Origin: Macrostomum lignano
Lineage: Eukaryota
NCBI GenBank assembly: GCA_002269645.1
Contig: NIVC01000861.1
Coordinates: 362,360 to 426,359 of the forward strand
Direction: 5' to 3'
DNA: 64,000 nt
In this document: positions 1 to 64,000 of the stretch, piece after piece
Position numbering within the stretch: position 1 is the first letter of the stretch
How the letters are laid out: each line of letters begins with the position of its first letter
Notes under the pieces: model-generated
The model's database searches: none
What the model was told of the DNA's origin: nothing
Seen by the model: only the letters and a program-made list of their open reading frames with translations
Position numbers and translations under genes: made by a program

Positions 1-137
1 GACAGACAGACAGACAGACAGACAGACAGAAAGACAGACAAAAAAACAGACAAGCAGACAGACAGACAAACAAACAAACAGACAGACAGACAGAAAGACA
101 GACAGACAGGCAGACAGACAGACAGACAGGCAGACAG
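1..137. repeat. (GACA)n microsatellite
   Basis: Tandem GACA units read directly. Confidence 0.95.
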
Positions 138-524
138 GAGTATTTGTGAACGTCAATATTAGTCCAGAAAAAGTAGCAAGAGCAGAAAAGCAGATTCTAT
201 TATTGTTCACAATCAAGCGCAATGTACAAAATGTTGCTCTTTATTCCGTGCGCAGAATGCCAATATATTTAGCAATGGATCGATACTGCCGGAGCTAATT
301 TTAGGTTGAAAATTGGTACAAAAGGGATTGTAGTTGTAACCTCACTCGTAAATTCCTTCAAGCAAGCCTGCTCACACGTTAAAAGACGATTTCCTGTTTG
401 TTCCCGTACTGTCATTTGCGGGTGCTGCAAGCTAAATTATGGACCCGCTGCATATAACCTGAATAATTTTATGACTGGCTTATGGATACCTTGAAATATG
501 TCATTAAAACTCCTAAATCTACAG

Positions 525-1790
525 TCAAAACTACCAAATCTATCTAGAGTCAAAACTCACAAATCTACAGTCAAAACTCACAAATCTACAGTCAAAACTC
601 CCAAATCTACAGTCTAAACTTTTAAATCTACAGTCAAAACTCTCAAAATTGTGGTAGAAACTGCCAAATCTAAAGCCAAAACTTCCAAATATACAGTCAA
701 AACTCACTAAATTGCGGTAGAAACTGCCAAATCTAAAGCCAAAACTCCCAAATCTACAGTCAAAACTCACTAAATTGCGGTAGAAACTGCCAAATCTACA
801 GCCAAAACTCCCAAATCTACAGTCAAAACTCATTAAATTGCGGTAGAAACTCACAAATCTACAGCCAAAACTCCCAAATCTACAGTCAAAACTCCCAAAT
901 CTACAGTCAAAACTCACTAAATTGCGGTAGAAACTGCCAAATCTACAGCCAAAACTCCCAAATCTACAGTCAAAACTCATTAAATTGCGGTAGAAACTCA
1001 CAAATCTACAGCCAAAACTCCCAAATCTACAGTCAAAACTCCCAAATCTACAGTCAAAACTCATTAAATTGCGGTAGAAACTCACAAATCTACAGCCAAA
1101 ACTCCCAAATCTACAGTCAAAACTCCCAAATCTACAGTCAAAACTCACTAAATTGCGGTAGAAACTGCCAAATCTACAGCCAAAACTCACAAATCTACAG
1201 TCAAAACTCCCAAATCTACAGTCTAAACTTTTAAATCTACAGTCAAAACTCTCAAAATTGTGGTAGAAACTGCCAAATCTAAAGCCAAAACTCCCAAATC
1301 TACAGTCAAAACTCACTAAATTGCGGTAGAAACTGCCAAATCTACAGCCAAAACTCCCAAATCTACAGTCAAAACTCATTAAATTGCGGTAGAAACTCAC
1401 AAATCTACAGCCAAAACTCCCAAATCTACAGTCAAAACTCCCAAATCTACAGTCAAAACTCACTAAATTGCGGTAGAAACTGCCAAATCTACAGCCAAAA
1501 CTCCCAAATCTACAGTCAAAACTCATTAAATTGCGGTAGAAACTCACAAATCTACAGCCAAAACTCCCAAATCTACAGTCAAAACTCCCAAATCTACAGT
1601 CAAAACTCATTAAATTGCGGTAGAAACTCACAAATCTACAGCCAAAACTCCCAAATCTACAGTCAAAACTCCCAAATCTACAGTCAAAACTCACTAAATT
1701 GCGGTAGAAACTGCCAAATCTAAAGCCAATACTCCCAAAATCTCCAGTCAAAACTTGAAAATCTCCTGTGAAAACTTCAAAACTACAGGA
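525..1790. repeat. 21-bp minisatellite with a 609-bp (29-unit) higher-order duplication
   Basis: Unit ccaaatctacagtcaaaactc plus variants; the rare variant agtctaaactttt occurs at 611 and 1220. Confidence 0.95.
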
Positions 1791-1871
1791 CAAACTGCTT
1801 TTGTCGCAAATGTTTCGTTCCGCAGGTAATCTCGCAGGGAGGCCGCAGACCGCGCTGATTTTGGAGCACCT

Positions 1872-4002
1872 TCACAGCACCAGCCTGCTCAGGCCCGCCA
1901 TCAGGGCCGCACTGATGGCACCGCTGGCGGGCAGAGTGACCAGCCAGGCGATAATGATATTGCGAAATATCGACCATTCGACATTGTCACGGCTGCGAAA
2001 GAAGCCGACTAAGACTACGCTGCCAACTTTGCAGTGAGTTGTGCTGATTGGAATTCCGATGTTTGACGCAATCAGCACGGCCATGGCTGCCCCGAGCTCG
2101 ATGCAGAATCCGCTGGAATGGGGTGGGGAGACTGGGACTTGGCTTTTGGCAATGTATACAGGATGTATGTATAGAAAGCAGACGACATAGTTTAGTAGCT
2201 AGAATAGATGACACAATGAATGACAAAAGAATAATGTAGGCTTTTTTTGGTAGACCATGGGGTAGACAGCTGGACAATAGAGAGTACTGTATAGATATCT
2301 GGCGATTGGGTAGATAGTTGGGTAGAGGATTGAGTATGTAAGACCGTGGGTTGAATTGCAGTGAATAACAAAACGTGAGGAGGCCTCACTGGCTCGCGCC
2401 AATATATTTAATGCCAAAGCTGGGGTGGGTGTAACCACCCTCAGCACGCACACGCCGCAGCGCTAAACCCCAACCCCCAAACCAGCCAGACGTGCACATC
2501 TAAGTGCACGCGCACCAACAAGCCAGACTACAAGTAGATAGTTGGGTAGAGGATTGAGTAGAGAGTTGGGTAGAGGATTGAGTAGATAGTTAAGTAGAGG
2601 ATTGAGTAGACAGTTGGGTAGAGGATTGAGTAGACAGTTGGGTAAAGGATTGAGTAGACAGATCGGTAGAGGATTGAGAAGACAGTTGGGTAGAGGATTG
2701 AGTAGACAGTTGGGTAGAGGATTGAGTAGACAGTTGGGTAAAGGATTGAGTAGACAGTTGGGTAGAGGATTGAGAAGACAGTTGGGTAGAGGATTGAGTA
2801 GACAGTTGGTTAGACGATTAAGTAGAGACTTAGATAGAGGATTGAGTAGACAGGATGGTATATGTGGACGACGGAATGTATAATGGTATAGTGTAGATAA
2901 TAGAGTAGACACTAGGATAGACAATGAGATGGAGCTCACTCCAGACTCCACACCGAACTCACCTAGACGGTGTGATGGTGGTCAGATCCTCGCCCAGCGT
3001 CTGGATCACCCGCCTGCCCCAGATCCACAAGCCGATGCTGATGCCGAAACCGCCGTAGACCAATATCCAAATCGGGGAGGCGACCTTCCCGGCGATATCC
3101 CCTGTGGTGGCCACAACCCACAGGCCGATCAGAGGTCCGATAGCGTTGCTAACGTCGTTGCCGCCGTGAGCAAAGGCTCCAAAAATTGCCGTCAAAATTT
3201 GCAGCCAAGCAAAAATTCTAGCCTGCTCGGGTCGGTCAACGATCGCCTTCTTGCTTTTATTATCAGCTTTGCCCCCTTTGGCGCCTTGCTGCTGCTCGGA
3301 CTGGATTGGCTCCTCGTCTTCGGCGCTCTCAATCGGCTGCGGGCGGTTGTTGCCGTTTTTCTAGTTGCTATGCTGATTTAACAACTGGTAGATGGTTCCT
3401 TTTTAATCGTGGCGTCATAGTCTAAGTCAAGTGACGTCATAGTCTAATTGGGTGACGCCGCTGTCAAAGTGACGTCATAGTCTGATTTGGGTGCCGCCAA
3501 TGTCTAAGTGACGTCATAGTCTAATTGGGTGACGCCACTGTCAAAGTGGCATCATGATCTGGTTGGGTGACGCCACAGTCTCTTCGTGGCGATTTCACTA
3601 TTTAATTGAGTTAATCCACTATATAAATAAGTGACGCCATTGTCCTTTTAGATGACGTCACCATCTGATCATGTGACGTCACTATCTAGCAATCACGCAC
3701 TAACTGATGAAACCAATGCAAAACAGCACTCTACCTCTTAATAGACTGTAGGATACGTCAACATTAAAAATCAGGGGCTGACTAAAAGTTTTTTTTCTTA
3801 TTTTTAACAGAAACACCTTCCATTACATTCAAACCAATTCAATATACCTTGTACTTTGCCTTGCGCTGCTGAGTCGTGGAATCCGAATGGCTGCTCAACG
3901 CGACAGACGAGCCGGCTTCAGAAGGCGCATCAGCCACGGACTCTTCTGGCGGATTGTCGCGGAGCTCGGCTGAGAAAACGTTAGGGAATATATTTGAGTG
4001 TT

Positions 4003-4099
<97 letters not shown>

Positions 4100-4115
4100 C
4101 AGTTGGTTCGTTAGC

Positions 4116-4151
<36 letters not shown>

Positions 4152-4195
4152 AAGTTAGTTAGTTAGTTAGTTAGTTAGTCAGTTGGTTCGTTAGC

Positions 4196-4237
<42 letters not shown>

Positions 4238-4644
4238 TTTAGTTAGTTAGTTAGTTAGTCAGTCAGTTAGTTAGTTAGTTAGTTAAGGGGGTTGTAGCCT
4301 AGTGGTTAGAGCGTCGGACTCACGACTTGAAGGTCGGGGGTTCGATTCCCGAATCCCACTGGAATAATTTGTGTCCTTAAGCAAGACACTTAATTCTGCA
4401 TTGCTTCAGTTCACCCAGCTGTAAAATGGGTGCCAGCATTAGCTGGGGTAATTGAGGGGGTGTGTGGCGACCCCCAGTACTTGGACTGAACAGCCGTACG
4501 CAGCCTTCAGATGCGCCGCGCAATAGCTGCGGCTGAGCTGTCGGTTGCACATCTGGACATTAGGGCAGGTGTAATCAGTTATATGTAATATATATATATA
4601 TATATGTTTGTTTGTTTGTTTGTTTGTTTGTTTGTTTGTTTGTC

Positions 4645-4683
<39 letters not shown>

Positions 4684-7600
4684 GAGTTAGTTAGCTAGTT
4701 ATTCAGTCAGTCAGTTAGTTACTAAGATAATTAGGTAGACAGCTATAGTTACCAAGCTAGATAGTCTGATAACTAGTTAGTACATACTATACTCACCAAT
4801 AATTCGTTTCCGCTGCCATGGAATGAGGACCAGTTTCACCAGAATCGAGCAGATGATTCCAACGCCAAACGAGGCTAAGATGGCTCCCCACAATGGGATC
4901 ACGTGGAAGTAGAGGCCTGGGGTTTTTAATAATTGTTTCAGAAGTTTTTCTCGGACTATTCTTTGGCACTAATGAAGTTCAGAAGCAGAATGTTAATAAC
5001 TCACTCTCAGGTCCTTCGTACACGGTTGAGAATACGTTGATAGCGATGGTGACACTGTAGATTAGTGGCAGGAATCGGAGTCCAGGTTCCAGTGCATCTG
5101 GCTGCGAGTGGGGTGGATAGGTAGGAAATAGGTTTGGTAAAAAAATTAGGATAGATAGTAGGTAGGTAGTTGGGTAGTTAAATAGTTAGATAGGTAGGTA
5201 GGTAGGTACATGTAGGTAATGAAAATAATTGATTACACCTGCCTTAATGGGATTTGCAACCGACAGCTCAGCCGCAGCTATTGCGCGGCGCATCTGAAGG
5301 CTGCGTACGGCTGTTCAGTCCAAGGACTGGGGGGTCGCCACACACCCTCAATTACCCCAGCTAATGCTGGCACCCATTTTACAGCTGGGTGAACTGAAGC
5401 AATGCAGAATTAAGTGTCTTGCTCAAGGACACTAATTGTTCTAGTGGGATCGGGAATCGAACCCCCGACCTTCAAGTCGTGAGTCCGACGCTCTAACCAC
5501 TAGGCTGCAACATTTTAGGTAGGTAGGCCAGGTCAGGTAGGTAAACAGTATAGGTAGTTAGGTAGGAGGGTAGGTATGTAGGTAGGTAGGTAGGTAGGTA
5601 GGTCAGGTCAGGTCAGGTCAGGTCAGGTAGGTAGGTGGGTGGGCAGGTGCTTCTATAGACATATCCGCTCAGCATATTTTAAAAATTTTCATGAGTGAGC
5701 AATGCTGAGTTATTAGTTAGACAAATAAAAAATACATTTATAAAGCTTTATAATCACCTTTGTTAGGATGAAGACTTTAATAAAGTAGAACAGGGCTATG
5801 GAAATTCCGCCACTCAGCAGGGGCGAAATGAACCAGGAGGCCACTGAAAATCGGATAAGTCAATATGATTACCTAAAAATAATAAAACTTGGCTATAACT
5901 AAAATTCTTACACAATTGGCTAACAAAAAAGTTTTAAGCTGTAAAACGATAAGATCCGCTGAAATTTGAGCTATTTGAGAGCACAGAGAGCTATACGAGA
6001 AAAATTTAAAATAAGTCTGACTAGCAAAGACCTAAGCGTTTATTAGAAACCAGCTTCCCCCGACCAGATAATCTGATTCAGAACTCCATGGCTCCAAAAT
6101 TGCAGATGGTACAAAACACCCTGTAGCCCTGCGATTTTCCAGACCGCTTGGTCCGACATGCACAATTCGAAATTGAGTTTTCAACTGTTGAATTAAACTT
6201 TTTCCAAACTGCATGACGAACGAATAAGTGGGTGGGGGGGGGGTGCGCTGCTGAAATGAGATAAGCCTGGTTTGAATACAGCTTGAATCAGACTGCGCTT
6301 AGATACAAGCTCTAAAACCGTGCAAGGGTATTCTTCAAACTGATAAAGGAATGCCATTGAAGTGTCAGTTCTCCTGTCAAGCTGTCATCTCCTATCGTGA
6401 TTTAAGGATTGCCTATCCTGACCCAAGAATTGCCTATCCTGACCCAAGAATCTCTCATCCTGATCCAAGAATTGCCTATCCTGACCCGAGAATTGCCTGT
6501 CCTGACCCAAGAATCTCTCATCCTGACCCAAGAATCTCTCATCCTGACCCAAGAATCTCTCATCCTGACCCAAGAATCTCTCATCCTGATCAAGAATTGC
6601 CTATCCTGACCCGAGAATTGCCTGTCCTGACCCAAGAATCTCTCATCTTGACCCAAGAATCTCTCATCCTGACCCAAGAATTGCCTATCCTGACCCGAGA
6701 ATTGCCTGTCCTGACCCAAGAATCTCTCATCCTGACCCAAGAATCTCTCATCCTGACCCAAGAATCTCTCATCCTGACCCAAGAATCTCTCATCCTGACC
6801 CAAGAATTGCCTATCCTGACCCAAGAATCTCTCATCCTGACCCAAGAATTGCCAATCCTGACCCAAGAATTGCCTATCCTGACCCAAGAATTGCCCATCC
6901 TGACCCAAGAATTGCCTATCCTGACCCAAGAATCTCTCATCCTGACCCAAGAATTGCCTATCCTGACCCAAGAATCTCTCATCCTGACCCAAGAATTGCC
7001 TATCCTGACCCAAGAATCGCCTATCCTGACCCAAGAATCTCCCTTCCTGACCCAAGAATTGCCTATCCTGACCCGAGAATTGCCTGTCCTGACCCAAGAA
7101 TCTCTCATCCTGACCCAAGAATTGCCTATCCTGACCGAGAATTGCCTGTCCTGACCCAAGAATCTCTCATCCTGACCCAAGAATCTCTCATCCTGACCCA
7201 AGAATCTCTCATCCTGACCCAAGAATTGCCTATCCTGACCCAAGAATCTCTCATCCTGATCCAAGAATTGCCCATCCTGACCCAAGAATTGCGTATCCTG
7301 ACCCAAGAATCTCTCATCCTGACCCAAGAATTGCCTATCCTGACCCAAGAATCGCCTATCCTGACCCAAGAATCTCCCTTCCTGACCCAAGAATCGCCTA
7401 TCCTGATCCAAGAATTGCCTATCCTGACCCAAGAATCTCCCACCCTGAGACAAAGCAACTAGCTGCAGCATCTCCCAATTGGAAGCTGTCACCACTTACC
7501 GATGAGGCCCAACCGGGCCCAGTCCACTCCTGTCTGCGCGTTGGCCACAAGAGCGAAGCCCACGGTGGCGCCAACAATGGAGTGAGTGCCGGACACGGGC

Positions 7601-7977
7601 ACACGAAAGAACGTAGCAACCAGCAGCCAGATGCAGGTGCCAGAGAGGCTGGACAGCTGGCCTATCATGAGCAGCTGAGATCCGGTTGTACTAGTCCCAT
7701 TATTATTCAATTCAACGTAATAGTCGGTGTCTATGATGCCTTTTCGAATTGTCTCGGACACTTTCGCACCGAGTAGGACGGCACCGGCTGTCTCAAATAT
7801 TGTTGCCAGAATGCAAGCCTGCTTCAACGTCAGCACCTTGGAGCCGACCGACGTACCAAAACTGTTAGCAACGTCGTTCGCCCCGATGCCGAAGGCTAGT
7901 ACGAAAGCGATGATAAACCCCAGCACCACAATCCAGAGGTACTCCTCCGGGATTCCTAGAAAGCCGCTGGTGGTCAT
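1872..7977 (-). CDS. slc20a: Sodium-dependent phosphate transporter, SLC20/PiT (PHO4) family; 7 coding exons, 513 aa
   Basis: Exons assembled by hand with GT-AG sites and consistent phases: 7500-7977, 5758-5843, 5005-5101, 4797-4916, 3848-3969, 2963-3360, 1872-2112 (1542 nt). Signature motifs [61 protein letters not shown]. An upstream acceptor at 8018-8019 indicates a 5'UTR intron or trans-splice site. Confidence 0.95.
2290..2860. repeat. 24-bp minisatellite in SLC20 intron 6
   Basis: Unit gttgggtagaggattgagtagaca, most regular at 2530-2850. Confidence 0.9.
3410..3681. promoter_or_regulatory. Degenerate 38-39 bp tandem repeat carrying five perfect TGACGTCA (CRE) palindromes
   Basis: TGACGTCA at 3432, 3470, 3509, 3653, 3674 plus TGACGCC half-sites. 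The motif is seen; function is inferred. Confidence 0.4.
4006..4285. repeat. (TTAG)n microsatellite, resuming at ~4643-4720 after the SINE
   Basis: Direct read. Confidence 0.95.
4287..4581 (+). mobile_element. tRNA-derived SINE with CORE-like central domain, copy A
   Basis: A box TAGCCTAGTGG, B box GGTTCGATTCC, body tgtgtccttaagcaagacacttaa...cagctgtaaaatggg, AT-rich tail; 4 copies in window. Confidence 0.85.
5226..5511 (-). mobile_element. Same SINE, copy B, flanked by (TAGG)n
   Basis: Reverse complement nearly identical to copy A. Confidence 0.85.
6400..7445. repeat. 21-bp minisatellite in SLC20 intron 1
   Basis: Alternating variants atcctgacccaagaattgcct / atcctgacccaagaatctctc. Confidence 0.95.
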
Positions 7978-9179
7978 TGTTTCTCAATGGTGGCTTCTAG
8001 CCGAAACAATTCCCAGTCTAAAGAGAGAAGAAGCGGAAAAGCTCAAACACAACGTTGTTTTATGTTTCACTTTGCAAACGGTACAAAATCTAGCTACCTA
8101 TTTGACCAATGGGTGAGGCCGCGTGTATCAGAGGTCGGGCTCGAATCTCAGATAGATAAAAAAATAACAATCGATAAAGAGCAGCTCTAGCGGCTCTACA
8201 AGCGGGGAGGGTCGGTCAAAATGACACGCGTTGCTTGACGCGCTGTTTGCAATCGCACTTTGCACTCGGCCAGATCGTGACAAGCCCGAGCAAGAACACT
8301 TACGCCAAAGTTAGGCGTAGTATAGGGTTTTCGCGAGCTAAGGGAGACACTTCTTTCCAGCAATCTGAAATACCGGGTACCGAGTAGATACGCATGTCTA
8401 TGGTCAAAACCGTACGGTCTATGGCAAAGTGACAGACTCTTTTTTAACTAAAGTTTCCCTCGTGGGAAATGACTTCAGCGCATGGGTCCCGTGCTAAAGA
8501 ATACTCTTAACTCCTAAATCCTTAAGAGCGTCCTAACTCCTAGCTTCTAGATTAAGGTTTGTCGCGTGCTATTGAATAAGGAGTGGGGAGTTGGAGCTAG
8601 GAGTTGCTGTTTTCAAGAGTAGATTTTAGGAGCGCGTGTCCTAGAAGGATATAAAGAAGGAGCGACTTACATTTCTAGCTCCCAACTCCTAGTTAAGATT
8701 TCAAGGGATAAATTTTACTCTTAGGTTGATAGGAGTGTCATTGCTTACAGGATATGGAACAAGTACAGTGGAACCGGCCACATGCATGAAATAACTCGTG
8801 GCTGACAGAAGGCCGGCTCACAAAAGCTGCATGGACGCTGGACGATTGATCATATTGTGCAGCGAACTCCGTACGTCACATCCGGCTACAACAGAACTGC
8901 CTCAAAAGCTGGGTCATTTCTGAACCCACAGCAGCACGGGACGTTGAGCATCATGATGATTGCTCTGAAAATGGCTACCAGAGACGTACATTAGGGCTTG
9001 CTGGCTTGCTGGTGAATGCCCGAAATGTGATGGAAGCCAGGCGCGGCAGAATTTTATTCACTGACAGGACTGCCGACAACCTATGGACCGGAAAACACCT
9101 AACTTGCCTATGTCTCACTTAGATTGCAGTGCAAAATACAATACTAGTAGAAAACCTGATACTAAAAGAATAATAATCT

Positions 9180-10052
9180 TAGTGGGCGCCCTGCCTCTAG
9201 GTAGGCGCCCCTGTCTCTTGGTGGGCGCCCCTGTCTCTTGATGGGCGCCCCTGTCTCTTGGTGGGCGCCACTGTCTCTTGGTGGGCGCCCCTGTCTCTTG
9301 ATGGGCGCCCCTGTCTCTTGATGGGCGCCCCTGTCTCTTGATGGGCGCCCCTGTCTCTTGGTGGGCGCCCCTGTCTCTTGGTGGGCGCTCCTGACTCTTG
9401 GTGGGCGACCCTGTCTCTAGGTAGGCGCCCCTGTCTCTTGGTGGCGCCCCTGTCTCTTGATGGGCGCCCTGTCTCTTGGTGGGCGCCCCTGTCTCTTGGT
9501 GGGCGCCCCTGTCTCTTGATGGGCGCCCCTGTCTCTTGATGGGCGCCCCTGTCTCTTGATGGGCGCCCCTGTCTCTTGGTGGGCGCCCCTGTCTCTTGGT
9601 GGGCGCTCCTGACTCTTGGTGGGCGACCCTGTCTCTTGGTGGGCGCCCCTGTCTCTTGATGGGCGCCCCTGTCTCTTGGTGGGCGCCCCTGTCTCTTGAT
9701 GGGCGCCCCTGTCTCTTGGTGAGCGCCCCTGTCTCTTGGTGGGCGCCCCTGTCTCTTGGTGGGCGCCCCTGTCTCTTGGTGGGCGCCCCTGCCTCTTGAT
9801 GGGCGCCCCTGTCTCTTGGTGGGCGCCCCTGCCTCTTGATGGGCGCCCCTGTCTCTTGGTGGGTGCCCCGTCTCTTGGTGGGCGCCCTGTCTTTTGGTGG
9901 GCGCCCCTGTCTCTTGATGGGCACCCCTGTCTCTTGGAGGGCGCCACTGTCTCTTGATGGGCGCCCCTGTCTCTTGGTGGGCGCCCCTGTCTCTTGATGG
10001 GCGCCCCTGTCTCTTGGTGGCGCCCCTGTCTCTTGGCGGGCGCCCCTGTCTC
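9180..10052. repeat. 20-bp GC-rich minisatellite
   Basis: Unit gtgggcgcccctgtctcttg / atgggcgcccctgtctcttg. Confidence 0.95.
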
Positions 10053-10465
10053 ACTAAAAGTAAAATAAAGTGGTAAAACTCTGCCTTCAAATGAAAAATT
10101 CTGGCTTTGTTTGATGCTGAGATATTAGAAAAGGATAATAATTATTATTATTCTACACAATTAAGCTAGGCTTGCAGATTATGTTTATTAAATACTAAAC
10201 ATTGTCGCCATAGGAGCAGAGTGAAGTATTTTGCAACATTTCAAAGCCAGTTTCAATTGCAATAGGAGTACATGAATGAAATAAAGTACTTTTTCAAGGA
10301 AAACATGCTGTCTGTTAAAAGTGCACTGGAAACAAGGAAACTTGTACAACTAGGAGTGCAAGACAAAACTGATTCAGCTGAAGAAACAAATAAAAAGAAA
10401 AAAAACAGAAAGAAACAGAAAATAACAGTCAAAAGTCGTCAAGGAAAAGCAATTTAATTACAAAT

Positions 10466-11640
10466 TTATAGCAAATTATTTGAAATAAACCTGAAGAATT
10501 TGCCAAACGCAAAACTCCTCAAAGCCCGCATCAGTCGCCGTAAGGCAGAAACACTGAAAGCAAATACCGTTTCCATAGCAACAGCTCCAAAGTGATGTTT
10601 TCTCTCCTGGCCAGCCTGTCGAGGGTGCGGCAAGCGGACGAACTCAACGAACGGATGCCGGCCAAGAGCTCGAATCGCCTGACACGTCATGGTGGGCTTC
10701 GAGCACCCGGTGCTGGTGTGAGGCTGATAGTGGCACTGCCGCATCACGTCGGATTTGTACTGCCGCCTGAGAAAGCGCAGAGGCCGCCTTGGGGAGGGCA
10801 GCAGCAGACCGGGGCCGAAAGGCCTCCAGCTGAGCGGATAGACATCCTCAATAGAAAATACCCTGGGCTGTTCCAGTCGGATAAACCAGCGACCGGAGTT
10901 TCGGATTAGAAACAGGTCGACAGCAAGTAGGCAGGACTTGGTGCCGTTCACCAAGTCGCACCGGATCCCGAGCTTCCAGTGCATGTTCAGCGCCTCGGTG
11001 TCTAGAAATAAATACGTCGAGCTTTTAGAAAGCTCCTCGAGTAGGTAGCGAACCTGCGACTTTTGATCCACTCTGATGCCGAAGTCGAAATCGTCGTCCC
11101 ACGGCACCAGGCCGAAGTGCCGCACCGAGCCGATCAAGCTACCATCAAGTAGGAAAAGTTCCAAGCCCCTACTGGTGAAATTGGAGAACAGGTGGCCCAG
11201 CTGCCTGTACACCTCGGCCATGTCTCTTGAGTTGGCGAAATGCCTGAAGCAGTTGGAATCATTCAAAATTCTGTTGGCAGTTATTGGCGCAACAGCTTTG
11301 GCGCACGACTCTGACGTCAGATTGGCCAGGTCGACTGGCGTTTCCAGCGTAGCGTAGAAGCCCGGCTTGATTGGCAGCTGTCTGCGCACTTCAGCCTGAT
11401 CTGCGGTCACCTCTGCTAGACGATCCAGCAGGTTACTATGGTAACAAGCGTCGCTGACGGTTGGCTCTATCAGTTTCGAATCGCTGTCAATGCCCCACAA
11501 CGAGCTGCCCAGTAGCTGGGATCGCCATTGCAGCATTGGTGAAATTGGCTGAACAAGTACAGGCTCAGGAGCATTACCACGGCATCGGCTATCACTGTTC
11601 CTGGCCGAAGGAGACCCTTTGACAGGGTTGAAAGTAACAT
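10466..11640 (-). CDS. LicD/fukutin/FKRP-family phosphotransferase, intronless; N-terminal anchor apparently frameshifted
   Basis: LicD motif LLDGSLIGSVRHFGLVPWDDDFDFG, plus VDLFL and EDVYPL...FG. The likely ATG at 11640 (MLLSTLSKGLLRPGTVIADAVVMLLSLYLF, hydrophobic) is one base out of frame with the long ORF 10466-11719. Confidence 0.8.
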
Positions 11641-13774
11641 CGCGTATATTTGTAGCCGCTGTAGCAAGGTCCTCGAGGAGAGGGCGATGATCTGTGAGAG
11701 AGAGCAATATACTGTTCAAACATCAATGACAGAGAGCTTTCGACAATATGTAACTTATTAAAGCGTCAATAGTAAAGTTCAGATAAGTTTCAAATCGCAA
11801 AGGCTGGCATTGTAAAGAACTTTTACCCGGACACAATGACGAGTTAAAAGGGCAATTATTACGCCATTCAGCGACTCCACTGGCAGATTTTTCTAATTGA
11901 TAAGAGCAGTTACATGACTGAGCTTCATTTTTATGAATTTTTTCCTTTGTGATTCCATAAATGCATCGGCAATTTAATGACTAAAAAGACAATGAAATAA
12001 AAATGTCACAGCATAAATTCTGGCTACGCAACTTGATTTCTAAAATTAGTGATTTTTTAACGAAATCTTCCAATCAATTTGCTTTATTGTGTGTATTGTC
12101 TATGGTCAAGTGCAGTTCTGTAGCAGTAGACTGTTGTTGCAGCGAAATGGGGATTATCAAATTGACTGGCTATTTTATCAACATGACTGAAACAAACAAT
12201 TGTCTATGTCCAAGACCCTGGTCTGCGGTATATGGCAACTACAAGCGTAGTTTAGTCTATGGTCTATTACCTTGATTCTTGGTGTATGACGTTGGTCATT
12301 GAACGAACTAATGTTGTAGATCATTCGGTCTTTGACCTAAACTTTTGCTGTACATGTATATACACTCGTAATTTACATAGTTCGGCTGATGTATACTCGT
12401 ATTTTTGATGCTTTTTCATTCTTTTGTATGTAACGATATCTTGTACGTTTAAATCTACCTTTGCAATATCGTATGCAGAAACTATTTTTTTGCGGTCAAA
12501 ACCGATCCACGTATGATAAAAAGTAAATAAAGAACTTACCGCAAATTCTGCTGAAAGTTTATTCCCCCTTTCAGTGAATATTACAATATTAGCTTATAAT
12601 TTTTAATATATGGATATATGTTACCAATGGGTTATTTTGGTATAACCAATTTTTAGTTATCAAGCGACAGTCTCGATTCGGAGGCGAACTAGAAATTAGC
12701 TACCCACTCTCCTGTGCTGACGTTGAGTGGATCCGTCCGCCACTTGTGCTCAGTTATTTCGCCTGGTATATAATATCTTTATGTGCACAAAGTTCTCCAA
12801 TAGCCTCCCGGGGTATATTGTAAGACAGTAAGTCAGAGGAGCTAACAGCGCTTCCCTACTAACGCCCAAACTACCCTACCACCCAACCCTTCTCGATTGC
12901 CCTCCATATGTCTGTGCAGTTCAGTGCCTCAATTGCGAGCCAAAGAAGTCATGCGCTCCAATTTCAGTTCGTCCGTGCTTTTGCCGCCCAATGGGAACCG
13001 CCAATGGGATACGAGCGAGCAATTTCGAAATTGGCTTAGGCTGACTATAGCTGGGATAGGGACCTATCGACGACTCCATGTCATTTGACTGCCTTTTTTA
13101 TTTTTGACTGCTGAATTCGACAAAAATGCTGAATTCGACAGTTTGGTCACACAACTGCCGGGCCACACCCTAACATAGATTTTCTTACTACCACCACAAT
13201 TCTAACTCTAGTTTAAATCCTAATGCTTAATCAGTCAAGTTGGCAGTAAAATTTCAAATGCTCAGTAGTCCAATACTGTACTGGACTTACTTTTGAAATC
13301 AAGAATAGTGTAAACGCTAATGCCCTGTGTCAGGCAAGTTACTTTAAGCATAACGGTAGAGGTGGTAACCAAAGAATTCATGGTGAAACGATTCGTTGCT
13401 AGTTGCTTTGAAGATTTTTGAAGCCGGATCTGCCAACTGCCACTGGAATGATGCACCATGCCCTATATTCTCTTATTGTTGACTGCACTGTTAGCGTGAT
13501 GCCCCGCTGGTCATTTGATGCTGAATTTTGTTAATTAACCGCGTAATTATCCGCGTAATCTAATTAAATTGCGCACGTTTCATTGTGCACACTATTATTA
13601 CTTATAATTGCCCGCTTAAAGCCTACGCACGTTGTATACTAAATTTACTAATTTCTCACAGTGGTCTTCACGTAGAGCTCTGCACATGCCTTTCTCTCTA
13701 AATCTTGACATAAGTATTTAATGCATTAATTAGCTCAATACAATTTTAGTTTAACTTGCAATAGCGCAGAAATA

Positions 13775-15592
13775 ATGACAAAAAATGCGCTGATAATATA
13801 TGCGGCTCTGGCCGCACTGCTCAGCTGCTCTCACGCGTACAGAATGTTCCAGTCCCGAATACCGAACGGCGACCGGGTCCCGAATCCGTGCCAGCAAGGC
13901 GACATCTGGGTCGGACTCGGACACCAGAGTCCCGCCGGTGCTGACGCTATAAATCCCTTCGGCTTGGACTTCAAGGCCGCCAGCTTCAGCTGGACAATCG
14001 ACCTGTGCCGCAAGGACTCGGACGGCGACGGAATCACGAACGGCCAAGAGCTCGGAGACCCCGACTGCGTGTGGAAGGTCGGTGCGGCTCCGGCGCGAAC
14101 GACTGGACTGTCCCACCCTGGCATCTGCCCGCTCGACTCCGCGACGTGCAAGAACTCGTGGACCGTGTGTCCGAAGGCCTTCAGCTGTCCAGCATTCGAA
14201 GAGCCCGGTGTTTTCGTGAGAAACTTCACCCTCAAACCGACTCCCGTGCCCGCCACTGAGACGACATACGTCTGTCAGGCGTTCGAGCTGAACAACACTG
14301 CCTCTCCGGTTCACCTGATCGGATCGAGGCCGATCATCGACAACAAGAACGTCATGCACCACATGATTATGTACGCCTGCAGTGTCAAGCCAGAACAGAC
14401 GCTGTTCGATAATCCACGGCAGTGTTTAATGGGCCACAGAAACTGCACCCAGATGATGAACCTTTGGGCCTACGGACTCGAAGGCGAGTGCATCAATAGC
14501 AACGCGGGGTTCCGAATCGGCGGTGATGGCTTTCGGTACGGAGTTTTGCAGCTTCACTGGAACAACCCGGCGAGGCATTCAGGCTACACCGACGCTTCTG
14601 GCTTCGCTCTCTACTTTACACAAAACCTGCGACCATCCGACTTGGGAACTGTGATGTATGGCGAGGGAAATCTCGTTCTCCCACCGCGACAGCCGTTGAT
14701 CAGCGTGAACCACACGTGCCCTTCGGTGTGCACTAACCGGTACCACACTGAGACTCGCTACATCACAGGAGTAGGCATCTACATGCACACCAACGGTATT
14801 AGAGGACGCATTTCTCTCTGGAGGAATGAAACTTTAGTGAGGGACATCTGGCCGCTCCAGGAATACAGTTACAACTCTCCAAAAGTTATTTTCTTGAACC
14901 AAACGGTTGAGTATCAACCCGGAGATGAATTGAAAACAGAGTGCTACTTTACCACACTGAAGAATGACCGGACGGTATTTTCTGGAGCCGCTAAAAATGA
15001 CGAAATGTGCCTGTCATTTCTGTGGTTGTATCCAAATAAGGCCAGGGTTCCTGCGTCAGAGAGACTGACCCAGTGTATGGCTATAGCTGCAATCAACTTG
15101 TGCTGGGTTGCAAGCAACATAGTTCCGCATGTGGAACGAGACTGTAACATCACGTCGATGAGGAGTGGAGAAATGCCGAATCGAGTGATGTCGGAAATGG
15201 CCGCCAACAACTGCTTTGCTCGGACTGGATGCGATCCAGCTTGTCGAAACTACCTGAACTTCACTCTGTGGCCCTTAAATGCTTGCTACGACCCGACAAG
15301 GTCGAGACAGATGGCTGAAGCCATGGCTTTGGGCATGGTACCGTCATCTAATCACGAAACAATCGCCCGTACTCTGTATGGACAGCGCTTCTGCGAGCAG
15401 GAGATCAATTTGTTGAATGCTCCAGCTCCAACGAAACTCATCGAGGCGCTGCCGGCTGCGCCGATTCTCCAAAAAGGCGGGTTGACCTCCGAGCACCTGC
15501 TGATCATCATCGTTGTGTGCAGCTGCCTGGGGTTTGTTCTGTTTTTGGCTCTGCTAACCTATCTGTCAATCAGGCTCAACCACAGAAGCTAA
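13775..15592 (+). CDS. Temptin-domain copper type II monooxygenase (DBH/MOXD1-like), copy 1, membrane-anchored, 605 aa
   Basis: Signal peptide; temptin-like IPNGDRVPNPC...GHQ...NPFG.DF...DSDGDG.TNGQELGDPDCVW...SHPG; CuH HHM + LHWNN; CuM site YMH (His->Tyr) + DEMC; C-terminal hydrophobic LLIIIVVCSCLGFVLFLALLTYL. Confidence 0.92.
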   Translation: MTKNALIIYAALAALLSCSHAYRMFQSRIPNGDRVPNPCQQGDIWVGLGHQSPAGADAINPFGLDFKAASFSWTIDLCRKDSDGDGITNGQELGDPDCVWKVGAAPARTTGLSHPGICPLDSATCKNSWTVCPKAFSCPAFEEPGVFVRNFTLKPTPVPATETTYVCQAFELNNTASPVHLIGSRPIIDNKNVMHHMIMYACSVKPEQTLFDNPRQCLMGHRNCTQMMNLWAYGLEGECINSNAGFRIGGDGFRYGVLQLHWNNPARHSGYTDASGFALYFTQNLRPSDLGTVMYGEGNLVLPPRQPLISVNHTCPSVCTNRYHTETRYITGVGIYMHTNGIRGRISLWRNETLVRDIWPLQEYSYNSPKVIFLNQTVEYQPGDELKTECYFTTLKNDRTVFSGAAKNDEMCLSFLWLYPNKARVPASERLTQCMAIAAINLCWVASNIVPHVERDCNITSMRSGEMPNRVMSEMAANNCFARTGCDPACRNYLNFTLWPLNACYDPTRSRQMAEAMALGMVPSSNHETIARTLYGQRFCEQEINLLNAPAPTKLIEALPAAPILQKGGLTSEHLLIIIVVCSCLGFVLFLALLTYLSIRLNHRS

Positions 15593-18299
15593 ACTGCGAG
15601 ACGTGCTGACAATAGAGAATTCCATTAACGCAGAAGACGACTATACTGTATACTGACCAATGACTTTCCACCTCACGTCAAAAAAACATTTTTGCTAAAT
15701 CAATACAAAGTCGAAGACTTAAAGACTCAAATATTAACACTAATAAATATTTTACGGTGCGTTCCTTAATCTCTATTTGTAGCATTGTCATTCAAATTCA
15801 ATTTTAGTGCTTGTTCCTTTCGTGTGAAAAAACCAAACCATAAGTCAATTGCGACTGCACTGCCCAAATTAATAGCTTGAGAACAAATCTATCCGGTAGT
15901 TTTTACTAAATTTATGCAGCTTTTCTTGTGCTAATAATTTAAATATTCTTCACTATGTTTACTTCATTTTTCGCGAGTCTTCTATATAAATATAAATCAA
16001 AATTTTTCAGCAATAATAAGCTGTTTAGTTCACTTAGCTGGTAGTGACTATCTACAAGTACGTATATCGCCAAAAAGTAAGCCTAAGAGTACATTTTCTT
16101 GCAAATTCGATATAATTCGATATTAGTACGATGCGTGCTCTGTTTCCAATTCGGAAGTCTTGAAGATAAGATATTGTGAATTTTTAGTGCTAAACAGCTG
16201 AAAATTTATCTCGACGTTGCATTTAGAGAAAAAGCACCCCTGTTTTGTAGAGTGCATCCACAGTCGTAGTCCCCGATGCTTGATTAGCTGCTCTTCTATC
16301 TAGCAAATCAAACGACTGTGAAATATGGTCTGTACGAAATAGGGTCGAACTGGTAAAAATTTTACTCAATATTAAAGCACGAAAAAGAAGATTAGATCTG
16401 CGACTTTCATTTGTGGTTGCTGATGGAGTGGCGAGTGAAGGCTTACACACGAGCCTTACTACGAGTAAGTATATACGAGTCGTATATTATTGATAGATCC
16501 CTATCCCCGCTGTAGTCAATTCAACCCCAAGTTTAAAAAGCTTTTAAAGCAGGATACGCCATGATCGAAATCAAATCTAAATATACTAAAAAAATGAAAT
16601 TGCCTACTGATATTGTCAGCCTTATTGGCAAGGAACGCGCGTGGGGGCCAACTCAATTTGGTCAAACCAATTTTAACTAAAAGATGCACTGAGCAACACT
16701 CTAGCTCTTGAGCTGCACGGACAGAGATAGAGGGTTGGAGTTGGCTGGGCGCTTGGGAAAAGCTGTTAGGAAATACAAAAAATTGCAGGACGCCTTCGGT
16801 GATATCGTTTCATAATTTCTTCCTGAGGCAATTCCGCCCATTCGACTGCCCTTTGACTGTCTAATCGTCAGGCATGTACACTCTCTGAGCCTTGGGGGTT
16901 GGCCCTCACGGCTGTGAACCGCACAACAGCCCCAGATCAATGTGGGCGCACACGGAATCGAACAATGGGGTCGCGATAGTCATACCAGTCGATCCTCCTA
17001 GAGTGCACGAGAGCTCTCCGCGCATACGGATATCATAGACCGGACTCACAGAGACTGGCCTAAAACTCAACGTCAGTACAGTAGAGTGTAAGTGGATTTG
17101 TGTTGAGTACTATCCTGAATCGCATCTGTCGTATCTAAGTCGATTTAAGCTGTACGCTCGTATAAATCAGTGTGAATTTATGATATTGACCAATGATTTC
17201 GGTTATCACTAAACACGCATGTTATCAATGACGCGCTGAAAACACACACACAGGGACCACAAAGCAGTAAATGAGGGAACTTGGCCATGTGGCCATGGAC
17301 CAAATGATCTAGCAAAGGTCGATCAGATTACTCGTAGATCTTAAGCCAAAACATTAAGACAAATACAATTTAATGATGCAGAGCATTGATAAAAATGAGT
17401 CTAATGCCTAGTAATGAATAAAGCACCCGGCGCTATTACAAACCTTAAATGGGGAATTAAAAGAAGTAAAGTGCACCTGAAAAAAACAGTAGATATGCAT
17501 AATAATAACGTAGCTGCGTGCCAAACAGTACCTGAGTTGGCTTACGTACAGCTGGATCTACAGACGACTTGCTTTCGATTTGAAAGTCGACCCTCCTGGG
17601 TGAGGTCGGCTGCTCCAAAATCCTTAAACTGCTTTTGTACAGCAGCTGCATTGTCGCTGCATCTTCTGCCGTGTCCTCTCGTCCTCTGCCGTCATCAGAG
17701 TCGTCCGGATTTCGGATGTTTGCTTCCCAAATTGATAAGCCATCGCTATCAATCACACAACTCTGATGTAATAAAGCTAGCTCGATGGCGGTAGGAACGA
17801 ACACTTTAAGGCTGATTAGCATTACCGCTGAAAGCTCCGCAGGTCCAGGATTGCTCAAATCAATGTACAGTTGTTTACAAAAAGTTTAAATGTCTTTTCT
17901 GCCCCAATGCGCCGTCCATGCCCGATCCCAACCAGCGATACCCGATACTCAGGTCCCCCCCGATGACTCATTCCCTACCCACCCCAACCTCCGCGCTATT
18001 GTCCAAATTCACCCAAGCAAAATGCACCTAGTGACCTCCCATCTCTGCCGGCCTACAGCCCATAGTTTAAGGAAATGCATGGATTGTTCATCTGCAAATT
18101 GTCTGTGGCCCCAACCCAAGCTAAAACCAATAACTTTGAAACGAGGAAAGTATTTATAGACTCACTCAGCCAATGCAATTGAAGCGGGGGACTACCCAAG
18201 ATGGGGGGAGACATTTCCCAGATGAGCAAATCCATGATATTACTTCATCCATGTTCCAGTGCGTGATTACCATCGTTGATGACCGCGGCATTTAATTTG

Positions 18300-18740
18300 G
18301 TCCAACAACATTTGGTCCAAACGTCCGTGAGCCATTTGGCGAACTCTTGCCTTCTCGCAACCGTCAGTAGGTTGTCGCGTAACGCTGGAATTTCAGCGTC
18401 TCTACAACAATTATCAGTTCACTTTTCCAGAGCTCTGCTGATAGTCGAAATCTGATAACCTGGAGCTGTTCCTAATTAACTTCTACTGTATTTTCTACAG
18501 CGTCAACAAAGGGTTTCTCAATTCCATTGAGTATTGGACCTGAGGCTCCAGCAACTTGCCTTGGCGATTGCTACCCTTTCGCAGGCGACTTATGCTGGCA
18601 GTAGTTTAAGCGCGCTGATGGATGCTGTAAACCTATCTTTTCTTTTACATTCAACAACCTTGCAATGTCCTTTGGGTGTTCATCTCCGTCAAGCGCGCCG
18701 ATTATGGCATTCGCTCGAGTTCGACAGCCTAGCATGTGGT
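18300..18740 (-). mobile_element. Possible degraded Tc1/mariner-type transposase N-terminal HTH
   Basis: RANAIIGALDGDEHPKDIARLLNV..VYSIHQR resembles Tc1-type paired HTH starts; frameshifted. Confidence 0.35.
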
Positions 18741-19250
18741 CCACAATTCTGGGGCTGATCTTGCTCCTCCGCAGCAGTTGCAAATGAAGCTACGGACTAA
18801 ATTGATGCTCGTTGGACCGAATTAATATCCGCTGTGCTACGACCTACGAGCTACCATGGACAAAACTCCATAGCACTAAAAAACGTATCTTGGATTAAAT
18901 TCAATGGGCGTAAGCCCTAAATGGGCTGCAAAAAGCTATATTGTAATCACGATATTTGTAGCTAAATTTCTAGTGCACAACATTACACTAGCCAATACGT
19001 GATCACAAGCCTTTTAAGCACGCTTTCACAATAGCGCTTATTGCGCGTCCTGGTACAATGCCATGCAGCAATACCATCAATGCATGGGTGCGCGAACCAT
19101 AAAAAACAATGCTTTAAATGTAAGATTTAACTGTATTTGTCGGTTGCTTAGAAGAAAGGACAGTAAATTTAAGGCAAACAGTATAGTAAAAATACCAATG
19201 GGATTTTTATAGACTGATACATAAATTAGCTACAAGATCAAGAACCCTAA

Positions 19251-19366
19251 GGGCTCGTTCTATAAAGCCATCGTAAGATAAGATCGTTCTTAGGTCCGAT
19301 CTCCGCAGTGTAAAAGTTCTGACGTGCGATCGAACTTACGCTACGACAGCTTTATAGTACTACCCC
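19251..19366. mobile_element. 116-bp MITE, PIF/Harbinger-like
   Basis: Imperfect TIRs gggctcgttctataaagccatcgta / tacgacagctttatagtactacccc, with TAA on both sides. Confidence 0.55.
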
Positions 19367-20559
19367 TAAATCTACAATACCAGCGTACTAACCTGTCTAT
19401 CTAAGAATATCTGAAATTAGCAGGCGAATTAAGAGACAGACATTGATTAGTGGCTTCTAAAAGCTTTCGACGAAGAAACTTCACACTGTCTCTATTAGAG
19501 TGATGAGATTCACCCTGATAGTCCGATGGAAGCAGAGCCGATTTAAGTGCTGCCGGATCTAAAACTGTCAACTCCACTTCTAGTAACCAGCATGTTGTTC
19601 AAAACGCTACTCTTATATCATGAAAATGAAGTACATTATGAGCCAAAAGTAAAAAATTGAGTCTTTCTTTAAAGGTTTGCCTCTTCCCCCAGTTTCTACT
19701 TATTACCAAAAACTCTTCCATTCCAGCAAAAGCTATCATCAGGTTTTATAACAGGTTTTATTTTTCTGTTATCTTATATGCCTACAAGACAGAAAGACTT
19801 TCAGACGCACTGGCCTCCAAAGGTGAGGTGAGGTGAGGCTCACATCTCAAAATTCGCAGAACTGAGTATCTATTTAAGGCAGTGTATTTTATGGTCAAAA
19901 ATAACGCAGGCACCATATAAAAAATTGAATTGTTTTAGCGGGGTAAGGCTTTAGCGCTAGGCAACCATCAATTTCCCCAAGCATTTGCTGCCAGTTTTCT
20001 TTGTCACGCATATGCAGGCTGCTGGATTGGCCCTCAAACCTCTACTGCTTCGTTATTGGGCATTGAGATCGGCTAGCCTGGAGCTGGTCTGCTTGAATAG
20101 CTCTGTTCGAGACGAGAAGAGGTCGTTGTTTTTTTCACTCCGATGTAAGCGCTTTTCCAGTGCTTATACACTCGTGCATATCTACATCACTAATACGCTT
20201 GAGCGGTGATGTAGCTTGAGCAGACGCTTATTATTTTTTGAGCCCTGCGGCTCTGCTCACACATTATTAACCATAGATTAACTAGGCCGTTGGAATAACT
20301 TAAATGGATAACTTAGCATATGAGCTCTTTATTCTTACAAGGCGTCAAACACTCCTCCCAAATAGACCTTGGTACCGTCCAAGAGTTCGCAATAGTTCGT
20401 GTGTCACCTAGTCTTCCTAGGGGTAGAATAGCGCAGTCAGTCAGTTGCATTTCATGTGCGCTGACTGCGATCATCTCTCTGATCTCAGTCAGTTCTGTCT
20501 ATTCAGTTCTGCCAGATACTTCAGTTACGTTTCTCTCTTTTTAGTATCAATAGTGTCTT

Positions 20560-21200
20560 TCCGTGCCTTCCTCAAAGTGTCTCAACTCCACTCCACTTCA
20601 ACTGTTCTGGAGATACTTGATCTGCACGCAGCTTTGAAATGACCTGTCTTTCCAAAGGTCAAGCACATTTTCGAACGATGTCGGCACACGTCCTTGTGGT
20701 GTCTGTTCCTGTCACAGTAGAAGCAGTTTACTTGGTCTCCTTGATTCCGTTGGTTATACTTCCGACGAGACTAAAGTGGATGTTTTGTGATCTTTCTGTC
20801 TTGTATCCAGCTTGTGTTGTGGAGCCGTTTTATTGATCAGAAAAGCGTCACTTCTTTCATTTGTCTTTCACATTGGCGTCGCGGCTTCACATGCACTGGC
20901 CACGGACGTCACCTTCTCCCGAGTGAGGTCCTTCCTTTTTTTCGGTCAGAAGCTTTCTGACAGTCTCCATGTTGGCAAAGCTAAATACAAACTTGCTTTT
21001 GCTTCTTGCTTCTTGCTTCAGATGGTGGAAAGCGTACCGATAGGCCAAGTCTTGACTATGCGATTGTATTTGTTTCCTTCATTAGAAATTCCTTCAGCTT
21101 GTCCGTATCTTGTGGCTTTTGAGGGAAAAATCATCGGCCAGCCAGTTAAAGGCTTTTATAGGATCGTTGAAGCCATTGGCTCACTTCAGCCACGACAACT
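20560..21200 (-). mobile_element. Degraded Ty3/Gypsy-like gag fragment
   Basis: Reverse translation gives YRYAFHHLKQE, RKLLTEKK-DLTREKVTSVASACEAA and double zinc knuckle CFYCDRNRHHKDVC...CLTFGKTGHFKAACR; contains stops and frameshifts. Confidence 0.55.
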
Positions 21201-22123
21201 GCATCTAAGCAGTGCTAGTTTTGTGATCAATACAGGAGAAGAACAACAAATTGGCGATGTAGCAACGATTAAAGGGCTACTGATGAGCAGATAATCACTA
21301 ATTATACTTTGAACCATGCGGCTCTGCCCAGACAACCATTGTTGACCATAGCATAACTAGGTTGTGGTAATAACTCAAAACAGAGGTTTCCTATATGTAT
21401 GAGCTGTATTTTCTTATGAAGTGTCAAACAATTTTCCGACTTTAGGAATTTTTCAGCATTTTCATAAAAACTGGGGGCAAAATGCAATGCAGACAAAATC
21501 CGCGTGAAGCTAACTGCACTGCAGTAAAAATTAAAGTATTGCGGGAAACTCTCGGGGGGGGGGCAACTTCAGTGCTCCTCCTTCCTAGAGCGAGTCGCTC
21601 AGTGCACTCTTACGTCTTCAGGACTGCTCAATGTAATTTCAACTAGTCCAAGGCTTACTTGGATGCGATAAATGTTGTGAGAATATAAAGCATACATTCG
21701 TCAGCGTTACAACTAATATGTTACAAACTGAAAACATTGATTTCTTGAATCTTGGCAATGGGCTTACATGTAATCTCGATTGCTTGCAAATTTTTGTAGG
21801 AATTCTGTTTGAAACTTTCGTAGGAGCCAGGCCTGCGAGAAATACCTTTCTGTCTTGGAAGGAGAAAGAATAGTACTATAGTTTAAGTGTAATGCCTAAT
21901 CATAAAACTAATATTTATTGAAACATTCCATCAAATTTCAGACAAAGAAACAAGCTAATGTTATTTGAAAAGTTAAATACTCCACAAGGCAAACATTAAC
22001 CAGTCAAATGTTTTATAAACCGCAACCAAAAAGTAACACTTGGTTCGACTGCACGGACCAATGACTTAGTGTCAGTTTTTCAACTTGAATTTCACAACTA
22101 TTTGCAAGGCAGGTGTTCGGAGG

Positions 22124-23809
22124 TTAGGCGATGGTATTTGCCTGAGCTGGAGCAGCCTGTCGGTTCATCTCTGCCAGCATTTTGATCTCCTGCTCGCAAA
22201 ATCTCTGACCGAACAGAGTAGCCGAGATGGCCTGAGTCACTGCAGCATTGAGCTGAAAGACACCCAGAGCCAACACTTCGGCCATTTGACGCGAACGCTT
22301 CGGGTCGTAGCAGGCATTGTTGGGCCAGAGAGTGTTCTCCAGGTAGTTGCGGCACAGCGGGTCGCAGCCGGTCCGAGAGAAGCACTTGTTGGCGGCCATT
22401 TCAGAATAAACTCGTTTCGGCATGTCACCGTTTCGCATGGCGGTGATGTTGCAACCCCTCTCAACTTGGGGAGTGATGCCGCTCTCCACCCAGCACCGGT
22501 TGATTCCAGATTCAGCGACACAGTGTCCGAGCTTGTCATGGTTACTTTGGGCTACATTGTTCGGATAATAGTATATCAAAGCGAAACACATTTCATCTCT
22601 GGCGCCTTCTCCAAGGAAGATGGTAACATTGCTTTTTAGTGTGCTGTAGTAGCATTCGGTCTTTACTTCGTCACCTTTCCGGTATTCGATCGGTGGGTCG
22701 AAAGTGTGCACCTTCGGGGATTTGAAATCGTACACTTGAAGAGGAGACAGGTCTTTAATCATAGTTCCGTTTCTCCACAGCGAGATGCGTCCTTTAATGC
22801 CATAAGCGTGCATGTGAATGAGTACGGCGGTGATGTAGCGAGTCTCATTGTGGTACCAGTTAGTGCACACCGAAGGGCACGTGTGGTTCACGCTGATCAA
22901 CGGCTGTCGCGGTGGAAGAACAAGATTTATCTCGCCATACATAAGAGTTCCCAAGTCGTATGGTCGAAGGTTTTGTGCAAAGTAAAGAGCGAAGCCAGAA
23001 GCATCTGTGTAGTTAGAAATCCTCATCGGGTTGTTCCAGTGAAGCTGCAAAACTCCGTACCGAATACCCTCACCGCCAAATCGGAATCCCGCATTGCTAT
23101 TGATGCACTCGCCTTCGAGTCCGTAGGTCCAGAGGTTCATCAACTCAGTGCAGTTTCCAATGGGCATGAAACACGGTTGTGAATTATTAAAAAGCGTCTC
23201 TGCGGGCTTGACACTACAGACATACATAATCATGTGGTGCATGATGCTCTTGTTGTCAATGATTGGCCTCGATCCGATCAGGTGAACCGGAGAGGCAGTG
23301 TTGTTCAGCTCGAACGCCTGACAGATGTACGTTGTCTCTCTCGCAGGCACGGGAGTCGGTTTGAGGGTGAAGTTTCTCACGAAAACACCGGGCTCTTCGA
23401 ATGCTGGACAGCTGAAGGCCTTCGGACACACGGTCCACGAGTTCTTGCACGTCGCGGAGTCGAGCGGGCAGATGCCAGGGTGGGACAGTCCAGTCGTTCT
23501 CGACGGAGCCGCACCGACCTTCCACACGCAGTCGGGGTCTCCGAGCTCTTGGCCGTTCGTGAGTCCGTCGCCATCCGAGTCCTTGCGGCACAGGTCGACC
23601 GTCCACTGGAGCCCGGCCGCCTTGAAGTCCAAGCCGAAGGGGTTTCTCGCGTTAGCGCCGGCGGGACTCTGGTGTCCGACTCCGGCCCAGATGGCGCCTG
23701 GCTGGCACGGATTCGGGACGCGATCGCCGTTCGGGATTCGGGACTGGAAAATTTTGTGTGCGTGAGAGCAGCTGAGCAGTGCGGCCAGAGCCACAGAAAG
23801 CAGCAGCAT
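22124..23809 (-). CDS. Temptin-domain copper type II monooxygenase, copy 2, no C-terminal anchor (predicted secreted), 561 aa
   Basis: Intact single ORF with signal peptide, temptin domain, HHM, LHWNN, HMH, DEMC. Confidence 0.93.
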   Translation of the reverse strand: MLLLSVALAALLSCSHAHKIFQSRIPNGDRVPNPCQPGAIWAGVGHQSPAGANARNPFGLDFKAAGLQWTVDLCRKDSDGDGLTNGQELGDPDCVWKVGAAPSRTTGLSHPGICPLDSATCKNSWTVCPKAFSCPAFEEPGVFVRNFTLKPTPVPARETTYICQAFELNNTASPVHLIGSRPIIDNKSIMHHMIMYVCSVKPAETLFNNSQPCFMPIGNCTELMNLWTYGLEGECINSNAGFRFGGEGIRYGVLQLHWNNPMRISNYTDASGFALYFAQNLRPYDLGTLMYGEINLVLPPRQPLISVNHTCPSVCTNWYHNETRYITAVLIHMHAYGIKGRISLWRNGTMIKDLSPLQVYDFKSPKVHTFDPPIEYRKGDEVKTECYYSTLKSNVTIFLGEGARDEMCFALIYYYPNNVAQSNHDKLGHCVAESGINRCWVESGITPQVERGCNITAMRNGDMPKRVYSEMAANKCFSRTGCDPLCRNYLENTLWPNNACYDPKRSRQMAEVLALGVFQLNAAVTQAISATLFGQRFCEQEIKMLAEMNRQAAPAQANTIA

Positions 23810-24536
23810 TATGGTATACTAATTCGCTCGTGTATATCCGGATATAAATGCGTAATGCGTAACTTAATAGTATTTAGATGGAGGTCAATGATCTCTAATC
23901 TCTCTAAGACAGAAACCAAAAGAAGAATTTCTGTGCGGAAAGAGGGAGGTAGACAGAAACAGCTGTTTTAATATGGATACTCGTAATAAGAGGTGGGTAG
24001 TCAGCAGTAGTTTGGGCAGTCAGCAAGCATGTTTCAAGTTTGTCCTTCAACCCATTGCCCAGTGTATTGGGTTTGTATGGGGGTGGAACTGCACCAGGAA
24101 GAGCAGTGGTGTAAGAAGAAAGAGATTCACATTTTACTGGCCTCCTAGTAGTCTAACTTAGAGTAATGGCATTGCAACGCCTGCGTGAGCCCAGAGCTGC
24201 TTTTCTAGCATGCGTTGGAGGGCTACGGAAGAGTAGGAAACCATTCGGCAGCCGGATAAGCATCGATTTTTTCTAGTAGACTGGCATAATGCGTGTGACA
24301 GATAAACTCATTCAAGTTGGGGAATATGCTTGTGCGCATGCGTGGAACGTGCGTTATGAATTTCGGGCCAAGAAATTATTTTACCTATTCATTCGGTCCT
24401 GCGCCTCTGGATGAATAACTTCAATTAATCTATATTAAAAAAAGAGTTCAGCAAATTTTTGTTGCTCACGTTGCTCATTCGCGTGTCACATCTTCTTCGT
24501 TAGGACCTGCCCGTAGGACCTGGAGCTGACCCTCGA

Positions 24537-24900
24537 CTACGATGTGACCCGGCGACATATCAAAGCTTCGCAGACTTGGGGTTCTAATGATGAGAGGCTC
24601 AAGAAGATCTACCAAAAGGAAAAATCGCCAGAATTACCACCAACCATAAAGTTTCGACTCTCGCAGTTACGCACGGGACACTGTCGCCTCACTAACTACT
24701 GAAGTCAGATAGTGGGGCTGGCGCCCCCGAGCCTTTCCCCGAATGCGGGAGTACTGAAGACAAAGATCACTGGTTCCTGTGCCCTAAGTGAGACTGGCTT
24801 CGGCGAGATCTCGATGCGCACTTGCTTGAGGACTTAAGTAATGAAGACTTGGTGTTAAGAATCCTTCGGTCAGCCAAACCCGGAGTGGCTCTGGTCGGGG
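24537..24900 (+). mobile_element. LINE ORF2 3' relic (C-terminal zinc knuckle); second copy at 41220-41590
   Basis: LSQLRTGHCRLTNYW...PECGSTEDKDHWFLCPK, followed by a CA-rich tail. Confidence 0.6.
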
Positions 24901-26013
24901 ACTCGTTCCGACGACACACACACACACAGTAGCGGCAGCGCCTGTGAAAACAGCAGTGCCAACAGCAGCACCTACGGCGGCACCAGCAGCAGCGTCAAAA
25001 GCGGTACCAGCGGCCGGGACCTACACCTGCGAGGTGCGAACCTATGTCGCGCCCATTAGACGGCGACCGAAATTCGCGCCGGCCGCAGACTCATGGATGT
25101 CACAATTCTTTGCATCCCAATCGATCTTACCCTCCTGCAAGCTTCACCAAGAGCATCTGTGAAGTGGCGGCTGCTTAACGTGGCTCGTCTACGAAAACAA
25201 ACTGCCAGCGGACTGCGCCGCGACGAGCACCCGAATGATTGTGGAATGCCAGCATCACACGTGCTGCGGCCTGTCGACACGCTTCAACAAGCTGCTGGCC
25301 GTCGTCAACCTCACCTCGCTCAGCCACATCGGCGCTGAGAGAGCTTGCAACCTTAATTCGCAAGAGGATGGGCCGCTTGACTGTCCGTCCGGTCACAACG
25401 TCGATTGCGATCAAAGACCCCGCTTCAAAAGCCTCTCTTTTAAGTCCTAGCCTGGCGTAGCAGCAGGCCGTCAACAACAGCAGCACAAGCTAGAGCTGCT
25501 AGGGACCTGGACCGACTTCCGACAACGAGCGCACGTCTCTTCCTCGGGTCCGGCTCGCAGCTGATAGCAGCAACGTGATCTTTGACACCTTGCTGGACGT
25601 CACAATTTGTTAGAATTTACGAGCGTACATTCACTCTATAACTACTGATTTAGCTTGCAATATCCTGCCCCTGCCGCCTTTTCCTTGCCGCTTTTTCTAC
25701 ATTTGAATTTTGCCGCGCTTATTAATCCTTAAATGCTTGTGTTTTTTTTAGCATTCAATGTTCGATCTACATGTAAGTCTCTAATGGAACCAATAACTTA
25801 ACTTTTAAATATTGAAGTCCAACTTTGCGATGACGTGCGTACACAAGCTGTTACGCTCGTCATTTTCTTACATTCTAAACACAATAATCATTTCATTTAC
25901 AGACGCTATACATTACTATTTTTTAGACTCTTGATCGCCCAGCTACTTCAATAAAAGTTTTTTCGCTAGTAAACATTACAATAATATAGTAGATTTTTAT
26001 TTTATACAATGTG

Positions 26014-27232
26014 ATGTAACCATGCTTTGGTCGCGGGGTCTGGTGGGGGGAATTTTTTAAAAGTACCTCCGACCTCCGTGCTTCTACGGGGCAGAGCTGT
26101 CGAGACTGGGCCGGGTCCCTGACTAGGCCAACTGACTCCCGCTCTGCTGCATCCCCCTGCTGTCTCGGTTCCGTCTCCCACTCAGCCACACGTGCCTTTC
26201 CGGAGCCCCCTTTTCTTTCTGCATCTCCCCCGCCTCCCGTTTCCCATGCGCCCCCCCCAACTATCATGTACTTCTCCTGCTTCCCATCTTTTTGTCACGT
26301 TTTGGCCTGTTTTTCTTGCGCTGTCTCCTTCCTACCCCGTGCTTACTTACAGTACTTCTTGTGCTCACGATCACCCCATCTCCTTTTAGAATCCCAAACG
26401 GTGACGCAAGGCTTCTGACTCCTCCTTCGCCCTGATGACTCATCACCCCTCTTGCGCAACCTTTTCTCATGCTATTTCTCTCTGCTCAGAATTTCTCATG
26501 CGACACCCACCCCTCCTCCGCTCCTATTATTCTTGTTTTTTATTCTTTTGTTCTCTTTTCACATTGTAATTATCACATTTTCCCAGATTTTCTCTTTCGA
26601 TTGTTCTCATTTTCGCACCTAACTAGCACCTTTTCTTAAATGTTTACTTTTCTATTGTTCTCAGTTCTCCCTAATTATCCCAGATTTCCATTTCCTTTGT
26701 TCTCGGCCTGAGTCTCATTGTTCTCAGTGTTTTCTTACGCAACGCTTTCTCGACCCCCTGCTGTGCTCATTATCCCCCCACCCCTCCTCCGGATTGCGCA
26801 ATTTTCTCATTTCTTATGTTGCTATGCCGTTCTCATGCTTCTCATCATGACTCATTCTGACGTAATTTCGCCAGCAGCCAATCAGAGAGAGGGAGTCATG
26901 GAAACGACCTTGGAACGGCAGCCGTGAGGACTATTTAAGGAAGCGATTTTCGGCGTGAGAACCCTCAGCTCTTGTGTCTCGTCTCCGAAGTGGTCCTTCC
27001 TTGGACTTGCTGTCAGACGCCGATCTGACCCCCCATTCGTCTATAGGACGCCCGCGGTCTGAATACCGCCAAGTTCCCTTAGCTCCCCAAGCGAGCTCAT
27101 CTGCCGGCCCGCGGTCTGACACCACCCAGCATCCTCAGCATCGCCTGAGCTACATCAGCGCCTTGTCGCTTCAGCGCATCGCCGCTTCACTACCTGCCTG
27201 TCTGCAGCCAACAGCCGCCCTCGGTCACTCCA

Positions 27233-27286
<54 letters not shown>

Positions 27287-28273
27287 CAGCTGCCGGTAAG
27301 TTTCTGTTACTAATTTGTGCTCTAATTGCCTTTGCTTATCCGGGGTTTGATTGTTTGCCATTTCTTGATTAGAGAGCTGAGCCAATTGTACACCGTATTT
27401 TTGCTGTATTTATTCAATAGTGAAGCCGCCTAATTGCATGTGTATTTCGCCTAACGGCCTAATTATTAACCATTACTGAACTCCTCATTTTTCACACTTT
27501 CACCATCATTTAATCCATGGCTTGCTAAGCCTTGCTCCTTGGGTGGCAAAGCATAAGGAAGTTTGGGTAAGCTAATGGCCTCTTCCCGTGCAAAGCCCGC
27601 CTGTGTGTGCGTGCTGCGGTTTCGTGTGTGTGGGCAGTAGAGGGAAGTAGCGGGTCACGGCACAGAATGGCAGCAGGAAGGTTGCAACCCCATGCTTACG
27701 CGTCCCTTCGCCCTGAGCAATCTAAACTATAGCTAGCACATGTTCATCTCACACTACTCTTAGTAATCGTGGTCGCAAGTCCGCCTCAATCACAGCCACA
27801 TAGGATCCCCTGCTGAGAAATCCTCCAGATTGATCCCAGAGTTCCTGATTGAGCCCAAAGCAGAGTCCCTGTACTCGGCTGCATGCGTCTCCCCTGTTAG
27901 CTTAAATCCCCTGGTAACCAATCCAGGCGGGGCTCTAGCCTCGAAAGGTCTGGTCAAGATCTAGGTGCGCCAGGTCTTATAGAGTGGTGGCAGCCACTTG
28001 GTTATACCATGGCCGAGTGACCAATTTACGCAACTTGGCTACAGGCAGAGTCCATGTGGGTACTTGGCCCTCTGGTCACGAAAGCGCTACCAAAGCTATC
28101 AATCATATGGTGCTGGAGGTCCGTCAGGCCATTGCCAGGTCATCGGCAGCCTACGGTCATTGCCCCCTATGGTCAGTTGCTCTCCTCCCCGCTGAGCAGA
28201 CGGTCATAAATCAAATGAATTTTGAAAAGTTCCATCGCCAGTTATTTTTTGTGGTCGTCGCGTAATCCGGTAC
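26014..28273 (+). mobile_element. Possible solo-LTR-like insertion
   Basis: TGTAAC...GGTACA ends, gtga/ttga near-TSD, internal TATTTAA, (CT)n at 27235-27282; no coding evidence. Confidence 0.3.
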
Positions 28274-29004
28274 ATTGAGCATTCGCTCGCGAGTACTGGC
28301 GTGAGCTGATATGTTTAATCTCTAGTTGCTATAACTTGGGTTACCCTCAACAAATAGCATGCAACACTCGCGGTTTAACTTCTAGTGGTCCTTGCTTGGA
28401 GAGCGGGCGACTTCAAGTATTGAATTCAGCTGTTGCATTACTGGTCAGGGGATTATGTTAGATCTTAAGAAGTGTTTCAGTATGCCTGTTGTATAGAAAA
28501 ATAGCCCCAGCAGTGTACAATTAAAAAGTCGGAACACTCGAGCAAAGAGATGCTCAGTATTGCTCAAAGTTTAGCTTAAAAATATTAAGTTATAATAATT
28601 GACATTGTTAATTTTGCATGCCCTACGAGTCGTACATGTAAATGCATTCCTTCTTGTACAGGTAGCTTTGATTCTTAATTATGCTAATGCTGTTTATTAT
28701 ACTCAGTAGTAAGGGTTAGCAGAACATGGCTGACAGGGCGCAGATAGGAGGCAATGTTATGCATTGCGATAGGAGGAGGCCGCCTATCTCTCAACATAGA
28801 GACAGTTAACACTGTAGAGATAGGAGGAGAGGCGGGCTTAGTCGAATGAATGCTAAATTTTTCCTAAAGAGCCAATCAGGGAGCCTGGAGTAGGGTGGGT
28901 GGTTTTTGGAGGGTTGGTCGAGTGTACATGTATATAAGCCGTAAAAGTCGTATACAAGCCGGAGAGAAAGAATATGTTTTGTCCTGTGAAGGCTATAAGG
29001 CACA

Positions 29005-29880
29005 AGTCCAGGACTTTGAAGCCATCCTGGAGGCTGATGAGGACACAAACACCATCTTGAAGGACACGAGGACACGAAGCCCATCCTGGAAGCTGATGAG
29101 GATACGAAGCCCATCCTGAAGGCTGATGAGGACGCGAGGACACGAAGCCCATCCTGGAAGCTGATGAGGATACGAAGCCCATCCTGGAGGCTGATGAGGA
29201 TACGAAGCCCATCCTGGAAGCTGATGAGGATACGAGGACATGAAGGAGGACACGAAGCCTATACTGGAGGCTGATGAGGACACGAAGCCCATCCTGGAGG
29301 CTGATGAGGACACGAAGCCCATCCTGAAGGCTGATGAGGACACGAAGCCTATTCTGGAAGCTGATGAGGACACGAAGCCTATTCTGGAAGCTGATGACAA
29401 CACGAAGCCTATTCTGGAAGCTGATGACAACACGAAGCCTATTCTGGAGGCTGATGAGGACACGAAGCCTATTCTGGAGGCTGATGAGGACACGAAGTCC
29501 ATCCTGGAGGCTGATGAGGACACGAAGCATATCCTGGAGGCTGATTAGGACACGAGGATATGAAGGTGAACACGAAGCCTATACTGGAGGCTGATGAGGA
29601 CACGAAGCCTATCCTGTAGGCTGATGAGGACACGAGGATATGAAGGTGGACACGAAGCCTATACTGGAGGTTGATGAGGACACGAAGCCCATCCTGGAGG
29701 CTGATGAGGACACGAAGCCCACCCTGGAGGCCGATAAGGACACGAAGCATATCCTGGAGGCTCATGAGGACACGAGGACATGAAGGAGGACACGAAGCCT
29801 ATACTGGAGGCTGATGAGGACACGAAGCCCATCCTGGAGGCTGATGAGGACACGAAGCCCATTTTGGAGGCTGATGAGGG
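29005..29880. repeat. 30-bp minisatellite (translates as KPILEADEDT repeats, with stops)
   Basis: Unit gctgatgaggacacgaagcccatcctggag with recurring spacer variants. Confidence 0.92.
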
Positions 29881-30169
29881 CGGAGAGCATGCTGATGATG
29901 ATGCTTTTAGATCGCCCACAACTGTCACAAAGCCAGGCATCAATACACCGATACCTCCGATTGATTCTGATGCCTGGCTGCTTCCGTAGCGGGACACTAA
30001 CCTTGAGGAAGATCCGATGTGGTATCAGTTAAGGGCGCATGCAGCGGCTTCGACGGTGAGCGGCAGCAGGAAGCGAAAGCTGCCATTTTAACTTCCTTCA
30101 GGCAGGACGCAATGAGGCTTCCAAGTGTTCGACAACAACAACAACAAAATACGCGGCCCTGCAAGCAAA

Positions 30170-31075
30170 AGGTTAGATGGCGCGCCGCAGAGCCTGGGAG
30201 CGAACAAAGTCCGCTCCGTTGGCAGTGTCGGGCGCCCCAGCGTCGCACAGCAGGCAGTCCACGTATCGACGGGTTCGGGCCTGACCCTGCCTGAACGGAC
30301 CCTGCAAGGTGGGAAGCAGGACGTCCTGAACAGGTTGGGGGCAGTAGCCCTCGGCCCGGATCACGTGGCCCGCCAGTTGACGTCGCCGCCGGCGCAGGGT
30401 GGTGGACGGGCGCTGCAGCTTGGCCCGATCGTACAAGGCATCGGTCCCGACGCTCTCATCAGCTCGGAAAACCCCACGGAGCAGCCCTGAGTGCGTCAAG
30501 TCCAGCTGCCGCTCTAGCGTAGCCGTCAGCGTCCACGTCTCAGCGTTGTATAACAGGATGGTTTCGACCACCGCCTGCCACAGCCGAGCCCTCTGACGGT
30601 CGGGCAGCGCTTCGGACTGGAGAACGGTTCAGATCAAACGAAAGCCGCCCAGGCAAGTCCTCTGCGCCGCCGGAGGTCTTCGTCCACGTGAGGCACCAGA
30701 CCACCGAATTAGGTGAACCGCTGGCAGCGTGCGAGCCTGGTCGTCTGCCCTTCTGCGCCGCGGCACGTCAGGTCCGCTGGGATGTCGGCCGGCACAGTAA
30801 GCACCTCGTCTTCAGCGTGTTGACGATCAGACCAACGCTCGATGCCACCTCTACCAGCCTGTCGATCTGGCGCTGGGTACCTTTAACGGGTGAGGACAGG
30901 AGGGCGAGGTCGTCGGCGTAGCCAAGCACGCTTAGGCGCTTTTCGCCGTGGCGGCGACAGATGCGTCTGCGCGGCAGGAAGCCGTCATTAGCCGAGGGGA
31001 GTGCGGTCCGAAGCACCCAGTCCAGCAGCAGCACGAAGAGGAACGGCGCTAGCATGTCGCCAGCAGCACTGGCGA
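30170..31075 (-). mobile_element. RTE-like LINE reverse-transcriptase 3' fragment
   Basis: LAPFLFVLLLDWVL, LGYADDLALL, VETILLYNAETWTLT, RRRRQLAGHVIR; frameshifted. Confidence 0.85.
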
Positions 31076-31175
31076 CAGCAGCACAAAAACACCAGCAGCA
31101 CTTCTTGCAATCACCATACTGACATGGAATCCAGCTCAAAGCTGGAATACAGTGCAATCTCTAACGGACGAGTGA

Positions 31176-31330
31176 GTGGCTGTGCGAATGCACAGGTTTC
31201 CAGCGGACGACGGAGTTGCGAATCGATGGCGGCAAATGCTGGAAATCAACTTGGACATCGGAGCCATTCGCAAGATGGGATTGCGAGTGTGCAGTGTGCT
31301 TTTTACTGATAATTATTACAGCTGTCCTTT
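31176..31330 (+). mobile_element. THAP-domain fragment (P-element-like)
   Basis: MHRFPADDGVANRW...LRVCSVLF; a possible transposase C-terminal piece (YVGGYVLK..C..C) lies at ~31760-32000. Confidence 0.55.
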
Positions 31331-32039
31331 GCGACATGAAGATATACGACACGTTTACGGTGGATTGCCGTTCCAGACATTGCCGCCACAGGCTGGAAAA
31401 AAGCAGGCAATGCGAACAGCCAACAGCTCAGCTAACTAAGGCCATGCCAAACAACGAAGCAATAACAACATTGCAGCGCAGCACAACGGTTTTAACGACA
31501 GACCAGAGCTCAGCTCCTTCGTCCGTGCCCTGCGGCCCGTGGCTGCCAGCGGCCTGGTCGAGCCTGACTCGACATCCCGCAACTGCGAAGACGACAACTG
31601 CAATGCTGCCATCACAGCAGCATGCGCCCCCCACCGGTGACGGAGACTGCGTGACTACCAATACGGGTCCACCGAACTACAAGCAGTGTTGCACGCCAGG
31701 CACCACAGCAGCAGCTGCTCCAAGAAAAGCTGGACTCCTTGCAGAATGCCAGCAAATGCCTCGCTGGAAGCTGCTGAGTACGTTGGCGGGTATGTGCTAA
31801 AGCGAAGCAGAGTTCTTCACTGTCAGCTGTGCAACTATTTGCTTACTCTTTGCTTACAACATCCACACCTGCGAGGGCTCACATTCAGCACAAGACCTCC
31901 TCACGTGCATCCCGTGGGTTGACTGCGCCCTCGCCGGTGGCGCTTGTTGCATTTATGAAGATGGAGGCCGCGCTCGCATTCGCAGCCCTGACAACTACGT
32001 GTTTCGGAGGTTGTTCACGTAGGTTGTGAACTACTGTGT

Positions 32040-32610
32040 TTCGTCGGTCCCTTCGCGAGGATGACAGCTACTTGCTGATCCCACGCCGAAGCTCCAGACA
32101 TCCTGCTGTTTCGCTTCCCGCTCTCGCGTACGCAGACGACATCGCGCTGCTCTGCCGCGATCCAGCTGCTGCCCAGCGCGCTCTCAGAAAGCTTTGCGAC
32201 GAGGGCGCCCGTGTTGGGCTGCTGGTGAACGCTCGCAAGACGGAGGCGCTGCATGTGGGCATAAATACCGCCCCAACTCTCAGGAACGTCTTCAGTTGAG
32301 GTGTCAGAGACGACCTGAAGGTGTGCCTATTTCGCGCGGCCGTAAAGACGATCCTCGTATACCGCATGGAGGCTGTGCCGCTGACCGAGACGCGAGAGCA
32401 AGCCCTTGACGGGCTCTACCGATCGCTGCTGCACTACGCGCTGGGCGTGCACTACCCGGAGCGCCTGCCGACCAACGTTCTGATTGCCCGTGCCGGAGCT
32501 CCGCGCTAACTGAGCGCTACCCTGCGCCGGCGCCGACAGATGCTGCTGGGCCACTGCCTACGGACCCTGGGCCGCGGCGAGCCTGTCCCTCTGGCCCTGT
32601 CCCTGCTACT
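32040..32610 (+). mobile_element. Second RTE-like LINE RT fragment
   Basis: LAYADDIALL, GLLVNARKTE, LFRAAVKTILVY, LRRRRQMLLGH. Confidence 0.8.
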
Positions 32611-32619
32611 ACAAATATA

Positions 32620-33340
32620 CTCTCAGGTGCATTGACATGCTGTCAAAATGTTCTTGGGCCAAGGCATTGAAAAACAAATCTGCTGCAGAAGTGAAGTCGG
32701 CATTCGAGAGCATATTGAGAAGCTCAAAGCGCCAGCCACGCACAGGGCGCACAGCGCACAGATCAGGGGAAGAAGAGTTCAACAACTCTACTTTCTGGCA
32801 GTTCTGCATGGACGGAGGAATTCTGGCCTTCCCAATCAAAAGTGAGCAGAGGGCGGCTGTCATTGAGCGGTGGAATGCTGGACACTGCACTGGCTTGATG
32901 TGCTGCTTAGCTAGTGAAGTCTTACAACATACCTATCACAAAAGAATCATAATGGCACCCACTAGTGTCTGCAAAGAGAATGAATCTGGAGTGTGTATGA
33001 ACCTGTATGACGGGACTTTGAAGAAACTGAGGGAGCCGAAGTCTTTTGAAAACCAACCCGTTAGGATTTCTAATGCACCCAGACTGTTCAGAAAGGGGTA
33101 CAAAGCCAATTGAAGCGATAAGTGTACACTGTGATATCCACGGCTCCAAAGCATGATCCCTTCATGTACGAGATTAAAGACCTGCGGGGGAAGATATTCG
33201 AGGACTCTTCCATGAGCAAGAGCTGCAGGCTGCCCCGGACACAAGTCGCAGGGAAGGGAAACATTCGCTATCTGGTGAAGTGGGCTGGCTACGACTCGAC
33301 TGGTTGGGTGGATGAGAAAGACTTAAGAAAAATGTAGCTG
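32620..33340 (+). mobile_element. Degraded Polinton/Maverick-type integrase with C-terminal chromodomain
   Basis: DMLSKCSWAKALKNKSAAEVKSAFESIL, AAVIERWN, VRISNAPRLFRKGYKAN, VYTV...MYEIKDL.G, YLVKWAGYDSTGWVDEKDL. Confidence 0.65.
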
Positions 33341-34265
33341 ATTACTGCAACCGACATTATTCATTCAATTTCATTATATAGCAGTCAGCATGCTGAAAGT
33401 ACTCCTTGTGACTTTCATTTTCACTTGCATTTACCTGCATAGGAAGACTGCCAAAGGTATACAGAAGGCTGCTTTAAGAAGCTGGCTGTAACAGTCAGAC
33501 CCGAAGGCTCCTACTGTGTTGGAAGACAAAAGAGCCTGAATTTCGCCGAATGTCCGACTTCCGTTCGGCCATGTCAATCTGAGCCTTCATTCCAAAGGCA
33601 GGACGATGAGGAAGCGCGTGTCAAGCCCACCTAGTCTATCCAACTAATCAATTAGCTCGTTTAAATCGATGATCGATGATGACTAATGATTACAAGTACT
33701 GCATGGTTTTCAACTGAATCAGAATACCCTCACTGCTTGTTCTGTTGGTGTAGGCAATCATGTCTTCTTATTAGCGAATTTTAAATTTCATCAATTACTT
33801 TACAAAAAACCTCTGCTGCTTTAAGTTCTTTGTCGACTGCTTTAGCTAGCTTGTATTTTTACTTGTATCTGGCAGGCCAGAGCGTGTCGAAATAAGGGCG
33901 AAACCACAGAATACACCAGAATATATAAATCCTTCAGGCTTCACGCTTCGCGGCCCTCGGATTCTCCTCCTTTTTGCCCTAGATAACCTGCTGGATTTGT
34001 ATTCCTTCTTGATTTTGCGGGCGGGCCGAGAAACGACATTCTTCGGCCCGCGAGTCAAACTGCATTTGCTTCAGTCTAAGTTCAGTGCAAGTCCTGATTC
34101 TCGGCCCGCAAGAGAATGGAATTTGTCTATGGCACAAAATGCAAACTGTATTTCATTTTAGCTCTGAGCCTAAAAGAGCGACTGACAAAGTAATACGCTC
34201 GTAATTAGTCTAACTTTTTATTAAAACTGAATTTCATTAACTCCTGACCCGAGCGTTCTGAGAAC

Positions 34266-34700
34266 ATGATAGACTACTCCTGTATAGAAGGAGGCGAGAT
34301 TTCTGGGTTGCAGCGCGAAGAAATCGACTTTGTATGCCAACTCCGTGGCCGTGGGCGAATGTTTAATCAGTACACTGGCTTGCCTGTGCCTGGAATTGGA
34401 GTCAGCAAGGCGCTCGACAACGGCCTGTTGGATGATCTAGTAAACGATCTTTCTGCTGAAGCGAGCAGCGACAATCAACTCCGGGAGCTAACAAGTGATG
34501 AAGTGAGCGCCATTTTGGATGTGGAGAATGCCTCACGCGTCGTCTCTACCGGAGCAAAAACAAGACAGTGTGTGGAGAAATTCTGATACTGACTGCGAAC
34601 AAAGGGACTTTAATGGAGTTCTGCCGACTGCAGTGCTAGAGAAAAATGGATCCCGTGTTCTATTTTTCCTATAAGTGAGTATCTCTGAACGCCATGTACT
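34266..34700 (+). mobile_element. Degraded ORF, probable Crypton/DUF3504-type tyrosine-recombinase N-terminus (paralog A)
   Basis: Homologous to 36950-37298 (EI.GL..EE.DFV..L, Q.TGL, LRELTS); GAKTRQCVEKF resembles the T..T...V..F motif. Confidence 0.4.
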
Positions 34701-35369
34701 GTAAAGACGGCGTGGGTTGCACCACAAGACTATATTAAATCGTTACTGTTGTCCTCTTTGTAATGTTGCACTTTTAACGTTTTAAATACAATCGTTCCGG
34801 CTTCGTCTATGGCCCAGCCCGATATCGGGCAGAGAATGGGCCATTTCTTAAGCAGTCTTGCCCGCAAAATCAAGCAGGAATGCTCAATCAGCTTCCAAAT
34901 CGAAAGCCAAAATATAAAACCATAGACACTACTCCTGAGGTGAAGAAGAGATAAGTAGTACTGAAAGTTGAGAAGTAGTCACCTTTTTGTACGTTCATTC
35001 GAGGGGGAACATTTTTATGGACAGAAGGTCCCGATTGTATATTTGCAGCTGTAGCGACATGAAAATGTAGATTTTAATTGTGAACATTCAACGCAAACTA
35101 GAACAGTTTAAAAGCAGCAGTTTAAGCAGAAGTTTAAGCGATTAGGGTACGTGATATAGCCGTACATGAAAATTTAGCATGAAAGTTGCAAATTAGAACA
35201 GTTTAAAAGGAGCAGTATGAGCAGCAGTTTAAGCCTCAAACAACAGGCAACCTATACTTTAGCGGCTAACGGGTGTCGCAGCTTTCGTTGTTCTGCTGAA
35301 GCTGTACTCGTACTGTGAGCTCCGCACTTTTTCGCAGCTCGAAGTAATACCTGTCGAGCTTTGCACCAG

Positions 35370-35820
35370 TGATTTAAACGCAGGCGTGTGTACAAAGATG
35401 AGAGAGATGAAAGCCATTCCTTTGTGTGCTCACTGTTGTGTAGATTCCAGGCTGGCGCATGCAAGTTCCGATTTTTCGTCTAATCGTCATTATTGATGGA
35501 AGCCGTAAACCAATGCTACGCAAGTATCGGTGGCATCTGGGGCTGTAGTGAAGCAGCCCTGTGGCAAGACGTAGAGAAGCCCTCGACCAGACAGGTCTCC
35601 GGCGTTTCGCATTTGAGATCTGATCCTGAATCACACCACGAACCGTTTCACTCATGCTTGCGATCTGAGCACAGACGCTGTTGTGCTGGGCCAGATTTCT
35701 AAGCCTGGTAGCAGTCAAACTTGAAGTGTCGCATCGCCGTTTTAGAGTATCATTTTGGCATCTCAGTTGTGCTGAAGTGTTTCTCTCGGCCTTGAGTTTC
35801 TGCCTTAGCTGCTGCATGGT
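35370..35820 (-). mobile_element. P-element/THAP9-like transposase fragment
   Basis: WSRASLRLATGLLHYSPRCHRYLRSIGLRLPSIMTIRRKI...PG. Confidence 0.7.
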
Positions 35821-36949
35821 CGCAACTCTTCGACTTCAGCTTCGACGGTAGGCTTGGGTAAGGGCACAGTAATCGGCAACTAAGCTGAGTTATTATACAC
35901 TAGGCATTAAATAGATAGGATAGATGGACGGAAAGACAAGCGAAAAACATCGTCTATGGCAAAATCGATCTCAATGCACTCGGGCTGATGAAAAAAGCCA
36001 GCACTACTCACAGATCACTTCACCTTAGAAGTAGCGTAGCCAAGGAATACTTAACAACTCAGGACGTTACACTCGCGATTGATAGAAATTCTAGAAAAGG
36101 CCGCTTGCTTTAGCTGTTTCTATGGCTTTTCAATAAGCTTTTTCGATAAAGAAGCAAGTGCTAACCTATCTAGTGGTAGGTGCTCATAAACTGTTCGCTA
36201 TATATATATTTTTTACGAATATAACAATTAATAAATACAAATATAGTCGGTACAAGAAGTACATTACAATTAAAGAGTAGGATATGCAACTGATGGAACT
36301 CTGTATACAACTGTATAAGGCAAAATAGATCCAGATGAACATAAAGATGTTTAAAAGAGACATTCAGCAGCATTCATTGGCATTTTGAACAAAAAGAACG
36401 TGTGATAAGAATTTGGACGAAAAACAAAAATTGTTGCTTCACTTTGTTTAAACCTTGCACTGAGAGTATGAGAGTTTGTTAGTGAAAAGGCTTCATTGCC
36501 ATAGACACAGTGGAGCAAGCGGCCTTTTCTAGAAGTTCTACCATTCGCGAGTGTAACGTTCTGAGTTGTTAAGTAGTCCTTAAACGTAGCTAGTGAACAG
36601 TTTTTGCCTCAAAAAAATTTCGCAGGGAGCTTGATTGAGCATTCTGGTGTATTCTGTGGGCGAAACCAACGATATTTGCCCGCGGCCAATATCTATGGCC
36701 AAACCAAATAGCATATAGTCTTTATATTTGACTCTCTTTCAAAACAAGAGGTGAGTAAACAAGCAGAATCAATTTCCAAAATAACAGATTAAAACAAAAC
36801 GTGAGCTAATAAATCATTGTCTCAAAAATGCTAAAAGTTGAGTCTGCTCGATTAGACACTCACTAGCTTGTTAGGGTGATGCTGAAGGTGCAGTTTTCGA
36901 TCTTGCAGTTGTGCTTTGCCAACTGGATTGCTAATGGCTATCATGCAGT

Positions 36950-37298
36950 TCGAAACAGAATTTGAACCAGCATCGGATGCTATCAATGTCAGTTGGCATT
37001 CCCTCTATCAGAAACTTTTTGAACCGTCGACTGCTTGGCGGTAGAATTTCGCTTGCTATCCTCCTCTACCTGTCGCAGAAGATCTTGTTGTTCAGAGGTC
37101 AACTCACGCAACAGAAATGTCAACGTTGGTTGGATCACGGAGTTCCTCGTCGTTGAGGCGTTCCTGGTTCTCAGTAAGGCCCGTCCATTGGCCGGTTGGG
37201 ACGGTATCCTCGCGGTTTACAAGACGAACGACAAAATCCAACTCATCGCCAGTCAAACCGTCTATTTCGTTTTTGCGTATTCTGTCGTAGCGCAACAT
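36950..37298 (-). mobile_element. Degraded paralog B of the 34266 ORF
   Basis: EIDGLTGDELDFVVRL, GQWTGL, and LRELTSEQQ after a frameshift. Confidence 0.4.
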
Positions 37299-38029
37299 GA
37301 TGCAAAAACAAGAAAATACTATAGATAAAGTGAAGAAATAATCGAGGAATGCAGACTAATATATACAAATAGTAGGACAACTTCGTAGGAAGGTATTTGT
37401 ACCATAGACAGTGACAGCGGGCGCGAAATAAAGTCAATCTATAGAAGTGAAGGTGTTTTTGTCATAGACAGTTGCAGCGGGCGCGAAATATCATTTTTCG
37501 TGCCCGCTATAGTTGCTGGCTCTGTTATGCCATAATACTAATATGGATGGGCTGCTACGGGTAGAAATGAGCGAATCGGCCTCCGCGCGTACGCTTGTCA
37601 AATCTTCACTTTCTGTTTAAAATGGTTATGGGCGTAGATAGATAGATAGTTTCCTAGATAGGCAAATTTGTATTGCGGCAATAGTAAAAGTGCGACCGCT
37701 ATTTTCGTCACTTGTGCGAAAAAAAGCCGACATGGCTTGCTTAAATTTTGAGTTCAGTAGCTTAAGGACATAGACGCCTAACTGATTGTTCTGACTATGG
37801 ATTTGAGGGCAGGAATGAGCGAATCCGAGGGATTCAGCTCATTCATGCCTGAAAATCCATAGTCAGAACTATTTTGTTTCACGATTGGCCATAGACTAAA
37901 ACAGCGGGCACGGAATCTGCCGTCTTGCCCGCGAAATCGTGAGACAACATAAGCTAAAAGCTACTCAATCAAGCTAAGAATGATGCATGCACTGCAGGGA
38001 CTACTGACGAAGTTGAGTTCAGTAGTTGA

Positions 38030-38530
38030 TTATCACGCTGTCGCGAGTTGCAGTATTTTTCACACTGGAGATTGCCCCCAGTCGCTACTATTCCAACTAT
38101 GGATCCGCCGGGTGGCTCCAGGAAAATAAGGCTAAACTTCATCTGGCCCCAGCTGTACCAGGTGGCCGCCTCAGACTCAGCACGATGAACTGCCAAACTC
38201 TGAAGGCCCCCTGGCATCATCCTTGTCCAGCTGGCCCACGACCTACAGCTGAACCTCATCATGCTGCAGGAGGTTTCTATCGTGGCTGAGCCGGGGCTCC
38301 AATCTGAGAACCTCGGAGCCGGCTGGAGCCTCCTGGACAAATCGGCAGACGACCGTGGCCACGGCGGTGTCGGCGTACAGTTCGGACCGCGCCTTCGGCA
38401 GAGCGTGCACTGCACTTCGCTGTCCCCTCGAGTCGCGACTGATGCGGGTCGACCTGCGCCTGCACGTCCGCTGCATTCGGCTGCTCTGCGCGCATACACC
38501 GACCCCAAGGAGGCTCCTGCAAATTTTCCT
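38030..38530 (+). mobile_element. LINE apurinic-endonuclease fragment
   Basis: LRLSTMNCQTL, LIMLQEVS, GHGGVGV; frameshifted. Confidence 0.7.
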
Positions 38531-38817
38531 AGGAATTCTAGCGTGAATTCTCGTTGGCAAGGCTGAAATACTCAACTAGTTAAAGTGTTATGCCCGACAC
38601 AAAAAAAAATTTATAAAACAATTTATTCAATTTTACACAAGATCCAAGCTAACCTTTAAAAAGTAAGATACTCCCCCACCAGTTAAGCGTAAACCAGTCA
38701 AATGTTTTATAAACCGCAACCAAAAAGTAACACTTGGTTCGACTGCACGGACCAATGACTTAGTGTCAGTTTTTCAACTTGAATTTCACAACTATTTGCA
38801 AGGCAGGTGTTCGGAGG

Positions 38818-40503
38818 TTAGGCGATGGTATTTGCCTGAGCTGGAGCAGCCTGTCGGTTCATCTCTGCCAGCATTTTGATCTCCTGCTCGCAAAATCTCT
38901 GACCGAACAGAGTAGCCGAGATGGCCTGAGTCACTGCCGCATTGAGCTGAAAGACACCCAGAGCCAACACTTCGGCCATTTGACGCGAACGCTTCGGGTC
39001 GTAGCAGGCATTGTTGGGCCAGAGAGTGTTCTCCAGGTAGTTGCGGCACAGCGGGTCGCAGCCGGTCCGAGAGAAGCACTTGTTGGCGGCCATTTCAGAA
39101 TAAACTCGTTTCGGCATGTCACCGTTTCGCATGGCGGTGATGTTGCAACCCCTCTCAACTTGGGGAGTGATGCCGCTCTCCACCCAGCACTGGTTGATTC
39201 CAGACACTGCGACACAGTGTCCGAGCTTGTCATGGTTAGTTTGGGCTACATTGTTCGGATAGTAGTATACAAATGCGGCGCACATTTCATCTCTGGCGCT
39301 TTCCCCAAGGAAGATGGTAACGTTGGTTTTTAGTGTGCTGTAGTAGCATTCGGTCTTTACTTCGTCACCTTTCCGGTATTCAATCGGTGGGTCGAACTTT
39401 TGCAACTTCGGAGATTTGAAATCGTATACTTGAAGAGGAGACAGGTCTTTAATCATAGTTCCGTTTCTCCACAACGAGATGCGTCCTTTAATGCCATAGG
39501 TGTGCATGTGAATGAATGCTGCGGTGATGTAGCGAGTCTCAGTGTGATACCGGTTCGTGCACACCGAAGGGCACGTGTGGTTCACGCTGATCAACGGCTG
39601 TCGCGGTGGAAGAACGAGATTTATCTCGCCATACATAAGAGTTCCCAAGTCGTATGGTCGCAGGTTTTGTGTAAAGTAAAGAGCAAAGCCAGAAGCGTCG
39701 GTGTAGCCTGAATGTTTCATCGGGTTGTTCCAGTGAAGCTGCAAAACTCCGTACCGAAGGCCATCACCGCCGATTCGGAACCCCGCGTTGCTGTTGATGC
39801 ACTCACCTTCAAGTCCGTAGGCCCAGAGGTTTAGCAACTCAGTGCAGTTTCCACTCGGAAACAATTGACACTTTTGTGGACTATTGAAAAGTGTCTCTGC
39901 GGGTTTTGCAGTACAGGCATACATAATCATGTGGTGCATGACCTTGTTGTCAATGATTGGCCTCGATCCGATCAGGTGAACCGGAGAGGCAGTGTTGTTC
40001 AACTCGAACGCCTGACAGATGTACGTTGTCTCTCTCGCAGGCACGGGAGTCGGTTTGAGGGTGAAGTTCCTGACGGTCACGTTGACACTGTCAAGTGCTG
40101 GACAGCTGAAGGCCTTCGGACACACGGTCCACGAGTTCTTGCACGTCGCGGAGTCGAGCGGGCAGATGCCAGGGTGGGACAGTCCAGTCGTTCTCGCCGG
40201 AGCTGCTCCGACCTTCCACACGCAGTCGGGGTCTCCGAGCTCTTGGCCGTTCGTGAGTCCGTCGCCGTCTGAGTCCTTGCGGCACAGGTCGATCGTCCAC
40301 TGGAGCCCGGCCGCCTTGAAGTCCAAGCCGAAGGGGTTTCTCGCGTTAGCGCCGGCGGGACTCTGGTGACCGACTCCGGCCCAGATGGCGCCTGGCTGGC
40401 ACGGATTCGGGACGCGATCGCCGTTCGGGATTCGGGACTGGAAAATTTTGTGTGCGTGAGAGCAGCTGAGCAGTGTGGCCAGAGCCACAGGAAGCAGCAG
40501 CAT
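38818..40503 (-). CDS. Temptin-domain copper type II monooxygenase, copy 3, predicted secreted, 561 aa
   Basis: Intact ORF with all six Cu ligands. Confidence 0.93.
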   Translation of the reverse strand: MLLLPVALATLLSCSHAHKIFQSRIPNGDRVPNPCQPGAIWAGVGHQSPAGANARNPFGLDFKAAGLQWTIDLCRKDSDGDGLTNGQELGDPDCVWKVGAAPARTTGLSHPGICPLDSATCKNSWTVCPKAFSCPALDSVNVTVRNFTLKPTPVPARETTYICQAFELNNTASPVHLIGSRPIIDNKVMHHMIMYACTAKPAETLFNSPQKCQLFPSGNCTELLNLWAYGLEGECINSNAGFRIGGDGLRYGVLQLHWNNPMKHSGYTDASGFALYFTQNLRPYDLGTLMYGEINLVLPPRQPLISVNHTCPSVCTNRYHTETRYITAAFIHMHTYGIKGRISLWRNGTMIKDLSPLQVYDFKSPKLQKFDPPIEYRKGDEVKTECYYSTLKTNVTIFLGESARDEMCAAFVYYYPNNVAQTNHDKLGHCVAVSGINQCWVESGITPQVERGCNITAMRNGDMPKRVYSEMAANKCFSRTGCDPLCRNYLENTLWPNNACYDPKRSRQMAEVLALGVFQLNAAVTQAISATLFGQRFCEQEIKMLAEMNRQAAPAQANTIA

Positions 40504-42981
40504 TACGGTATACTAATTCGCTCGTGTATATCCGGATATAAATGCGTAATGCGTAACTTAATAGTATTTAGATGGAGGTCAATGATCTCTAATCTCTCTA
40601 AGACAGAAACCAAAAGAAGAATTTCTGTGCGGAAAGAGGGAGGTAGACAGAAACAGCTGTTTTAATATGGATAATAAGAGGTGGGTAGTCAGCAGTAGTT
40701 TGGGCAGTCAGCAAGCATGTTTCAAGTTTGTCCTTCAACCCATTGCCCAGTGTATTGGGTTTGTATGGGGGTGGAACTGTACCAGGAAGAGCAGTGGTGT
40801 AAGAAGAAAGAGATTCACAATTTACTGGCCTCCTAGTAGTCTAACTTAGAGTAATGGCATTGCAACGCCTGCGTGAGTCCAGAGCTGCTTTTCTAGCATG
40901 CGTTGGAGGGCTACGGAAGAGTAGGAAACCATTCGGCAGCCGGATAAGCATCGATTTTTTCTAGTAGACTGGCATAATGCGTGTGACAGATAAACTCATT
41001 CAAGTTGGGGAATATGCTTGTGCGCATGCGTGGAACGTGCGTTATGAATTTCGGGCCAAGAAATTATTTACCTATTCATTCGGTCCTGCGCCTCTGGATG
41101 AATAACTTCAATTAATCTATATTAAAAAAGAGTTCAGCAAATTTTTGTTGCTCACGTTGCTCATTCGCGTGTCACATCTTCTTCGTTAGGACCTGCCCGT
41201 AGGACCTGGAGCTGACCCTCGACTACGATGTGACCCGGTGACATATCAAAGCTTCACAGACTTGGGATCCTAATGATGACAGGCTCAAGAAGATCTACCA
41301 AAAGGAAATCGCCAGAATTACCACCAACCATAAAGTTTCGACTCTCGCAGTTACGCACGGGACACTGTCGCCTCACTAACTACTGGAGTCAGATAGTGGG
41401 GCTGGTGCCCCCGAGCCTTTCCCCGAATGCGGGAGTACTGAAGACAAAGATCACTGGTTCCTGTGCCCTAAGTGAGACTGGCTTCGGCGAGCTCTCGATG
41501 TGCACTTGCTTGAGGACTTAAGTAATGAGGACTTGGTGTTAAGATTCCTTCGGTCAGCCAAACCCGGAGTGGCTCTGATCGGGGACTCGTTCCGACGACA
41601 CACACACACACAAACAGTAGCGGCAGCGCCTGTGAAAACAGCAGTGCTAACAGCAGCACCTACGGCGGCACCAGCAGCAGCGTCAAAAGCGGTACCAGCG
41701 GCCGGGACCTACACCTGCGAGGGCCATCGTAAAGTGCGAACTTATGTCGCGCCCATTAGACGGCGACCGAAATTCGCGCCGACCGCAGACTCAAGGGTAT
41801 CACAATTTTTTGCAGCCCAATCCAGCCTACCCCCAGCAAGCTTCACCAAGAGCATCTGTGAAGTGGCGGCTTCTTAACGTGGCTCGTCTACGAAAACAAA
41901 CTGCCAGCGGACTGCGCCGCGACGAGCACCCGAATGATGGCGGAATGGCAGCATCACACGTGCTGCGACCTGTCGACACGCTTCGACAAGCTGCTGGCCG
42001 TCGTCAACCTCACCTCGCTCAGCCACATCGGCGCTAAGAGGGCTTGCAACCTTAATTCGCAAGAGGATGGGCCGCTTGACTGCCACCTGGACTGCCTCCG
42101 AGGGCTGGCGCACATCTCGTCCCCAGCTCTGGCTCAGCAGCAACGTGATCTTTGACACCTCACTAAACGACGTAATTTGCCAGAATAACCTTCACTCTAT
42201 AACTATTGATTCGGCCTAAAATGTCCTGCCCTTTGCAACGTTTTCTATCCTCTTTTTTTAAACTTTAATATTGCCACACTTAATAACACTTACATGTTTG
42301 GTTTATTTAGCATTCACTATTCGATTTATAACTCTCCAATGGAACCGGTAATTTTACTTTCAAATATTTGAGTTCAACTTTGCAATTACGCTCGTACACA
42401 CGAGCCTTGTCATCCTCTTACATTATGCACACATTAAGCATTATAGTTGTCAAACGCGGTACACAAATATTTGCTACACTTTTCGATCGCCATAGCTACT
42501 CAATCCAATAAATGTTTTTGCACTACTTAAAATTGCAATGTGCAATATTTTTTAAACTCTTTTATATCCACTCCTTGTAGAAGTTATCGTAATATTATTA
42601 TACGAATGACAAAATTAAAAAATGAATTTTGATGTGCTCCATCGCCAACTGTATTTTTTCGTCTTCGTGTATCTGCTTACATTGAGCGAACCCACCCAAC
42701 CTCCAACCCACCAACCAACCAACCCACCCCCTTCCAAACTGTGCTATTTTAGAAACTACTTAAAGGCTGGCCCTGCCTTCTGGTGCCTCTGCGCTTTAAG
42801 TTAGTTCCATAGACAGCATGCCTTGGGCGTTCTAGCACGAGCGCTAGCCTGTCTTTGCTGTATTGCATACTCTATGGCCCAAGCTGGTGCTGCTGAAGCA
42901 AGGTTTGGCTTCAAAAGTGCTAATACCGAAGGCATATCTGCTAGAGTTTTAATACGCAGCTTATTGTGATACTGTTTTTGC

Positions 42982-43278
42982 ATGACTGCGTCTGCTTCGA
43001 GGCTTCAGTGCGCTGCATACGGATGCCTCAACTACGCCGGCAAGTGTCCGCCGGGCACTAGATTTCACCGGTTTCCAGCAGCCAGAGAGCGGTGAGTGGC
43101 AGCTCGATAATTCTTAAAAATGATAATAGCGTTTTTATGTTACCACACCCCTTTTCGTTTTAGATGAAAAGATTGGGCTAAGCGCATCTCCGGAGCTGAC
43201 CTGCTGGGCAGGAAGAACGAGGCAAAGTGGAAGAATGCGTGCGTCTGCAGCCAGCACTTCGCTGATGACTGCTCATGA
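42982..43278 (+). pseudogene. THAP-domain relic with a GT-AG intron (43092-43163) and in-frame TGA
   Basis: Spliced translation MTASASRLQCAAYGCLNYAGKCPPGTRFHRFPAARER*KDW...VCSQHFADDCS*. Confidence 0.7.
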
Positions 43279-44201
43279 CTTTGCGCACGCACCGTTATGA
43301 ACAAATTAATTACAAGGATAGCGCAGCAAAGGCTTTCAAAGGCTGTCTTGAGCTAGACTTTTAAATTCAACTTTGCGTTAAAAAATGCAGCTACTTATCA
43401 GCTTCACAACGTTAGTAGTACAAGTGCATTTATTTTCGCTTTCATAGAGAACTGCCGATTCGCCATTCTGTGTCTATTCTGTGGCTTATGGTTCCTCTCA
43501 AAAAATAGCATGCAACATGACTCGCGGTTTAACTACCCTAAGGTAGTTGGAGAGCGGGCTACTTACAGCAGTTGCATTACTGGTCAGGGGATTATGCAAA
43601 CGTTTTAGTGTACGAGTTGTATTGAAAATAGTCCAACAGTACGTACAATTAAAATTTCTGAACTTTTGAGTAGGGATTCTCAGTATGTCTCAAAGTTAAT
43701 TCACAAAGAGTAATGTTAAAGTTAAATGTAAGTTAACATTAGGTGGCAGAAAGAAGAAACGGTTTTCTTAAATATAAAAAAGCAAAAGAATGAGAGCTGA
43801 AACTAATACAGTGTCGAACTTGTGTTTTTCTTTGACAAGATCCGAATTTTAATTTGCGAACCATAATCGTGATTTTTTAATTTTGCCTATCATATTTACA
43901 TGTACAAAGATTTAGTGGAAAACAGTTTTAAAGAGACTGTTAATGCTTATTAGTAATTAGGCCAAACTAGCTAGTTCGTAAATAACTTCACATGAGTCGC
44001 GGAAGTTTTATGAAAAAAATAAACTTGAAGTTTACGTTTACGTTTTTAGGTTCAACAAGTCTGCCCTACCGTAGCTGCCATATAAGTTCATCTATGACTA
44101 CAGTCATAATAATTGTCATAATAGTTTATTTTTCATGCGTAAAGTGCAGTTCTTCTCTTACAGGTGGCTTTAATTCTTAATTAGGCTAATGCTTTTTACT
44201 C

Positions 44202-44450
44202 GTAGCCTAGATGGGGGATTGAAGCCGGGTGCTTAGAGCGTCGGACTCACGACTTGAAGGTCGACTTGGAATAATTAGTGTCCTTGAGCAAGACACTTGA
44301 CTCTGCATTGCCTCAGTTCACTCAGCTGTAAAATGAGTGCCAGAATTAGCTGGGGTAATTGAGGGTGTGTGTGGTGACTCCCCAGACCTTGGACTGAACA
44401 GCCGTACGCAGCCTACAGTTAGCTGCAGTAGCTGCGGCTGAGCTGTCGGT
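44202..44450 (+). mobile_element. SINE copy C (rearranged head, partial)
   Basis: Shares ttagagcgtcggactcacgacttgaaggtc and the CORE-like body. Confidence 0.8.
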
Positions 44451-45110
44451 GTTAAATATTGAACTTTGCCGTAGTCTTCTAGGACTCTCACTGTGGCTCT
44501 ATCTATAACTAACTTTTATTTCCAGTATTAGAGCCATATAGCGGAGGCAACGGATTCAACGGAGGTAACTCATTGTTGTTTACCATCGTAATTGTGCTAA
44601 TCGTTTATTTTTTTATGATGCATATCGGTGAGCTATACTTTCCATTTTTCCATGCCGGCCAAAAGCATGTTTGGTATTTTTTTACTTTTGCAGAACTCGG
44701 GATCCAGGGTTGAAATCAGTAAAATCTCGTGATAGGATAAAGCTCCTAAATCTACCTACCAGGCTAACAGGCTATTTGCAGAAAAGGATCCCAGGGAGTC
44801 ACGTGGGTCAAATGACTCACGAGATAAAGATTAAGGTCACGATGACTACATGTACCCCGAAAAAAAATCTTGACCGCGGCGCTAAAAACGCATCAAGCAT
44901 AGAGGACATGGCGATGGCAAATAAATGTGCAGTTCACCGATGTCCCCCATAAGTAACTGTCGTGCTCCGGCCTCCTTCCTAGAGGGAGTCGCTCAGTGTT
45001 TTCAAGTGTCTTCAGGATTGCACAATGAAACTTCAACAAGTCAAAGCTTAATTTACTGCGAGTAGTGTTGCAAAAGTCTATAAAAATATTTGTCTCTTTC
45101 ATCACTAGTA

Positions 45111-46072
45111 TTGGTTTTGACAATCAATATGAGAAAATGGACAATCAAAATGAAAACAGCCGTAGATCTGCATGCAGCAGCTCAGCTCAGCTTCGCAGCA
45201 GCTGCGGCTTAGGCCATAGACTTTTTGACGATCGAAATGAGAATTGGACAATCAAAATGGCAACGGGAGCAGTGTGCGCGTTTATTTGAATTAAATTTTA
45301 ACAATAGAAACGAGAAATTGACAACAGAAATGGCAACACAGTCAGAAAAATGATGGAAACACAGCAGTCCAGCAGCATAGGTTCAGAACTCCTGCCCAGC
45401 AAGGCAGCGTCCAAGCTGACGGAAGCAGCGCAATTCCCACGCAGCTGCCTTGTCCGGAGTCACGGCTTCAGGCAATGACTCACGCGCCACTCTCTCCAGC
45501 AGCATGTAACGCCACTCTCTCCAGCAGCATGTAACGCCACTCTTCCTGGTTCACGCCTTCTGGGGCAACTGCCTCTTCCTCAACGATGTCAGGCTGCGCC
45601 AGTCTGCTTTTGATCTTGGCCTTGAGGCAACTGTTGGCGAATTCCGAAGGGTTCAGAAAAGGTGAATATCTCGGAAGAATGCGGATGGACACAGCGTGCT
45701 GCAGAATGCGCGCTGCTCGATGGAAATGCGGACCGTCCATCACGACAATCCACGAAACCGCAGCTGCGTCCTTACCGGTGTGCCTCGATCTATTGCCTCG
45801 ATGAGCCGACGTCTGTCATCTGGACTCACAGGTGGTGCCATCACCAGCAAACTGGAGAGATGGCTGAGAAAGATGGCTGGCTAATGCTTAAATGTGCTGC
45901 CTCGCTAAACTAACCGCGCGTTGCCATTTTGATTGTCCAATTCTCATTTCGATCGTCAAAAGTCTATGGCCTAAGCCGCAGCTGCTGCGAAGCTGAGCTG
46001 AGCTGCTGCATGCAGATCTACGGCTGTTTTCATTTTGATTGTCCATTTTCTCATATTGATTGTCAAAACCAA
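45111..46072 (-). mobile_element. Internally deleted Tc1/mariner (IS630-like DDE) transposon with ~155-bp TIRs and TA TSD
   Basis: TIRs 45111-45265 / 45919-46072 near-perfect; internal MDGPHFH...LPRYSPFLNPSE; paralogous empty site at 21717-21718. Confidence 0.88.
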
Positions 46073-46462
46073 TATGTTCCACATACTGAAAACATTGATT
46101 TCTTGTGTCTTGTAAGGGACTACTTTTAATTTCGACTGCTTGCAAATTATCATAGAAAATCTGTAAGTATTTTTCGTAGACCAGGCTGAAATACATTTGT
46201 CTTGATAAAAGAACAAATACTCTAAACTACATAGTTAAAATGTAATGCTCAATCATAAAACTAATATTTATTGAAACATTAATTATTTCCAAACAAAATC
46301 CATACAGGTGTCTAGCAATTTAAAAATTAAAGCCAGTCAAATAAATTGTAAACCGAAACCAAAAAAGTAACTCCTGGTTTAACTGCACGGCCTAATGACT
46401 TGATATAAGTTTTGAAATTACTGTCAAAACTAGCTCGTATTCGCATGGCAGGTGTCCAGAGG

Positions 46463-48148
46463 TTAGGCGATGGTATTTGTCTGAGCTGGAGCAGCCGGTC
46501 GGTCCATCTCTGCCAGCATTTTGATCTCCTGCTCGCAAAATCTCTGACCGAACAGAGTAGCCGAGATGGCCTGAGTCACTGCCGCATTGAGCTGAAAGAC
46601 ACCCAGAGCCAACACTTCGGCCATTTGACGCGAACGCTTCGGGTCGTAGCAGGCATTGTTGGGCCAGAGAGTGTTCTCCAGGTAGTTGCGGCACAGCGGG
46701 TCGCAGCCTGTCCGAGAGAAGCACTTGTTGGCGGCCATTTCAGAATAAACTCGTTTCGACATGTCACCGTTTCGCATGGCGGTGATGTTGCAACCCCTCT
46801 CGATCTGAGGAGTGATGCCGCTCTCCACCCAGCACCGGTTGATTCCAGATACAGCGACACAGTGTCCGAGCTTGTCATGGTTAGTTTGGGCTACATTGTT
46901 CGGATAGTAGTATACAAATGCGAAGCACATTTCATCTCTGGTGCCTTTGCCATAGAAGATTGAAACGTTGGTTTTTAGTGTGCTGTAGTAGCATTCGGTC
47001 TTTACTTCGTCACCTTTCCGGTATTCGATCGGTGGGTCGAAAGCGTGAATCTCCGGAGAGTTATAATCGTACACTTGAAGAGGAGACAGGTCTTTAATCA
47101 TAGTTCCGTTTCTCCACAACGAGATGCGTCCTTTAATGCCATAAGCGTGCATGTGGATGAGTACGGCGGTGATGTAGCGAGTCTCATTGTGGTACCGGTT
47201 CGTGCACACCGAAGGGCAGGTGTGGTTCACGCTGATCAACGGCTGTCGCGGTGGGAGAACGAGATTTATCTCGCCATACATAAGAGTTCCCATGTCGTAT
47301 GGTCGAAGGTTTTGTGCAAAGTAAAGAGCAAAGCCAGATGCATCGGTGTAGCCTGAATGTTTCATCGGGTTGTTCCAGTGAAGCTGCAAAACTCCGTACC
47401 GAAGGCCATCACCGCCGATTCGGAACCCCGCGTTGCTGTTGATGCACTCACCTTCAAGTCCGTAGGCCCAGACGTTCATCAACTCGGTGCAGTTTTCAAT
47501 GAGCATTAAACACGGTTGTGGACTGTTGAAAAGTGTCTCTGCGGGTTTTGCAGTGCAGGCATACATAATCATGTGGTGCATGACGTTTTTGTTGTCAATG
47601 ATCGGCCTCGATCCGAGCAGGTGAACCGGAGAGGCAGTGTTGTTCAACTCGAACGCCTGACAGGATTAGGTGGTCTCAGTGGCGGGCACGGCAGTCGGTT
47701 TAAGGGTGAAGTTCCTGACGGTCACGTTGACACTGTCAAGTGCTGGACAGCTGAAGGCCTTCGGACACACGGTCCACGAGTTCTTGCACGTCGCGGAGTC
47801 GAGCGGGCAGATGCCAGGGTGGGACAGTCCAGTCGTTCTCGCCGGAGCTGCACCTACCTTCCACACGCAGTCGGGGTCTCCGAGCTCTTGGCCGTTCGTG
47901 AGTCCGTCGCCGTCCGAGTCCTTGCGGCACAGGTCGACCGTCCACTGGAGCCCGGCCGCCTTGAAGTCCATGCCGAATGGGTTTCTGGCGTTAGCGCCGG
48001 CGGGACTCTGGTGTCCGACTCCGGCCCAGATGGCGCCTGGCTGGCACGGGTTCGGGACGCGGTCGCCGTTCGGGATTCGGGACTGGAAAATTTTGTGCGC
48101 GTGAGAGCAGCTGAGCAGTGCAGCCAGAGCCACAGGAAGCAGCAGCAT
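46463..48148 (-). pseudogene. Temptin-domain copper monooxygenase, copy 4, with in-frame TAA at 47666-47668
   Basis: Both ORF pieces are in the same frame; paralogous TAC ATC reads TAA TCC here. Otherwise intact with all Cu ligands. Could be a consensus error. Confidence 0.8.
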
Positions 48149-48882
48149 TATAATACACTAATTATATTGGTGGTCCTTTTAAGTCTAATAATTCGTAAGG
48201 CGTAAGTGTCTTTAAATGGAGGCGATCGCTTGAGTCTAACTGCTTTCGCTTGAGAAGAAATTAGGGCGCAATGACGAGCAAGCCACGTGGAGACCATAGT
48301 TGATTTAAAGGATGCCTACTTTACTCTAGGCTTGCTGCGTGGGTCTCAGTGTCAAGTGTGTTAACCCCACCCCACTTGCGCCGTCTTCTCCCTCACGCCC
48401 TCCCCCGCCGCACGACGGGGGCTTTCAAGTTGACTTTCCCCTTCTCATTGCTGCTTCGTGCTCGCTGCCAGCCGCCGCTTTTTCTTTCTGTCTCTGCTGG
48501 TGGGGTTGCGGGTTAATATACAATTAAAAATTAAGTAACAACGTGCATTATACATGTAGGTGTCGCTCGTCGGTAAGAAGTCGATTATTGGTTCTCCTTA
48601 TTGCATTTTCTATGTCAATTTCATAAGCGTTACTAGATTCCACTAATTTGTTTTCTTCTTACTTCAAAACTTTTCTTTACTGTGGATGGACTGTGCCTTT
48701 GTAAATATAATATTTGAATATTACACAAAGCCACCTTGCGTTTTCTTCAATTCAAACCATGCTAAATTCAATGAAATGAAAGAACGATCAAACAAGGATA
48801 ACCCTAACCCTAACCCTAATCAGTGGTTAGGGACGCCTCTACCTTGAATTTTTGATACTAATAATGATAATAATAATAATAA

Positions 48883-49175
48883 TAATTGATTACGCCTGTT
48901 CCCAATTGGGCCAGATGTGCAACCGACAGCTCAGTCGCAGCTATTGCACAGCACATCTGAAAGCTGCGGCTGAGCTGTTCAGTCCAAGGACTGGGGGATC
49001 GCCACACACACCCTCAATCATCCCAGCTAATGCTGGCACCCATTTTACAGCTGGGTGAACTGAAGCAATGCAGAGTTTAGTGTCTTGCTCAAGGACACAA
49101 ATTGTTCCAGTGGGATCGGGAATCGAACCGCCGACCTTCAAATCGTGAGTCCGACGCTCTAGCCAGTAGGCTACA
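48883..49175 (-). mobile_element. SINE copy D
   Basis: Full-length reverse copy with (TTA)n tail. Confidence 0.85.
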
Positions 49176-49269
49176 CTCCCTATTATATACATTATATACT
49201 AGACAAGTAGAAAGCATATCTTTATAGATCTCAATTCTACAGAGAGAGTCTTGATTGACTTGAATTTGA

Positions 49270-49740
49270 TGGAGATAATATTGATTGGCAGCATCTATTG
49301 AGTCCGTGATTACTTTGAAGTCCGGGCCACAAAAGAAGTCCACAGGTGGTTGTCTACTGCTGGTACAGGCCATACATTGTAGTCCTGCGGCGATGGAGAC
49401 AATCGATCCCGCCGGATAGCGTTCTCCATTTTGTTTGCGAACTTCGTAGAAGAATCGCGGCAACAGGTCCCGTAGCTGTTCATGATTCAATTCACTCACC
49501 TTATTTGGAAGGTGGGGGAATCTAGCGGTGATCTATGTAGTGAAAACATTACTAGCCAACTTTTCACTCTCTGAAGTACCTTCGACGAATTTCTACATGT
49601 GTTGAGTGCCACGGCATCACTTAACGTCAGTGGCAAGCCAAAGCGGCTGGAATGAGACACCCCAGATACATCTGAGGTAGCAGTTTCAGATGCGGTAGTC
49701 CCTGACGCCTTTGACAAGATCGAAGAAAAACCATGATGGT
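49270..49740 (-). mobile_element. Crypton/DUF3504-type tyrosine-recombinase N-terminal fragment
   Basis: LRDLLPRFFYEVRKQNGERYPAGSIVSIAAGLQ...FF..PDFKVITDSIDA. Confidence 0.65.
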
Positions 49741-49759
49741 TACGAAGGTCTCCTGCAGC

Positions 49760-50760
49760 CAACACGACGTCGATGTCCGTTTGACGCAGCTGATTAAAAT
49801 TTTCGGGTTTGCACGCTTCAGTAATTGATGTGTGTGGCCCGAGGTAAGTGAGTCTGGCTCGCGTAAAGGCGAGATAGATGCTGACAAAATGCTCAGCAGT
49901 TTCATCACTTGAGTTGCAGAAACTACAGTTGCACTACAGTGGCATTGCCCTGTAAGTACTGGTGCCTGGAGAAGCAGCCGTGACCCAAGAAGGTCATGGT
50001 GGCAGCCCGAATGTCTCCTCGCGAGAGGCGCAAGAGGAGCATTCGGAGTTGGTGAGAGGGCTGGGTGACCGGTACTGGGTCCTGATCCACGCTTTGATGC
50101 GCGAATCAATGACACAGACGGGAATCAGGACAAGGGGTTCGGGCCCGAGAGAGGAGCCGGAGACGCCAACTTTTGCCAGCTCATTCCCTCGGATCTTCAC
50201 GTGCCCCAGAACCCACTAAAGGGTAATTTTGTTTGTTGTAGCGTTGTCTCAGATACAGCGTTGAGTCAATGCCTCGGTGAAGACGCGATAGGCCTGACAC
50301 TCGTTAAGAATATTGAGGCACAGGTCACTACGTTGAACGAGGTTCCGCTTAGCAGGTGCTCTCATGTAGAGGAATTTGACGACGGCATCTAGTAGACGCC
50401 GCGTCGTTCTAGCCGCCTCACCCCTGACGAAGAGGTCGAGAGGCGGTAAATCAAGGAAGGCCCCCATGCTTGCAAAAGGCGTGGACCTAGTGGCGTTGCA
50501 GATAAGCCTACACACTCCACCCTGGATCGTGTTGAGCAACTCTGCATGGGTTTTGACCTGGGTGGCGCTAACACAGGCAACAGAAGCGTACGCAATGGCA
50601 GGTATAAACACAAAAATGTAGATCCACCAAAGACGCTTTGGTGATAAACCCCAGAAAGTGCCAAGTGCTCGCCGGAGCTGGGCTGGGATGGCCTGCTTGG
50701 CTTTTACTTTCACGTGGAAGGAGCAGTTTAACCAGGTGGTCTAGAATGACTCCGAGGCAT
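49760..50760 (-). mobile_element. R1/LOA-like LINE 3' fragment, internally deleted
   Basis: WGLSPKRLWWIY...P...Y, NATRSTP...LDLPPLDL, GNELAKVG.SGSSLGPEP; same family as 59673-60738. Confidence 0.8.
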
Positions 50761-53700
50761 CTGGTCTATTGCATGAAGGCGCTGTCTCTGCCGTATAGCT
50801 GCAAAGGCCCTATGTTTCAGCGTTTTCTACTAGTGAACAATAGTCGAACACAAAACGGACTCCCGATATCAGGAGCCGAGCCGAATCCGCAAATATTTTG
50901 AAGTACACGCTGTTTGCTTCCCGGATTAGGCCCTTGCGGATTACCTTAAGCCTCGTGCCCCTTCAGCGGGAAGTCCTCTCAGCGCGCAGTAGCGTAGGTA
51001 GTGCTGCCACCAGTCCCTTCGGGTCTCGGCCTTCGATGAGGTGAGCTTCCCGGCTTGATCGGGTCTCAGTCGGACCAATAGGAATAGACTCAATGTACGC
51101 AAAGACTCAGACACTCGGGACTTAGTCACACGCGGATGTAGAACTCGAGGTTGGACAGAAAGAAGACCCTTGACGGAAACAAGGGGGAGAGGGGTCCTAT
51201 TTATAGCGCGGGATCCACCTCTGACCCATTGCACAAGATCTCGTGACTTGTTCTATTTTTAGAACTGACGTCACTCCTGGCCTCTGGGCAGAGTCCCCTT
51301 GCACTCGGGACCCCGTGACTCGTTCTATTTTTTAGAACTGACGTCACTTGGGGTCCCCCGGCAGAGTGCACACTCCTCTCCTTAGAGAAGGGAGTGTACC
51401 GAAAGCATGTGACTCCCCGGTAAACAGGACCGGCAAAGGCAGTAAAGTTGTTTACTGCACTTTAGGACTCCAAGAAAGCAAGGCACTGTCATGTGACTAG
51501 CTCACATGACAAGGGAGAACAAGACTGACGAAACAAGGACAGCCCACAGCAGAGAAGCTGGGGGCTGCGAAACGAAGGGACAACGAGGAACAGAAAGTTG
51601 CCAGGGGTTAGCGAAATGGGCGGCAACGCCTCCTCGCTGTTTCCGGACGCACGGAGCCCCCTGCAGCTAAGTCAAGTAAGTCAAGTAAGAGGAACAGAAA
51701 GGGGGGAGCAGCAGCAGACAGACCAAAGGGACGGGAAGCTGCCCAGCGGCAGACAGCAGCCCAGGGCGAGAGCGAAGGCGAGGGCAACTGCTGACAGAGT
51801 GGGACGCCTAACGATTACTAGCGGATCACTACAATTTCATCACATAGGAGGTTAAAACGGAAATTGACTGCAAACAACAAAAATACCACACTGTTCAATG
51901 AAAACTGCTATCCAACACCTTCCTTGCCGACTCAGGAGACCTAGCTCTTACATTTCCTAAGCAACCGAGTTACACACACTTAAAATGCAAAAAGAACTAA
52001 TCCTATCCGACCAAGAGATACCAATAGTGCTTAAGCCTATGGATAAAGGTATGTTCTTGAAAGTGGTAAATGGAACCTATCCTTGAGAAGAAGCCATGAA
52101 ACGGCAAAAGCGAGACATACCGAAGACTTCTAGTGTATCAGCTCGACTTCTAGCAGCAAAACCAGCATGCCAATACGCGATTTCGTCGAAGAACAATACG
52201 CCCGAAGAGATCTACTTAGACTTCCTAGACGCAACTGAATCAGCAGAATACGAGCCCATTTAAAATTTGCCATGGCCAACCGCGAGATTAACTGCCGAAA
52301 TAAAAGAGTCATAACTGAATGACCCTCCGTGATAACTAAAGTCTGATTATTGGGATTATATATTGCATGCGTATATCAACTTAGTCTTAATTAACTTTTA
52401 TAACCTACGCTCGTAACTACCCATAACTAAATACCCACAAGACTTGTTAAAAATAGTTTTTATAAACACATGCTCAAGTTCTTATACCTTTCAACCTTCC
52501 ATTTTAAATTCGGGACGAATTTTTCGTAAAAAGGAGATATTTTAGAGGGTAATTTATTCATAAAATGCTACTGTAAGTAGAGCAACGCAAACACGCGCAG
52601 CAAAAATTAAAGTATGAGTCATGACTCATGTTACTATTTATAAAGAAGAAATGACTCATGATACTATTTATAACGAAGGGGTGAATCATTATTACCATTT
52701 ATAGTGTAACCAATGAATCAACAACGGGAGGGTTGTAAGTGTGAATGACTTTCAATGTACTCGTACGGTATAACCAATCAAAATGGAGGGAGTGAGAAAA
52801 GGTGGTGTGAGGCGCGGAGGGGGGCAGTTGCGATTGGCGAAGCATGGGTAATAGTACAGGCGTACAATGAAATAAACAAGCCTTTACTCTTCAAACCACA
52901 ACTGTCAAAGGGTCAAACTCCTAAAATCTGACCGTTTCACCTCATCAAATTAAACCGGGAAAACCGGTTTACATGAATTTGTGCATACTCGTAAATACAA
53001 GCGCTCTGCGAGACTGGAAAACCTCAGACTCTGAGCAGTCCCAAAGAAATTGGAACCGTTTGGACACCTCGGGACTACATCTCTGAGAGGAAATCTGTTG
53101 CCGTTTGTTAAGCCTTCTAAGACGTCTTTGTTATTTCATATTGAGAGCTGAGTTATTATCGGCGGTTGTTTAACGATTAATCTTGTCGAATTACGAGTTT
53201 AAAAGTGTCACAATTCCTAAGGGATTGGATAGGATCCACTTAACCGATTCCGATACTCTTAGACGTTCGTTGACTTTTGATACCCAGGGGCACACGACTT
53301 TGATTCCGTTATTTCTAGAAGAAGACGCCCTTCCTTGGAAGACCTTATAGTTATTGAGTTGATTATATATTGTGAGGGCGCATTTCTGATATTGAGTTCC
53401 GAGCTCGAGGAATACTTTAACGCCGATGATTCGAATTGATACGTTTATTAAAATTGCTCTCACATACAGCCGACTTCAGACTTGACGAAATCCACTCCTG
53501 AGGAAAATAAGAAGCCCATGACAGGAACAGCGCGCTACAGGAATACAAGAAGAGGAGCCCGCAAGCCGCAACCGTAAGTGATCACTAAATTCTGTTCCCA
53601 GACTTGCGGTCTGGAAGTGGGAGTTTTCGAGTGACTGATCACCACTCCTGAACTCTTCACGATCTCCCGCACGGATATCAAAAACCATGACATAAGATAA

Positions 53701-53993
53701 GGTTAGAGATCGCCGCCATGCTAGACTCTGCGGAGTATTATCTTAGAAAATAAGAGCTATACTCAGCACGTGAGTAGTCTAGCTTGCAAAAATTTTTTTT
53801 CGATAAGTTCATCTATCTAGAACATTTGTTCATTCACATGCCCCCAGAGGGCTAACTTTAGGGTTTGGTCAGACTTGTGCATCATTCTTCGTCTCTGTGC
53901 ATATTTCGAATGTTTTGATTGTGTCATATAAGTAGTGAAAAACATATGATGAGCAATTGTCAGTTTGCGATTTTTTTACTTTCTACTGGTCAA

Positions 53994-54906
53994 ATGGCTG
54001 CTTTGAATCAAATATTCTTCTATACAGTGACTGCGCACAAATCCCTGTCGACTTAAACGCCAGAGAGAAAAAATCAATTTGAAAAGTCATATCAGGGAAA
54101 AGAGCAGAAATTTTAGCATCCACAATGGGGAATTGTATTACATGGTGAGAAATAACGATGGCAGTAAGCGCATGCAGCCCGAAGACAAGCGCAAGGTGCT
54201 GTTTACTGAGCAGGAAGTGCAAGAAAATGTCTTGAGCCTTCATTCTCAAGGAAGCCATGTTGGCGTGAACAGCACCGTAAGTCTTTTCACGGCAAGGTAC
54301 TATGCCGATATACCTGTAACACCGATTGCCAGAGCAAAACACCGAATCCCATTGAAGTTCCTAGGAATGCAAGCGCCTCTTCGGGTTTTTGTGCACGGAC
54401 TGCATCACAATGCCGACTACCACACCAAACGGTTCCAAGTATACCCTGTATGCTGCAAGTTTACAAAGTTTGCCATTTTTCGGGCGTTGCCGAACATCAA
54501 AGCGCTGACTATCGCAGCCGAGTTAAAGAGTATTTTTGCGCTTTTCGGCTGACTAATGGTGATTCTCAGTGATCAGGGACGCGAGTGTTGCAACTTTGTC
54601 TTGGACGCCCTGCTGCAGTCCGGAGAAACACAAAAAGAGTGACCAGCGCTTATCAACCACAGGTAACCTTAGCAGTAATTTTATATGCTTCTAATATTCT
54701 GTAGAGCATCATGTCGTTAAGTACGAGCAGATCACTAACTTTCCCCAGACAAACGGTGAAACTCAGTGCCTCAACCAAACGTGCATTAATCTACTGAGAC
54801 AGCGGTGTGATTCTGAGGAACCAACTAACTCGGATTCCGTGCTGAATGATTTTCAACTCGCCTACAACAGCCGCCGACATTCGGTGACGGGCTTCTCGCT
54901 GGGCAG
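53994..54906 (+). mobile_element. Ginger/GIN-like (gypsy-type) integrase relic with a spliceosomal intron
   Basis: REKSRNFSIHNGELYY, H..G.HVG.N.T...RYY, KFTKF..RAL..K, ILSDQGRE, TSAYQPQ|TNG across a GT-AG intron (54663-54748), QLAYNSRRHSVTGFS. Confidence 0.75.
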
Positions 54907-55635
54907 GTAAATAATACGAAAGTAATTATACAGAGAATCATGTATATTTTATAGTGCATACTTCTATACTGTAGCAGACACTGTTAGATCATATGCCTTC
55001 ATTTCGGCGACCCGAAACTGACAGGAGCCCCGGAGATTTTAAACGGTAACACCGGTACGAAAGGCGTGCTGGGAATCGCTGTCAACTCGCATGAAATCAG
55101 ATACCATCGGGTCCAGGAGATTTGAAAGGCTTGAAGGTTCTGAACGCACTGGCGATTAAATCTTCAGTGACAATGTACGTGACAATCAGTGACAATCAGT
55201 GTCATCAGTGACAATGACAATGTACGCTGCTAGGGTGGCTCCATCCATCGAATGGCATCAACAGATTCAGCATCAACAGTGACAAGCTTTTTTGATCAAG
55301 TAGTTATTCGATGCTAGTAGTACTCGTATCTTTTCATTTTCAATGTTTTTGCGGTATATTTAATCAGTAAGACAAAAACTATTTTGCAAATTAAAATTAA
55401 AAATATACGAAAAATTATAATGTTCCAGATTAATTTTCATTCAATAAAAACCGTTTACACATATACGCTTGTAAAAATTGTGTTGTGAAAAATCGATAGT
55501 TTTTAAACAGCTCATTTAAAAAAAGATTTTCGAGACCTAAATTTCTTAAAAATAAGCAAACTCTGATCAATCGTCCACCGTGTCACAGCTGGTCTTTTTG
55601 ATTAAAGTTAGCTGAATCCAACCAGCGATTCTTCA

Positions 55636-57561
55636 TCAGCCACTCGCTTCATTGTCGTACACTTTATAGACGCTCGACTTGTCCGGAGCGCCCTGCTGTC
55701 CGCTGCTGAGCCCGGCAGCCGAGCTCGCACCCTTCAACTTGATTGACAGAAAGATTAGCAGAGCCAGAATCAGAATGAACCCCAGGCAGCTGCACACAAC
55801 GATGATGATCAGCAGGTGCTCCGAGCTCAGGCCGCCCTTCTGCGACGTTGGAGTAGCGGGGGGCCTAGCGGTGGTTGTTGTACGATCTGGAGCAGCCGGT
55901 CGGTCCATCTCTGCCAGCATTTTGATCTCCTGCTCGCAAAATCGCTGACCGAACAGAGTAGACGATATGGCCAGAGTAACAGCTGAATTGAGCTGAAATA
56001 AACCCAGAGCCAACACTTCGGCCATTTGACGCGAGCGCTTCGGGTCGTAGCAGGCATTGTTGGGCCAGAGAGTGTTCTCCAGGTAGTTGCGGCACAGCGG
56101 GTCGCAGCCCGTTCGAGAGAAGCACTTGTTGGCGGCCATTTCAGAATAAACTCGGTTTGGGATTTCACCGTTTCGCATCGCGGTGATGTTGCAACCCCTC
56201 TCGATTTGAGGAGTGATGCGGCTCCGCAACCAACACGAATTGATGCCCGACACACCGATGCAGCGTCCGAGCTTATCGTCGGTGCTCACGGAGACATCGT
56301 TAGGATAATAATATAGAAATGAAAGGCACATCTCGTCGCTAGTACCTTCGCCAAAGAAGATAGTAACGTTGGTTTTTTGTGTGTTAAAATAACATTCGGT
56401 CTTTACTTCGTCACCTTTCCGGTATTCGATCGGTGGGTCGAAAGCATGAATCTCCGGTGAGTTGTAATCGTACACTTGAAGAGGAGACAGGTCTTTAATC
56501 ATAGTTCCGTTTCTCCACAACGAGATGCGTCCTTTAATGCCATAGGTGTGCATGTGGATAGTTGCCCCGGTGATGTAGCGAGTCTCATTGTGGTACCGGT
56601 TCGTGCACACCGAAGGGCAGGTGTGGTTCACGCTGATCAACGGCTGTCGCGGTGGGAGAACGAGATTTCCCTCGCCATACATCACAGTTCCCAAGTCGTA
56701 TGGTCGCAGGTTTTGTGTAAAGTAAAGAGCAAAGCCAGAAGCGTCGGTGTAGCCTGAATGCCTCGCCGGGTTGTTCCAGTGAAGCTGCAAAACTCCGTAC
56801 CGAAAGCCATCACCGCCGATTCGGAACCCCGCGTTGCTGTTGAAGCACTCACCTTTGACTCCGTAACCCCAGAGGTTCAACATCTCGGTGCAGTTTCCAA
56901 GAGCCATGAAACACTGTTTTGGATTATCGAACAGCGTCTGTTCTGGCTTGACACTGCAGGCGTACATAATCATGTGGTGCATGACGTTCTTGTTGTCGAT
57001 GATCGGCCTCGATCCGATCAGGTGAACCGGAGAGGCTGTGTTGTTCAGCTCGAACGCCTGACAGATGTAGGTGGTCTCATTGGCGGGCACGGGAGTCGGT
57101 TTGAGGGTGAGGTTTCTCATGGTCACGTTGGCACCGTCCAGTGCTGGACAGCTGAAGGCCTTCGGACACACGGTCCACGAGTTCTTGCACGTCGCGGAGT
57201 CGAGCGGGCAGATGCCAGGGTGGGACAGTCCAGTCGTTCGCGCTGGAGCCGCACCGACCTTCCACACGCAGTCGGGGTCTCCGAGCTCTTGGCCGTTCGT
57301 GAGTCCGTCGCCGTCCGAGTCCTTGCGGCACAGGTCGACCGTCCACTGGAGCCCGGCCGCCTTGAAGTCCATGCCGAATGGGTTTCTGGCGTTAGCGCCG
57401 GCGGGACTCTGGTGTCCGACTCCGGCCCAGATGGCGCCTGGCTGGCACGGGTTCGGGACGCGGTCGCCGTTCGGGATTCGGGACTGGAACGACTTGTGCG
57501 CGTGAGAGCAGCTGAGCAGTGCAGCCAGAGCCACAGAAAGCAGCAGCATAGTCGTTTTCAT
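55636..57561 (-). CDS. Temptin-domain copper type II monooxygenase, copy 5, membrane-anchored, 641 aa
   Basis: Intact ORF, all Cu ligands, Thr/Pro linker, TM LLIIIVVCSCLGFILILALLIFL and a short cytosolic tail. Confidence 0.93.
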   Translation of the reverse strand: MKTTMLLLSVALAALLSCSHAHKSFQSRIPNGDRVPNPCQPGAIWAGVGHQSPAGANARNPFGMDFKAAGLQWTVDLCRKDSDGDGLTNGQELGDPDCVWKVGAAPARTTGLSHPGICPLDSATCKNSWTVCPKAFSCPALDGANVTMRNLTLKPTPVPANETTYICQAFELNNTASPVHLIGSRPIIDNKNVMHHMIMYACSVKPEQTLFDNPKQCFMALGNCTEMLNLWGYGVKGECFNSNAGFRIGGDGFRYGVLQLHWNNPARHSGYTDASGFALYFTQNLRPYDLGTVMYGEGNLVLPPRQPLISVNHTCPSVCTNRYHNETRYITGATIHMHTYGIKGRISLWRNGTMIKDLSPLQVYDYNSPEIHAFDPPIEYRKGDEVKTECYFNTQKTNVTIFFGEGTSDEMCLSFLYYYPNDVSVSTDDKLGRCIGVSGINSCWLRSRITPQIERGCNITAMRNGEIPNRVYSEMAANKCFSRTGCDPLCRNYLENTLWPNNACYDPKRSRQMAEVLALGLFQLNSAVTLAISSTLFGQRFCEQEIKMLAEMDRPAAPDRTTTTARPPATPTSQKGGLSSEHLLIIIVVCSCLGFILILALLIFLSIKLKGASSAAGLSSGQQGAPDKSSVYKVYDNEASG

Positions 57562-59297
57562 TGTTATTTTTCAGCAGCTTGAGGTTATTGCAGTTGAAAA
57601 CTTGCATCGGCTGTCTGCTCTGAGAGTTTTTATACTTTTATTGAGAGTTCATCGAATGCTAAAAATAAATAGATGACGCGCTGGACCAATGAAAACGCCC
57701 AGAAAGTTTATGCTGTCACTTAGAGTATGGTTTTTTCTAGAATTCATCATCTACGAGTAATTGGTGTGTCTCGTATTCTCAGACCTCGTTCTTTCCAGAA
57801 GTGTTTTTTATGCCGTTGTTATTGAGGCGTCACAAAGAGTACACTCTAAATAGACACTCGAAATCGTGAGAAAGTTTTTGCAAGAATATTAACGAGAATA
57901 GTATAGACTGTCATAATTTTAAACCTTGTTGTTGGCATACCAGACAGTTCCAGTGATTATATACTTATTTAGCGTTTGGTAGAGAGCATCGTTGGTAGAA
58001 AAGTTCAGGTGTATTATATAAATTAATCATAGTAAAGCGTGTGGTAATCTTAATAACCTACACGTCTCACCGAATTCGTGTAGGCTAATAATTTGTGAAT
58101 CATTTGATGCAGGTTGTAGGGGTCGAAAAAATCGCCATTGAATAGACTTGCTTACACTGATCTATGTAAATCTTGCAGCGCTGAGCTGCATTGTGCATGA
58201 AATTTCATTTTAACCGAAAGCTAGGAAATTTAATCGCACGGCTTTCATTGTCTATTCTGTTTGCATCAAATGGAGCACGGCTTATAATTAAACTGATGGG
58301 CAAGAAAATGGAAAAGAGAAAAGAAAATAACCAAATTTTCGACGGGCAAAGATAACAAGAGCAGGGCGTTACGCTTGAATAAGTACTTGGGGCTGCGCTG
58401 GAGTAGCCAGTGCTTGTGAAGTGGACAAAGTTTCAAATGACGGTTATTGTTTTTTGAGCCTAAGCTAGGAAACGTAGAGCCTACGTAGCTGGACAACAAT
58501 ATGCAACTGACAGTTTTCTATCGTCCACTCCGCATTTTATGAGCTTGCTAGCTAAACTTAGAATCGGAAAAATTAGTGCAGAAAGTACTAGTACTAGTGT
58601 GATAAATAATAATATAGACGATTTTTTAAAAAAATGGTCAACTTTTAATCAGCTGAGTTATAGGATGCCACGGCTTAAGGAGTTGCTGGAATGAAAAGGA
58701 TCAAGGGGAGTTGCGATTGCTAGCTCGTAGAAGGGGTCTTTAACAAGAAAGCTTGATACGATATATCAAGGTTAATAAACTCCTGCTTTACACCTCCCCG
58801 ATGAGGGACCAATCTGCTAGTTTCCTATAAAACCACAAGCAGTACTATGAGGAAAATCGTAATTGATAGAGTTTAGTAATTTGCTTTTAAATTTCTATCA
58901 TTTTTTCTTGCAGAAACTTTCCTTCGAAGTGACAACATTTTGGATAATGGAATATTAAGTATGGATACTATTAAACTGGCTTGAACATCAGAACTTTTTA
59001 AATAACAATGCAAATTGTAGCAACAAATCGCAACTGTCGCACAGTTAAATCATTAAACGCGTATCGCCATCGATCTCTAATGGTGCTTTTGATGCCTTTG
59101 CGTAAGTGTAATCAGCAGAAGATTCCTATTTTCTAAACTGTCCACAAAGCAAAGTTGACGCAAGCGCCAAGAGCAGACAAGAACAGACAAAGCTATAGTC
59201 ACTTTTTGGACTCATTATACGAGCGTATGCATAGTCAGAAAAAACTTCACTTTAGCGTCTTCTTAGAAAACAACTTGTTTACTTTATTTAGTGTCCA

Positions 59298-60964
59298 TTA
59301 TATAAAAAATAGCCAATATTGCTGGGTACTCTTGAAGTGAAGCGAAAGTTCCGTTAGCAAGAGGTTGGGAGAAATCAGCCGACACGCGCGTGATGCGTGA
59401 ACAAGCATATAGCCTTGGCAGCAACTCCCCCAGATGAAAAAGACCTGCAAGCCTAAAAATAGCCCAGATGATCGACGAGCGAGAAGCCCAGCCATGCGAC
59501 CCTCGCATGATGCATGAACCACCTCTGGCCGACACTGCCTATTAAGCCTCCAAGTCATTGTCTTTCTCGTCTTCGCAGGAATGCTGTCACTCAAATGACT
59601 CGGAAAGCCGGGAAAAATGGAGGGCACTGCTTCTGGATAGAGTCGCTTCCGTTCCAATGGCCGAAATACGACTTACTTTGACTTAGCTGCAGGGCTGTCC
59701 CGGAGGGGACACTTGACACAGCGGGAAGGCGCGGGCGCCCATTCCTCTAATCCCTGAACGGCCGACGCGTCGCTATTGACGGAGGGTTGGCGCCGCCCAG
59801 GGAATCCCCCAGTGTCGCCAGCAGCTATAGTGCTCTCTGGAAAGGAGAGTTCAGCCCTGCGGGTGGCCCGAAGGTAGCGCATGAGCTGGTTAAAGTTTTC
59901 GGGTTTGCACGCTTCAGTAATAGATGTGTGTGGCCCGAGGTAAGTGAGTCTGGCCCACGTAAAGGCGGGACAGATGCTGACGAAATGCTCAGCGGTTTCG
60001 TCACCTGAGTTGCAGAAACTGCAGATGGCGTTGGTGGCGTTGCCCTGCAAGTACTGGTGCCTAGAGAAGCAGCCGTGACCTGAGAGGGTCATGGTGGCAG
60101 CCCGGATGTCTCTACGCGAGAGGCGCAAGAGGAGCTTCCGGAGCTGGTGAGAGGGCTGAGGGACAGCGCCTCTGGATTCCCTGCAGGTGGTGCAGTTCGC
60201 CCAAGTCGAGCGGTGCTGAGTCCTGATCCACGCTTTGATGCGCGAGTCGATGACACAGCCGGGAATCGGGACAAGAGGTTCGGGACCGAGAGAGGAGCCG
60301 GAGGCACCAACTTTTGCAAGGGTGTCGGCCAACTTATTCCCTCGGATCCCCACATGCCCCGGAACCCTCATTTTGTTAGTGGGTGATTTTGTAATTTTGT
60401 AATTTTGTTAATTTTGTTGGTGGAAGTCAGTAAGAGGGAAATTTTGTTATTTTGGGTAATTTTGTTGGTGGAACCCAACATGTTGAGGAGTCTGATACAA
60501 TCGAGGACTGTAGCAGAATTGGTGCAGCAGCCACTGATGGCGTGCAAGGCAGCTTGGCTGTCCGAATGGAAAATGATGTTCTTACCAGTAACGCCAGTGG
60601 CGAGAAGCTCTGCAGTGCAGGAGCTGATGGCCAGAACTTCATTTTGGAAGACACTGGAGTTGACCCCAGTGTATTGAGCGTGGGTAGCGATGACCCTCCC
60701 GTCCAGAAAGATTCCAACACCAAATCCGGTGTGAAATCCTTCTAGAGATTGCACAAAACACTCTGGAATAAAGTGCTCAGAGCACACCTTGGAATGCTTT
60801 GAAGGTTTGAAATCTTTGCGGCGGCGAGCAGCTATCCATTTTTTCTTAACATCATTGTCCTTCGGGAAGGAGTGAAATGAGATTGCTGACGAACTTGAGG
60901 CCCTGTTGCTACAAACAAATGCTGTGCAGAAGTGACTGTTTCCTGGCTTTTTAGCTTGCTGCAT
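59298..60964 (-). pseudogene. THAP-domain ORF interrupted by a LINE insertion
   Basis: 5' part CTAFVC..FHSFP..W..VCSEHF (60739-60964) joins in frame to the 3' part RKRLYPEAVPSIF (to 59672). Confidence 0.8.
59673..60738 (-). mobile_element. 5'-truncated R1/LOA-like LINE (RNase H + zinc knuckle)
   Basis: SVFQNEVLAI, IFHSDSQAAL, VPGHVGIRGNKLADTLAK, CSFCNSGDETAEHFVSICP; tail ccctgcagctaagtcaa(a)gtaag, also seen at ~51658-51690. Confidence 0.88.
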
Positions 60965-61100
60965 CGTATGCTGATTGAATTATTTTTCGCTACACATTCA
61001 TCAGTTTTCTTAATTAATCAACCATATATTTTTTTTCATTTTTACTTAGCAGTCAGTACAACCATATGTGCGCTTGATGAGATTTTAGACAGATTTTAGA

Positions 61101-61397
61101 CAGTGGGATAGTGGGGTGCCCCGGTCCCCACGCAGTTCACTAAAATGAGTGGCTGCGGCGTTAAAATGGTGCCTGCAGCGCTAAAATGAGTTTCTGCGGT
61201 GCTAAAATGAGTGTCTGCGGTGCTAAAATGAGTGTCTGCGGTGCTAAAATGAGTGTCTGCGGTGCTAAAATGAGTGTCTGCGGTGCTAAAATGAGTGTCT
61301 GCGGTGCTAAAATGAGTGTCTGCGGTGCTAAAATGAGTGCCTGCGGCGCTAAAATGGTAGAAGTTCGTGGGGACCAGGGCACCGCACTATCTCACTG
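61101..61397. mobile_element. MITE with ~32-bp TIRs enclosing a 21-bp minisatellite
   Basis: cagtgggatagtggggtgccccggtccccacg vs reverse complement cagtgagatagtgcggtgccctggtccccacg (3 mismatches); core unit gctaaaatgagtgtctgcggt. Confidence 0.8.
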
Positions 61398-62322
61398 TTC
61401 CATTATCGATCGGGGGAGGAAAACTGAGGGTGCCATTTCCTCTATGACAAACAAGACATGCACCCCTTAGTGTGGGGAATACCGGCATGCGCAGTCTAGT
61501 TATATTACTTGGTCTGTGGTACAGTGTGTTAGCTTATAAAATATACTGATTGCAGAGGAACGATCCTCGCCAGAAGTTTGAGAATGTGACTCCAGAGATC
61601 ACACAGAGAAAGTACCATCGGGTCCATTGTTCGTTGTCTTTCTGAACTGTTGGCAGAAGGAAACATTTATGGGGAAAGCCATGATAATAAAACGTTTCAC
61701 TCAGGAGTTTGGACTTGTGTAACACTAAGCATTAGGACATTTGCGTTGACGGTCGAAATATGTCTCAATTTTTACTTCTAGCGTTTTGGCTTATAGATAC
61801 GATCTACCGATTGCCTTCCCGGAATGAAAGAATGCCAGCTAATGCAATAGAAAATGTGAGGAATACTCTTATCTGTGGTCGCAGGTATTTAAGCATTTCG
61901 GCGCCACTACACGAGTCGAGTTTTACACGATCTGAACTTTATGTTCTGGGCACCTTAGGAGCTACGAGTACTTTTACGGGTTAAAGTCTGTATATTTTAG
62001 CTCGTAAAAAGAACTCGTCTAAAACTTTATCATCTTAAGTTTGCCTCTGACTTCATTGAAAACACTTTAAATAAACATGTATGTAGATTCTTCGAGGTCT
62101 GTCGTGTACTTGGTAACCAAGCAAACAATGAGCAATATTTATCCAAGTCATTTGCTGCCCTTTTGGAAACCAAGCAGCTCACGACATTGGCAAACAGTGC
62201 GGTAGGCAGAACACGGCCAGTCGGGGCATGGATTCAAATGCAAATAAGAATTACTAAGTTAATCATTCACCATAAACAAACATAACCTGAGAACCTGAGA
62301 ACGCAGAAATGACGCACAAGGC

Positions 62323-62337
62323 GCCTATATAAAATAA
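62323..62337 (+). promoter_or_regulatory. TATA box upstream of monooxygenase copy 6
   Basis: gcctatataaaa ~70 nt upstream of ATG 62402. Confidence 0.5.
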
Positions 62338-62401
62338 AAGATGCGTGGAAAAGAATGAACGACAGAGCCGCAAATCTGCAGCTTTGAACCCGACCCGAAT
62401 C

Positions 62402-64000
62402 ATGAAACTTGGAATCAGCTTAATAGCGACTGCAGCCGTTGTGCTGCAGACTGTACACGGCTACTCAAGTTTCAAGTCGAGGATACCCAACGGAGATCGC
62501 GTCCCGAACCCGTGCCAGGTGGGCACCATCTGGGCCGGAGTGGGGCACGAGAGTGCGGTTGGAGCCGACACTCGCAACAAGTTCGGTTTAGACTTCAAGG
62601 CGGCCGGGCTCCAGTGGACGGTCGACCTGTGCCGCAAGGACTCGGACGGCGACGGACTCACGAACGGCCAAGAGCTCGGAGACCCCGACTGCGTGTGGAA
62701 GGTCGGAGCCACTCCGGCGCGTACGACTGGACTGTCCCACCCTGGAATTTGCGAGTTCGGCTCCACAAAATGCAGCAACGCGTGGAACGTGTGCCCAAAA
62801 GCATTCAGCTGTCCAGCCATGAATGACCCCAGTGTGACCGTGAGAAACTTCACCATCAACAAGAACACCCCGGTTCCAGCGAAGGAAACCACGTATGTCT
62901 GTCAGGCGTTCGAGCTGAACAACACCGCCACGCCTGTTCACCTGATCGGATCAAAGCCAATCATTGACAACAAGAACGTCATGCACCACATGATCATGTA
63001 CGCCTGCTCTTCGAAGCCGAATCAGACGTTTTTCGACGCCCCGCAGGAGTGCTTTATGGCCCGCTCGGACTGCAATGAGATAGTCAATCTGTGGGCATTC
63101 GGGCTCGAGGGCGAGTGCTATAACAACAACACCGGCTATCGCATCGGAGGCGAGGGCTATCGCTACGCAATGCTGGAGCTCCACTGGAACAATCCGGCTA
63201 AGCTCAGTACATATACAGACTCATCTGGCTTGGCGCTCTACTTCACCCCCAACCTGAGAAAATACGACCAGGGCACTGCAATGTACGGCGAAGGCAATCT
63301 CGTGCTTCCGCCGCGTCAGCCAGTGGTTAATTTTAACCACACTTGCCCGTCGGTGTGCACGGAGAAGTACCACACGGAGACGCGCTACATCACCGGAGCC
63401 GGCATCCACATGCACGGCTACGGAGTGCAGGGCCGCATCTCGCTATGGCGAAATGGAACTCTCGTCAAGGATTTGCATCCGCTGCAGGCCTACGATTACA
63501 ACTCGCCTAAAATGAACATGTTCGATCCGCCAATCGAATACCGCAGAGGTGACGAAGTTAAAACTGAATGCTACTTCAGCACTCTAAAGTCCAATAAAAC
63601 AATTTACTTCGGCGAAGGAACTAGTGACGAAATGTGCCTGTCGTTTCTGTCCTATTATCCCAACAATGTCAGCAAGCCGAATTCTGAAAAGCTGGGCAGC
63701 TGCATCGCCGTCTCCGGAATCAGTGCTGGGTGCAGAGCGCATCGAGCCTCACATAGAGCGGGAATGCAACATCACAGACATGCGAAACGGCAACCTCACT
63801 GAACAGGTATCAGCCGAAATGACAGCCAATGGATGCTTTCTCCAAGACCGGCTGCAATCCAAAATGCCGTGACTATCTCAACAACACCCTGTGGCGCGTC
63901 GAACGCCTGCCTACGATCCGAAGCGAGCGCTTCAGATGACCGAGACAATGGCCACGGGATATCTGATAAATCAGTCACGCAAGCCGACCTTTATTAAGAC
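62402..64000 (+). CDS. Temptin-domain copper type II monooxygenase, copy 6 (most divergent); indels after ~63720; runs off window
   Basis: MKLGISLIATAAVVLQTVHG signal peptide, temptin domain, HHM, LHWNN, HMH, DEMC. Homologous sequence continues in shifted frames (IEPHIERECNITDMRNG; KTGCNPKCRDYLNNTLW; YDPKR). Confidence 0.85.

What the first reader, a model, noticed from the sequence alone, without database searches (positions are those of the whole stretch)
13775..64000. Six-gene intronless cluster of temptin-copper monooxygenase fusions that looks like a diversifying secreted/surface enzyme repertoire
Seen: six paralogs (+,-,-,-,-,+) with signal peptide, a temptin-like domain containing a DxDxDG loop, and two copper domains with no DOMON. 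Established: temptin is a component of the Aplysia water-borne pheromone blend, and DBH/TBH/PHM use the same HH..H / HxH..M ligands. Inference: the local expansion, with variation in anchoring, active-site residues and domain content, suggests a chemical-signalling or chemical-defence family hydroxylating different amines or peptides.
Basis: partly seen in the sequence, partly recalled or inferred. Interest (0 to 1): 0.82.

Follow-up and report, generated by a model that had tools for sequence, protein, structure and literature searches.

The report
Flatworm temptin–copper monooxygenase gene cluster
This is a real tandem cluster of six intron-free genes in the flatworm Macrostomum lignano, each encoding a copper monooxygenase with a temptin domain in front. 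The gene type has been known since 2009, and the copies evolve under ordinary purifying selection, so the find is genuine but not very surprising.

Summary
Six single-exon paralogs (+,-,-,-,-,+) each encode a signal peptide, Temptin_C (with a DSDGDG loop), Cu2_monooxygen, Cu2_monoox_C and a Cys-rich helical C-terminal domain. None has a DOMON domain.

The window is the last 64 kb of Macrostomum lignano contig NIVC01000861.1.

Corrections:
- g6's scrambled 3' end is contig-end indel error. Overlapping contigs carry an intact 650-aa gene.
- g4 has an in-frame TAA here.
- "Domain content" does not vary.

Real variation:
- g1, g5 and g6 are type I membrane proteins.
- g2-g4 lost the anchor through a shared frameshift/truncation.
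- g1 has Tyr in place of one CuM histidine.

The temptin/monooxygenase hybrid was described in 2009 as a lophotrochozoan trait. It is common and multi-copy in molluscs.

Pairwise dN/dS is 0.15-0.32 in the domain-level and whole-gene comparisons. Gene conversion homogenises the copies. "Diversifying" is therefore not supported.

The substrate is unknown. The peptide-binding residues of PHM are absent.

Verdict: a lineage-specific, probably retrogene-founded expansion of a known but biochemically uncharacterised enzyme family. Interest is moderate to low.

The parts
13775..15592 (+). g1: 605-aa temptin-Cu monooxygenase. It has a signal peptide, a TM helix (about residues 568-602) and a 6-residue cytoplasmic tail. 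The first CuM His is replaced by Tyr (IYMH). The 5' two-thirds have been converted by the g2-g5 group.
   Evidence: Annotated in GenBank (P0126). Copies on two other contigs also read YMH.
22124..23809 (-). g2: 561-aa soluble paralog with no TM and all six Cu ligands. An out-of-frame remnant of the juxtamembrane motif LTSEHL overlaps and follows the stop codon.
   Evidence: Against the 98% copy on contig 4862, dN/dS is 0.165.
38818..40503 (-). g3: 561-aa soluble paralog with all six Cu ligands. It lies in a 3.5-kb segmental duplicate of the g2 locus (21879-25383 vs 38577-42082, 94.1% identity).
46463..48148 (-). g4: soluble-type paralog with an in-frame TAA at 47666-47668 (codon 161). It is either a recent pseudogene or carries an assembly error.
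   Evidence: The copy on contig 757 has TAC ATC at that site but is 3'-truncated. dN/dS between the two copies is 0.15.
55636..57561 (-). g5: 641-aa type I membrane paralog with all six Cu ligands (H195 H196 H261 / H336 H338 M411), a TM helix at about 576-616 and a cytoplasmic tail containing YKVY.
   Evidence: Annotated in GenBank (P0121).
62402..64000 (+). g6: the most divergent paralog. It is intact to about residue 442, then shows several 1-bp indels, and is cut by the contig end. The true product is 650 aa with a TM helix and a tail containing YLYNEY.
60368..60964 (-). THAP-domain ORF, a remnant of a P-element/THAP9-like transposon in the g5-g6 spacer. A related repeat lies at 49788-50214 and 59884-60367.
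35374..35817 (-). ORF resembling the HTH domain of P-element transposase, in the g2-g3 spacer. The match is weak.

Best explanation
The region is a lineage-specific tandem array in Macrostomum lignano of the lophotrochozoan temptin/DBH-like copper monooxygenase family.

Domain order (shown). Each gene encodes:
- a cleavable signal peptide;
- a loop-rich, disulfide-stabilised temptin module with an invariant DSDGDG loop of the calcium-binding type, in the place where DBH has DOMON;
- the two beta-sandwich copper domains of the PHM/DBH fold, with CuH (His-His...His) and CuM (His-x-His...Met);
- a helical C-terminal domain with eight conserved Cys;
- in the ancestral form, a stalk, one TM helix and a short tail with a Tyr-based sorting motif.

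Mechanism (inferred from the family). The enzymes face the lumen of the secretory pathway or the outside of the cell. They take electrons from ascorbate, activate O2 at CuM and hydroxylate a C-H bond. The substrate is unknown and is not a glycine-extended peptide.

Evolution (partly shown):
- An intronless founder, probably a retrogene, was duplicated in tandem. Molluscan homologs and neighbouring M. lignano genes have introns.
- A shared frameshift/truncation removed the anchor in the ancestor of g2-g4, giving soluble secreted forms.
- g1 lost one CuM ligand.
- g4 is damaged or decaying.
- The copies stay under purifying selection and repeatedly exchange sequence by gene conversion.
For: Identity and source:
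- The exact g1 and g5 proteins are encoded on GCA_002269645.1 contig NIVC01000861.1.
- Relatives carry Macrostomum lignano names.

Architecture and fold:
- Pfam gives the three domains; sequence matches DBH and PHM.
- The AlphaFold model has pLDDT 89.2 and pTM 0.80.
- Foldseek gives DBH 7e-26 and PHM about 1e-19.

Ligands:
- 119 of 121 family members keep all six Cu ligands. The exceptions are g1/P0002 and the degenerate P0006.

Anchoring:
- Kyte-Doolittle TM segments appear only in g1, g5 and g6.
- An LTSEHL remnant lies out of frame after the g2-g4 stops.

Selection and conversion:
- dN/dS is 0.15-0.32. It is 0.15-0.17 between the diverged contig copies of g2 and g4.
- Identity is mosaic.
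- The dispersed copy P0001 is 97.3% identical to g5 from codon 24 to stop+7 only.

Intron contrast:
- Every M. lignano locus looked up (P0001, P0004, P0006, P0130) has a gene range equal to the CDS length, and the six window genes are single ORFs.
- The Sinanodonta homolog spans 20 kb for 587 aa.
- M. lignano genes average 4.9 introns (PMC5730564).

Other:
- The Macrostomum sequences form one clade in a neighbour-joining tree.
- The GenBank models for g1, g5 and g6 come from an RNA-seq-based annotation.
- The family was described before (PMC2762978). A "tyramine beta-hydroxylase/temptin" protein is a major protein of abalone nacre (PMC6003135).
Against: - No enzyme of this family has been assayed. 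Copper binding, ascorbate dependence and substrate are all inferred.
- The Tyr conserved four residues after the Met ligand in both DBH and PHM is Phe in 99 of 121 family members, so the substrate pocket differs from both characterised enzymes.
- I found no tissue or paralog-specific expression data for M. lignano.
- g2 and g3 have no full-length model in the deposited annotation. There is only a 136-aa partial model, on other contigs.
- The retrogene origin rests only on intron absence. No poly(A) tract or target-site duplication is visible, and none would be expected at this age.
- Calcium binding by the temptin loop is inferred from the motif and a sub-threshold TSP3 match.
Confidence: 0.75

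Rival explanations
1. One reading: a repertoire under diversifying selection, in which each paralog hydroxylates a different amine or peptide for chemical signalling or chemical defence.
For: - The copies differ in anchoring and in one CuM ligand.
- Residues next to the Met ligand differ between paralogs: LSF, FAL, AAF and FAF.
- A patch at about codons 375-450 is strongly diverged between g5 and g2-g4.
- Stand-alone temptin is an attractant in Aplysia and Biomphalaria (PMC10075465).
Against: - dN/dS is 0.15-0.32 gene-wide. In the diverged patch it is 0.08-0.34, with dS saturating, which indicates old sequence or conversion from another paralog rather than positive selection.
- Gene conversion homogenises the copies.
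- No expression or activity data exist.
- The peptide-clamp residues of PHM are absent.
Confidence: 0.12
2. The proteins are mainly non-catalytic. They would act as binding, matrix or cue proteins through the temptin module, like secreted temptin or shell-matrix proteins, with the copper domains as a scaffold.
For: - g1 lacks a CuM His, and the dispersed paralog P0006 has lost most ligands but keeps an open frame.
- M. lignano has a temptin-only minigene, P0130, made from a g5-like copy by a 1305-bp in-frame deletion of the enzyme part.
- A family member is a structural component of nacre.
Against: - 119 of 121 members, including g2-g6, keep all six copper ligands.
- The copper domains are under the same purifying selection as the temptin domain.
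Confidence: 0.1
3. The array is an assembly artefact: uncollapsed haplotypes or mis-joined repeats of one or two real genes.
For: - Mlig_3_7 is a redundant PacBio assembly, with 180 Mb in blocks at least 95% identical.
- The window ends at a contig end with obvious indel errors.
- Contigs 757, 416, 4862 and 3975 repeat parts of the cluster and differ in structure in the g2-g4 zone.
Against: - The paralogs within the window differ by 6-26% in DNA, with dS from 0.12 to above 1. They have different spacers, TE content and orientations on one contig.
- The g5-g6 junction is independently present in two other contigs.
- Distinct g1-, g2-, g4-, g5- and g6-type sequences recur on other contigs.
Confidence: 0.03

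Closest known systems
Temptin/mono-oxygenase hybrid gene of Lophotrochozoa (Aplysia DBH-like protein AAY42041, Pomatoceros, Lottia; Takahashi et al. 2009, PMC2762978)
   Same: The domain order is the same: an N-terminal temptin module in place of DOMON, then Cu2_monooxygen and Cu2_monoox_C. Identity to molluscan, brachiopod and bryozoan members is 35-45% over the whole ectodomain. The eight-Cys C-terminal region is conserved.
   Different: - This is a flatworm example.
- The genes are intronless, whereas a bivalve homolog spans 20 kb.
- They form a six-gene array with anchored and soluble forms and one ligand-altered copy.
Dopamine beta-hydroxylase / tyramine beta-hydroxylase / MOXD1 (DOMON-containing copper type II monooxygenases)
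   Same: DBH is the best solved match (4zel, 7e-30 by sequence, 7e-26 by fold). The six Cu ligands are identical, the core disulfides are shared, and both membrane-bound and soluble forms exist.
   Different: - There is no DOMON domain.
- The C-terminal helical domain is not alignable to the DBH dimerisation domain by sequence or by Foldseek.
- The Tyr at Met+4 is Phe.
- No role in monoamine synthesis has been shown.
Peptidylglycine alpha-hydroxylating monooxygenase (PHM/PAM)
   Same: The two-domain copper core is the same. The layout is type I membrane with a cytosolic sorting tail and soluble variants.
   Different: The match is weaker (about 1e-16). The substrate-clamp residues R240/N316/Y318 are T/L/F here. 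There is no PAL domain.
Temptin (Aplysia water-borne attractant) and the Pfam family Temptin_C, PF24784
   Same: The N-terminal 100 residues match PF24784 at about 1e-38 and are 60% identical to Aplysia temptin over the aligned part (87% of the query). They share the GVGH, NPFG, DSDGDGxxNGxELGDPxCxW and SHPG motifs.
   Different: - Temptin proper is a protein of about 100-200 aa with no enzyme domains.
- The module is not mollusc-specific. Stand-alone, often membrane-tethered versions occur in Trichoplax, a nemertean, an annelid, a fluke, green algae, oomycetes and a dinoflagellate at 43-64% identity.
- A confident model of the module (pLDDT 91) has no Foldseek match in the PDB. The published EGF-like assignment is therefore not borne out here.

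Membership tests
[quoted passage not shown] | N-terminal copper domain with the CuH ligands His-His...His | tested here: met
   PF01082 is above its cut-off in all six. MHHM and LHWNNP are present in g1-g6. H195, H196 and H261 are 120-121/121 across the family.
[quoted passage not shown] | C-terminal copper domain with the CuM ligands His-x-His...Met | tested here: met
   PF03712 is above its cut-off in all six. IHMH and DEMC are present in g2-g6. g1 alone reads IYMH, so it does not meet this feature.
[quoted passage not shown] | Double beta-sandwich catalytic fold | tested here: met
   The AlphaFold model has pLDDT 89. Foldseek gives 4zel 7e-26 and PHM entries about 1e-19 over about 300 columns.
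[quoted passage not shown] | Copper- and ascorbate-dependent hydroxylation activity | not testable with these tools
   This needs recombinant protein and assays.
DBH/TBH/MOXD subfamily | N-terminal DOMON domain | tested here: not met
   No PF03351 hit at E<=0.01. The N-terminal module is loop-rich, not a beta-sandwich. UniProt's automatic name "DOMON domain-containing protein" is a misnomer.
DBH/TBH/MOXD subfamily | C-terminal two-helix dimerisation domain | tested here: inconclusive
   A helical C-terminal domain exists at residues 426-553. It is not aligned to 4zel by Foldseek and has no sequence match in the PDB or Pfam.
PHM / PAM | Peptide C-terminus clamp (R240, N316, Y318) and the PAL partner domain | tested here: not met
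   The equivalents are T334, L413 and F415 in g5. The family majority is hydrophobic/F/F. No PAL domain is found.
Lophotrochozoan temptin/mono-oxygenase hybrid (Takahashi et al. 2009) | Temptin module directly N-terminal to the two monooxygenase domains, in a lophotrochozoan | tested here: met
   Pfam domain order. The closest relatives outside Macrostomum are molluscan, brachiopod and bryozoan proteins with the same three Pfam domains. Definition taken from PMC2762978.
Temptin (secreted protein attractant) | Small secreted protein consisting of the temptin domain alone, with attractant activity | tested here: not met
   The domain is present, but the proteins are 561-650 aa enzymes. Attractant activity cannot be tested here. 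A temptin-only derivative exists elsewhere in the genome (P0130).

The most novel reading that the evidence does not exclude
The temptin module may be an ancient, pan-eukaryotic, metal-binding cell-surface domain. It has an invariant GH, a near-invariant SHPG and a DSDGDG loop from algae and oomycetes to animals. In this family it would serve as a built-in docking, calcium-switch or redox/copper-handling partner for an extracellular monooxygenase, filling the still unexplained role of DOMON in DBH. The enzymes would hydroxylate an extracellular target such as a mucus or matrix component or a waterborne cue, rather than a neurotransmitter. Free "pheromone" temptins would then be enzyme-less derivatives of the kind caught forming in M. 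lignano (P0130).
Probability: 0.12. Interest if true: 0.65.

Novelty: new member of a known kind. Interest (0 to 1): 0.3.

Why it matters
The family is widespread and heavily duplicated in molluscs, brachiopods, bryozoans and, as shown here, a flatworm. It appears in shell-matrix and infection-response datasets. It is routinely mislabelled as DBH, TBH, MOXD1 or "DOMON domain-containing". No member has a known substrate.

M. lignano is transgenic- and RNAi-tractable. A compact intronless set is therefore a convenient place to find out what these enzymes do and what the temptin module contributes. The set offers:
- anchored forms;
- soluble forms;
- a ligand-altered form;
- a ligand-dead form;
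- a temptin-only form.

In itself the cluster is an ordinary tandem expansion shaped by purifying selection and gene conversion.

Tried and rejected
- Uncollapsed alleles within the window. Rejected on divergence and distinct flanks.
- g6 as a truncated or pseudogene variant. Rejected: it is contig-end indel error.
- g4 as a "temptin-less" domain variant. Rejected: one in-frame TAA splits an otherwise collinear ORF.
- Positive selection. Domain-wise and 50-codon sliding NG86 windows gave no sustained dN/dS above 1. No codon site-model software was available.
- Temptin as an EGF-like fold. The confident domain model has no PDB match by Foldseek (E<=10) or phmmer.
- Homology of the C-terminal domain. 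Nothing was found in Pfam at E<=10 or the PDB. The big protein database also returned nothing, but that search appears to return only proteins of similar length, so it shows only that no stand-alone version exists.
- Other genes hidden in the spacers. Only TE remnants and sub-threshold matches were found.
- Expression data for M. lignano. Literature and supplement searches by gene ID and by name found nothing.
- Full-length annotated models for g2 and g3. None is on record.
Distances between the conserved temptin His/Asp residues and the copper sites could not be measured.
Full report
**What is there**

The window holds six homologous single ORFs:

| Gene | Coordinates | Strand |
|---|---|---|
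| g1 | 13775-15592 | + |
| g2 | 22124-23809 | - |
| g3 | 38818-40503 | - |
| g4 | 46463-48148 | - |
| g5 | 55636-57561 | - |
| g6 | 62402 to the window end | + |

- Pfam places Temptin_C (PF24784), Cu2_monooxygen (PF01082) and Cu2_monoox_C (PF03712) in that order, far above the curated cut-offs, and finds no DOMON. The g4 query in that call was the ORF downstream of its stop, so g4's temptin part rests.
- The best solved relative by sequence is human dopamine beta-hydroxylase (4zel, 7e-30). PHM follows at about 1e-16.
- An AlphaFold model of g5, built on 121 family sequences, is confident (pLDDT 89.2, pTM 0.80).
- Its copper core matches DBH at 7e-26 and PHM at about 1e-19 by Foldseek.

**Where it comes from**

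- The exact g1 and g5 proteins are encoded on Macrostomum lignano assembly GCA_002269645.1 (Mlig_3_7), contig NIVC01000861.1 (426,359 bp).
- The coordinates show that the window is the last 64 kb of that contig.
- This explains g6. After about residue 442 the frame changes several times within 250 bp.
- The start of contig NIVC01000416.1 and an internal part of NIVC01000757.1 overlap the last 7-10 kb of the window at 99.7-99.8% identity. They differ by 1 and 8 mismatches respectively, plus 17 and 14 gaps.
- Both carry an intact 650-aa g6 (P0004) with a TM anchor, followed by a KBP_C gene and an ankyrin-repeat gene.
- The g6 "variant" is thus contig-end indel error, and the array ends with g6.
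- Upstream of g1 lie a LicD-family ORF and a PHO4 phosphate-transporter exon.
- The spacers hold minisatellites and THAP/P-element-like transposon remnants, and no further convincing genes.

**Real differences between the copies**

- g1, g5 and g6 end in a stalk, a strongly hydrophobic TM helix and a cytoplasmic tail. The tail is 6 residues in g1. In g5 and g6 it is about 25-40 residues with YKVY or YLYNEY motifs.
- g2, g3 and g4 stop at ...NTIA. Just past the stop the juxtamembrane motif LTSEHL survives in another frame. Their common ancestor therefore lost the anchor through a frameshift/truncation, leaving soluble secreted forms.
- All six keep the three CuH histidines and the CuM methionine.
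- g1 alone has Tyr for the first CuM histidine. The same change is in g1 copies on two other contigs, so it is not an error.
- Among 121 family members only g1 and the dispersed, fully degenerate M. lignano paralog P0006 lack any ligand.
- g4 has an in-frame TAA at 47666-47668, where TAC ATC has become TAA TCC.
- The 96.7%-identical g4 copy on contig 757 has the Tyr codon but loses its last ~75 codons to a rearrangement.
- dN/dS between the two g4 copies is 0.15. g4 was therefore constrained until recently, and its present status cannot be settled here. It may be a recent pseudogene or carry assembly errors.
- There is no variation in domain content.

**Selection and sequence exchange**

- Pairwise Nei-Gojobori dN/dS is 0.15-0.32 for every pair over the shared region.
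- It stays below 1 in every mature-protein domain where dS is above zero, and in all 50-codon windows with appreciable divergence. Only the signal peptide (g1 pairs) and the last window exceed 1.
- Identity along the genes is sharply mosaic.
- Against g2-g5, g1 is 8-12% diverged over its first ~900 nt (dS 0.16-0.29) and about 36% diverged over the last ~680 nt (dS above 1.8). Fisher p is below 1e-30.
- g1 and g2 are identical over a 30-codon linker where g3 and g4 differ.
- A dispersed copy on contig NIVC01000362.1 (P0001) is 97.3% identical to g5, without gaps, from codon 24 to 7 nt past the stop. Its signal peptide and flanks are unrelated.
- These are the marks of gene conversion, within the array and between loci.
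- The family is being held similar, not driven apart.

**Origin**

- The six window genes are single ORFs, and every other M. lignano member I looked up (P0001, P0004, P0006 and the minigene P0130) has a gene range equal to its CDS.
- Neighbouring genes have introns.
- The species averages 4.9 introns per gene (PMC5730564).
- A bivalve homolog spreads 587 codons over 20 kb.
- The Macrostomum sequences form one clade.
- The simplest reading is an intronless founder, probably a retrogene, that was later amplified. This step is inference.

**What is already known**

- Takahashi et al. (2009, PMC2762978) described exactly this architecture. It has temptin at the N-terminus and the two monooxygenase domains behind it, with no DOMON.
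- They found it in Aplysia, Pomatoceros and Lottia and called it a lophotrochozoan synapomorphy.
- My database search finds the same three-domain proteins in many molluscs, often in multiple copies per genome, and in Lingula and Watersipora. They carry names such as DBH-like, TBH-like, MOXD1 homolog or Temptin.
- An abalone nacre proteome lists a "tyramine beta-hydroxylase/temptin" protein as a major component (PMC6003135).
- Snail transcriptome studies read such genes as dopamine-converting enzymes (PMC5685644). Nothing tested here supports that assignment.
- g1, g5 and g6 are already GenBank proteins from the RNA-seq-based annotation.
- UniProt's label "DOMON domain-containing protein" for them is wrong.

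**How it probably works**

- Shown: the fold, the ligands and the topology.
- Inferred from the PHM/DBH family: two uncoupled copper sites, electrons from ascorbate, O2 activation at CuM and C-H hydroxylation. The catalytic part would face the secretory lumen or the outside of the cell.
- The substrate is unknown.
- The PHM residues that clamp the peptide C-terminus (R240, N316, Y318) are T, L and F in g5 and hydrophobic across the family.
- The Tyr shared by DBH and PHM at Met+4 is Phe in 99 of 121 members.
- A peptidylglycine substrate is therefore unlikely, and the pocket is not that of DBH either.

**The temptin module**

- It is not a molluscan peculiarity.
- Stand-alone versions at 43-64% identity occur in Trichoplax, a nemertean, an annelid, a fluke, green algae, oomycetes and a dinoflagellate. 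Many have a C-terminal hydrophobic anchor.
- They share an invariant core: GH, NxFG, DSDGDGxxNGxELGDPxCxW and (S/T)(H/N)PG.
- A confident model of the module alone (pLDDT 91.3) has no structural match in the PDB and no sequence match.
- Its fold is thus not represented among solved structures, and the published EGF-like assignment is not supported here.
- Its DSDGDG loop resembles thrombospondin type-3 calcium sites only below threshold.
- M. lignano also has a 165-aa minigene (P0130). It was made from a g5-like copy, promoter and 3'UTR included, by a 1305-bp in-frame deletion that removes the whole enzyme and leaves signal peptide, temptin, stalk and part of the anchor.

**Verdict**

- The finding is real and well described.
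- Its interpretation is only partly right. This is a known gene type, expanded locally in a flatworm under purifying selection with gene conversion.
- Two of the apparent variants are a contig-end artefact and a single stop codon.
- The open question of interest belongs to the whole family: what does a temptin-fronted, DOMON-less copper monooxygenase hydroxylate?
- M. lignano offers a tractable set of natural variants to address it.

Noticed in passing
L012 8001-8498 (NIVC01001840.1), protein P0130: A 165-aa temptin-only minigene. The DNA matches g5 from 86 nt upstream of the ATG (TATA box included) to codon ~133, then jumps to the stalk, TM region and 3'UTR. A 1305-bp in-frame deletion has removed the monooxygenase and C-terminal domains, and a later frameshift shortened the anchor. 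It shows how a free temptin can arise from the fusion.
   Followed up: yes
L005 10001-11923 (NIVC01000362.1), protein P0001: A dispersed intronless paralog. Its body is 97.3% identical to g5, without gaps, from codon 24 to stop+7. Its signal peptide resembles that of the distant paralog P0006, and its flanks are unrelated. This looks like ectopic gene conversion.
   Followed up: partly
L007 10001-11902 (NIVC01000723.1), protein P0006: A 633-aa paralog with an open frame, a temptin domain and a TM anchor. Five of the six copper-ligand positions are changed or deleted (R-H, gap, Y-x-Q, T), so it is a likely pseudoenzyme.
   Followed up: partly
window 63720-64000; L003, L004: The last ~300 bases of the window carry several 1-bp indels relative to two overlapping contigs. 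This is typical unpolished contig-end error in this PacBio assembly, and gene calls there (the 439-aa model P0128) are truncated by it.
   Followed up: yes
L009, L010, L011 (contigs NIVC01004862.1, NIVC01000757.1, NIVC01003975.1): Redundant copies of the g2-g4 part of the cluster differ from the window by 2-3% (dS 0.07-0.10) and in structure. On contig 757 the g4 copy is 3'-truncated and the following gene is g2-like (98% to g2, 93.5% to g3). The g5-g6 part is 99.8% identical between contigs. These may be haplotypes or homeologs of the neopolyploid genome; copy number is unresolved.
   Followed up: partly
window 506-1788, 2533-2853, 4003-4285, 6404-7448, 9177-10052, 29018-29879, 61140-61356: Long minisatellite arrays with units of 20-30 nt and up to 50 copies, plus a (TTAG)n run. 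They create long spurious ORFs such as 540-1793, 6351-7154 and 9197-10090.
   Followed up: no
window 7489-7977 (-) and 10466-11719 (-): An exon-like ORF matches the PHO4 phosphate transporter family (1e-41), and an ORF has a LicD-family match (2e-9). They appear to be the neighbouring genes upstream of the array.
   Followed up: no
window 60368-60964 (-), 35374-35817 (-), 49788-50214 / 59884-60367: THAP-domain and P-element-transposase-like ORFs, with a 78%-identical repeat pair in two spacers. These are transposon remnants that may have helped the duplications.
   Followed up: no
protein databases: UniProt names the M. lignano proteins "DOMON domain-containing protein", and NCBI names the molluscan homologs DBH-, TBH-, MOXD1- or PAM-like. 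None has a DOMON or PAL domain. Papers have read them as dopamine-converting enzymes on that basis.
   Followed up: partly
temptin module, g5 residues 23-145 (window 57127-57495, -): The module is 43-64% identical to proteins of green algae, oomycetes, a dinoflagellate and Trichoplax. A confident model has no structural relative in the PDB. It is a highly conserved extracellular domain of unknown biochemistry.
   Followed up: partly

What the first reader, a model, noticed from the sequence alone, without database searches (positions are those of the whole stretch)
22090..22126. Fossil membrane anchor just past the stop of the secreted copies
Copies 1 and 5 end with ..GGL(T/S)SEHLLIIIVVCSCLGF.. 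(TM). Copies 2-4 stop at ..NTIA*, but a shifted frame overlapping the stop reads cta acc tcc gaa cac ctg (LTSEHL) then ata gtt gtg, matching acc tcc gag cac ctg ... atc gtt gtg in copy 1. Inference: the secreted lineage arose by a frameshift that shed the anchor and was then amplified, giving soluble and tethered forms from separate genes.
Basis: partly seen in the sequence, partly recalled or inferred. Interest (0 to 1): 0.7.

Follow-up and report, generated by a model that had tools for sequence, protein, structure and literature searches.

The report
Relic membrane anchor behind secreted enzyme genes
In a flatworm (Macrostomum lignano) cluster of copper-monooxygenase genes, three copies lost their membrane anchor through one 37-base frameshifting deletion, and decayed remains of the anchor-coding DNA still lie just past their stop codon; this is a real, tidy but ordinary case of a known way to turn a tethered protein into a soluble one.

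Summary
The window is Macrostomum lignano contig NIVC01000861.1. It holds six intronless temptin/DBH-like copper monooxygenase genes.

- **Gene forms.** Copies 1, 5 and 6 and every other Macrostomum paralogue have a C-terminal transmembrane (TM) helix. Copies 2-4 end at ..NTIA*.
- **The lesion.** Copies 2-4, and a second contig's copy 2, lack the same 37 nt of the linker.
- **The stop.** The shifted frame stops at once at TAA. This codon is homologous to an out-of-frame TGA inside the Leu-Thr/Ser codons of all anchored paralogues.
- **The relic.** Downstream lie collinear remains: LTSEHL codons (17/21 nt to copy 5), a gap of about 48 nt where the TM core was, then the end of the TM plus IKLK (an exact 10-mer). 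Shuffle tests give z = 5-11, 0/1000.
- **History.** The secreted copies form one clade (100% bootstrap), sister to copy 5. Their dN/dS is 0.15-0.33, their frames are preserved and their copper ligands are intact. This indicates one anchor loss, then amplification under constraint.
- **Not shown.** Expression and secretion are untested. Copy 4 carries an internal stop.
- **Precedent.** A 13-nt frameshift deletion makes MOXD2 soluble in cercopithecine monkeys. This is a new member of a known kind.

The parts
22124..23809 (-). Copy 2: 561-codon intact ORF with signal peptide, Temptin_C, Cu2_monooxygen and Cu2_monoox_C domains and no TM helix. This is the predicted soluble form.
   Evidence: Translation; Pfam; hydropathy finds no window >=1.6 outside the signal peptide; the copper-ligand motifs HH, H, HxH and M align to DBH 4zel.
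22127..22132 (-). Deletion junction (ATC|GCC). 37 nt present in copies 1 and 5 and in P0001 are missing here. Placement is ambiguous by a 2-nt GC microhomology.
   Evidence: E-INS-i alignment; affine-gap global alignments; in copy 5 the missing segment is 55831-55867.
22124..22126 (-). Stop codon TAA of copy 2. It is homologous to the +1-frame TGA inside cTG Agc / tTG Acc / tTG Aag (Leu-Ser/Thr/Lys) of the anchored paralogues.
   Evidence: The same TGA ends the 577-aa product of the frameshifted copy-5 allele in L004.
22109..22129 (-). Relic block 1: GCCTAACCTCCGAACACCTGC, the remains of G-L-T-S-E-H-L codons just before the TM helix. It matches copy 5 at 17/21 nt, and 15/16 of its core matches copy 1. 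It keeps the ancestral Thr codon ACC.
22079..22108 (-). Relic block 2: CTTGCAAATAGTTGTGAAATTCAAGTTGAA, the remains of the last TM codons and the stop-transfer residues (..LLIFLSIKLK). It follows a gap of about 48 nt where the TM core (LLIIIVVCSCLGFILI) was lost.
   Evidence: collinear shuffle test 0/1000.
22003..22020 (-). Possible relic block 3: GTTTATAAAACATTTGAC against copy 5 GTCTATAAAGTGTACGAC (VYKVYD of the cytoplasmic tail). This block is weak on its own.
   Evidence: It is placed consistently by the aligners but was not tested separately.
21914..21919 (-). AATAAA, 205 nt behind the stop of copy 2. It is a candidate polyadenylation signal; the same motif lies behind copies 3 and 4.
   Evidence: sequence only.
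38818..40503 (-). Copy 3: 561-codon intact ORF, soluble form. Its relic at 38773-38823 is identical to that of copy 2.
46463..48148 (-). Copy 4: soluble-form gene with an internal stop at 47648-47650 (TAC ATC changed to TAA TCC). Relic block 1 lies at 46448-46468, and the rest of the relic is more decayed.
13775..15592 (+). Copy 1: 605-aa anchored form. LTSEHL is at 15482-15499 and the TM helix at 15497-15565, followed by a short 9-aa tail.
55636..57561 (-). Copy 5: 641-aa anchored form and closest relative of the soluble clade. The 37-nt segment is at 55831-55867 (C6 run 55858-55863), LSSEHL at 55813-55830, the TM helix at 55747-55815, and the tail with VYKVYDNE at 55639-55746.
62402..64000 (+). 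Copy 6 (equals P0004): an anchored paralogue cut by the contig end. It served as the outgroup.

Best explanation
The window is a tandem cluster of intronless temptin/DBH-like copper monooxygenase genes in the flatworm Macrostomum lignano.

**Ancestral form.** The ancestral protein is a type I membrane protein. It has a signal peptide, a temptin domain and the two copper-monooxygenase domains on the lumenal or extracellular side. A Pro/Thr/Ala-rich linker follows, then one TM helix (LLIIIVVCSCLGF...) and a cytoplasmic tail with a conserved Tyr motif.

**The event.** After the lineage of copies 2-4 split from that of copy 5, a 37-nt deletion in the linker shifted the frame by one base. The new frame ran straight into an out-of-frame TGA that sits in the Leu-Thr/Ser codons immediately before the TM helix in every paralogue. 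That TGA is now TAA.

**The product.** The result is a complete ectodomain with a short new end (..AQ(A/T)NTIA). It has no anchor and no tail, so it should be released into the secretory pathway as a soluble enzyme.

**Decay of the relic.** The now untranslated anchor DNA became 3' UTR or flank and decayed roughly neutrally. It is about 80% identical to copy 5, as the synonymous distance predicts. It also lost about 48 nt of the TM core by further deletion.

**Amplification.** The truncated gene was then duplicated to at least three copies, with some gene conversion. These copies stayed under purifying selection.

**Shown versus inferred.** Shown: homology of the relic, the shared lesion, the polarity of change, single origin, and constraint on the coding region. 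Inferred: that the 37-nt deletion was the first event, and that the products are expressed and secreted.
For: **Identity of the locus.** Copy 1 is found exactly on GCA_002269645.1 NIVC01000861.1. Pfam finds Temptin_C, Cu2_monooxygen and Cu2_monoox_C in all copies. The copper-ligand motifs align to human DBH.

**Anchor ancestral.** All other Macrostomum paralogues, and the more distant hit P0009, have the TM helix and tail.

**Shared lesion.** The 37-nt gap and the stop at the homologous TGA/TAA are shared by copies 2, 3 and 4 and by L001 copy 2.

**Relic significant.** 6 hits against 0.40 expected. Collinear alignment gives z = 4.4-11, 0/1000 shuffles.

**Single origin.** NJ tree (c6,(c1,((c5,P0001),(c2,L1c2,c3,c4)))), soluble clade at 100% bootstrap.

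**Constraint.** dN/dS within the soluble clade is 0.15-0.33, Fisher p < 1e-6. The CDS has 0-4 frame-preserving gap events per 1686 nt, against 5-14 per 250 nt in the 3' flank.

**Topology.** Signal peptide present and no other hydrophobic segment.

**No rescue.** No TM-coding sequence lies elsewhere in the window or within 4 kb downstream. The relic has stops in all three frames.

**Same exit point.** The L004 allele of copy 5, with one C fewer in the C6 run, is annotated as a 577-aa protein ending at this very TGA.

**Precedent.** A 13-nt frameshift deletion turns GPI-anchored MOXD2 into a soluble form (PMC4125168).
Against: **No expression evidence.** There is no transcript or protein evidence.
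- Copies 2 and 3 are not gene models in the deposited annotation.
- Only a 136-aa model sits on the L001 counterpart.
- No protein more than 85% identical to the soluble form exists in the 5.8-billion-protein collection.

**Copy 4 is interrupted.** It has an in-frame stop.

**Gene conversion could inflate apparent constraint.** Conversion between paralogues is evident: there is a c1-c2 tract, and c2 and c3 have identical 3' ends. This could mimic purifying selection to some degree.

**Order of events is not resolved.** The sequence does not show whether the 37-nt deletion or another lesion came first.

**The assembly has small indel errors**. Single-base features, including the copy-4 stop and the L004 frameshift, are therefore unreliable.
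Confidence: 0.85

Rival explanations
1. Copies 2-4 are dying or dead duplicates. On this view the frameshift was the first disabling hit and no soluble enzyme is made.
For: Copies 2 and 3 are not annotated as genes. There are no close relatives in protein databases. Copy 4 has an internal stop. Gene conversion from functional neighbours could keep the ORFs looking healthy.
Against: Three independent 561-codon ORFs (c2, c3, L001 c2) are intact despite dS of 0.07-0.16 between them (c2-L1c2 0.074, c2-c3 0.138, c3-L1c2 0.159). dN/dS is 0.15-0.33 with p < 1e-6. Indels are roughly 20 times rarer in the CDS than in the adjacent flank and never break the frame. The copper ligands and all domains are intact. 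The truncation falls in the linker, not in a folded domain.
Confidence: 0.12
2. The anchor was first lost by another lesion, such as a 1-nt slip in the linker (as in the L004 allele) or a nonsense change. On this view the 37-nt gap arose later, in sequence that was already untranslated or dispensable.
For: The +1 frame of the whole linker is open down to the same TGA, so any -1 shift upstream gives the same stop. The relic shows that further deletions did occur after the loss.
Against: This needs two events where one suffices. The 37-nt gap ends 0-2 nt before GCC TAA and lies inside what is still coding sequence, so a secondary in-frame 36-nt deletion plus a 1-nt shift would have to be combined. 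All four soluble copies share exactly the same gap.
Confidence: 0.1
3. The similarity behind the stop is a chance match in GC-rich DNA.
For: Block 1 is short. The 'ata gtt gtg' sub-match is not significant alone and is absent from copy 4. Copy 4 against copy 5 is only marginal.
Against: There are 6 hits against 0.40 expected, at homologous positions. 0 of 1000 shuffles reach the collinear score in four schemes. The match starts exactly where in-frame homology ends. Identity (about 80%) equals the neutral expectation from dS of 0.21-0.29.
Confidence: 0.01
4. The truncation is an assembly artefact, or it is bypassed by splicing, readthrough or programmed frameshifting, so the real product is anchored.
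For: This PacBio-era assembly has many 1-nt indel errors. The L004 frameshift of copy 5 is probably one of them.
Against: The lesion is 37 nt and is seen in four diverged copies on two contigs. About 48 nt of the TM core are missing from the relic and all frames contain stops, so no anchor can be decoded. There is no TM exon elsewhere. The anchored paralogues are single-exon.
Confidence: 0.02

Closest known systems
MOXD2 of Old World cercopithecine monkeys (13-nt frameshift deletion in the last exon; PMC4125168)
   Same: It belongs to the same enzyme superfamily (DBH-like copper monooxygenase). It has the same type of lesion: a short deletion, not a multiple of three, just upstream of the membrane-attachment signal. 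It has the same consequence: a premature stop that converts a membrane-bound protein into a soluble one, with the old coding sequence left behind the stop.
   Different: In MOXD2 a GPI signal is lost from a single-copy orthologue. Here a type I TM helix plus cytoplasmic tail is lost from one duplicate while anchored paralogues persist next door, and the soluble form was then amplified to at least three copies. The N-terminal domain is temptin, not DOMON.
Temptin/mono-oxygenase hybrid gene of Lophotrochozoa (Aplysia 'DBH-like protein', Pomatoceros, Lottia; PMC2762978)
   Same: The domain order is the same: temptin, then Cu2_monooxygen, then Cu2_monoox_C. The closest hits outside Macrostomum are mollusc proteins of this type at 36-46% identity.
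   Different: Most mollusc members end in a hydrophobic stretch at the very C-terminus, which looks like a GPI signal. The Macrostomum genes use a TM helix with a cytoplasmic tail, or, in copies 2-4, nothing.
Soluble and membrane forms of DBH and PAM (from my own knowledge, and for DBH)
   Same: Enzymes of this family work in the lumen of secretory vesicles both as tethered and as soluble, co-secreted forms.
   Different: In vertebrates the two forms come from one gene, by signal-peptide retention, alternative splicing or proteolysis. Here they would come from separate genes fixed by a genomic deletion.
Soluble members of membrane-receptor gene clusters made by truncation, e.g. LILRA3 (from my own knowledge, not tested here)
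   Same: A tandem family in which one paralogue lost its TM helix and tail and is secreted.
   Different: An unrelated protein family, with a different lesion.

Membership tests
Copper type II ascorbate-dependent monooxygenases (PHM/DBH/TBH/MOXD) | Cu2_monooxygen (PF01082) and Cu2_monoox_C (PF03712) domains | tested here: met
   Both domains score above the gathering threshold in copies 1, 2 and 5. phmmer to DBH 4zel gives E = 8e-27, and to PHM structures about 1e-14.
Copper type II ascorbate-dependent monooxygenases (PHM/DBH/TBH/MOXD) | Copper ligands: HH...H (CuH site) and HxH...M (CuM site) | tested here: met
   In the 4zel alignment, copy 2 has mHHm / lHwnnp / HmH / dEMc opposite DBH vHHm / vHyhnp / HtH / eEMc. 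Assignment of these motifs as the ligands is from established PHM/DBH knowledge.
Copper type II ascorbate-dependent monooxygenases (PHM/DBH/TBH/MOXD) | N-terminal DOMON domain (DBH/MOXD subgroup) | tested here: not met
   Pfam finds Temptin_C at residues 16-113 and no DOMON domain. The genes therefore belong to the temptin-hybrid subgroup, not to DBH/MOXD proper.
Copper type II ascorbate-dependent monooxygenases (PHM/DBH/TBH/MOXD) | Ascorbate- and copper-dependent hydroxylase activity | not testable with these tools
   This needs an enzyme assay, and the substrate is unknown.
Temptin/mono-oxygenase hybrid (lophotrochozoan) | Temptin domain fused N-terminally to the two monooxygenase domains, in a lophotrochozoan | tested here: met
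   domain order; Macrostomum lignano, Platyhelminthes; family description in PMC2762978.
Anchor loss by frameshift deletion (MOXD2-cercopithecine type) | A deletion, not a multiple of three, just upstream of the anchor, with a premature stop before it | tested here: met
   A 37-nt gap followed by TAA 3 nt later, in c2, c3, c4 and L001 c2.
Anchor loss by frameshift deletion (MOXD2-cercopithecine type) | Recognisable out-of-frame remains of the anchor-coding sequence behind the stop | tested here: met
   (z = 4.4-11, 0/1000 shuffles for c2 and L001 c2; weaker for c4).
Anchor loss by frameshift deletion (MOXD2-cercopithecine type) | The anchored state is ancestral | tested here: met
   The outgroups c1, c6/P0004, P0003, P0005, P0006 and P0009 are all anchored. 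The tree places the soluble clade inside the anchored ones.
Anchor loss by frameshift deletion (MOXD2-cercopithecine type) | The product is soluble or secreted | not testable with these tools
   This is only predicted: signal peptide present and no hydrophobic segment.
Pseudogene | Disrupted ORF and relaxed constraint (dN/dS near 1, frame-breaking indels) | tested here: not met
   c2, c3 and L001 c2 are intact, with dN/dS of 0.15-0.33 and no frame-breaking indels. For c4 the test is inconclusive: it has one internal stop, which may be an assembly error.

The most novel reading that the evidence does not exclude
The boundary between ectodomain and anchor may be pre-adapted as a 'shedding switch'. 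Every paralogue keeps an out-of-frame TGA in the Leu-Thr/Ser codons right before the TM helix, and the +1 frame of the preceding linker is open. Any -1 shift in the linker therefore yields a clean soluble enzyme. The 37-nt deletion used this exit once. The C6-to-C5 difference in the L004 allele of copy 5 would be a second, independent and possibly segregating (or slippage-generated) use of the same exit. If so, soluble/tethered switching would be recurrent in this family rather than a one-off accident.
Probability: 0.07. Interest if true: 0.55.

Novelty: new member of a known kind. Interest (0 to 1): 0.3.

Why it matters
It documents, base by base, how a tethered secretory-pathway enzyme became a soluble one, and how that version was kept and amplified beside its anchored parent. 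That gives Macrostomum lignano, a transgenic model flatworm, a natural pair of matched soluble and membrane paralogues of the little-studied temptin/monooxygenase family. The pair could be used to ask what tethering does for these enzymes.

It also flags three unannotated, probably functional genes, and several assembly-error frameshifts in the public genome. It does not reveal a new mechanism.

Tried and rejected
1. **Default MAFFT and L-INS-i alignments of the 3' ends** did not open the 37-nt gap and smeared the relic. E-INS-i and the affine-gap global alignments did recover it.
2. **Alternative placement of the flank.** 'CGTGCAG..GTTAC-TTTTTGG' was tried on the TM core of copy 1 (GTGCAGCTGCC..GTTCTGTTTTTGG). 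I rejected it because it matches only the outgroup copy 1, is T-rich, and breaks collinearity with the TCAAGTTGAA block.
3. **A relic of the long cytoplasmic tail behind the stop of copy 1** (..CTATACTGTATACTGACCAATGA against VYKVYDNE). The test was not significant (z = -1.1 to 1.6), so I do not claim it.
4. **Exact look-ups of copy 2 and 3 proteins in public assemblies** found nothing. A homologue search with copy 2 found no soluble-type relatives.
5. **Literature searches** for Macrostomum plus temptin or monooxygenase found nothing.
6. **ORF 540-1793** looked like a duplicate of the LicD-like ORF. It is only a 21-nt minisatellite.
7. **The antisense ORF 22085-22639 (+)** over the finding is a by-product of the copy 2 coding strand.
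Full report
**What the window is**

Copy 1's protein is found exactly on Macrostomum lignano assembly GCA_002269645.1, contig NIVC01000861.1. The window corresponds to record positions 362,360-426,359, which is the end of that contig.

The window holds six paralogous single-ORF genes:

| Copy | Coordinates | Strand | Length | Form |
|---|---|---|---|---|
| c1 | 13775-15592 | + | 605 aa | anchored, short tail |
| c2 | 22124-23809 | - | 561 aa | no anchor |
| c3 | 38818-40503 | - | 561 aa | no anchor |
| c4 | 46463-48148 | - | 561 codons | no anchor, one internal stop |
| c5 | 55636-57561 | - | 641 aa | anchored, long tail |
| c6 | from 62402 | + | cut by contig end | anchored (by P0004) |

The three copies scanned against Pfam (c1, c2, c5) each have Temptin_C, Cu2_monooxygen and Cu2_monoox_C; the other three are close paralogues with the same layout. 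This is the temptin/mono-oxygenase hybrid described as specific to Lophotrochozoa (PMC2762978).

Copy 2 aligns to human dopamine beta-hydroxylase (4zel, E = 8e-27). The HH, H, HxH and M copper-ligand motifs are all in place.

The annotated coding ranges of c1, P0001 and P0004 equal their protein lengths. The genes are therefore intronless, and the anchor is encoded in the same exon as the enzyme.

**Check of the observation**

The minus strand at 22126-22090 reads TAA CCTCCGAACACCTGCCTTGCAAATAGTTGTGAAA.
- Copies 2-4 end ..NTIA*.
- Copies 1 and 5 read ..GGL(T/S)SEHLLIIIVVCSCLGF...
- The frame that overlaps the stop reads RLTSEHLPCK*.

**Is it more than chance?**

- The 16-mer ACCTCCGAGCACCTGC with up to 3 mismatches occurs 6 times in the window against 0.40 expected. 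Five of these are the homologous sites of copies 1-5.
- An unconstrained local alignment of the copy-2 flank to copy 1 is reached by 2-4 of 2000 shuffles.
- The stronger test uses collinearity. I aligned the 119-127 nt from the last in-frame codon to the GAC of 'TTTGAC' in copy 2 or its L001 counterpart. The target was the linker, TM and tail coding DNA of copy 5 or P0001, with affine gaps and free ends. The score exceeded all 1000 dinucleotide shuffles under four scoring schemes, z = 4.4-11.
- Copy 4 is more decayed: z runs from -0.6 to 4.1, positive in three of the four schemes.
- The more distant copy 1 gives weak values over the whole stretch.

**Anatomy of the relic**

1. In-frame homology runs to ..ACC ATC. 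This corresponds to PAQ(A/T)NTIA in the soluble copies, PDRTTTTAR in c5 and PAPTKLIEA in c1.
2. Then 37 nt are missing that are present in c1, c5 and P0001. In c5 this is TAGGCCCCCCGCTACTCCAACGTCGCAGAAGGGCGGC, 55831-55867. A 2-nt GC microhomology lies at the junction.
3. Block 1 follows: GCC TAA CCTCCGAACACCTGC (22129-22109). It matches c5 GCC TGA GCTCGGAGCACCTGC at 17/21.
4. The stop TAA is homologous to a +1-frame TGA. That TGA lies inside cTG Agc (c5, P0001), tTG Acc (c1) and tTG Aag (c6), so it is present in every anchored paralogue read.
5. The relic keeps ACC (Thr), as in c1, P0003, P0005 and P0006. The sister lineage c5/P0001 has since changed this codon to AGC (Ser).
6. A gap of about 48 nt removes the TM core.
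7. Block 2 follows (22108-22079): CTTGCAAATAGTTGTGAAATTCAAGTTGAA, matching c5 CTCTGCTAATCTTTCTGTCAATCAAGTTGAA. These are the last TM codons plus IKLK, and the match includes an exact 10-mer.
8. A weaker stretch ends in GTTTATAAAACATTTGAC (22020-22003), matching c5 GTCTATAAAGTGTACGAC (VYKVYD).

It is not conserved in copy 4. The relic has stops in all three frames.

**Polarity and number of events**

Every other Macrostomum paralogue has the L(T/S/K)SEHLL-IIIIVCSCLGF helix and a tail with a conserved Tyr motif. This holds for P0001, P0003, P0004, P0005 and P0006. The more distant hit P0009 (38% identical, organism unknown) also has a C-terminal TM helix, with a different sequence.

A neighbour-joining tree on 544 codons gives (c6,(c1,((c5,P0001),(c2,L001-c2,c3,c4)))), with 100% bootstrap for the soluble clade. 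All four soluble copies share the identical 37-nt gap and stop. This indicates one loss on the stem of that clade, followed by duplication.

Synonymous distances fit this order: c5 to the soluble copies 0.21-0.29, and within the soluble clade 0.07-0.18. The roughly 80% identity of the relic to c5 is what neutral decay over that distance predicts.

**Are the soluble copies alive?**

- c2, c3 and the L001 counterpart are intact 561-codon ORFs.
- dN/dS within the clade is 0.15-0.33, with Fisher p < 1e-6.
- Pairwise CDS alignments show 0-4 frame-preserving gap events in 1686 nt. The first 250 nt of the 3' flank show 5-14.
- The truncation lies in the linker, behind the last conserved Cys-rich segment.
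- The signal peptide is kept, and no other hydrophobic window reaches 1.6.
- An AATAAA lies 205 nt behind the stop.

Against this:
- c2 and c3 are not gene models in the deposited annotation.
- The L001 counterpart carries only a 136-aa model.
- No soluble-type relative exists in the protein collection.
- c4 has TAC ATC changed to TAA TCC at codon 167.
- Gene conversion is active in the cluster and could flatter dN/dS. CDS nt 360-450 of c2 is 100% identical to c1, and c2 and c3 are identical from about nt 1380 to about 190 nt past the stop.

**No rescue of the anchor**

- tblastn with the TM helix and tail finds them only in c1 and c5.
- Within 4 kb downstream, c2 has no hydrophobic 19-mer. 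The few in c3 and c4 are unrelated to each other.
- The anchored paralogues are single-exon.

**A cautionary parallel**

Contig NIVC01000757.1 (L004) is 99.8% identical to the right end of the window, and many of its differences are 1-nt indels. Its copy 5 has C5 instead of C6 in the linker and is annotated as a 577-aa protein..ARPPLLQRRRRAA*. That product ends at the very TGA discussed above, with intact TM-coding DNA behind it.

This shows that any -1 shift in the linker exits at that codon. The difference itself is most likely an assembly error. The same applies to the indel-only differences in the last 280 nt of the window, which break copy 6.

**Comparison with what is known**

The closest precedent is in the same superfamily. 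[quoted passage not shown]

DBH and PAM also exist as tethered and soluble forms, but from one gene (for DBH; my own knowledge for PAM). Here the anchor is a TM helix with a tail, the loss happened in a duplicate, and the soluble version was amplified.

Mollusc members of the hybrid family mostly end in a C-terminal hydrophobic stretch. This suggests GPI anchoring, so tethering is common in the family (inference).

**Verdict**

The case is a well-resolved new example of a known evolutionary route, not a new mechanism. Interest is modest (0.3).

Noticed in passing
L004:3426-5159 (-) against window 55858-55863: The near-identical allele or haplotig of copy 5 has C5 instead of C6 in the linker. 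It is annotated as a 577-aa protein ending ..PPLLQRRRRAA* at the same off-frame TGA that became the stop of copies 2-4, with intact TM coding behind it. It is probably a homopolymer assembly error, but it could be a real variant.
   Followed up: partly
window 63722-64000: The last ~280 nt of the window (the contig end) differ from L004 and L005 at 8 alignment positions (5 indel events), with no substitutions. The apparent frameshift of copy 6 against P0004 is therefore an end-of-contig artefact.
   Followed up: yes
window 47648-47650 (-): Copy 4 has an in-frame stop: TAC ATC has become TAA TCC at codon 167. The pattern looks like a 1-nt deletion plus a 1-nt insertion three bases on. It is either a real pseudogenising change or a consensus error.
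   Followed up: partly
window ~23360-23450 (copy 2) and the matching part of copy 1 (~14135-14225): A tract of about 90 nt (..CPAFEEPGVFVRNF..) is 100% identical between copy 1 and copy 2, and also in L001 copy 2. It is only about 82% identical to copies 3 and 4. This is gene conversion between oppositely oriented neighbours.
   Followed up: partly
window ~21935-22430 against ~38629-39124: Copies 2 and 3 are identical from about CDS nt 1380 to about 190 nt past the stop, although they differ by about 6% elsewhere. Further downstream, copy 2 resembles its L001 counterpart and copy 4 instead. This looks like a recent conversion of the 3' end, relic included.
   Followed up: partly
window 15566-15592 and 15593-15700 (+): Copy 1 has a short 9-residue tail (SIRLNHRS*, after the TM helix) instead of the 35-50-residue tail with the Tyr motif. 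A suggestive local match (CTATACTGTATACTGACCAATGA against c5 VYKVYDNE codons) lies behind its stop, but it was not significant in shuffle tests.
   Followed up: yes
L003:10001-11923: P0001 is a dispersed copy-5-like gene, 97% nt identical over the CDS, among unrelated genes (LRAT-like, DUF1907, RPS4). Its signal peptide differs and resembles that of P0006, which suggests a chimeric 5' end.
   Followed up: no
window 23740-23760 (-), and all copies: A likely signal-peptide cleavage site ..CSHA|HK.. (judged by eye, not run through a predictor) would leave a histidine as the first residue of the mature temptin domain. Whether this His binds copper was not examined.
   Followed up: no
window 506-1788, 2533-2853, 6404-7448, 9177-10052, 29018-29879, 61140-61356: There are large minisatellites with units of 21/63, 24, 21, 20, 30 and 21 nt. 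Several create long spurious ORFs, for example 540-1793, 6351-7495 and 9115-10090.
   Followed up: partly
window 7489-7977 (-), 10466-11719 (-), 60368-60964 (-): Other genes lie in the window: a PHO4 phosphate-transporter exon, a LicD-family ORF, and a THAP-domain ORF between copies 5 and 6. ORFs of the same lengths and spacing lie at the corresponding place in L004 and L005.
   Followed up: partly
P0007-P0120 (mollusc, brachiopod and bryozoan homologues): Most homologues outside flatworms end in a hydrophobic stretch 0-7 residues from the C-terminus, which looks like a GPI signal. Macrostomum uses a TM helix plus tail instead. 41 of the 120 listed proteins have a C-terminal 19-mer with KD >= 1.9.
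   Followed up: partly

What the first reader, a model, noticed from the sequence alone, without database searches (positions are those of the whole stretch)
22500..40100. Inverted conservation: copies 2 and 3 are more alike in non-coding flanks than in the copper-domain coding region
Manual comparison gives ~7 differences in ~730 bp of upstream non-coding DNA, 0 amino-acid differences in the last ~120 residues and 4 in the first 136. In contrast there are ~43 differences in residues ~137-438 (22500-23400 vs 39195-40095). Changes crowd around the Cu ligands: TAVLIHMHAY vs TAAFIHMHTY, GEGARDEMCFALI vs GESARDEMCAAFV, NPMRISNY vs NPMKHSGY. Inference: positive selection on the substrate cleft, or replacement of the catalytic segment by conversion from other paralogs.
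Basis: partly seen in the sequence, partly recalled or inferred. Interest (0 to 1): 0.8.

Follow-up and report, generated by a model that had tools for sequence, protein, structure and literature searches.

The report
Gene-conversion mosaic in flatworm copper-monooxygenase paralogs
Two neighbouring copies of a flatworm copper-enzyme gene look nearly identical at their ends and in flanking DNA but differ in the middle, because old duplicates have been patched by copy-and-paste recombination (gene conversion), an ordinary process in tandem gene families.

Summary
Between copies B (22124-23809, -) and C (38818-40503, -), the proximal upstream 731 bp has 4 substitutions and 3 indels. Codons 1-136 differ at 4 aa, codons 137-438 at 43 aa (93 nt, 10.3%), and codons 439-561 at 0 aa.

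The window is the last 64 kb of Macrostomum lignano contig NIVC01000861.1. It holds six intronless paralogs with a Temptin domain fused to a PHM/DBH-like copper monooxygenase.

The divergent core is not explained by positive selection:
- Synonymous divergence rises with nonsynonymous divergence (dS 0.245 in the core against 0.05 and 0.01 at the ends; omega 0.32).
- Synonymous and nonsynonymous differences co-cluster (rho 0.84).
- 59 of 103 differing sites carry both states in other paralogs.
- Recombination tests are significant.

Beyond the 96-100% block, B/C homology continues collinearly at only about 70%. B and C are therefore old duplicates whose ends were secondarily homogenised. The core is a patchwork that includes an exact 154-nt tract shared with inverted paralog A.

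The three residues equivalent to PHM's substrate contacts (R240, N316, Y318) all differ between B and C. Functional divergence, perhaps selection against homogenisation, therefore stays open but unproven.

This is a new example of a known process.

The parts
22124..23809 (-). Copy B ('copy 2'). Intact intronless ORF of 561 aa: signal peptide, Temptin_C, Cu2_monooxygen N and C domains, Cys-rich C-terminal domain, no TM tail.
   Evidence: Pfam 1.9e-38, 6.7e-22, 7.7e-18. AF2 model pLDDT 87.8. Foldseek top hits are DBH 4zel and PHM.
38818..40503 (-). Copy C ('copy 3'). Intact 561-aa ORF with the same architecture. Relative to B it has a 1-codon deletion (B codon 188, 3 residues before the CuH His pair) and a 1-codon insertion (C codons 212-217 region).
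21998..25383 (-). B side of the high-identity B/C block: 1.57 kb upstream, the CDS, and about 126-135 nt of 3' flank. The C side is 38692-42082.
38692..42082 (-). C side of the high-identity B/C block.
22510..23402 (-). Divergent core in B (codons ~137-434, the catalytic domains). The C equivalent is 39204-40096. Divergent patches lie at about B-CDS nt 409-435, 562-830, 946-1010, 1092-1107 and 1178-1313, separated by 98-100% stretches.
   Evidence: Maximum chi-square scan. Sliding identity. Site list.
23346..23499 (-). Conversion tract in B that is 154/154 nt identical to inverted paralog A. It creates the 16 B/C differences of codons 137-145 ('AFEEPGVFV' vs 'ALDSVNVTV').
   Evidence: Exact string identity. 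It covers 49 consecutive polymorphic sites, permutation p = 2e-4. A and B are about 80% identical overall.
14097..14250 (+). Partner of that tract in paralog A, the likely donor. B is C/D-like on both sides of the tract.
21998..22496 (-). Recent 3' B/C conversion tract, from codon ~438 through the stop to about +126 nt. It has 1 difference in 499 nt. The C side is 38692-39190.
   Evidence: B = C differs from B1 at 20 sites and B = B1 differs from C at 0 sites in this tract.
25505..25982 (-). Old, unhomogenised upstream homology of B and C: 71% identity to 42085-42539. Further collinear blocks are 28213-28280 vs 42620-42687 (77%) and 28339-28571 vs 43490-43697 (70%).
21879..21989 (-). Old downstream homology, about 72% identical to C 38577-38683. 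It lies inside 3' flank also shared with D at 69.7% (21711-22123 vs 46067-46462).
22577..22585 (-). B codons 409-411 (F-A-L) after the CuM Met in DEMC. They align to PHM N316-L317-Y318. C has A-A-F (39271-39279).
   Evidence: HMMER alignment to PHM. Paralog alignment. PHM substrate contacts from PMC12164859.
22820..22822 (-). B codon 330 (Leu), two residues before the CuM HxH. It aligns to PHM R240. C has Phe (39514-39516), D Leu, E Thr, A and F Gly.
13775..15592 (+). Paralog A (605 aa, TM tail), in inverted orientation. Partner of the 154-nt tract shared with B.
46463..48148 (-). Paralog D. Same length as B and C but with TAC>TAA at codon 161 (47666-47668). Conversion partner of both B and C.
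55636..57561 (-). Paralog E (641 aa, TM tail).
62399..64000 (+). Paralog F. It runs off the contig end and is the most divergent copy.

Best explanation
B and C are old tandem duplicates in a six-copy array of intronless Temptin + PHM/DBH-like copper monooxygenase genes in Macrostomum lignano. Their neutral divergence is about 0.3, as seen in the outer flanks. Interlocus (ectopic) gene conversion later homogenised two blocks between them. One block is the 1.57-kb upstream region plus the 5' CDS. The other is the 3' CDS plus about 130 nt of 3' flank. The catalytic core was homogenised only in patches and also exchanged short tracts with other paralogs (A, D and unsampled copies).

The non-coding flanks have no homologous partner other than each other, so they stay alike. 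The core has several diverged partners, so it is a mosaic. That is why conservation looks 'inverted'.

Shown: the mosaic, the tract boundaries, the old baseline divergence, and the matching rise of dS.

Inferred: the direction and order of the events, and whether the core's partial escape from homogenisation is chance, reflects a homology threshold for conversion, or reflects selection.
For: (1) Synonymous divergence follows the pattern. B-C dS is 0.052, 0.245 and 0.012 for codons 1-136, 137-438 and 439-561. dN is 0.013, 0.077 and 0. Core omega is 0.32.

(2) Synonymous and nonsynonymous differences co-cluster in 20-codon windows (Spearman 0.84, p = 5e-5).

(3) At 59 of 103 B/C differing sites, both states occur in other paralogs.

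(4) The PHI test gives p <= 0.0005 for three sets of paralogs. Run-length permutation tests are significant for many pairs.

(5) The nearest neighbour switches along the gene. B matches A at 100% over nt 331-450. C matches D at 96-100% over nt 661-870. B matches D at 97-98% over nt 901-1080. B and A share an exact 154-nt tract although they are 80% identical overall.

(6) Identity drops abruptly from 96-100% to about 70% inside collinear homology at both ends. Upstream: 25505-25982 vs 42085-42539, with further collinear blocks out to 28571/43697. Downstream: inside 3' flank that B also shares with D at 69.7%. The core dS of 0.245 is therefore close to the baseline age of the duplicates.

(7) In the 3' tract, B agrees with C against its own allele or homeolog B1 at 20 sites, and with B1 against C at none. 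This points to an event after the B/B1 split. In the core, B agrees with B1 against C at 77 sites.

(8) The whole family shows the same behaviour. CDS nt 181-296 is 97-99% identical even between F and the others, which are otherwise 50-70% identical.

(9) GC3 is higher in the homogenised ends (0.77 and 0.67) than in the core (0.58) in B, C and D, but flat in F. This fits GC-biased conversion but is only suggestive.
Against: - 25 B-unique and 19 C-unique sites have no donor among the sampled paralogs. Unsampled copies are assumed as donors.
- C-unique changes are 15 nonsynonymous to 4 synonymous (omega about 1; Fisher p = 0.019 against shared sites). Conversion alone does not predict this.
- All three equivalents of PHM's substrate-contact residues differ between B and C. 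This hints that selection shapes which tracts persist.
- No second copy of C could be retrieved, so C's sequence rests on one contig of a polyploid, repeat-rich assembly.
- The permutation tests do not model variation in constraint along the gene.
Confidence: 0.8

Rival explanations
1. Diversifying or positive selection on the substrate cleft is the main driver. B and C have different substrates. Selection either fixed new cleft residues or removes convertants that homogenise the core, leaving an 'island of divergence' in which linked silent sites also stay diverged.
For: - B/C differences include the equivalents of all three PHM substrate contacts: L330F (R240), F409A (N316) and L411F (Y318). 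With 43 of 302 core positions variable, three named positions would all vary about 0.3% of the time. This is a post hoc calculation.
- Amino-acid changes are mildly enriched within 8 residues of a Cu ligand: 15 against 9.3 expected, p = 0.02.
- C-unique changes are 15 nonsynonymous to 4 synonymous.
- Omega among the young paralogs (about 0.3) exceeds omega against F (about 0.1).
Against: - Omega is 0.32 in the core. It is 0.39 near the ligands and 0.29 far from them, with identical dS.
- Nonsynonymous changes never cluster without synonymous ones.
- Several divergent patches are imports with identifiable partners.
- Variable positions tend to be the ones that also vary across the wider family (entropy 2.40 vs 1.97, p = 0.03).
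- B and C carry no gene model on their own contig, and C has odd changes at conserved positions. Relaxed constraint is therefore an equally good reading of the nonsynonymous excess.
Confidence: 0.15
2. B and C are a young 3.4-kb segmental duplicate with about 2-4% divergence. Their whole core was once identical and was later overwritten piecemeal by conversion from older paralogs. The roughly 70% sequences outside the block are unrelated older repeats.
For: - Stretches of 98-100% identity lie inside the core between the divergent patches.
- Partners are identifiable for several patches.
- Part of B's upstream region (26008-26544) is a dispersed repeat also found in L003.
Against: - The roughly 70% homology outside the block is collinear on both sides and continues in three ordered blocks upstream.
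- The 3' boundary lies inside flank sequence shared by B, C and D. It is therefore a recombination boundary and not a duplication boundary.
- This rival still relies on gene conversion, so it changes only the order of events.
Confidence: 0.15
3. Assembly or polishing artefact. Reads from different paralogs or subgenomes of the hidden-polyploid M. lignano genome were mixed, producing chimeric consensus patches.
For: - The contig shows small indel discrepancies with two near-identical contigs in paralog F close to its end.
- The assembly contains redundant haplotigs or homeologs.
- C has no independent copy in the data I could reach.
Against: - A separate contig (NIVC01003975.1, locus L001; 97.9% identical over 15 kb) carries B1. 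B1 is an intact ORF that shares the A-derived tract and the 'RISNY' cluster, and agrees with B against C at 77 core sites.
- The patches are 20-270 nt long, far shorter than a long-read mis-join would produce.
- Differences are substitutions and in-frame 3-nt indels, and both ORFs stay open.
Confidence: 0.05

Closest known systems
Interlocus (ectopic) gene conversion and concerted evolution in tandem gene families, with partial escape of some segments (for example globin, RHD/RHCE and opsin arrays, and the Teshima-Innan models of divergence under conversion). These examples are cited from general knowledge.
   Same: - Mosaic tracts of tens to hundreds of nt.
- Abrupt identity boundaries inside older homology.
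- Polymorphisms shared across paralogs.
- dS that varies along the gene.
- Pseudogene members (D) taking part as partners.
- Exchange between inverted copies (A and B).
   Different: Nothing in kind. The less common detail is that the homogenised tract extends 1.57 kb into non-coding upstream DNA, while the enzyme core is the least homogenised part.
Dopamine beta-hydroxylase / MOXD1 / tyramine beta-hydroxylase (copper type II ascorbate-dependent monooxygenases; PDB 4ZEL)
   Same: - Best sequence match (E = 8e-27) and best structural match (Foldseek E = 1.5e-26).
- Both Cu sites are conserved: H191, H192, H257; H332, H334, M407.
- Secretory-pathway protein, soluble or with a TM anchor.
   Different: - The N-terminal DOMON domain is replaced by a Temptin_C domain.
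- The C-terminal Cys-rich region differs.
- About 24-26% identity.
- Substrate unknown.
Peptidylglycine alpha-hydroxylating monooxygenase (PHM; PDB 1PHM, 1OPM)
   Same: Two-domain catalytic core and the same Cu ligands.
   Different: The carboxylate-anchoring R240 is Leu, Phe, Thr or Gly here. N316 and Y318 are Phe/Ala/Leu and Leu/Phe. Binding of a peptidyl-glycine substrate in the PHM manner is therefore unlikely.
Lophotrochozoan 'Temptin' / 'DBH-like' fusion proteins (molluscs, brachiopod, annelid), named only by automatic annotation
   Same: Same three-Pfam architecture in all 120 listed homologs, at 35-46% identity.
   Different: The M. lignano copies are intronless, tandemly amplified and undergoing concerted evolution. 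I found no functional study of the family.

Membership tests
Copper type II ascorbate-dependent monooxygenase (PHM/DBH) family | Both catalytic domains present (Pfam Cu2_monooxygen and Cu2_monoox_C above gathering score) | tested here: met
   B scores 78.5 and 64.9 bits, C 79.0 and 66.8 bits. The cut-offs are 30 and 23.
Copper type II ascorbate-dependent monooxygenase (PHM/DBH) family | CuH ligands (His-His ... His) and CuM ligands (His-x-His ... Met) conserved | tested here: met
   B has H191, H192, H257, H332, H334 and M407, aligned to PHM H107, H108, H172, H242, H244 and M314. Also met in C, D, E and F. In A the first CuM His is Tyr (IYMH, 14780-14782).
Copper type II ascorbate-dependent monooxygenase (PHM/DBH) family | PHM/DBH two-beta-sandwich fold | tested here: met
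   AF2 model pLDDT 87.8, pTM 0.83. Foldseek hits: 4zel E = 1.5e-26 and 30 PHM entries with E down to 1.5e-20.
Copper type II ascorbate-dependent monooxygenase (PHM/DBH) family | Copper- and ascorbate-dependent hydroxylase activity | not testable with these tools
   Needs expression and an enzyme assay.
PHM subtype (peptidylglycine hydroxylase) | Substrate carboxylate anchor Arg240 with Asn316 and Tyr318 | tested here: not met
   The aligned residues are L/F/L in B, F/A/F in C, L/F/F in D, T/L/F in E, and G/L/F in A and F. The roles of these residues are from PMC12164859.
DBH/MOXD1 subtype | N-terminal DOMON domain | tested here: not met
   Pfam finds Temptin_C (131 bits) at residues 16-113 and no DOMON domain.
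Interlocus gene conversion / concerted evolution | Statistically supported mosaic ancestry among paralogs | tested here: met
   PHI p <= 0.0005. Run-length tests p = 2e-4 to 2e-3 for 11 of 15 pairs. Nearest-neighbour switching.
Interlocus gene conversion / concerted evolution | Tract boundaries inside older collinear homology, with silent-site divergence stepping at the boundary | tested here: met
   Identity falls from 96-100% to about 70% at 25383/42082 and about 21990/38684. dS is 0.012-0.05 in the ends and 0.245 in the core.
Interlocus gene conversion / concerted evolution | Identifiable donor for each divergent patch | tested here: inconclusive
   Partners were found for the A-B tract (154 nt exact), for C-D (nt 661-870) and for B-D (nt 901-1080). 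44 B- or C-unique sites have no sampled donor.
Positive (diversifying) selection on the catalytic cleft | dN/dS > 1 in the region or around the active site | tested here: not met
   Omega is 0.32 in the core, 0.39 within 8 residues of a ligand and 0.29 elsewhere.
Positive (diversifying) selection on the catalytic cleft | Excess of nonsynonymous change independent of synonymous change | tested here: not met
   Synonymous and nonsynonymous counts per window correlate at rho 0.84. The exception is the C-unique class at 15N:4S, which is inconclusive.
Positive (diversifying) selection on the catalytic cleft | Site-specific omega > 1 under recombination-aware codon models, and 3-D clustering at the cleft | not tested
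   No codon-model software was available and no model coordinates are returned. Only the alignment-based mapping to PHM contacts was possible.

The most novel reading that the evidence does not exclude
The catalytic cores of the soluble paralogs B, C and D are kept different by selection against homogenising conversion, because each has a different substrate pocket. The PHM R240/N316/Y318 equivalents are L/F/L in B, F/A/F in C and L/F/F in D. On this reading the array is a rapidly diversifying set of secreted copper hydroxylases acting on different small molecules or peptides, for example in chemical communication or reproduction, in a flatworm.
Probability: 0.2. Interest if true: 0.55.

Novelty: new member of a known kind. 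Interest (0 to 1): 0.3.

Why it matters
The result is mainly a caution. In tandem families, 'flanks more conserved than coding sequence' and clusters of amino-acid changes near an active site can arise from gene conversion alone. Naive dN/dS or site models on such genes would mislead.

It also documents a lophotrochozoan enzyme family for which I found no functional study. The family fuses a Temptin domain to a PHM/DBH-like copper monooxygenase. In Macrostomum lignano it is an intronless six-copy array with birth-and-death features. The positions that vary among the youngest copies are exactly those that bind substrate in PHM. That gives a concrete three-residue hypothesis for specificity that ordinary enzymology could test.

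Tried and rejected
- Exact-product look-ups for B, C and the 160-aa N-terminal ORF of D found nothing. No independent copy of C could be obtained.
- Look-ups for A and E showed that the window is the last 64 kb of NIVC01000861.1. L001, L003 and L004 are therefore other contigs of the same assembly, not a second assembly.
- Literature searches for the M. lignano locus tags returned nothing. The search for Macrostomum with temptin returned nothing relevant: 'temptin' appears to match the word 'tempting'. The search for gene conversion in M. lignano also returned nothing relevant.
- Variable residues are not significantly enriched in loops over strands of the AF2 model (p = 0.24).
- Omega near the ligands does not differ meaningfully from omega elsewhere.
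- True 3-D mapping of variable sites was not possible, because the structure tool returns no coordinates. I used the HMMER alignment to PHM instead.
- I considered that the 71% upstream match was an independent transposon insertion. I rejected this because two further collinear blocks follow it. The adjacent 26008-26544 is a dispersed repeat lying inside a B-specific insertion.
- The first search already showed that no database protein is more than 85% identical to B.

Full report
**What is there**

The window is eukaryotic. It equals the last 64 kb of contig NIVC01000861.1 of the Macrostomum lignano assembly GCA_002269645.1. Loci fetched with the window's own A and E proteins are exact substrings of it.

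The window carries six intronless paralogs:
- A: 13775-15592 (+)
- B: 22124-23809 (-)
- C: 38818-40503 (-)
- D: 46463-48148 (-), with TAC>TAA at codon 161
- E: 55636-57561 (-)
- F: 62399 to the contig end (+)

Each encodes a signal peptide, a Temptin_C domain, the two domains of a copper type II ascorbate-dependent monooxygenase, and a Cys-rich C-terminal region. A, E and F also have a TM tail.

B matches human DBH (E = 8e-27) and rat PHM (E = 1.3e-14) by sequence. An AlphaFold model of B (pLDDT 87.8) hits DBH and PHM structures first. The copper ligands are conserved: H191, H192 and H257, then H332, H334 and M407.

Homologs with the same three-domain architecture occur across molluscs and in a brachiopod and an annelid. 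I found no functional study of the family.

**Checking the observation**

Every count reproduces. In the B/C alignment:

| Segment | Differences |
|---|---|
| Proximal upstream, 731 bp | 4 substitutions + 3 indels |
| Codons 1-136 | 9 nt, 4 aa |
| Codons 137-438 | 93 substitutions + two in-frame 3-nt indels, 43 aa |
| Codons 439-561 | 1 nt, 0 aa |

A maximum chi-square scan of the block picks 23402-22510. It has 92 differences in 890 nt, against 51 in 2490 nt outside. None of 300 permutations reached this value.

Two qualifications apply:
- The core is patchy. Windows of 98-100% identity alternate with windows of 77-88%.
- The alike flanks are only the proximal ones (see 'The flanks are the anomaly' below).

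**Why positive selection does not explain it**

Nei-Gojobori estimates for B against C give dS of 0.052, 0.245 and 0.012 for the 5' end, the core and the 3' end. dN is 0.013, 0.077 and 0. Core omega is 0.32.

The silent sites therefore carry the same signal as the replacement sites. The segments differ in age, not in selective regime.

Three further results point the same way:
- Synonymous and nonsynonymous differences co-cluster in 20-codon windows (rho 0.84).
- Omega within 8 residues of a copper ligand is 0.39, against 0.29 elsewhere, with equal dS.
- Positions that vary between B and C tend to be those that also vary across the wider family.

**Evidence for a gene-conversion mosaic**

- At 59 of 103 B/C differing sites, both states are present in other paralogs.
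- The PHI test gives p <= 0.0005 for three sets of paralogs.
- Run-length permutation tests are significant for most pairs.
- The nearest neighbour changes along the gene:
  - B is 100% identical to A over nt 331-450.
  - C is 96-100% identical to D over nt 661-870.
  - B is 97-98% identical to D over nt 901-1080.
  - B is unlike all sampled copies over about nt 660-810. There it shares several states only with F, which suggests an unsampled donor.

The A-B tract is an exact 154-nt identity (14097-14250 against the reverse complement of 23346-23499). The two genes are 80% identical overall. This tract alone makes the 16 differences of codons 137-145. It therefore creates the apparent coincidence between the start of the divergent region and the Temptin/catalytic domain junction.

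The same behaviour is family-wide. CDS nt 181-296 is 97-99% identical even between F and the others.

**The flanks are the anomaly**

Upstream of the 96-99% block, homology between B and C continues in the same order and orientation, but at much lower identity:
- 25505-25982 vs 42085-42539: 71%
- 28213-28280 vs 42620-42687: 77%
- 28339-28571 vs 43490-43697: 70%

Lineage-specific insertions lie between these blocks.

Downstream, B and C differ at only 4 positions, all at its outer edge, in the first ~134 nt after the stop. They then drop to about 70%. The drop lies inside 3' flank that B also shares with D at 69.7%.

B, C and D are therefore old duplicates with neutral divergence near 0.3. That is about the same as the core dS. 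The high-identity ends are secondary homogenisation.

A separate contig (L001, NIVC01003975.1) is 97.9% identical to the window over 15 kb. It carries B1, an allelic or homeologous copy of B with an intact ORF. Three-way comparison of B, B1 and C gives:
- In the 3' tract, B agrees with C against B1 at 20 sites and never with B1 against C. This points to an event after the B/B1 split.
- In the core, B agrees with B1 against C at 77 sites. This shows that most of the mosaic is older, and that it is not an artefact of assembling this one contig.

GC3 is higher in the homogenised ends than in the core in B, C and D, but not in F. This fits GC-biased conversion but is weak evidence.

**What remains for selection**

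The HMMER alignment to PHM places B L330, F409 and L411 at PHM R240, N316 and Y318. A review names those three residues as the substrate contacts (PMC12164859).

C has F, A and F at these positions. D has L, F, F. E has T, L, F. A and F have G, L, F. So all three pocket positions differ between B and C.

None of the copies keeps the arginine that anchors a peptide carboxylate in PHM. These enzymes are unlikely to bind a peptidyl-glycine substrate in the PHM manner.

Changes unique to C are 15 nonsynonymous to 4 synonymous, giving omega of about 1 (Fisher p = 0.019 against shared sites). This could mean adaptive change or relaxed constraint. Three points favour neither reading decisively:
- C has a codon deletion next to the CuH His pair and M215L at a nearly invariant position.
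- D is already a pseudogene.
- On this contig, B carries no gene model and no called product matches C. The B1 copy is called only as a 136-aa fragment.

Selection against homogenisation of the core is compatible with the data but not demonstrated.

**Verdict**

The first (positive selection) is not supported as the cause.

The mechanism is ordinary concerted evolution in a tandem array, so novelty is low. The modest interest lies in the uncharacterised enzyme family and the three-residue specificity hypothesis.

**Limits**

- There is no independent copy of C.
- No reads were available.
- No recombination-aware codon models could be run.
- No 3-D coordinates were available for mapping variable sites.

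Noticed in passing
window 47666-47668 (paralog D, codon 161): D has TAC>TAA at the conserved Tyr that aligns to PHM Y79. Otherwise its frame is full length and open. It looks like a young pseudogene that still exchanges tracts with B and C.
   Followed up: partly
window 63722, 63738, 63837, 63896, 63910 (paralog F, near the contig end): There are five small indels relative to two other contigs (L003, L004). Those contigs agree with each other and encode an intact 650-aa protein (P0004). The indels are probably consensus errors at the contig end and not a real pseudogene. Conversely, the L003 copy of E has a 1-nt deletion at the equivalent of window 55863 that truncates it to 577 aa.
   Followed up: partly
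window 14780-14782 (paralog A, residue 336): A and its copy A1 have Tyr in place of the first His of the CuM His-x-His motif (IYMH). A may not bind CuM normally, yet it keeps an intact 605-aa ORF and shares an exact 154-nt tract with B.
   Followed up: no
window CDS nt 181-296 of all paralogs (e.g. B 23514-23629; F about 62590-62710): The second half of the Temptin domain is 97-99% identical at the DNA level among all six paralogs. This includes F, which is 50-70% identical elsewhere. It is a family-wide conversion tract or conversion hot spot.
   Followed up: partly
L002 (NIVC01000362.1) 10001-11923: This is a dispersed, intact copy of E (P0001, 640 aa). It is 97.3% identical to E over the CDS, with a different signal-peptide region and unrelated flanks (neighbours LRAT, DUF1907, RPS4). 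The intronless gene family has also spread outside the array.
   Followed up: no
window 506-1788, 2533-2853, 6404-7448, 9177-10052, 29018-29879, 61140-61356: There are large minisatellite arrays with units of 21, 24, 21, 20, 30 and 21 bp and up to 50 copies. They generate long spurious ORFs on both strands. A gene model with a PHO4 hit (505 aa) is called at locus positions 1-4203 of L006, which correspond to window 3775-7977. That span includes the 6404-7448 minisatellite.
   Followed up: no
window 35374-35817 (-) and 60368-60964 (-): There are transposase remnants between the paralogs: a weak P-element HTH match (E = 1e-3) and a THAP domain (E = 4e-13). A short inverted-repeat element occurs at 4291-4582 and 5225-5511, with copies at 44214-44450 and 48882-49175.
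   Followed up: no
window 26008-26544 vs L003 1-549: A dispersed repeat (75% identity) lies inside a roughly 2.2-kb B-specific insertion in the old upstream homology. In L003 it sits next to a 1058-bp insertion relative to window ~54226. These are structural differences between near-identical contigs.
   Followed up: partly
window 23810-24540, with C 40504-41226 and L001 20033-20760: The proximal 731 bp upstream of B is 99.2-99.7% identical among B, C and B1. The next 330 bp is 3.3-4.3% diverged in all three pairs. This may be a constrained promoter or 5'UTR, or a separate and more recent conversion tract.
   Followed up: partly
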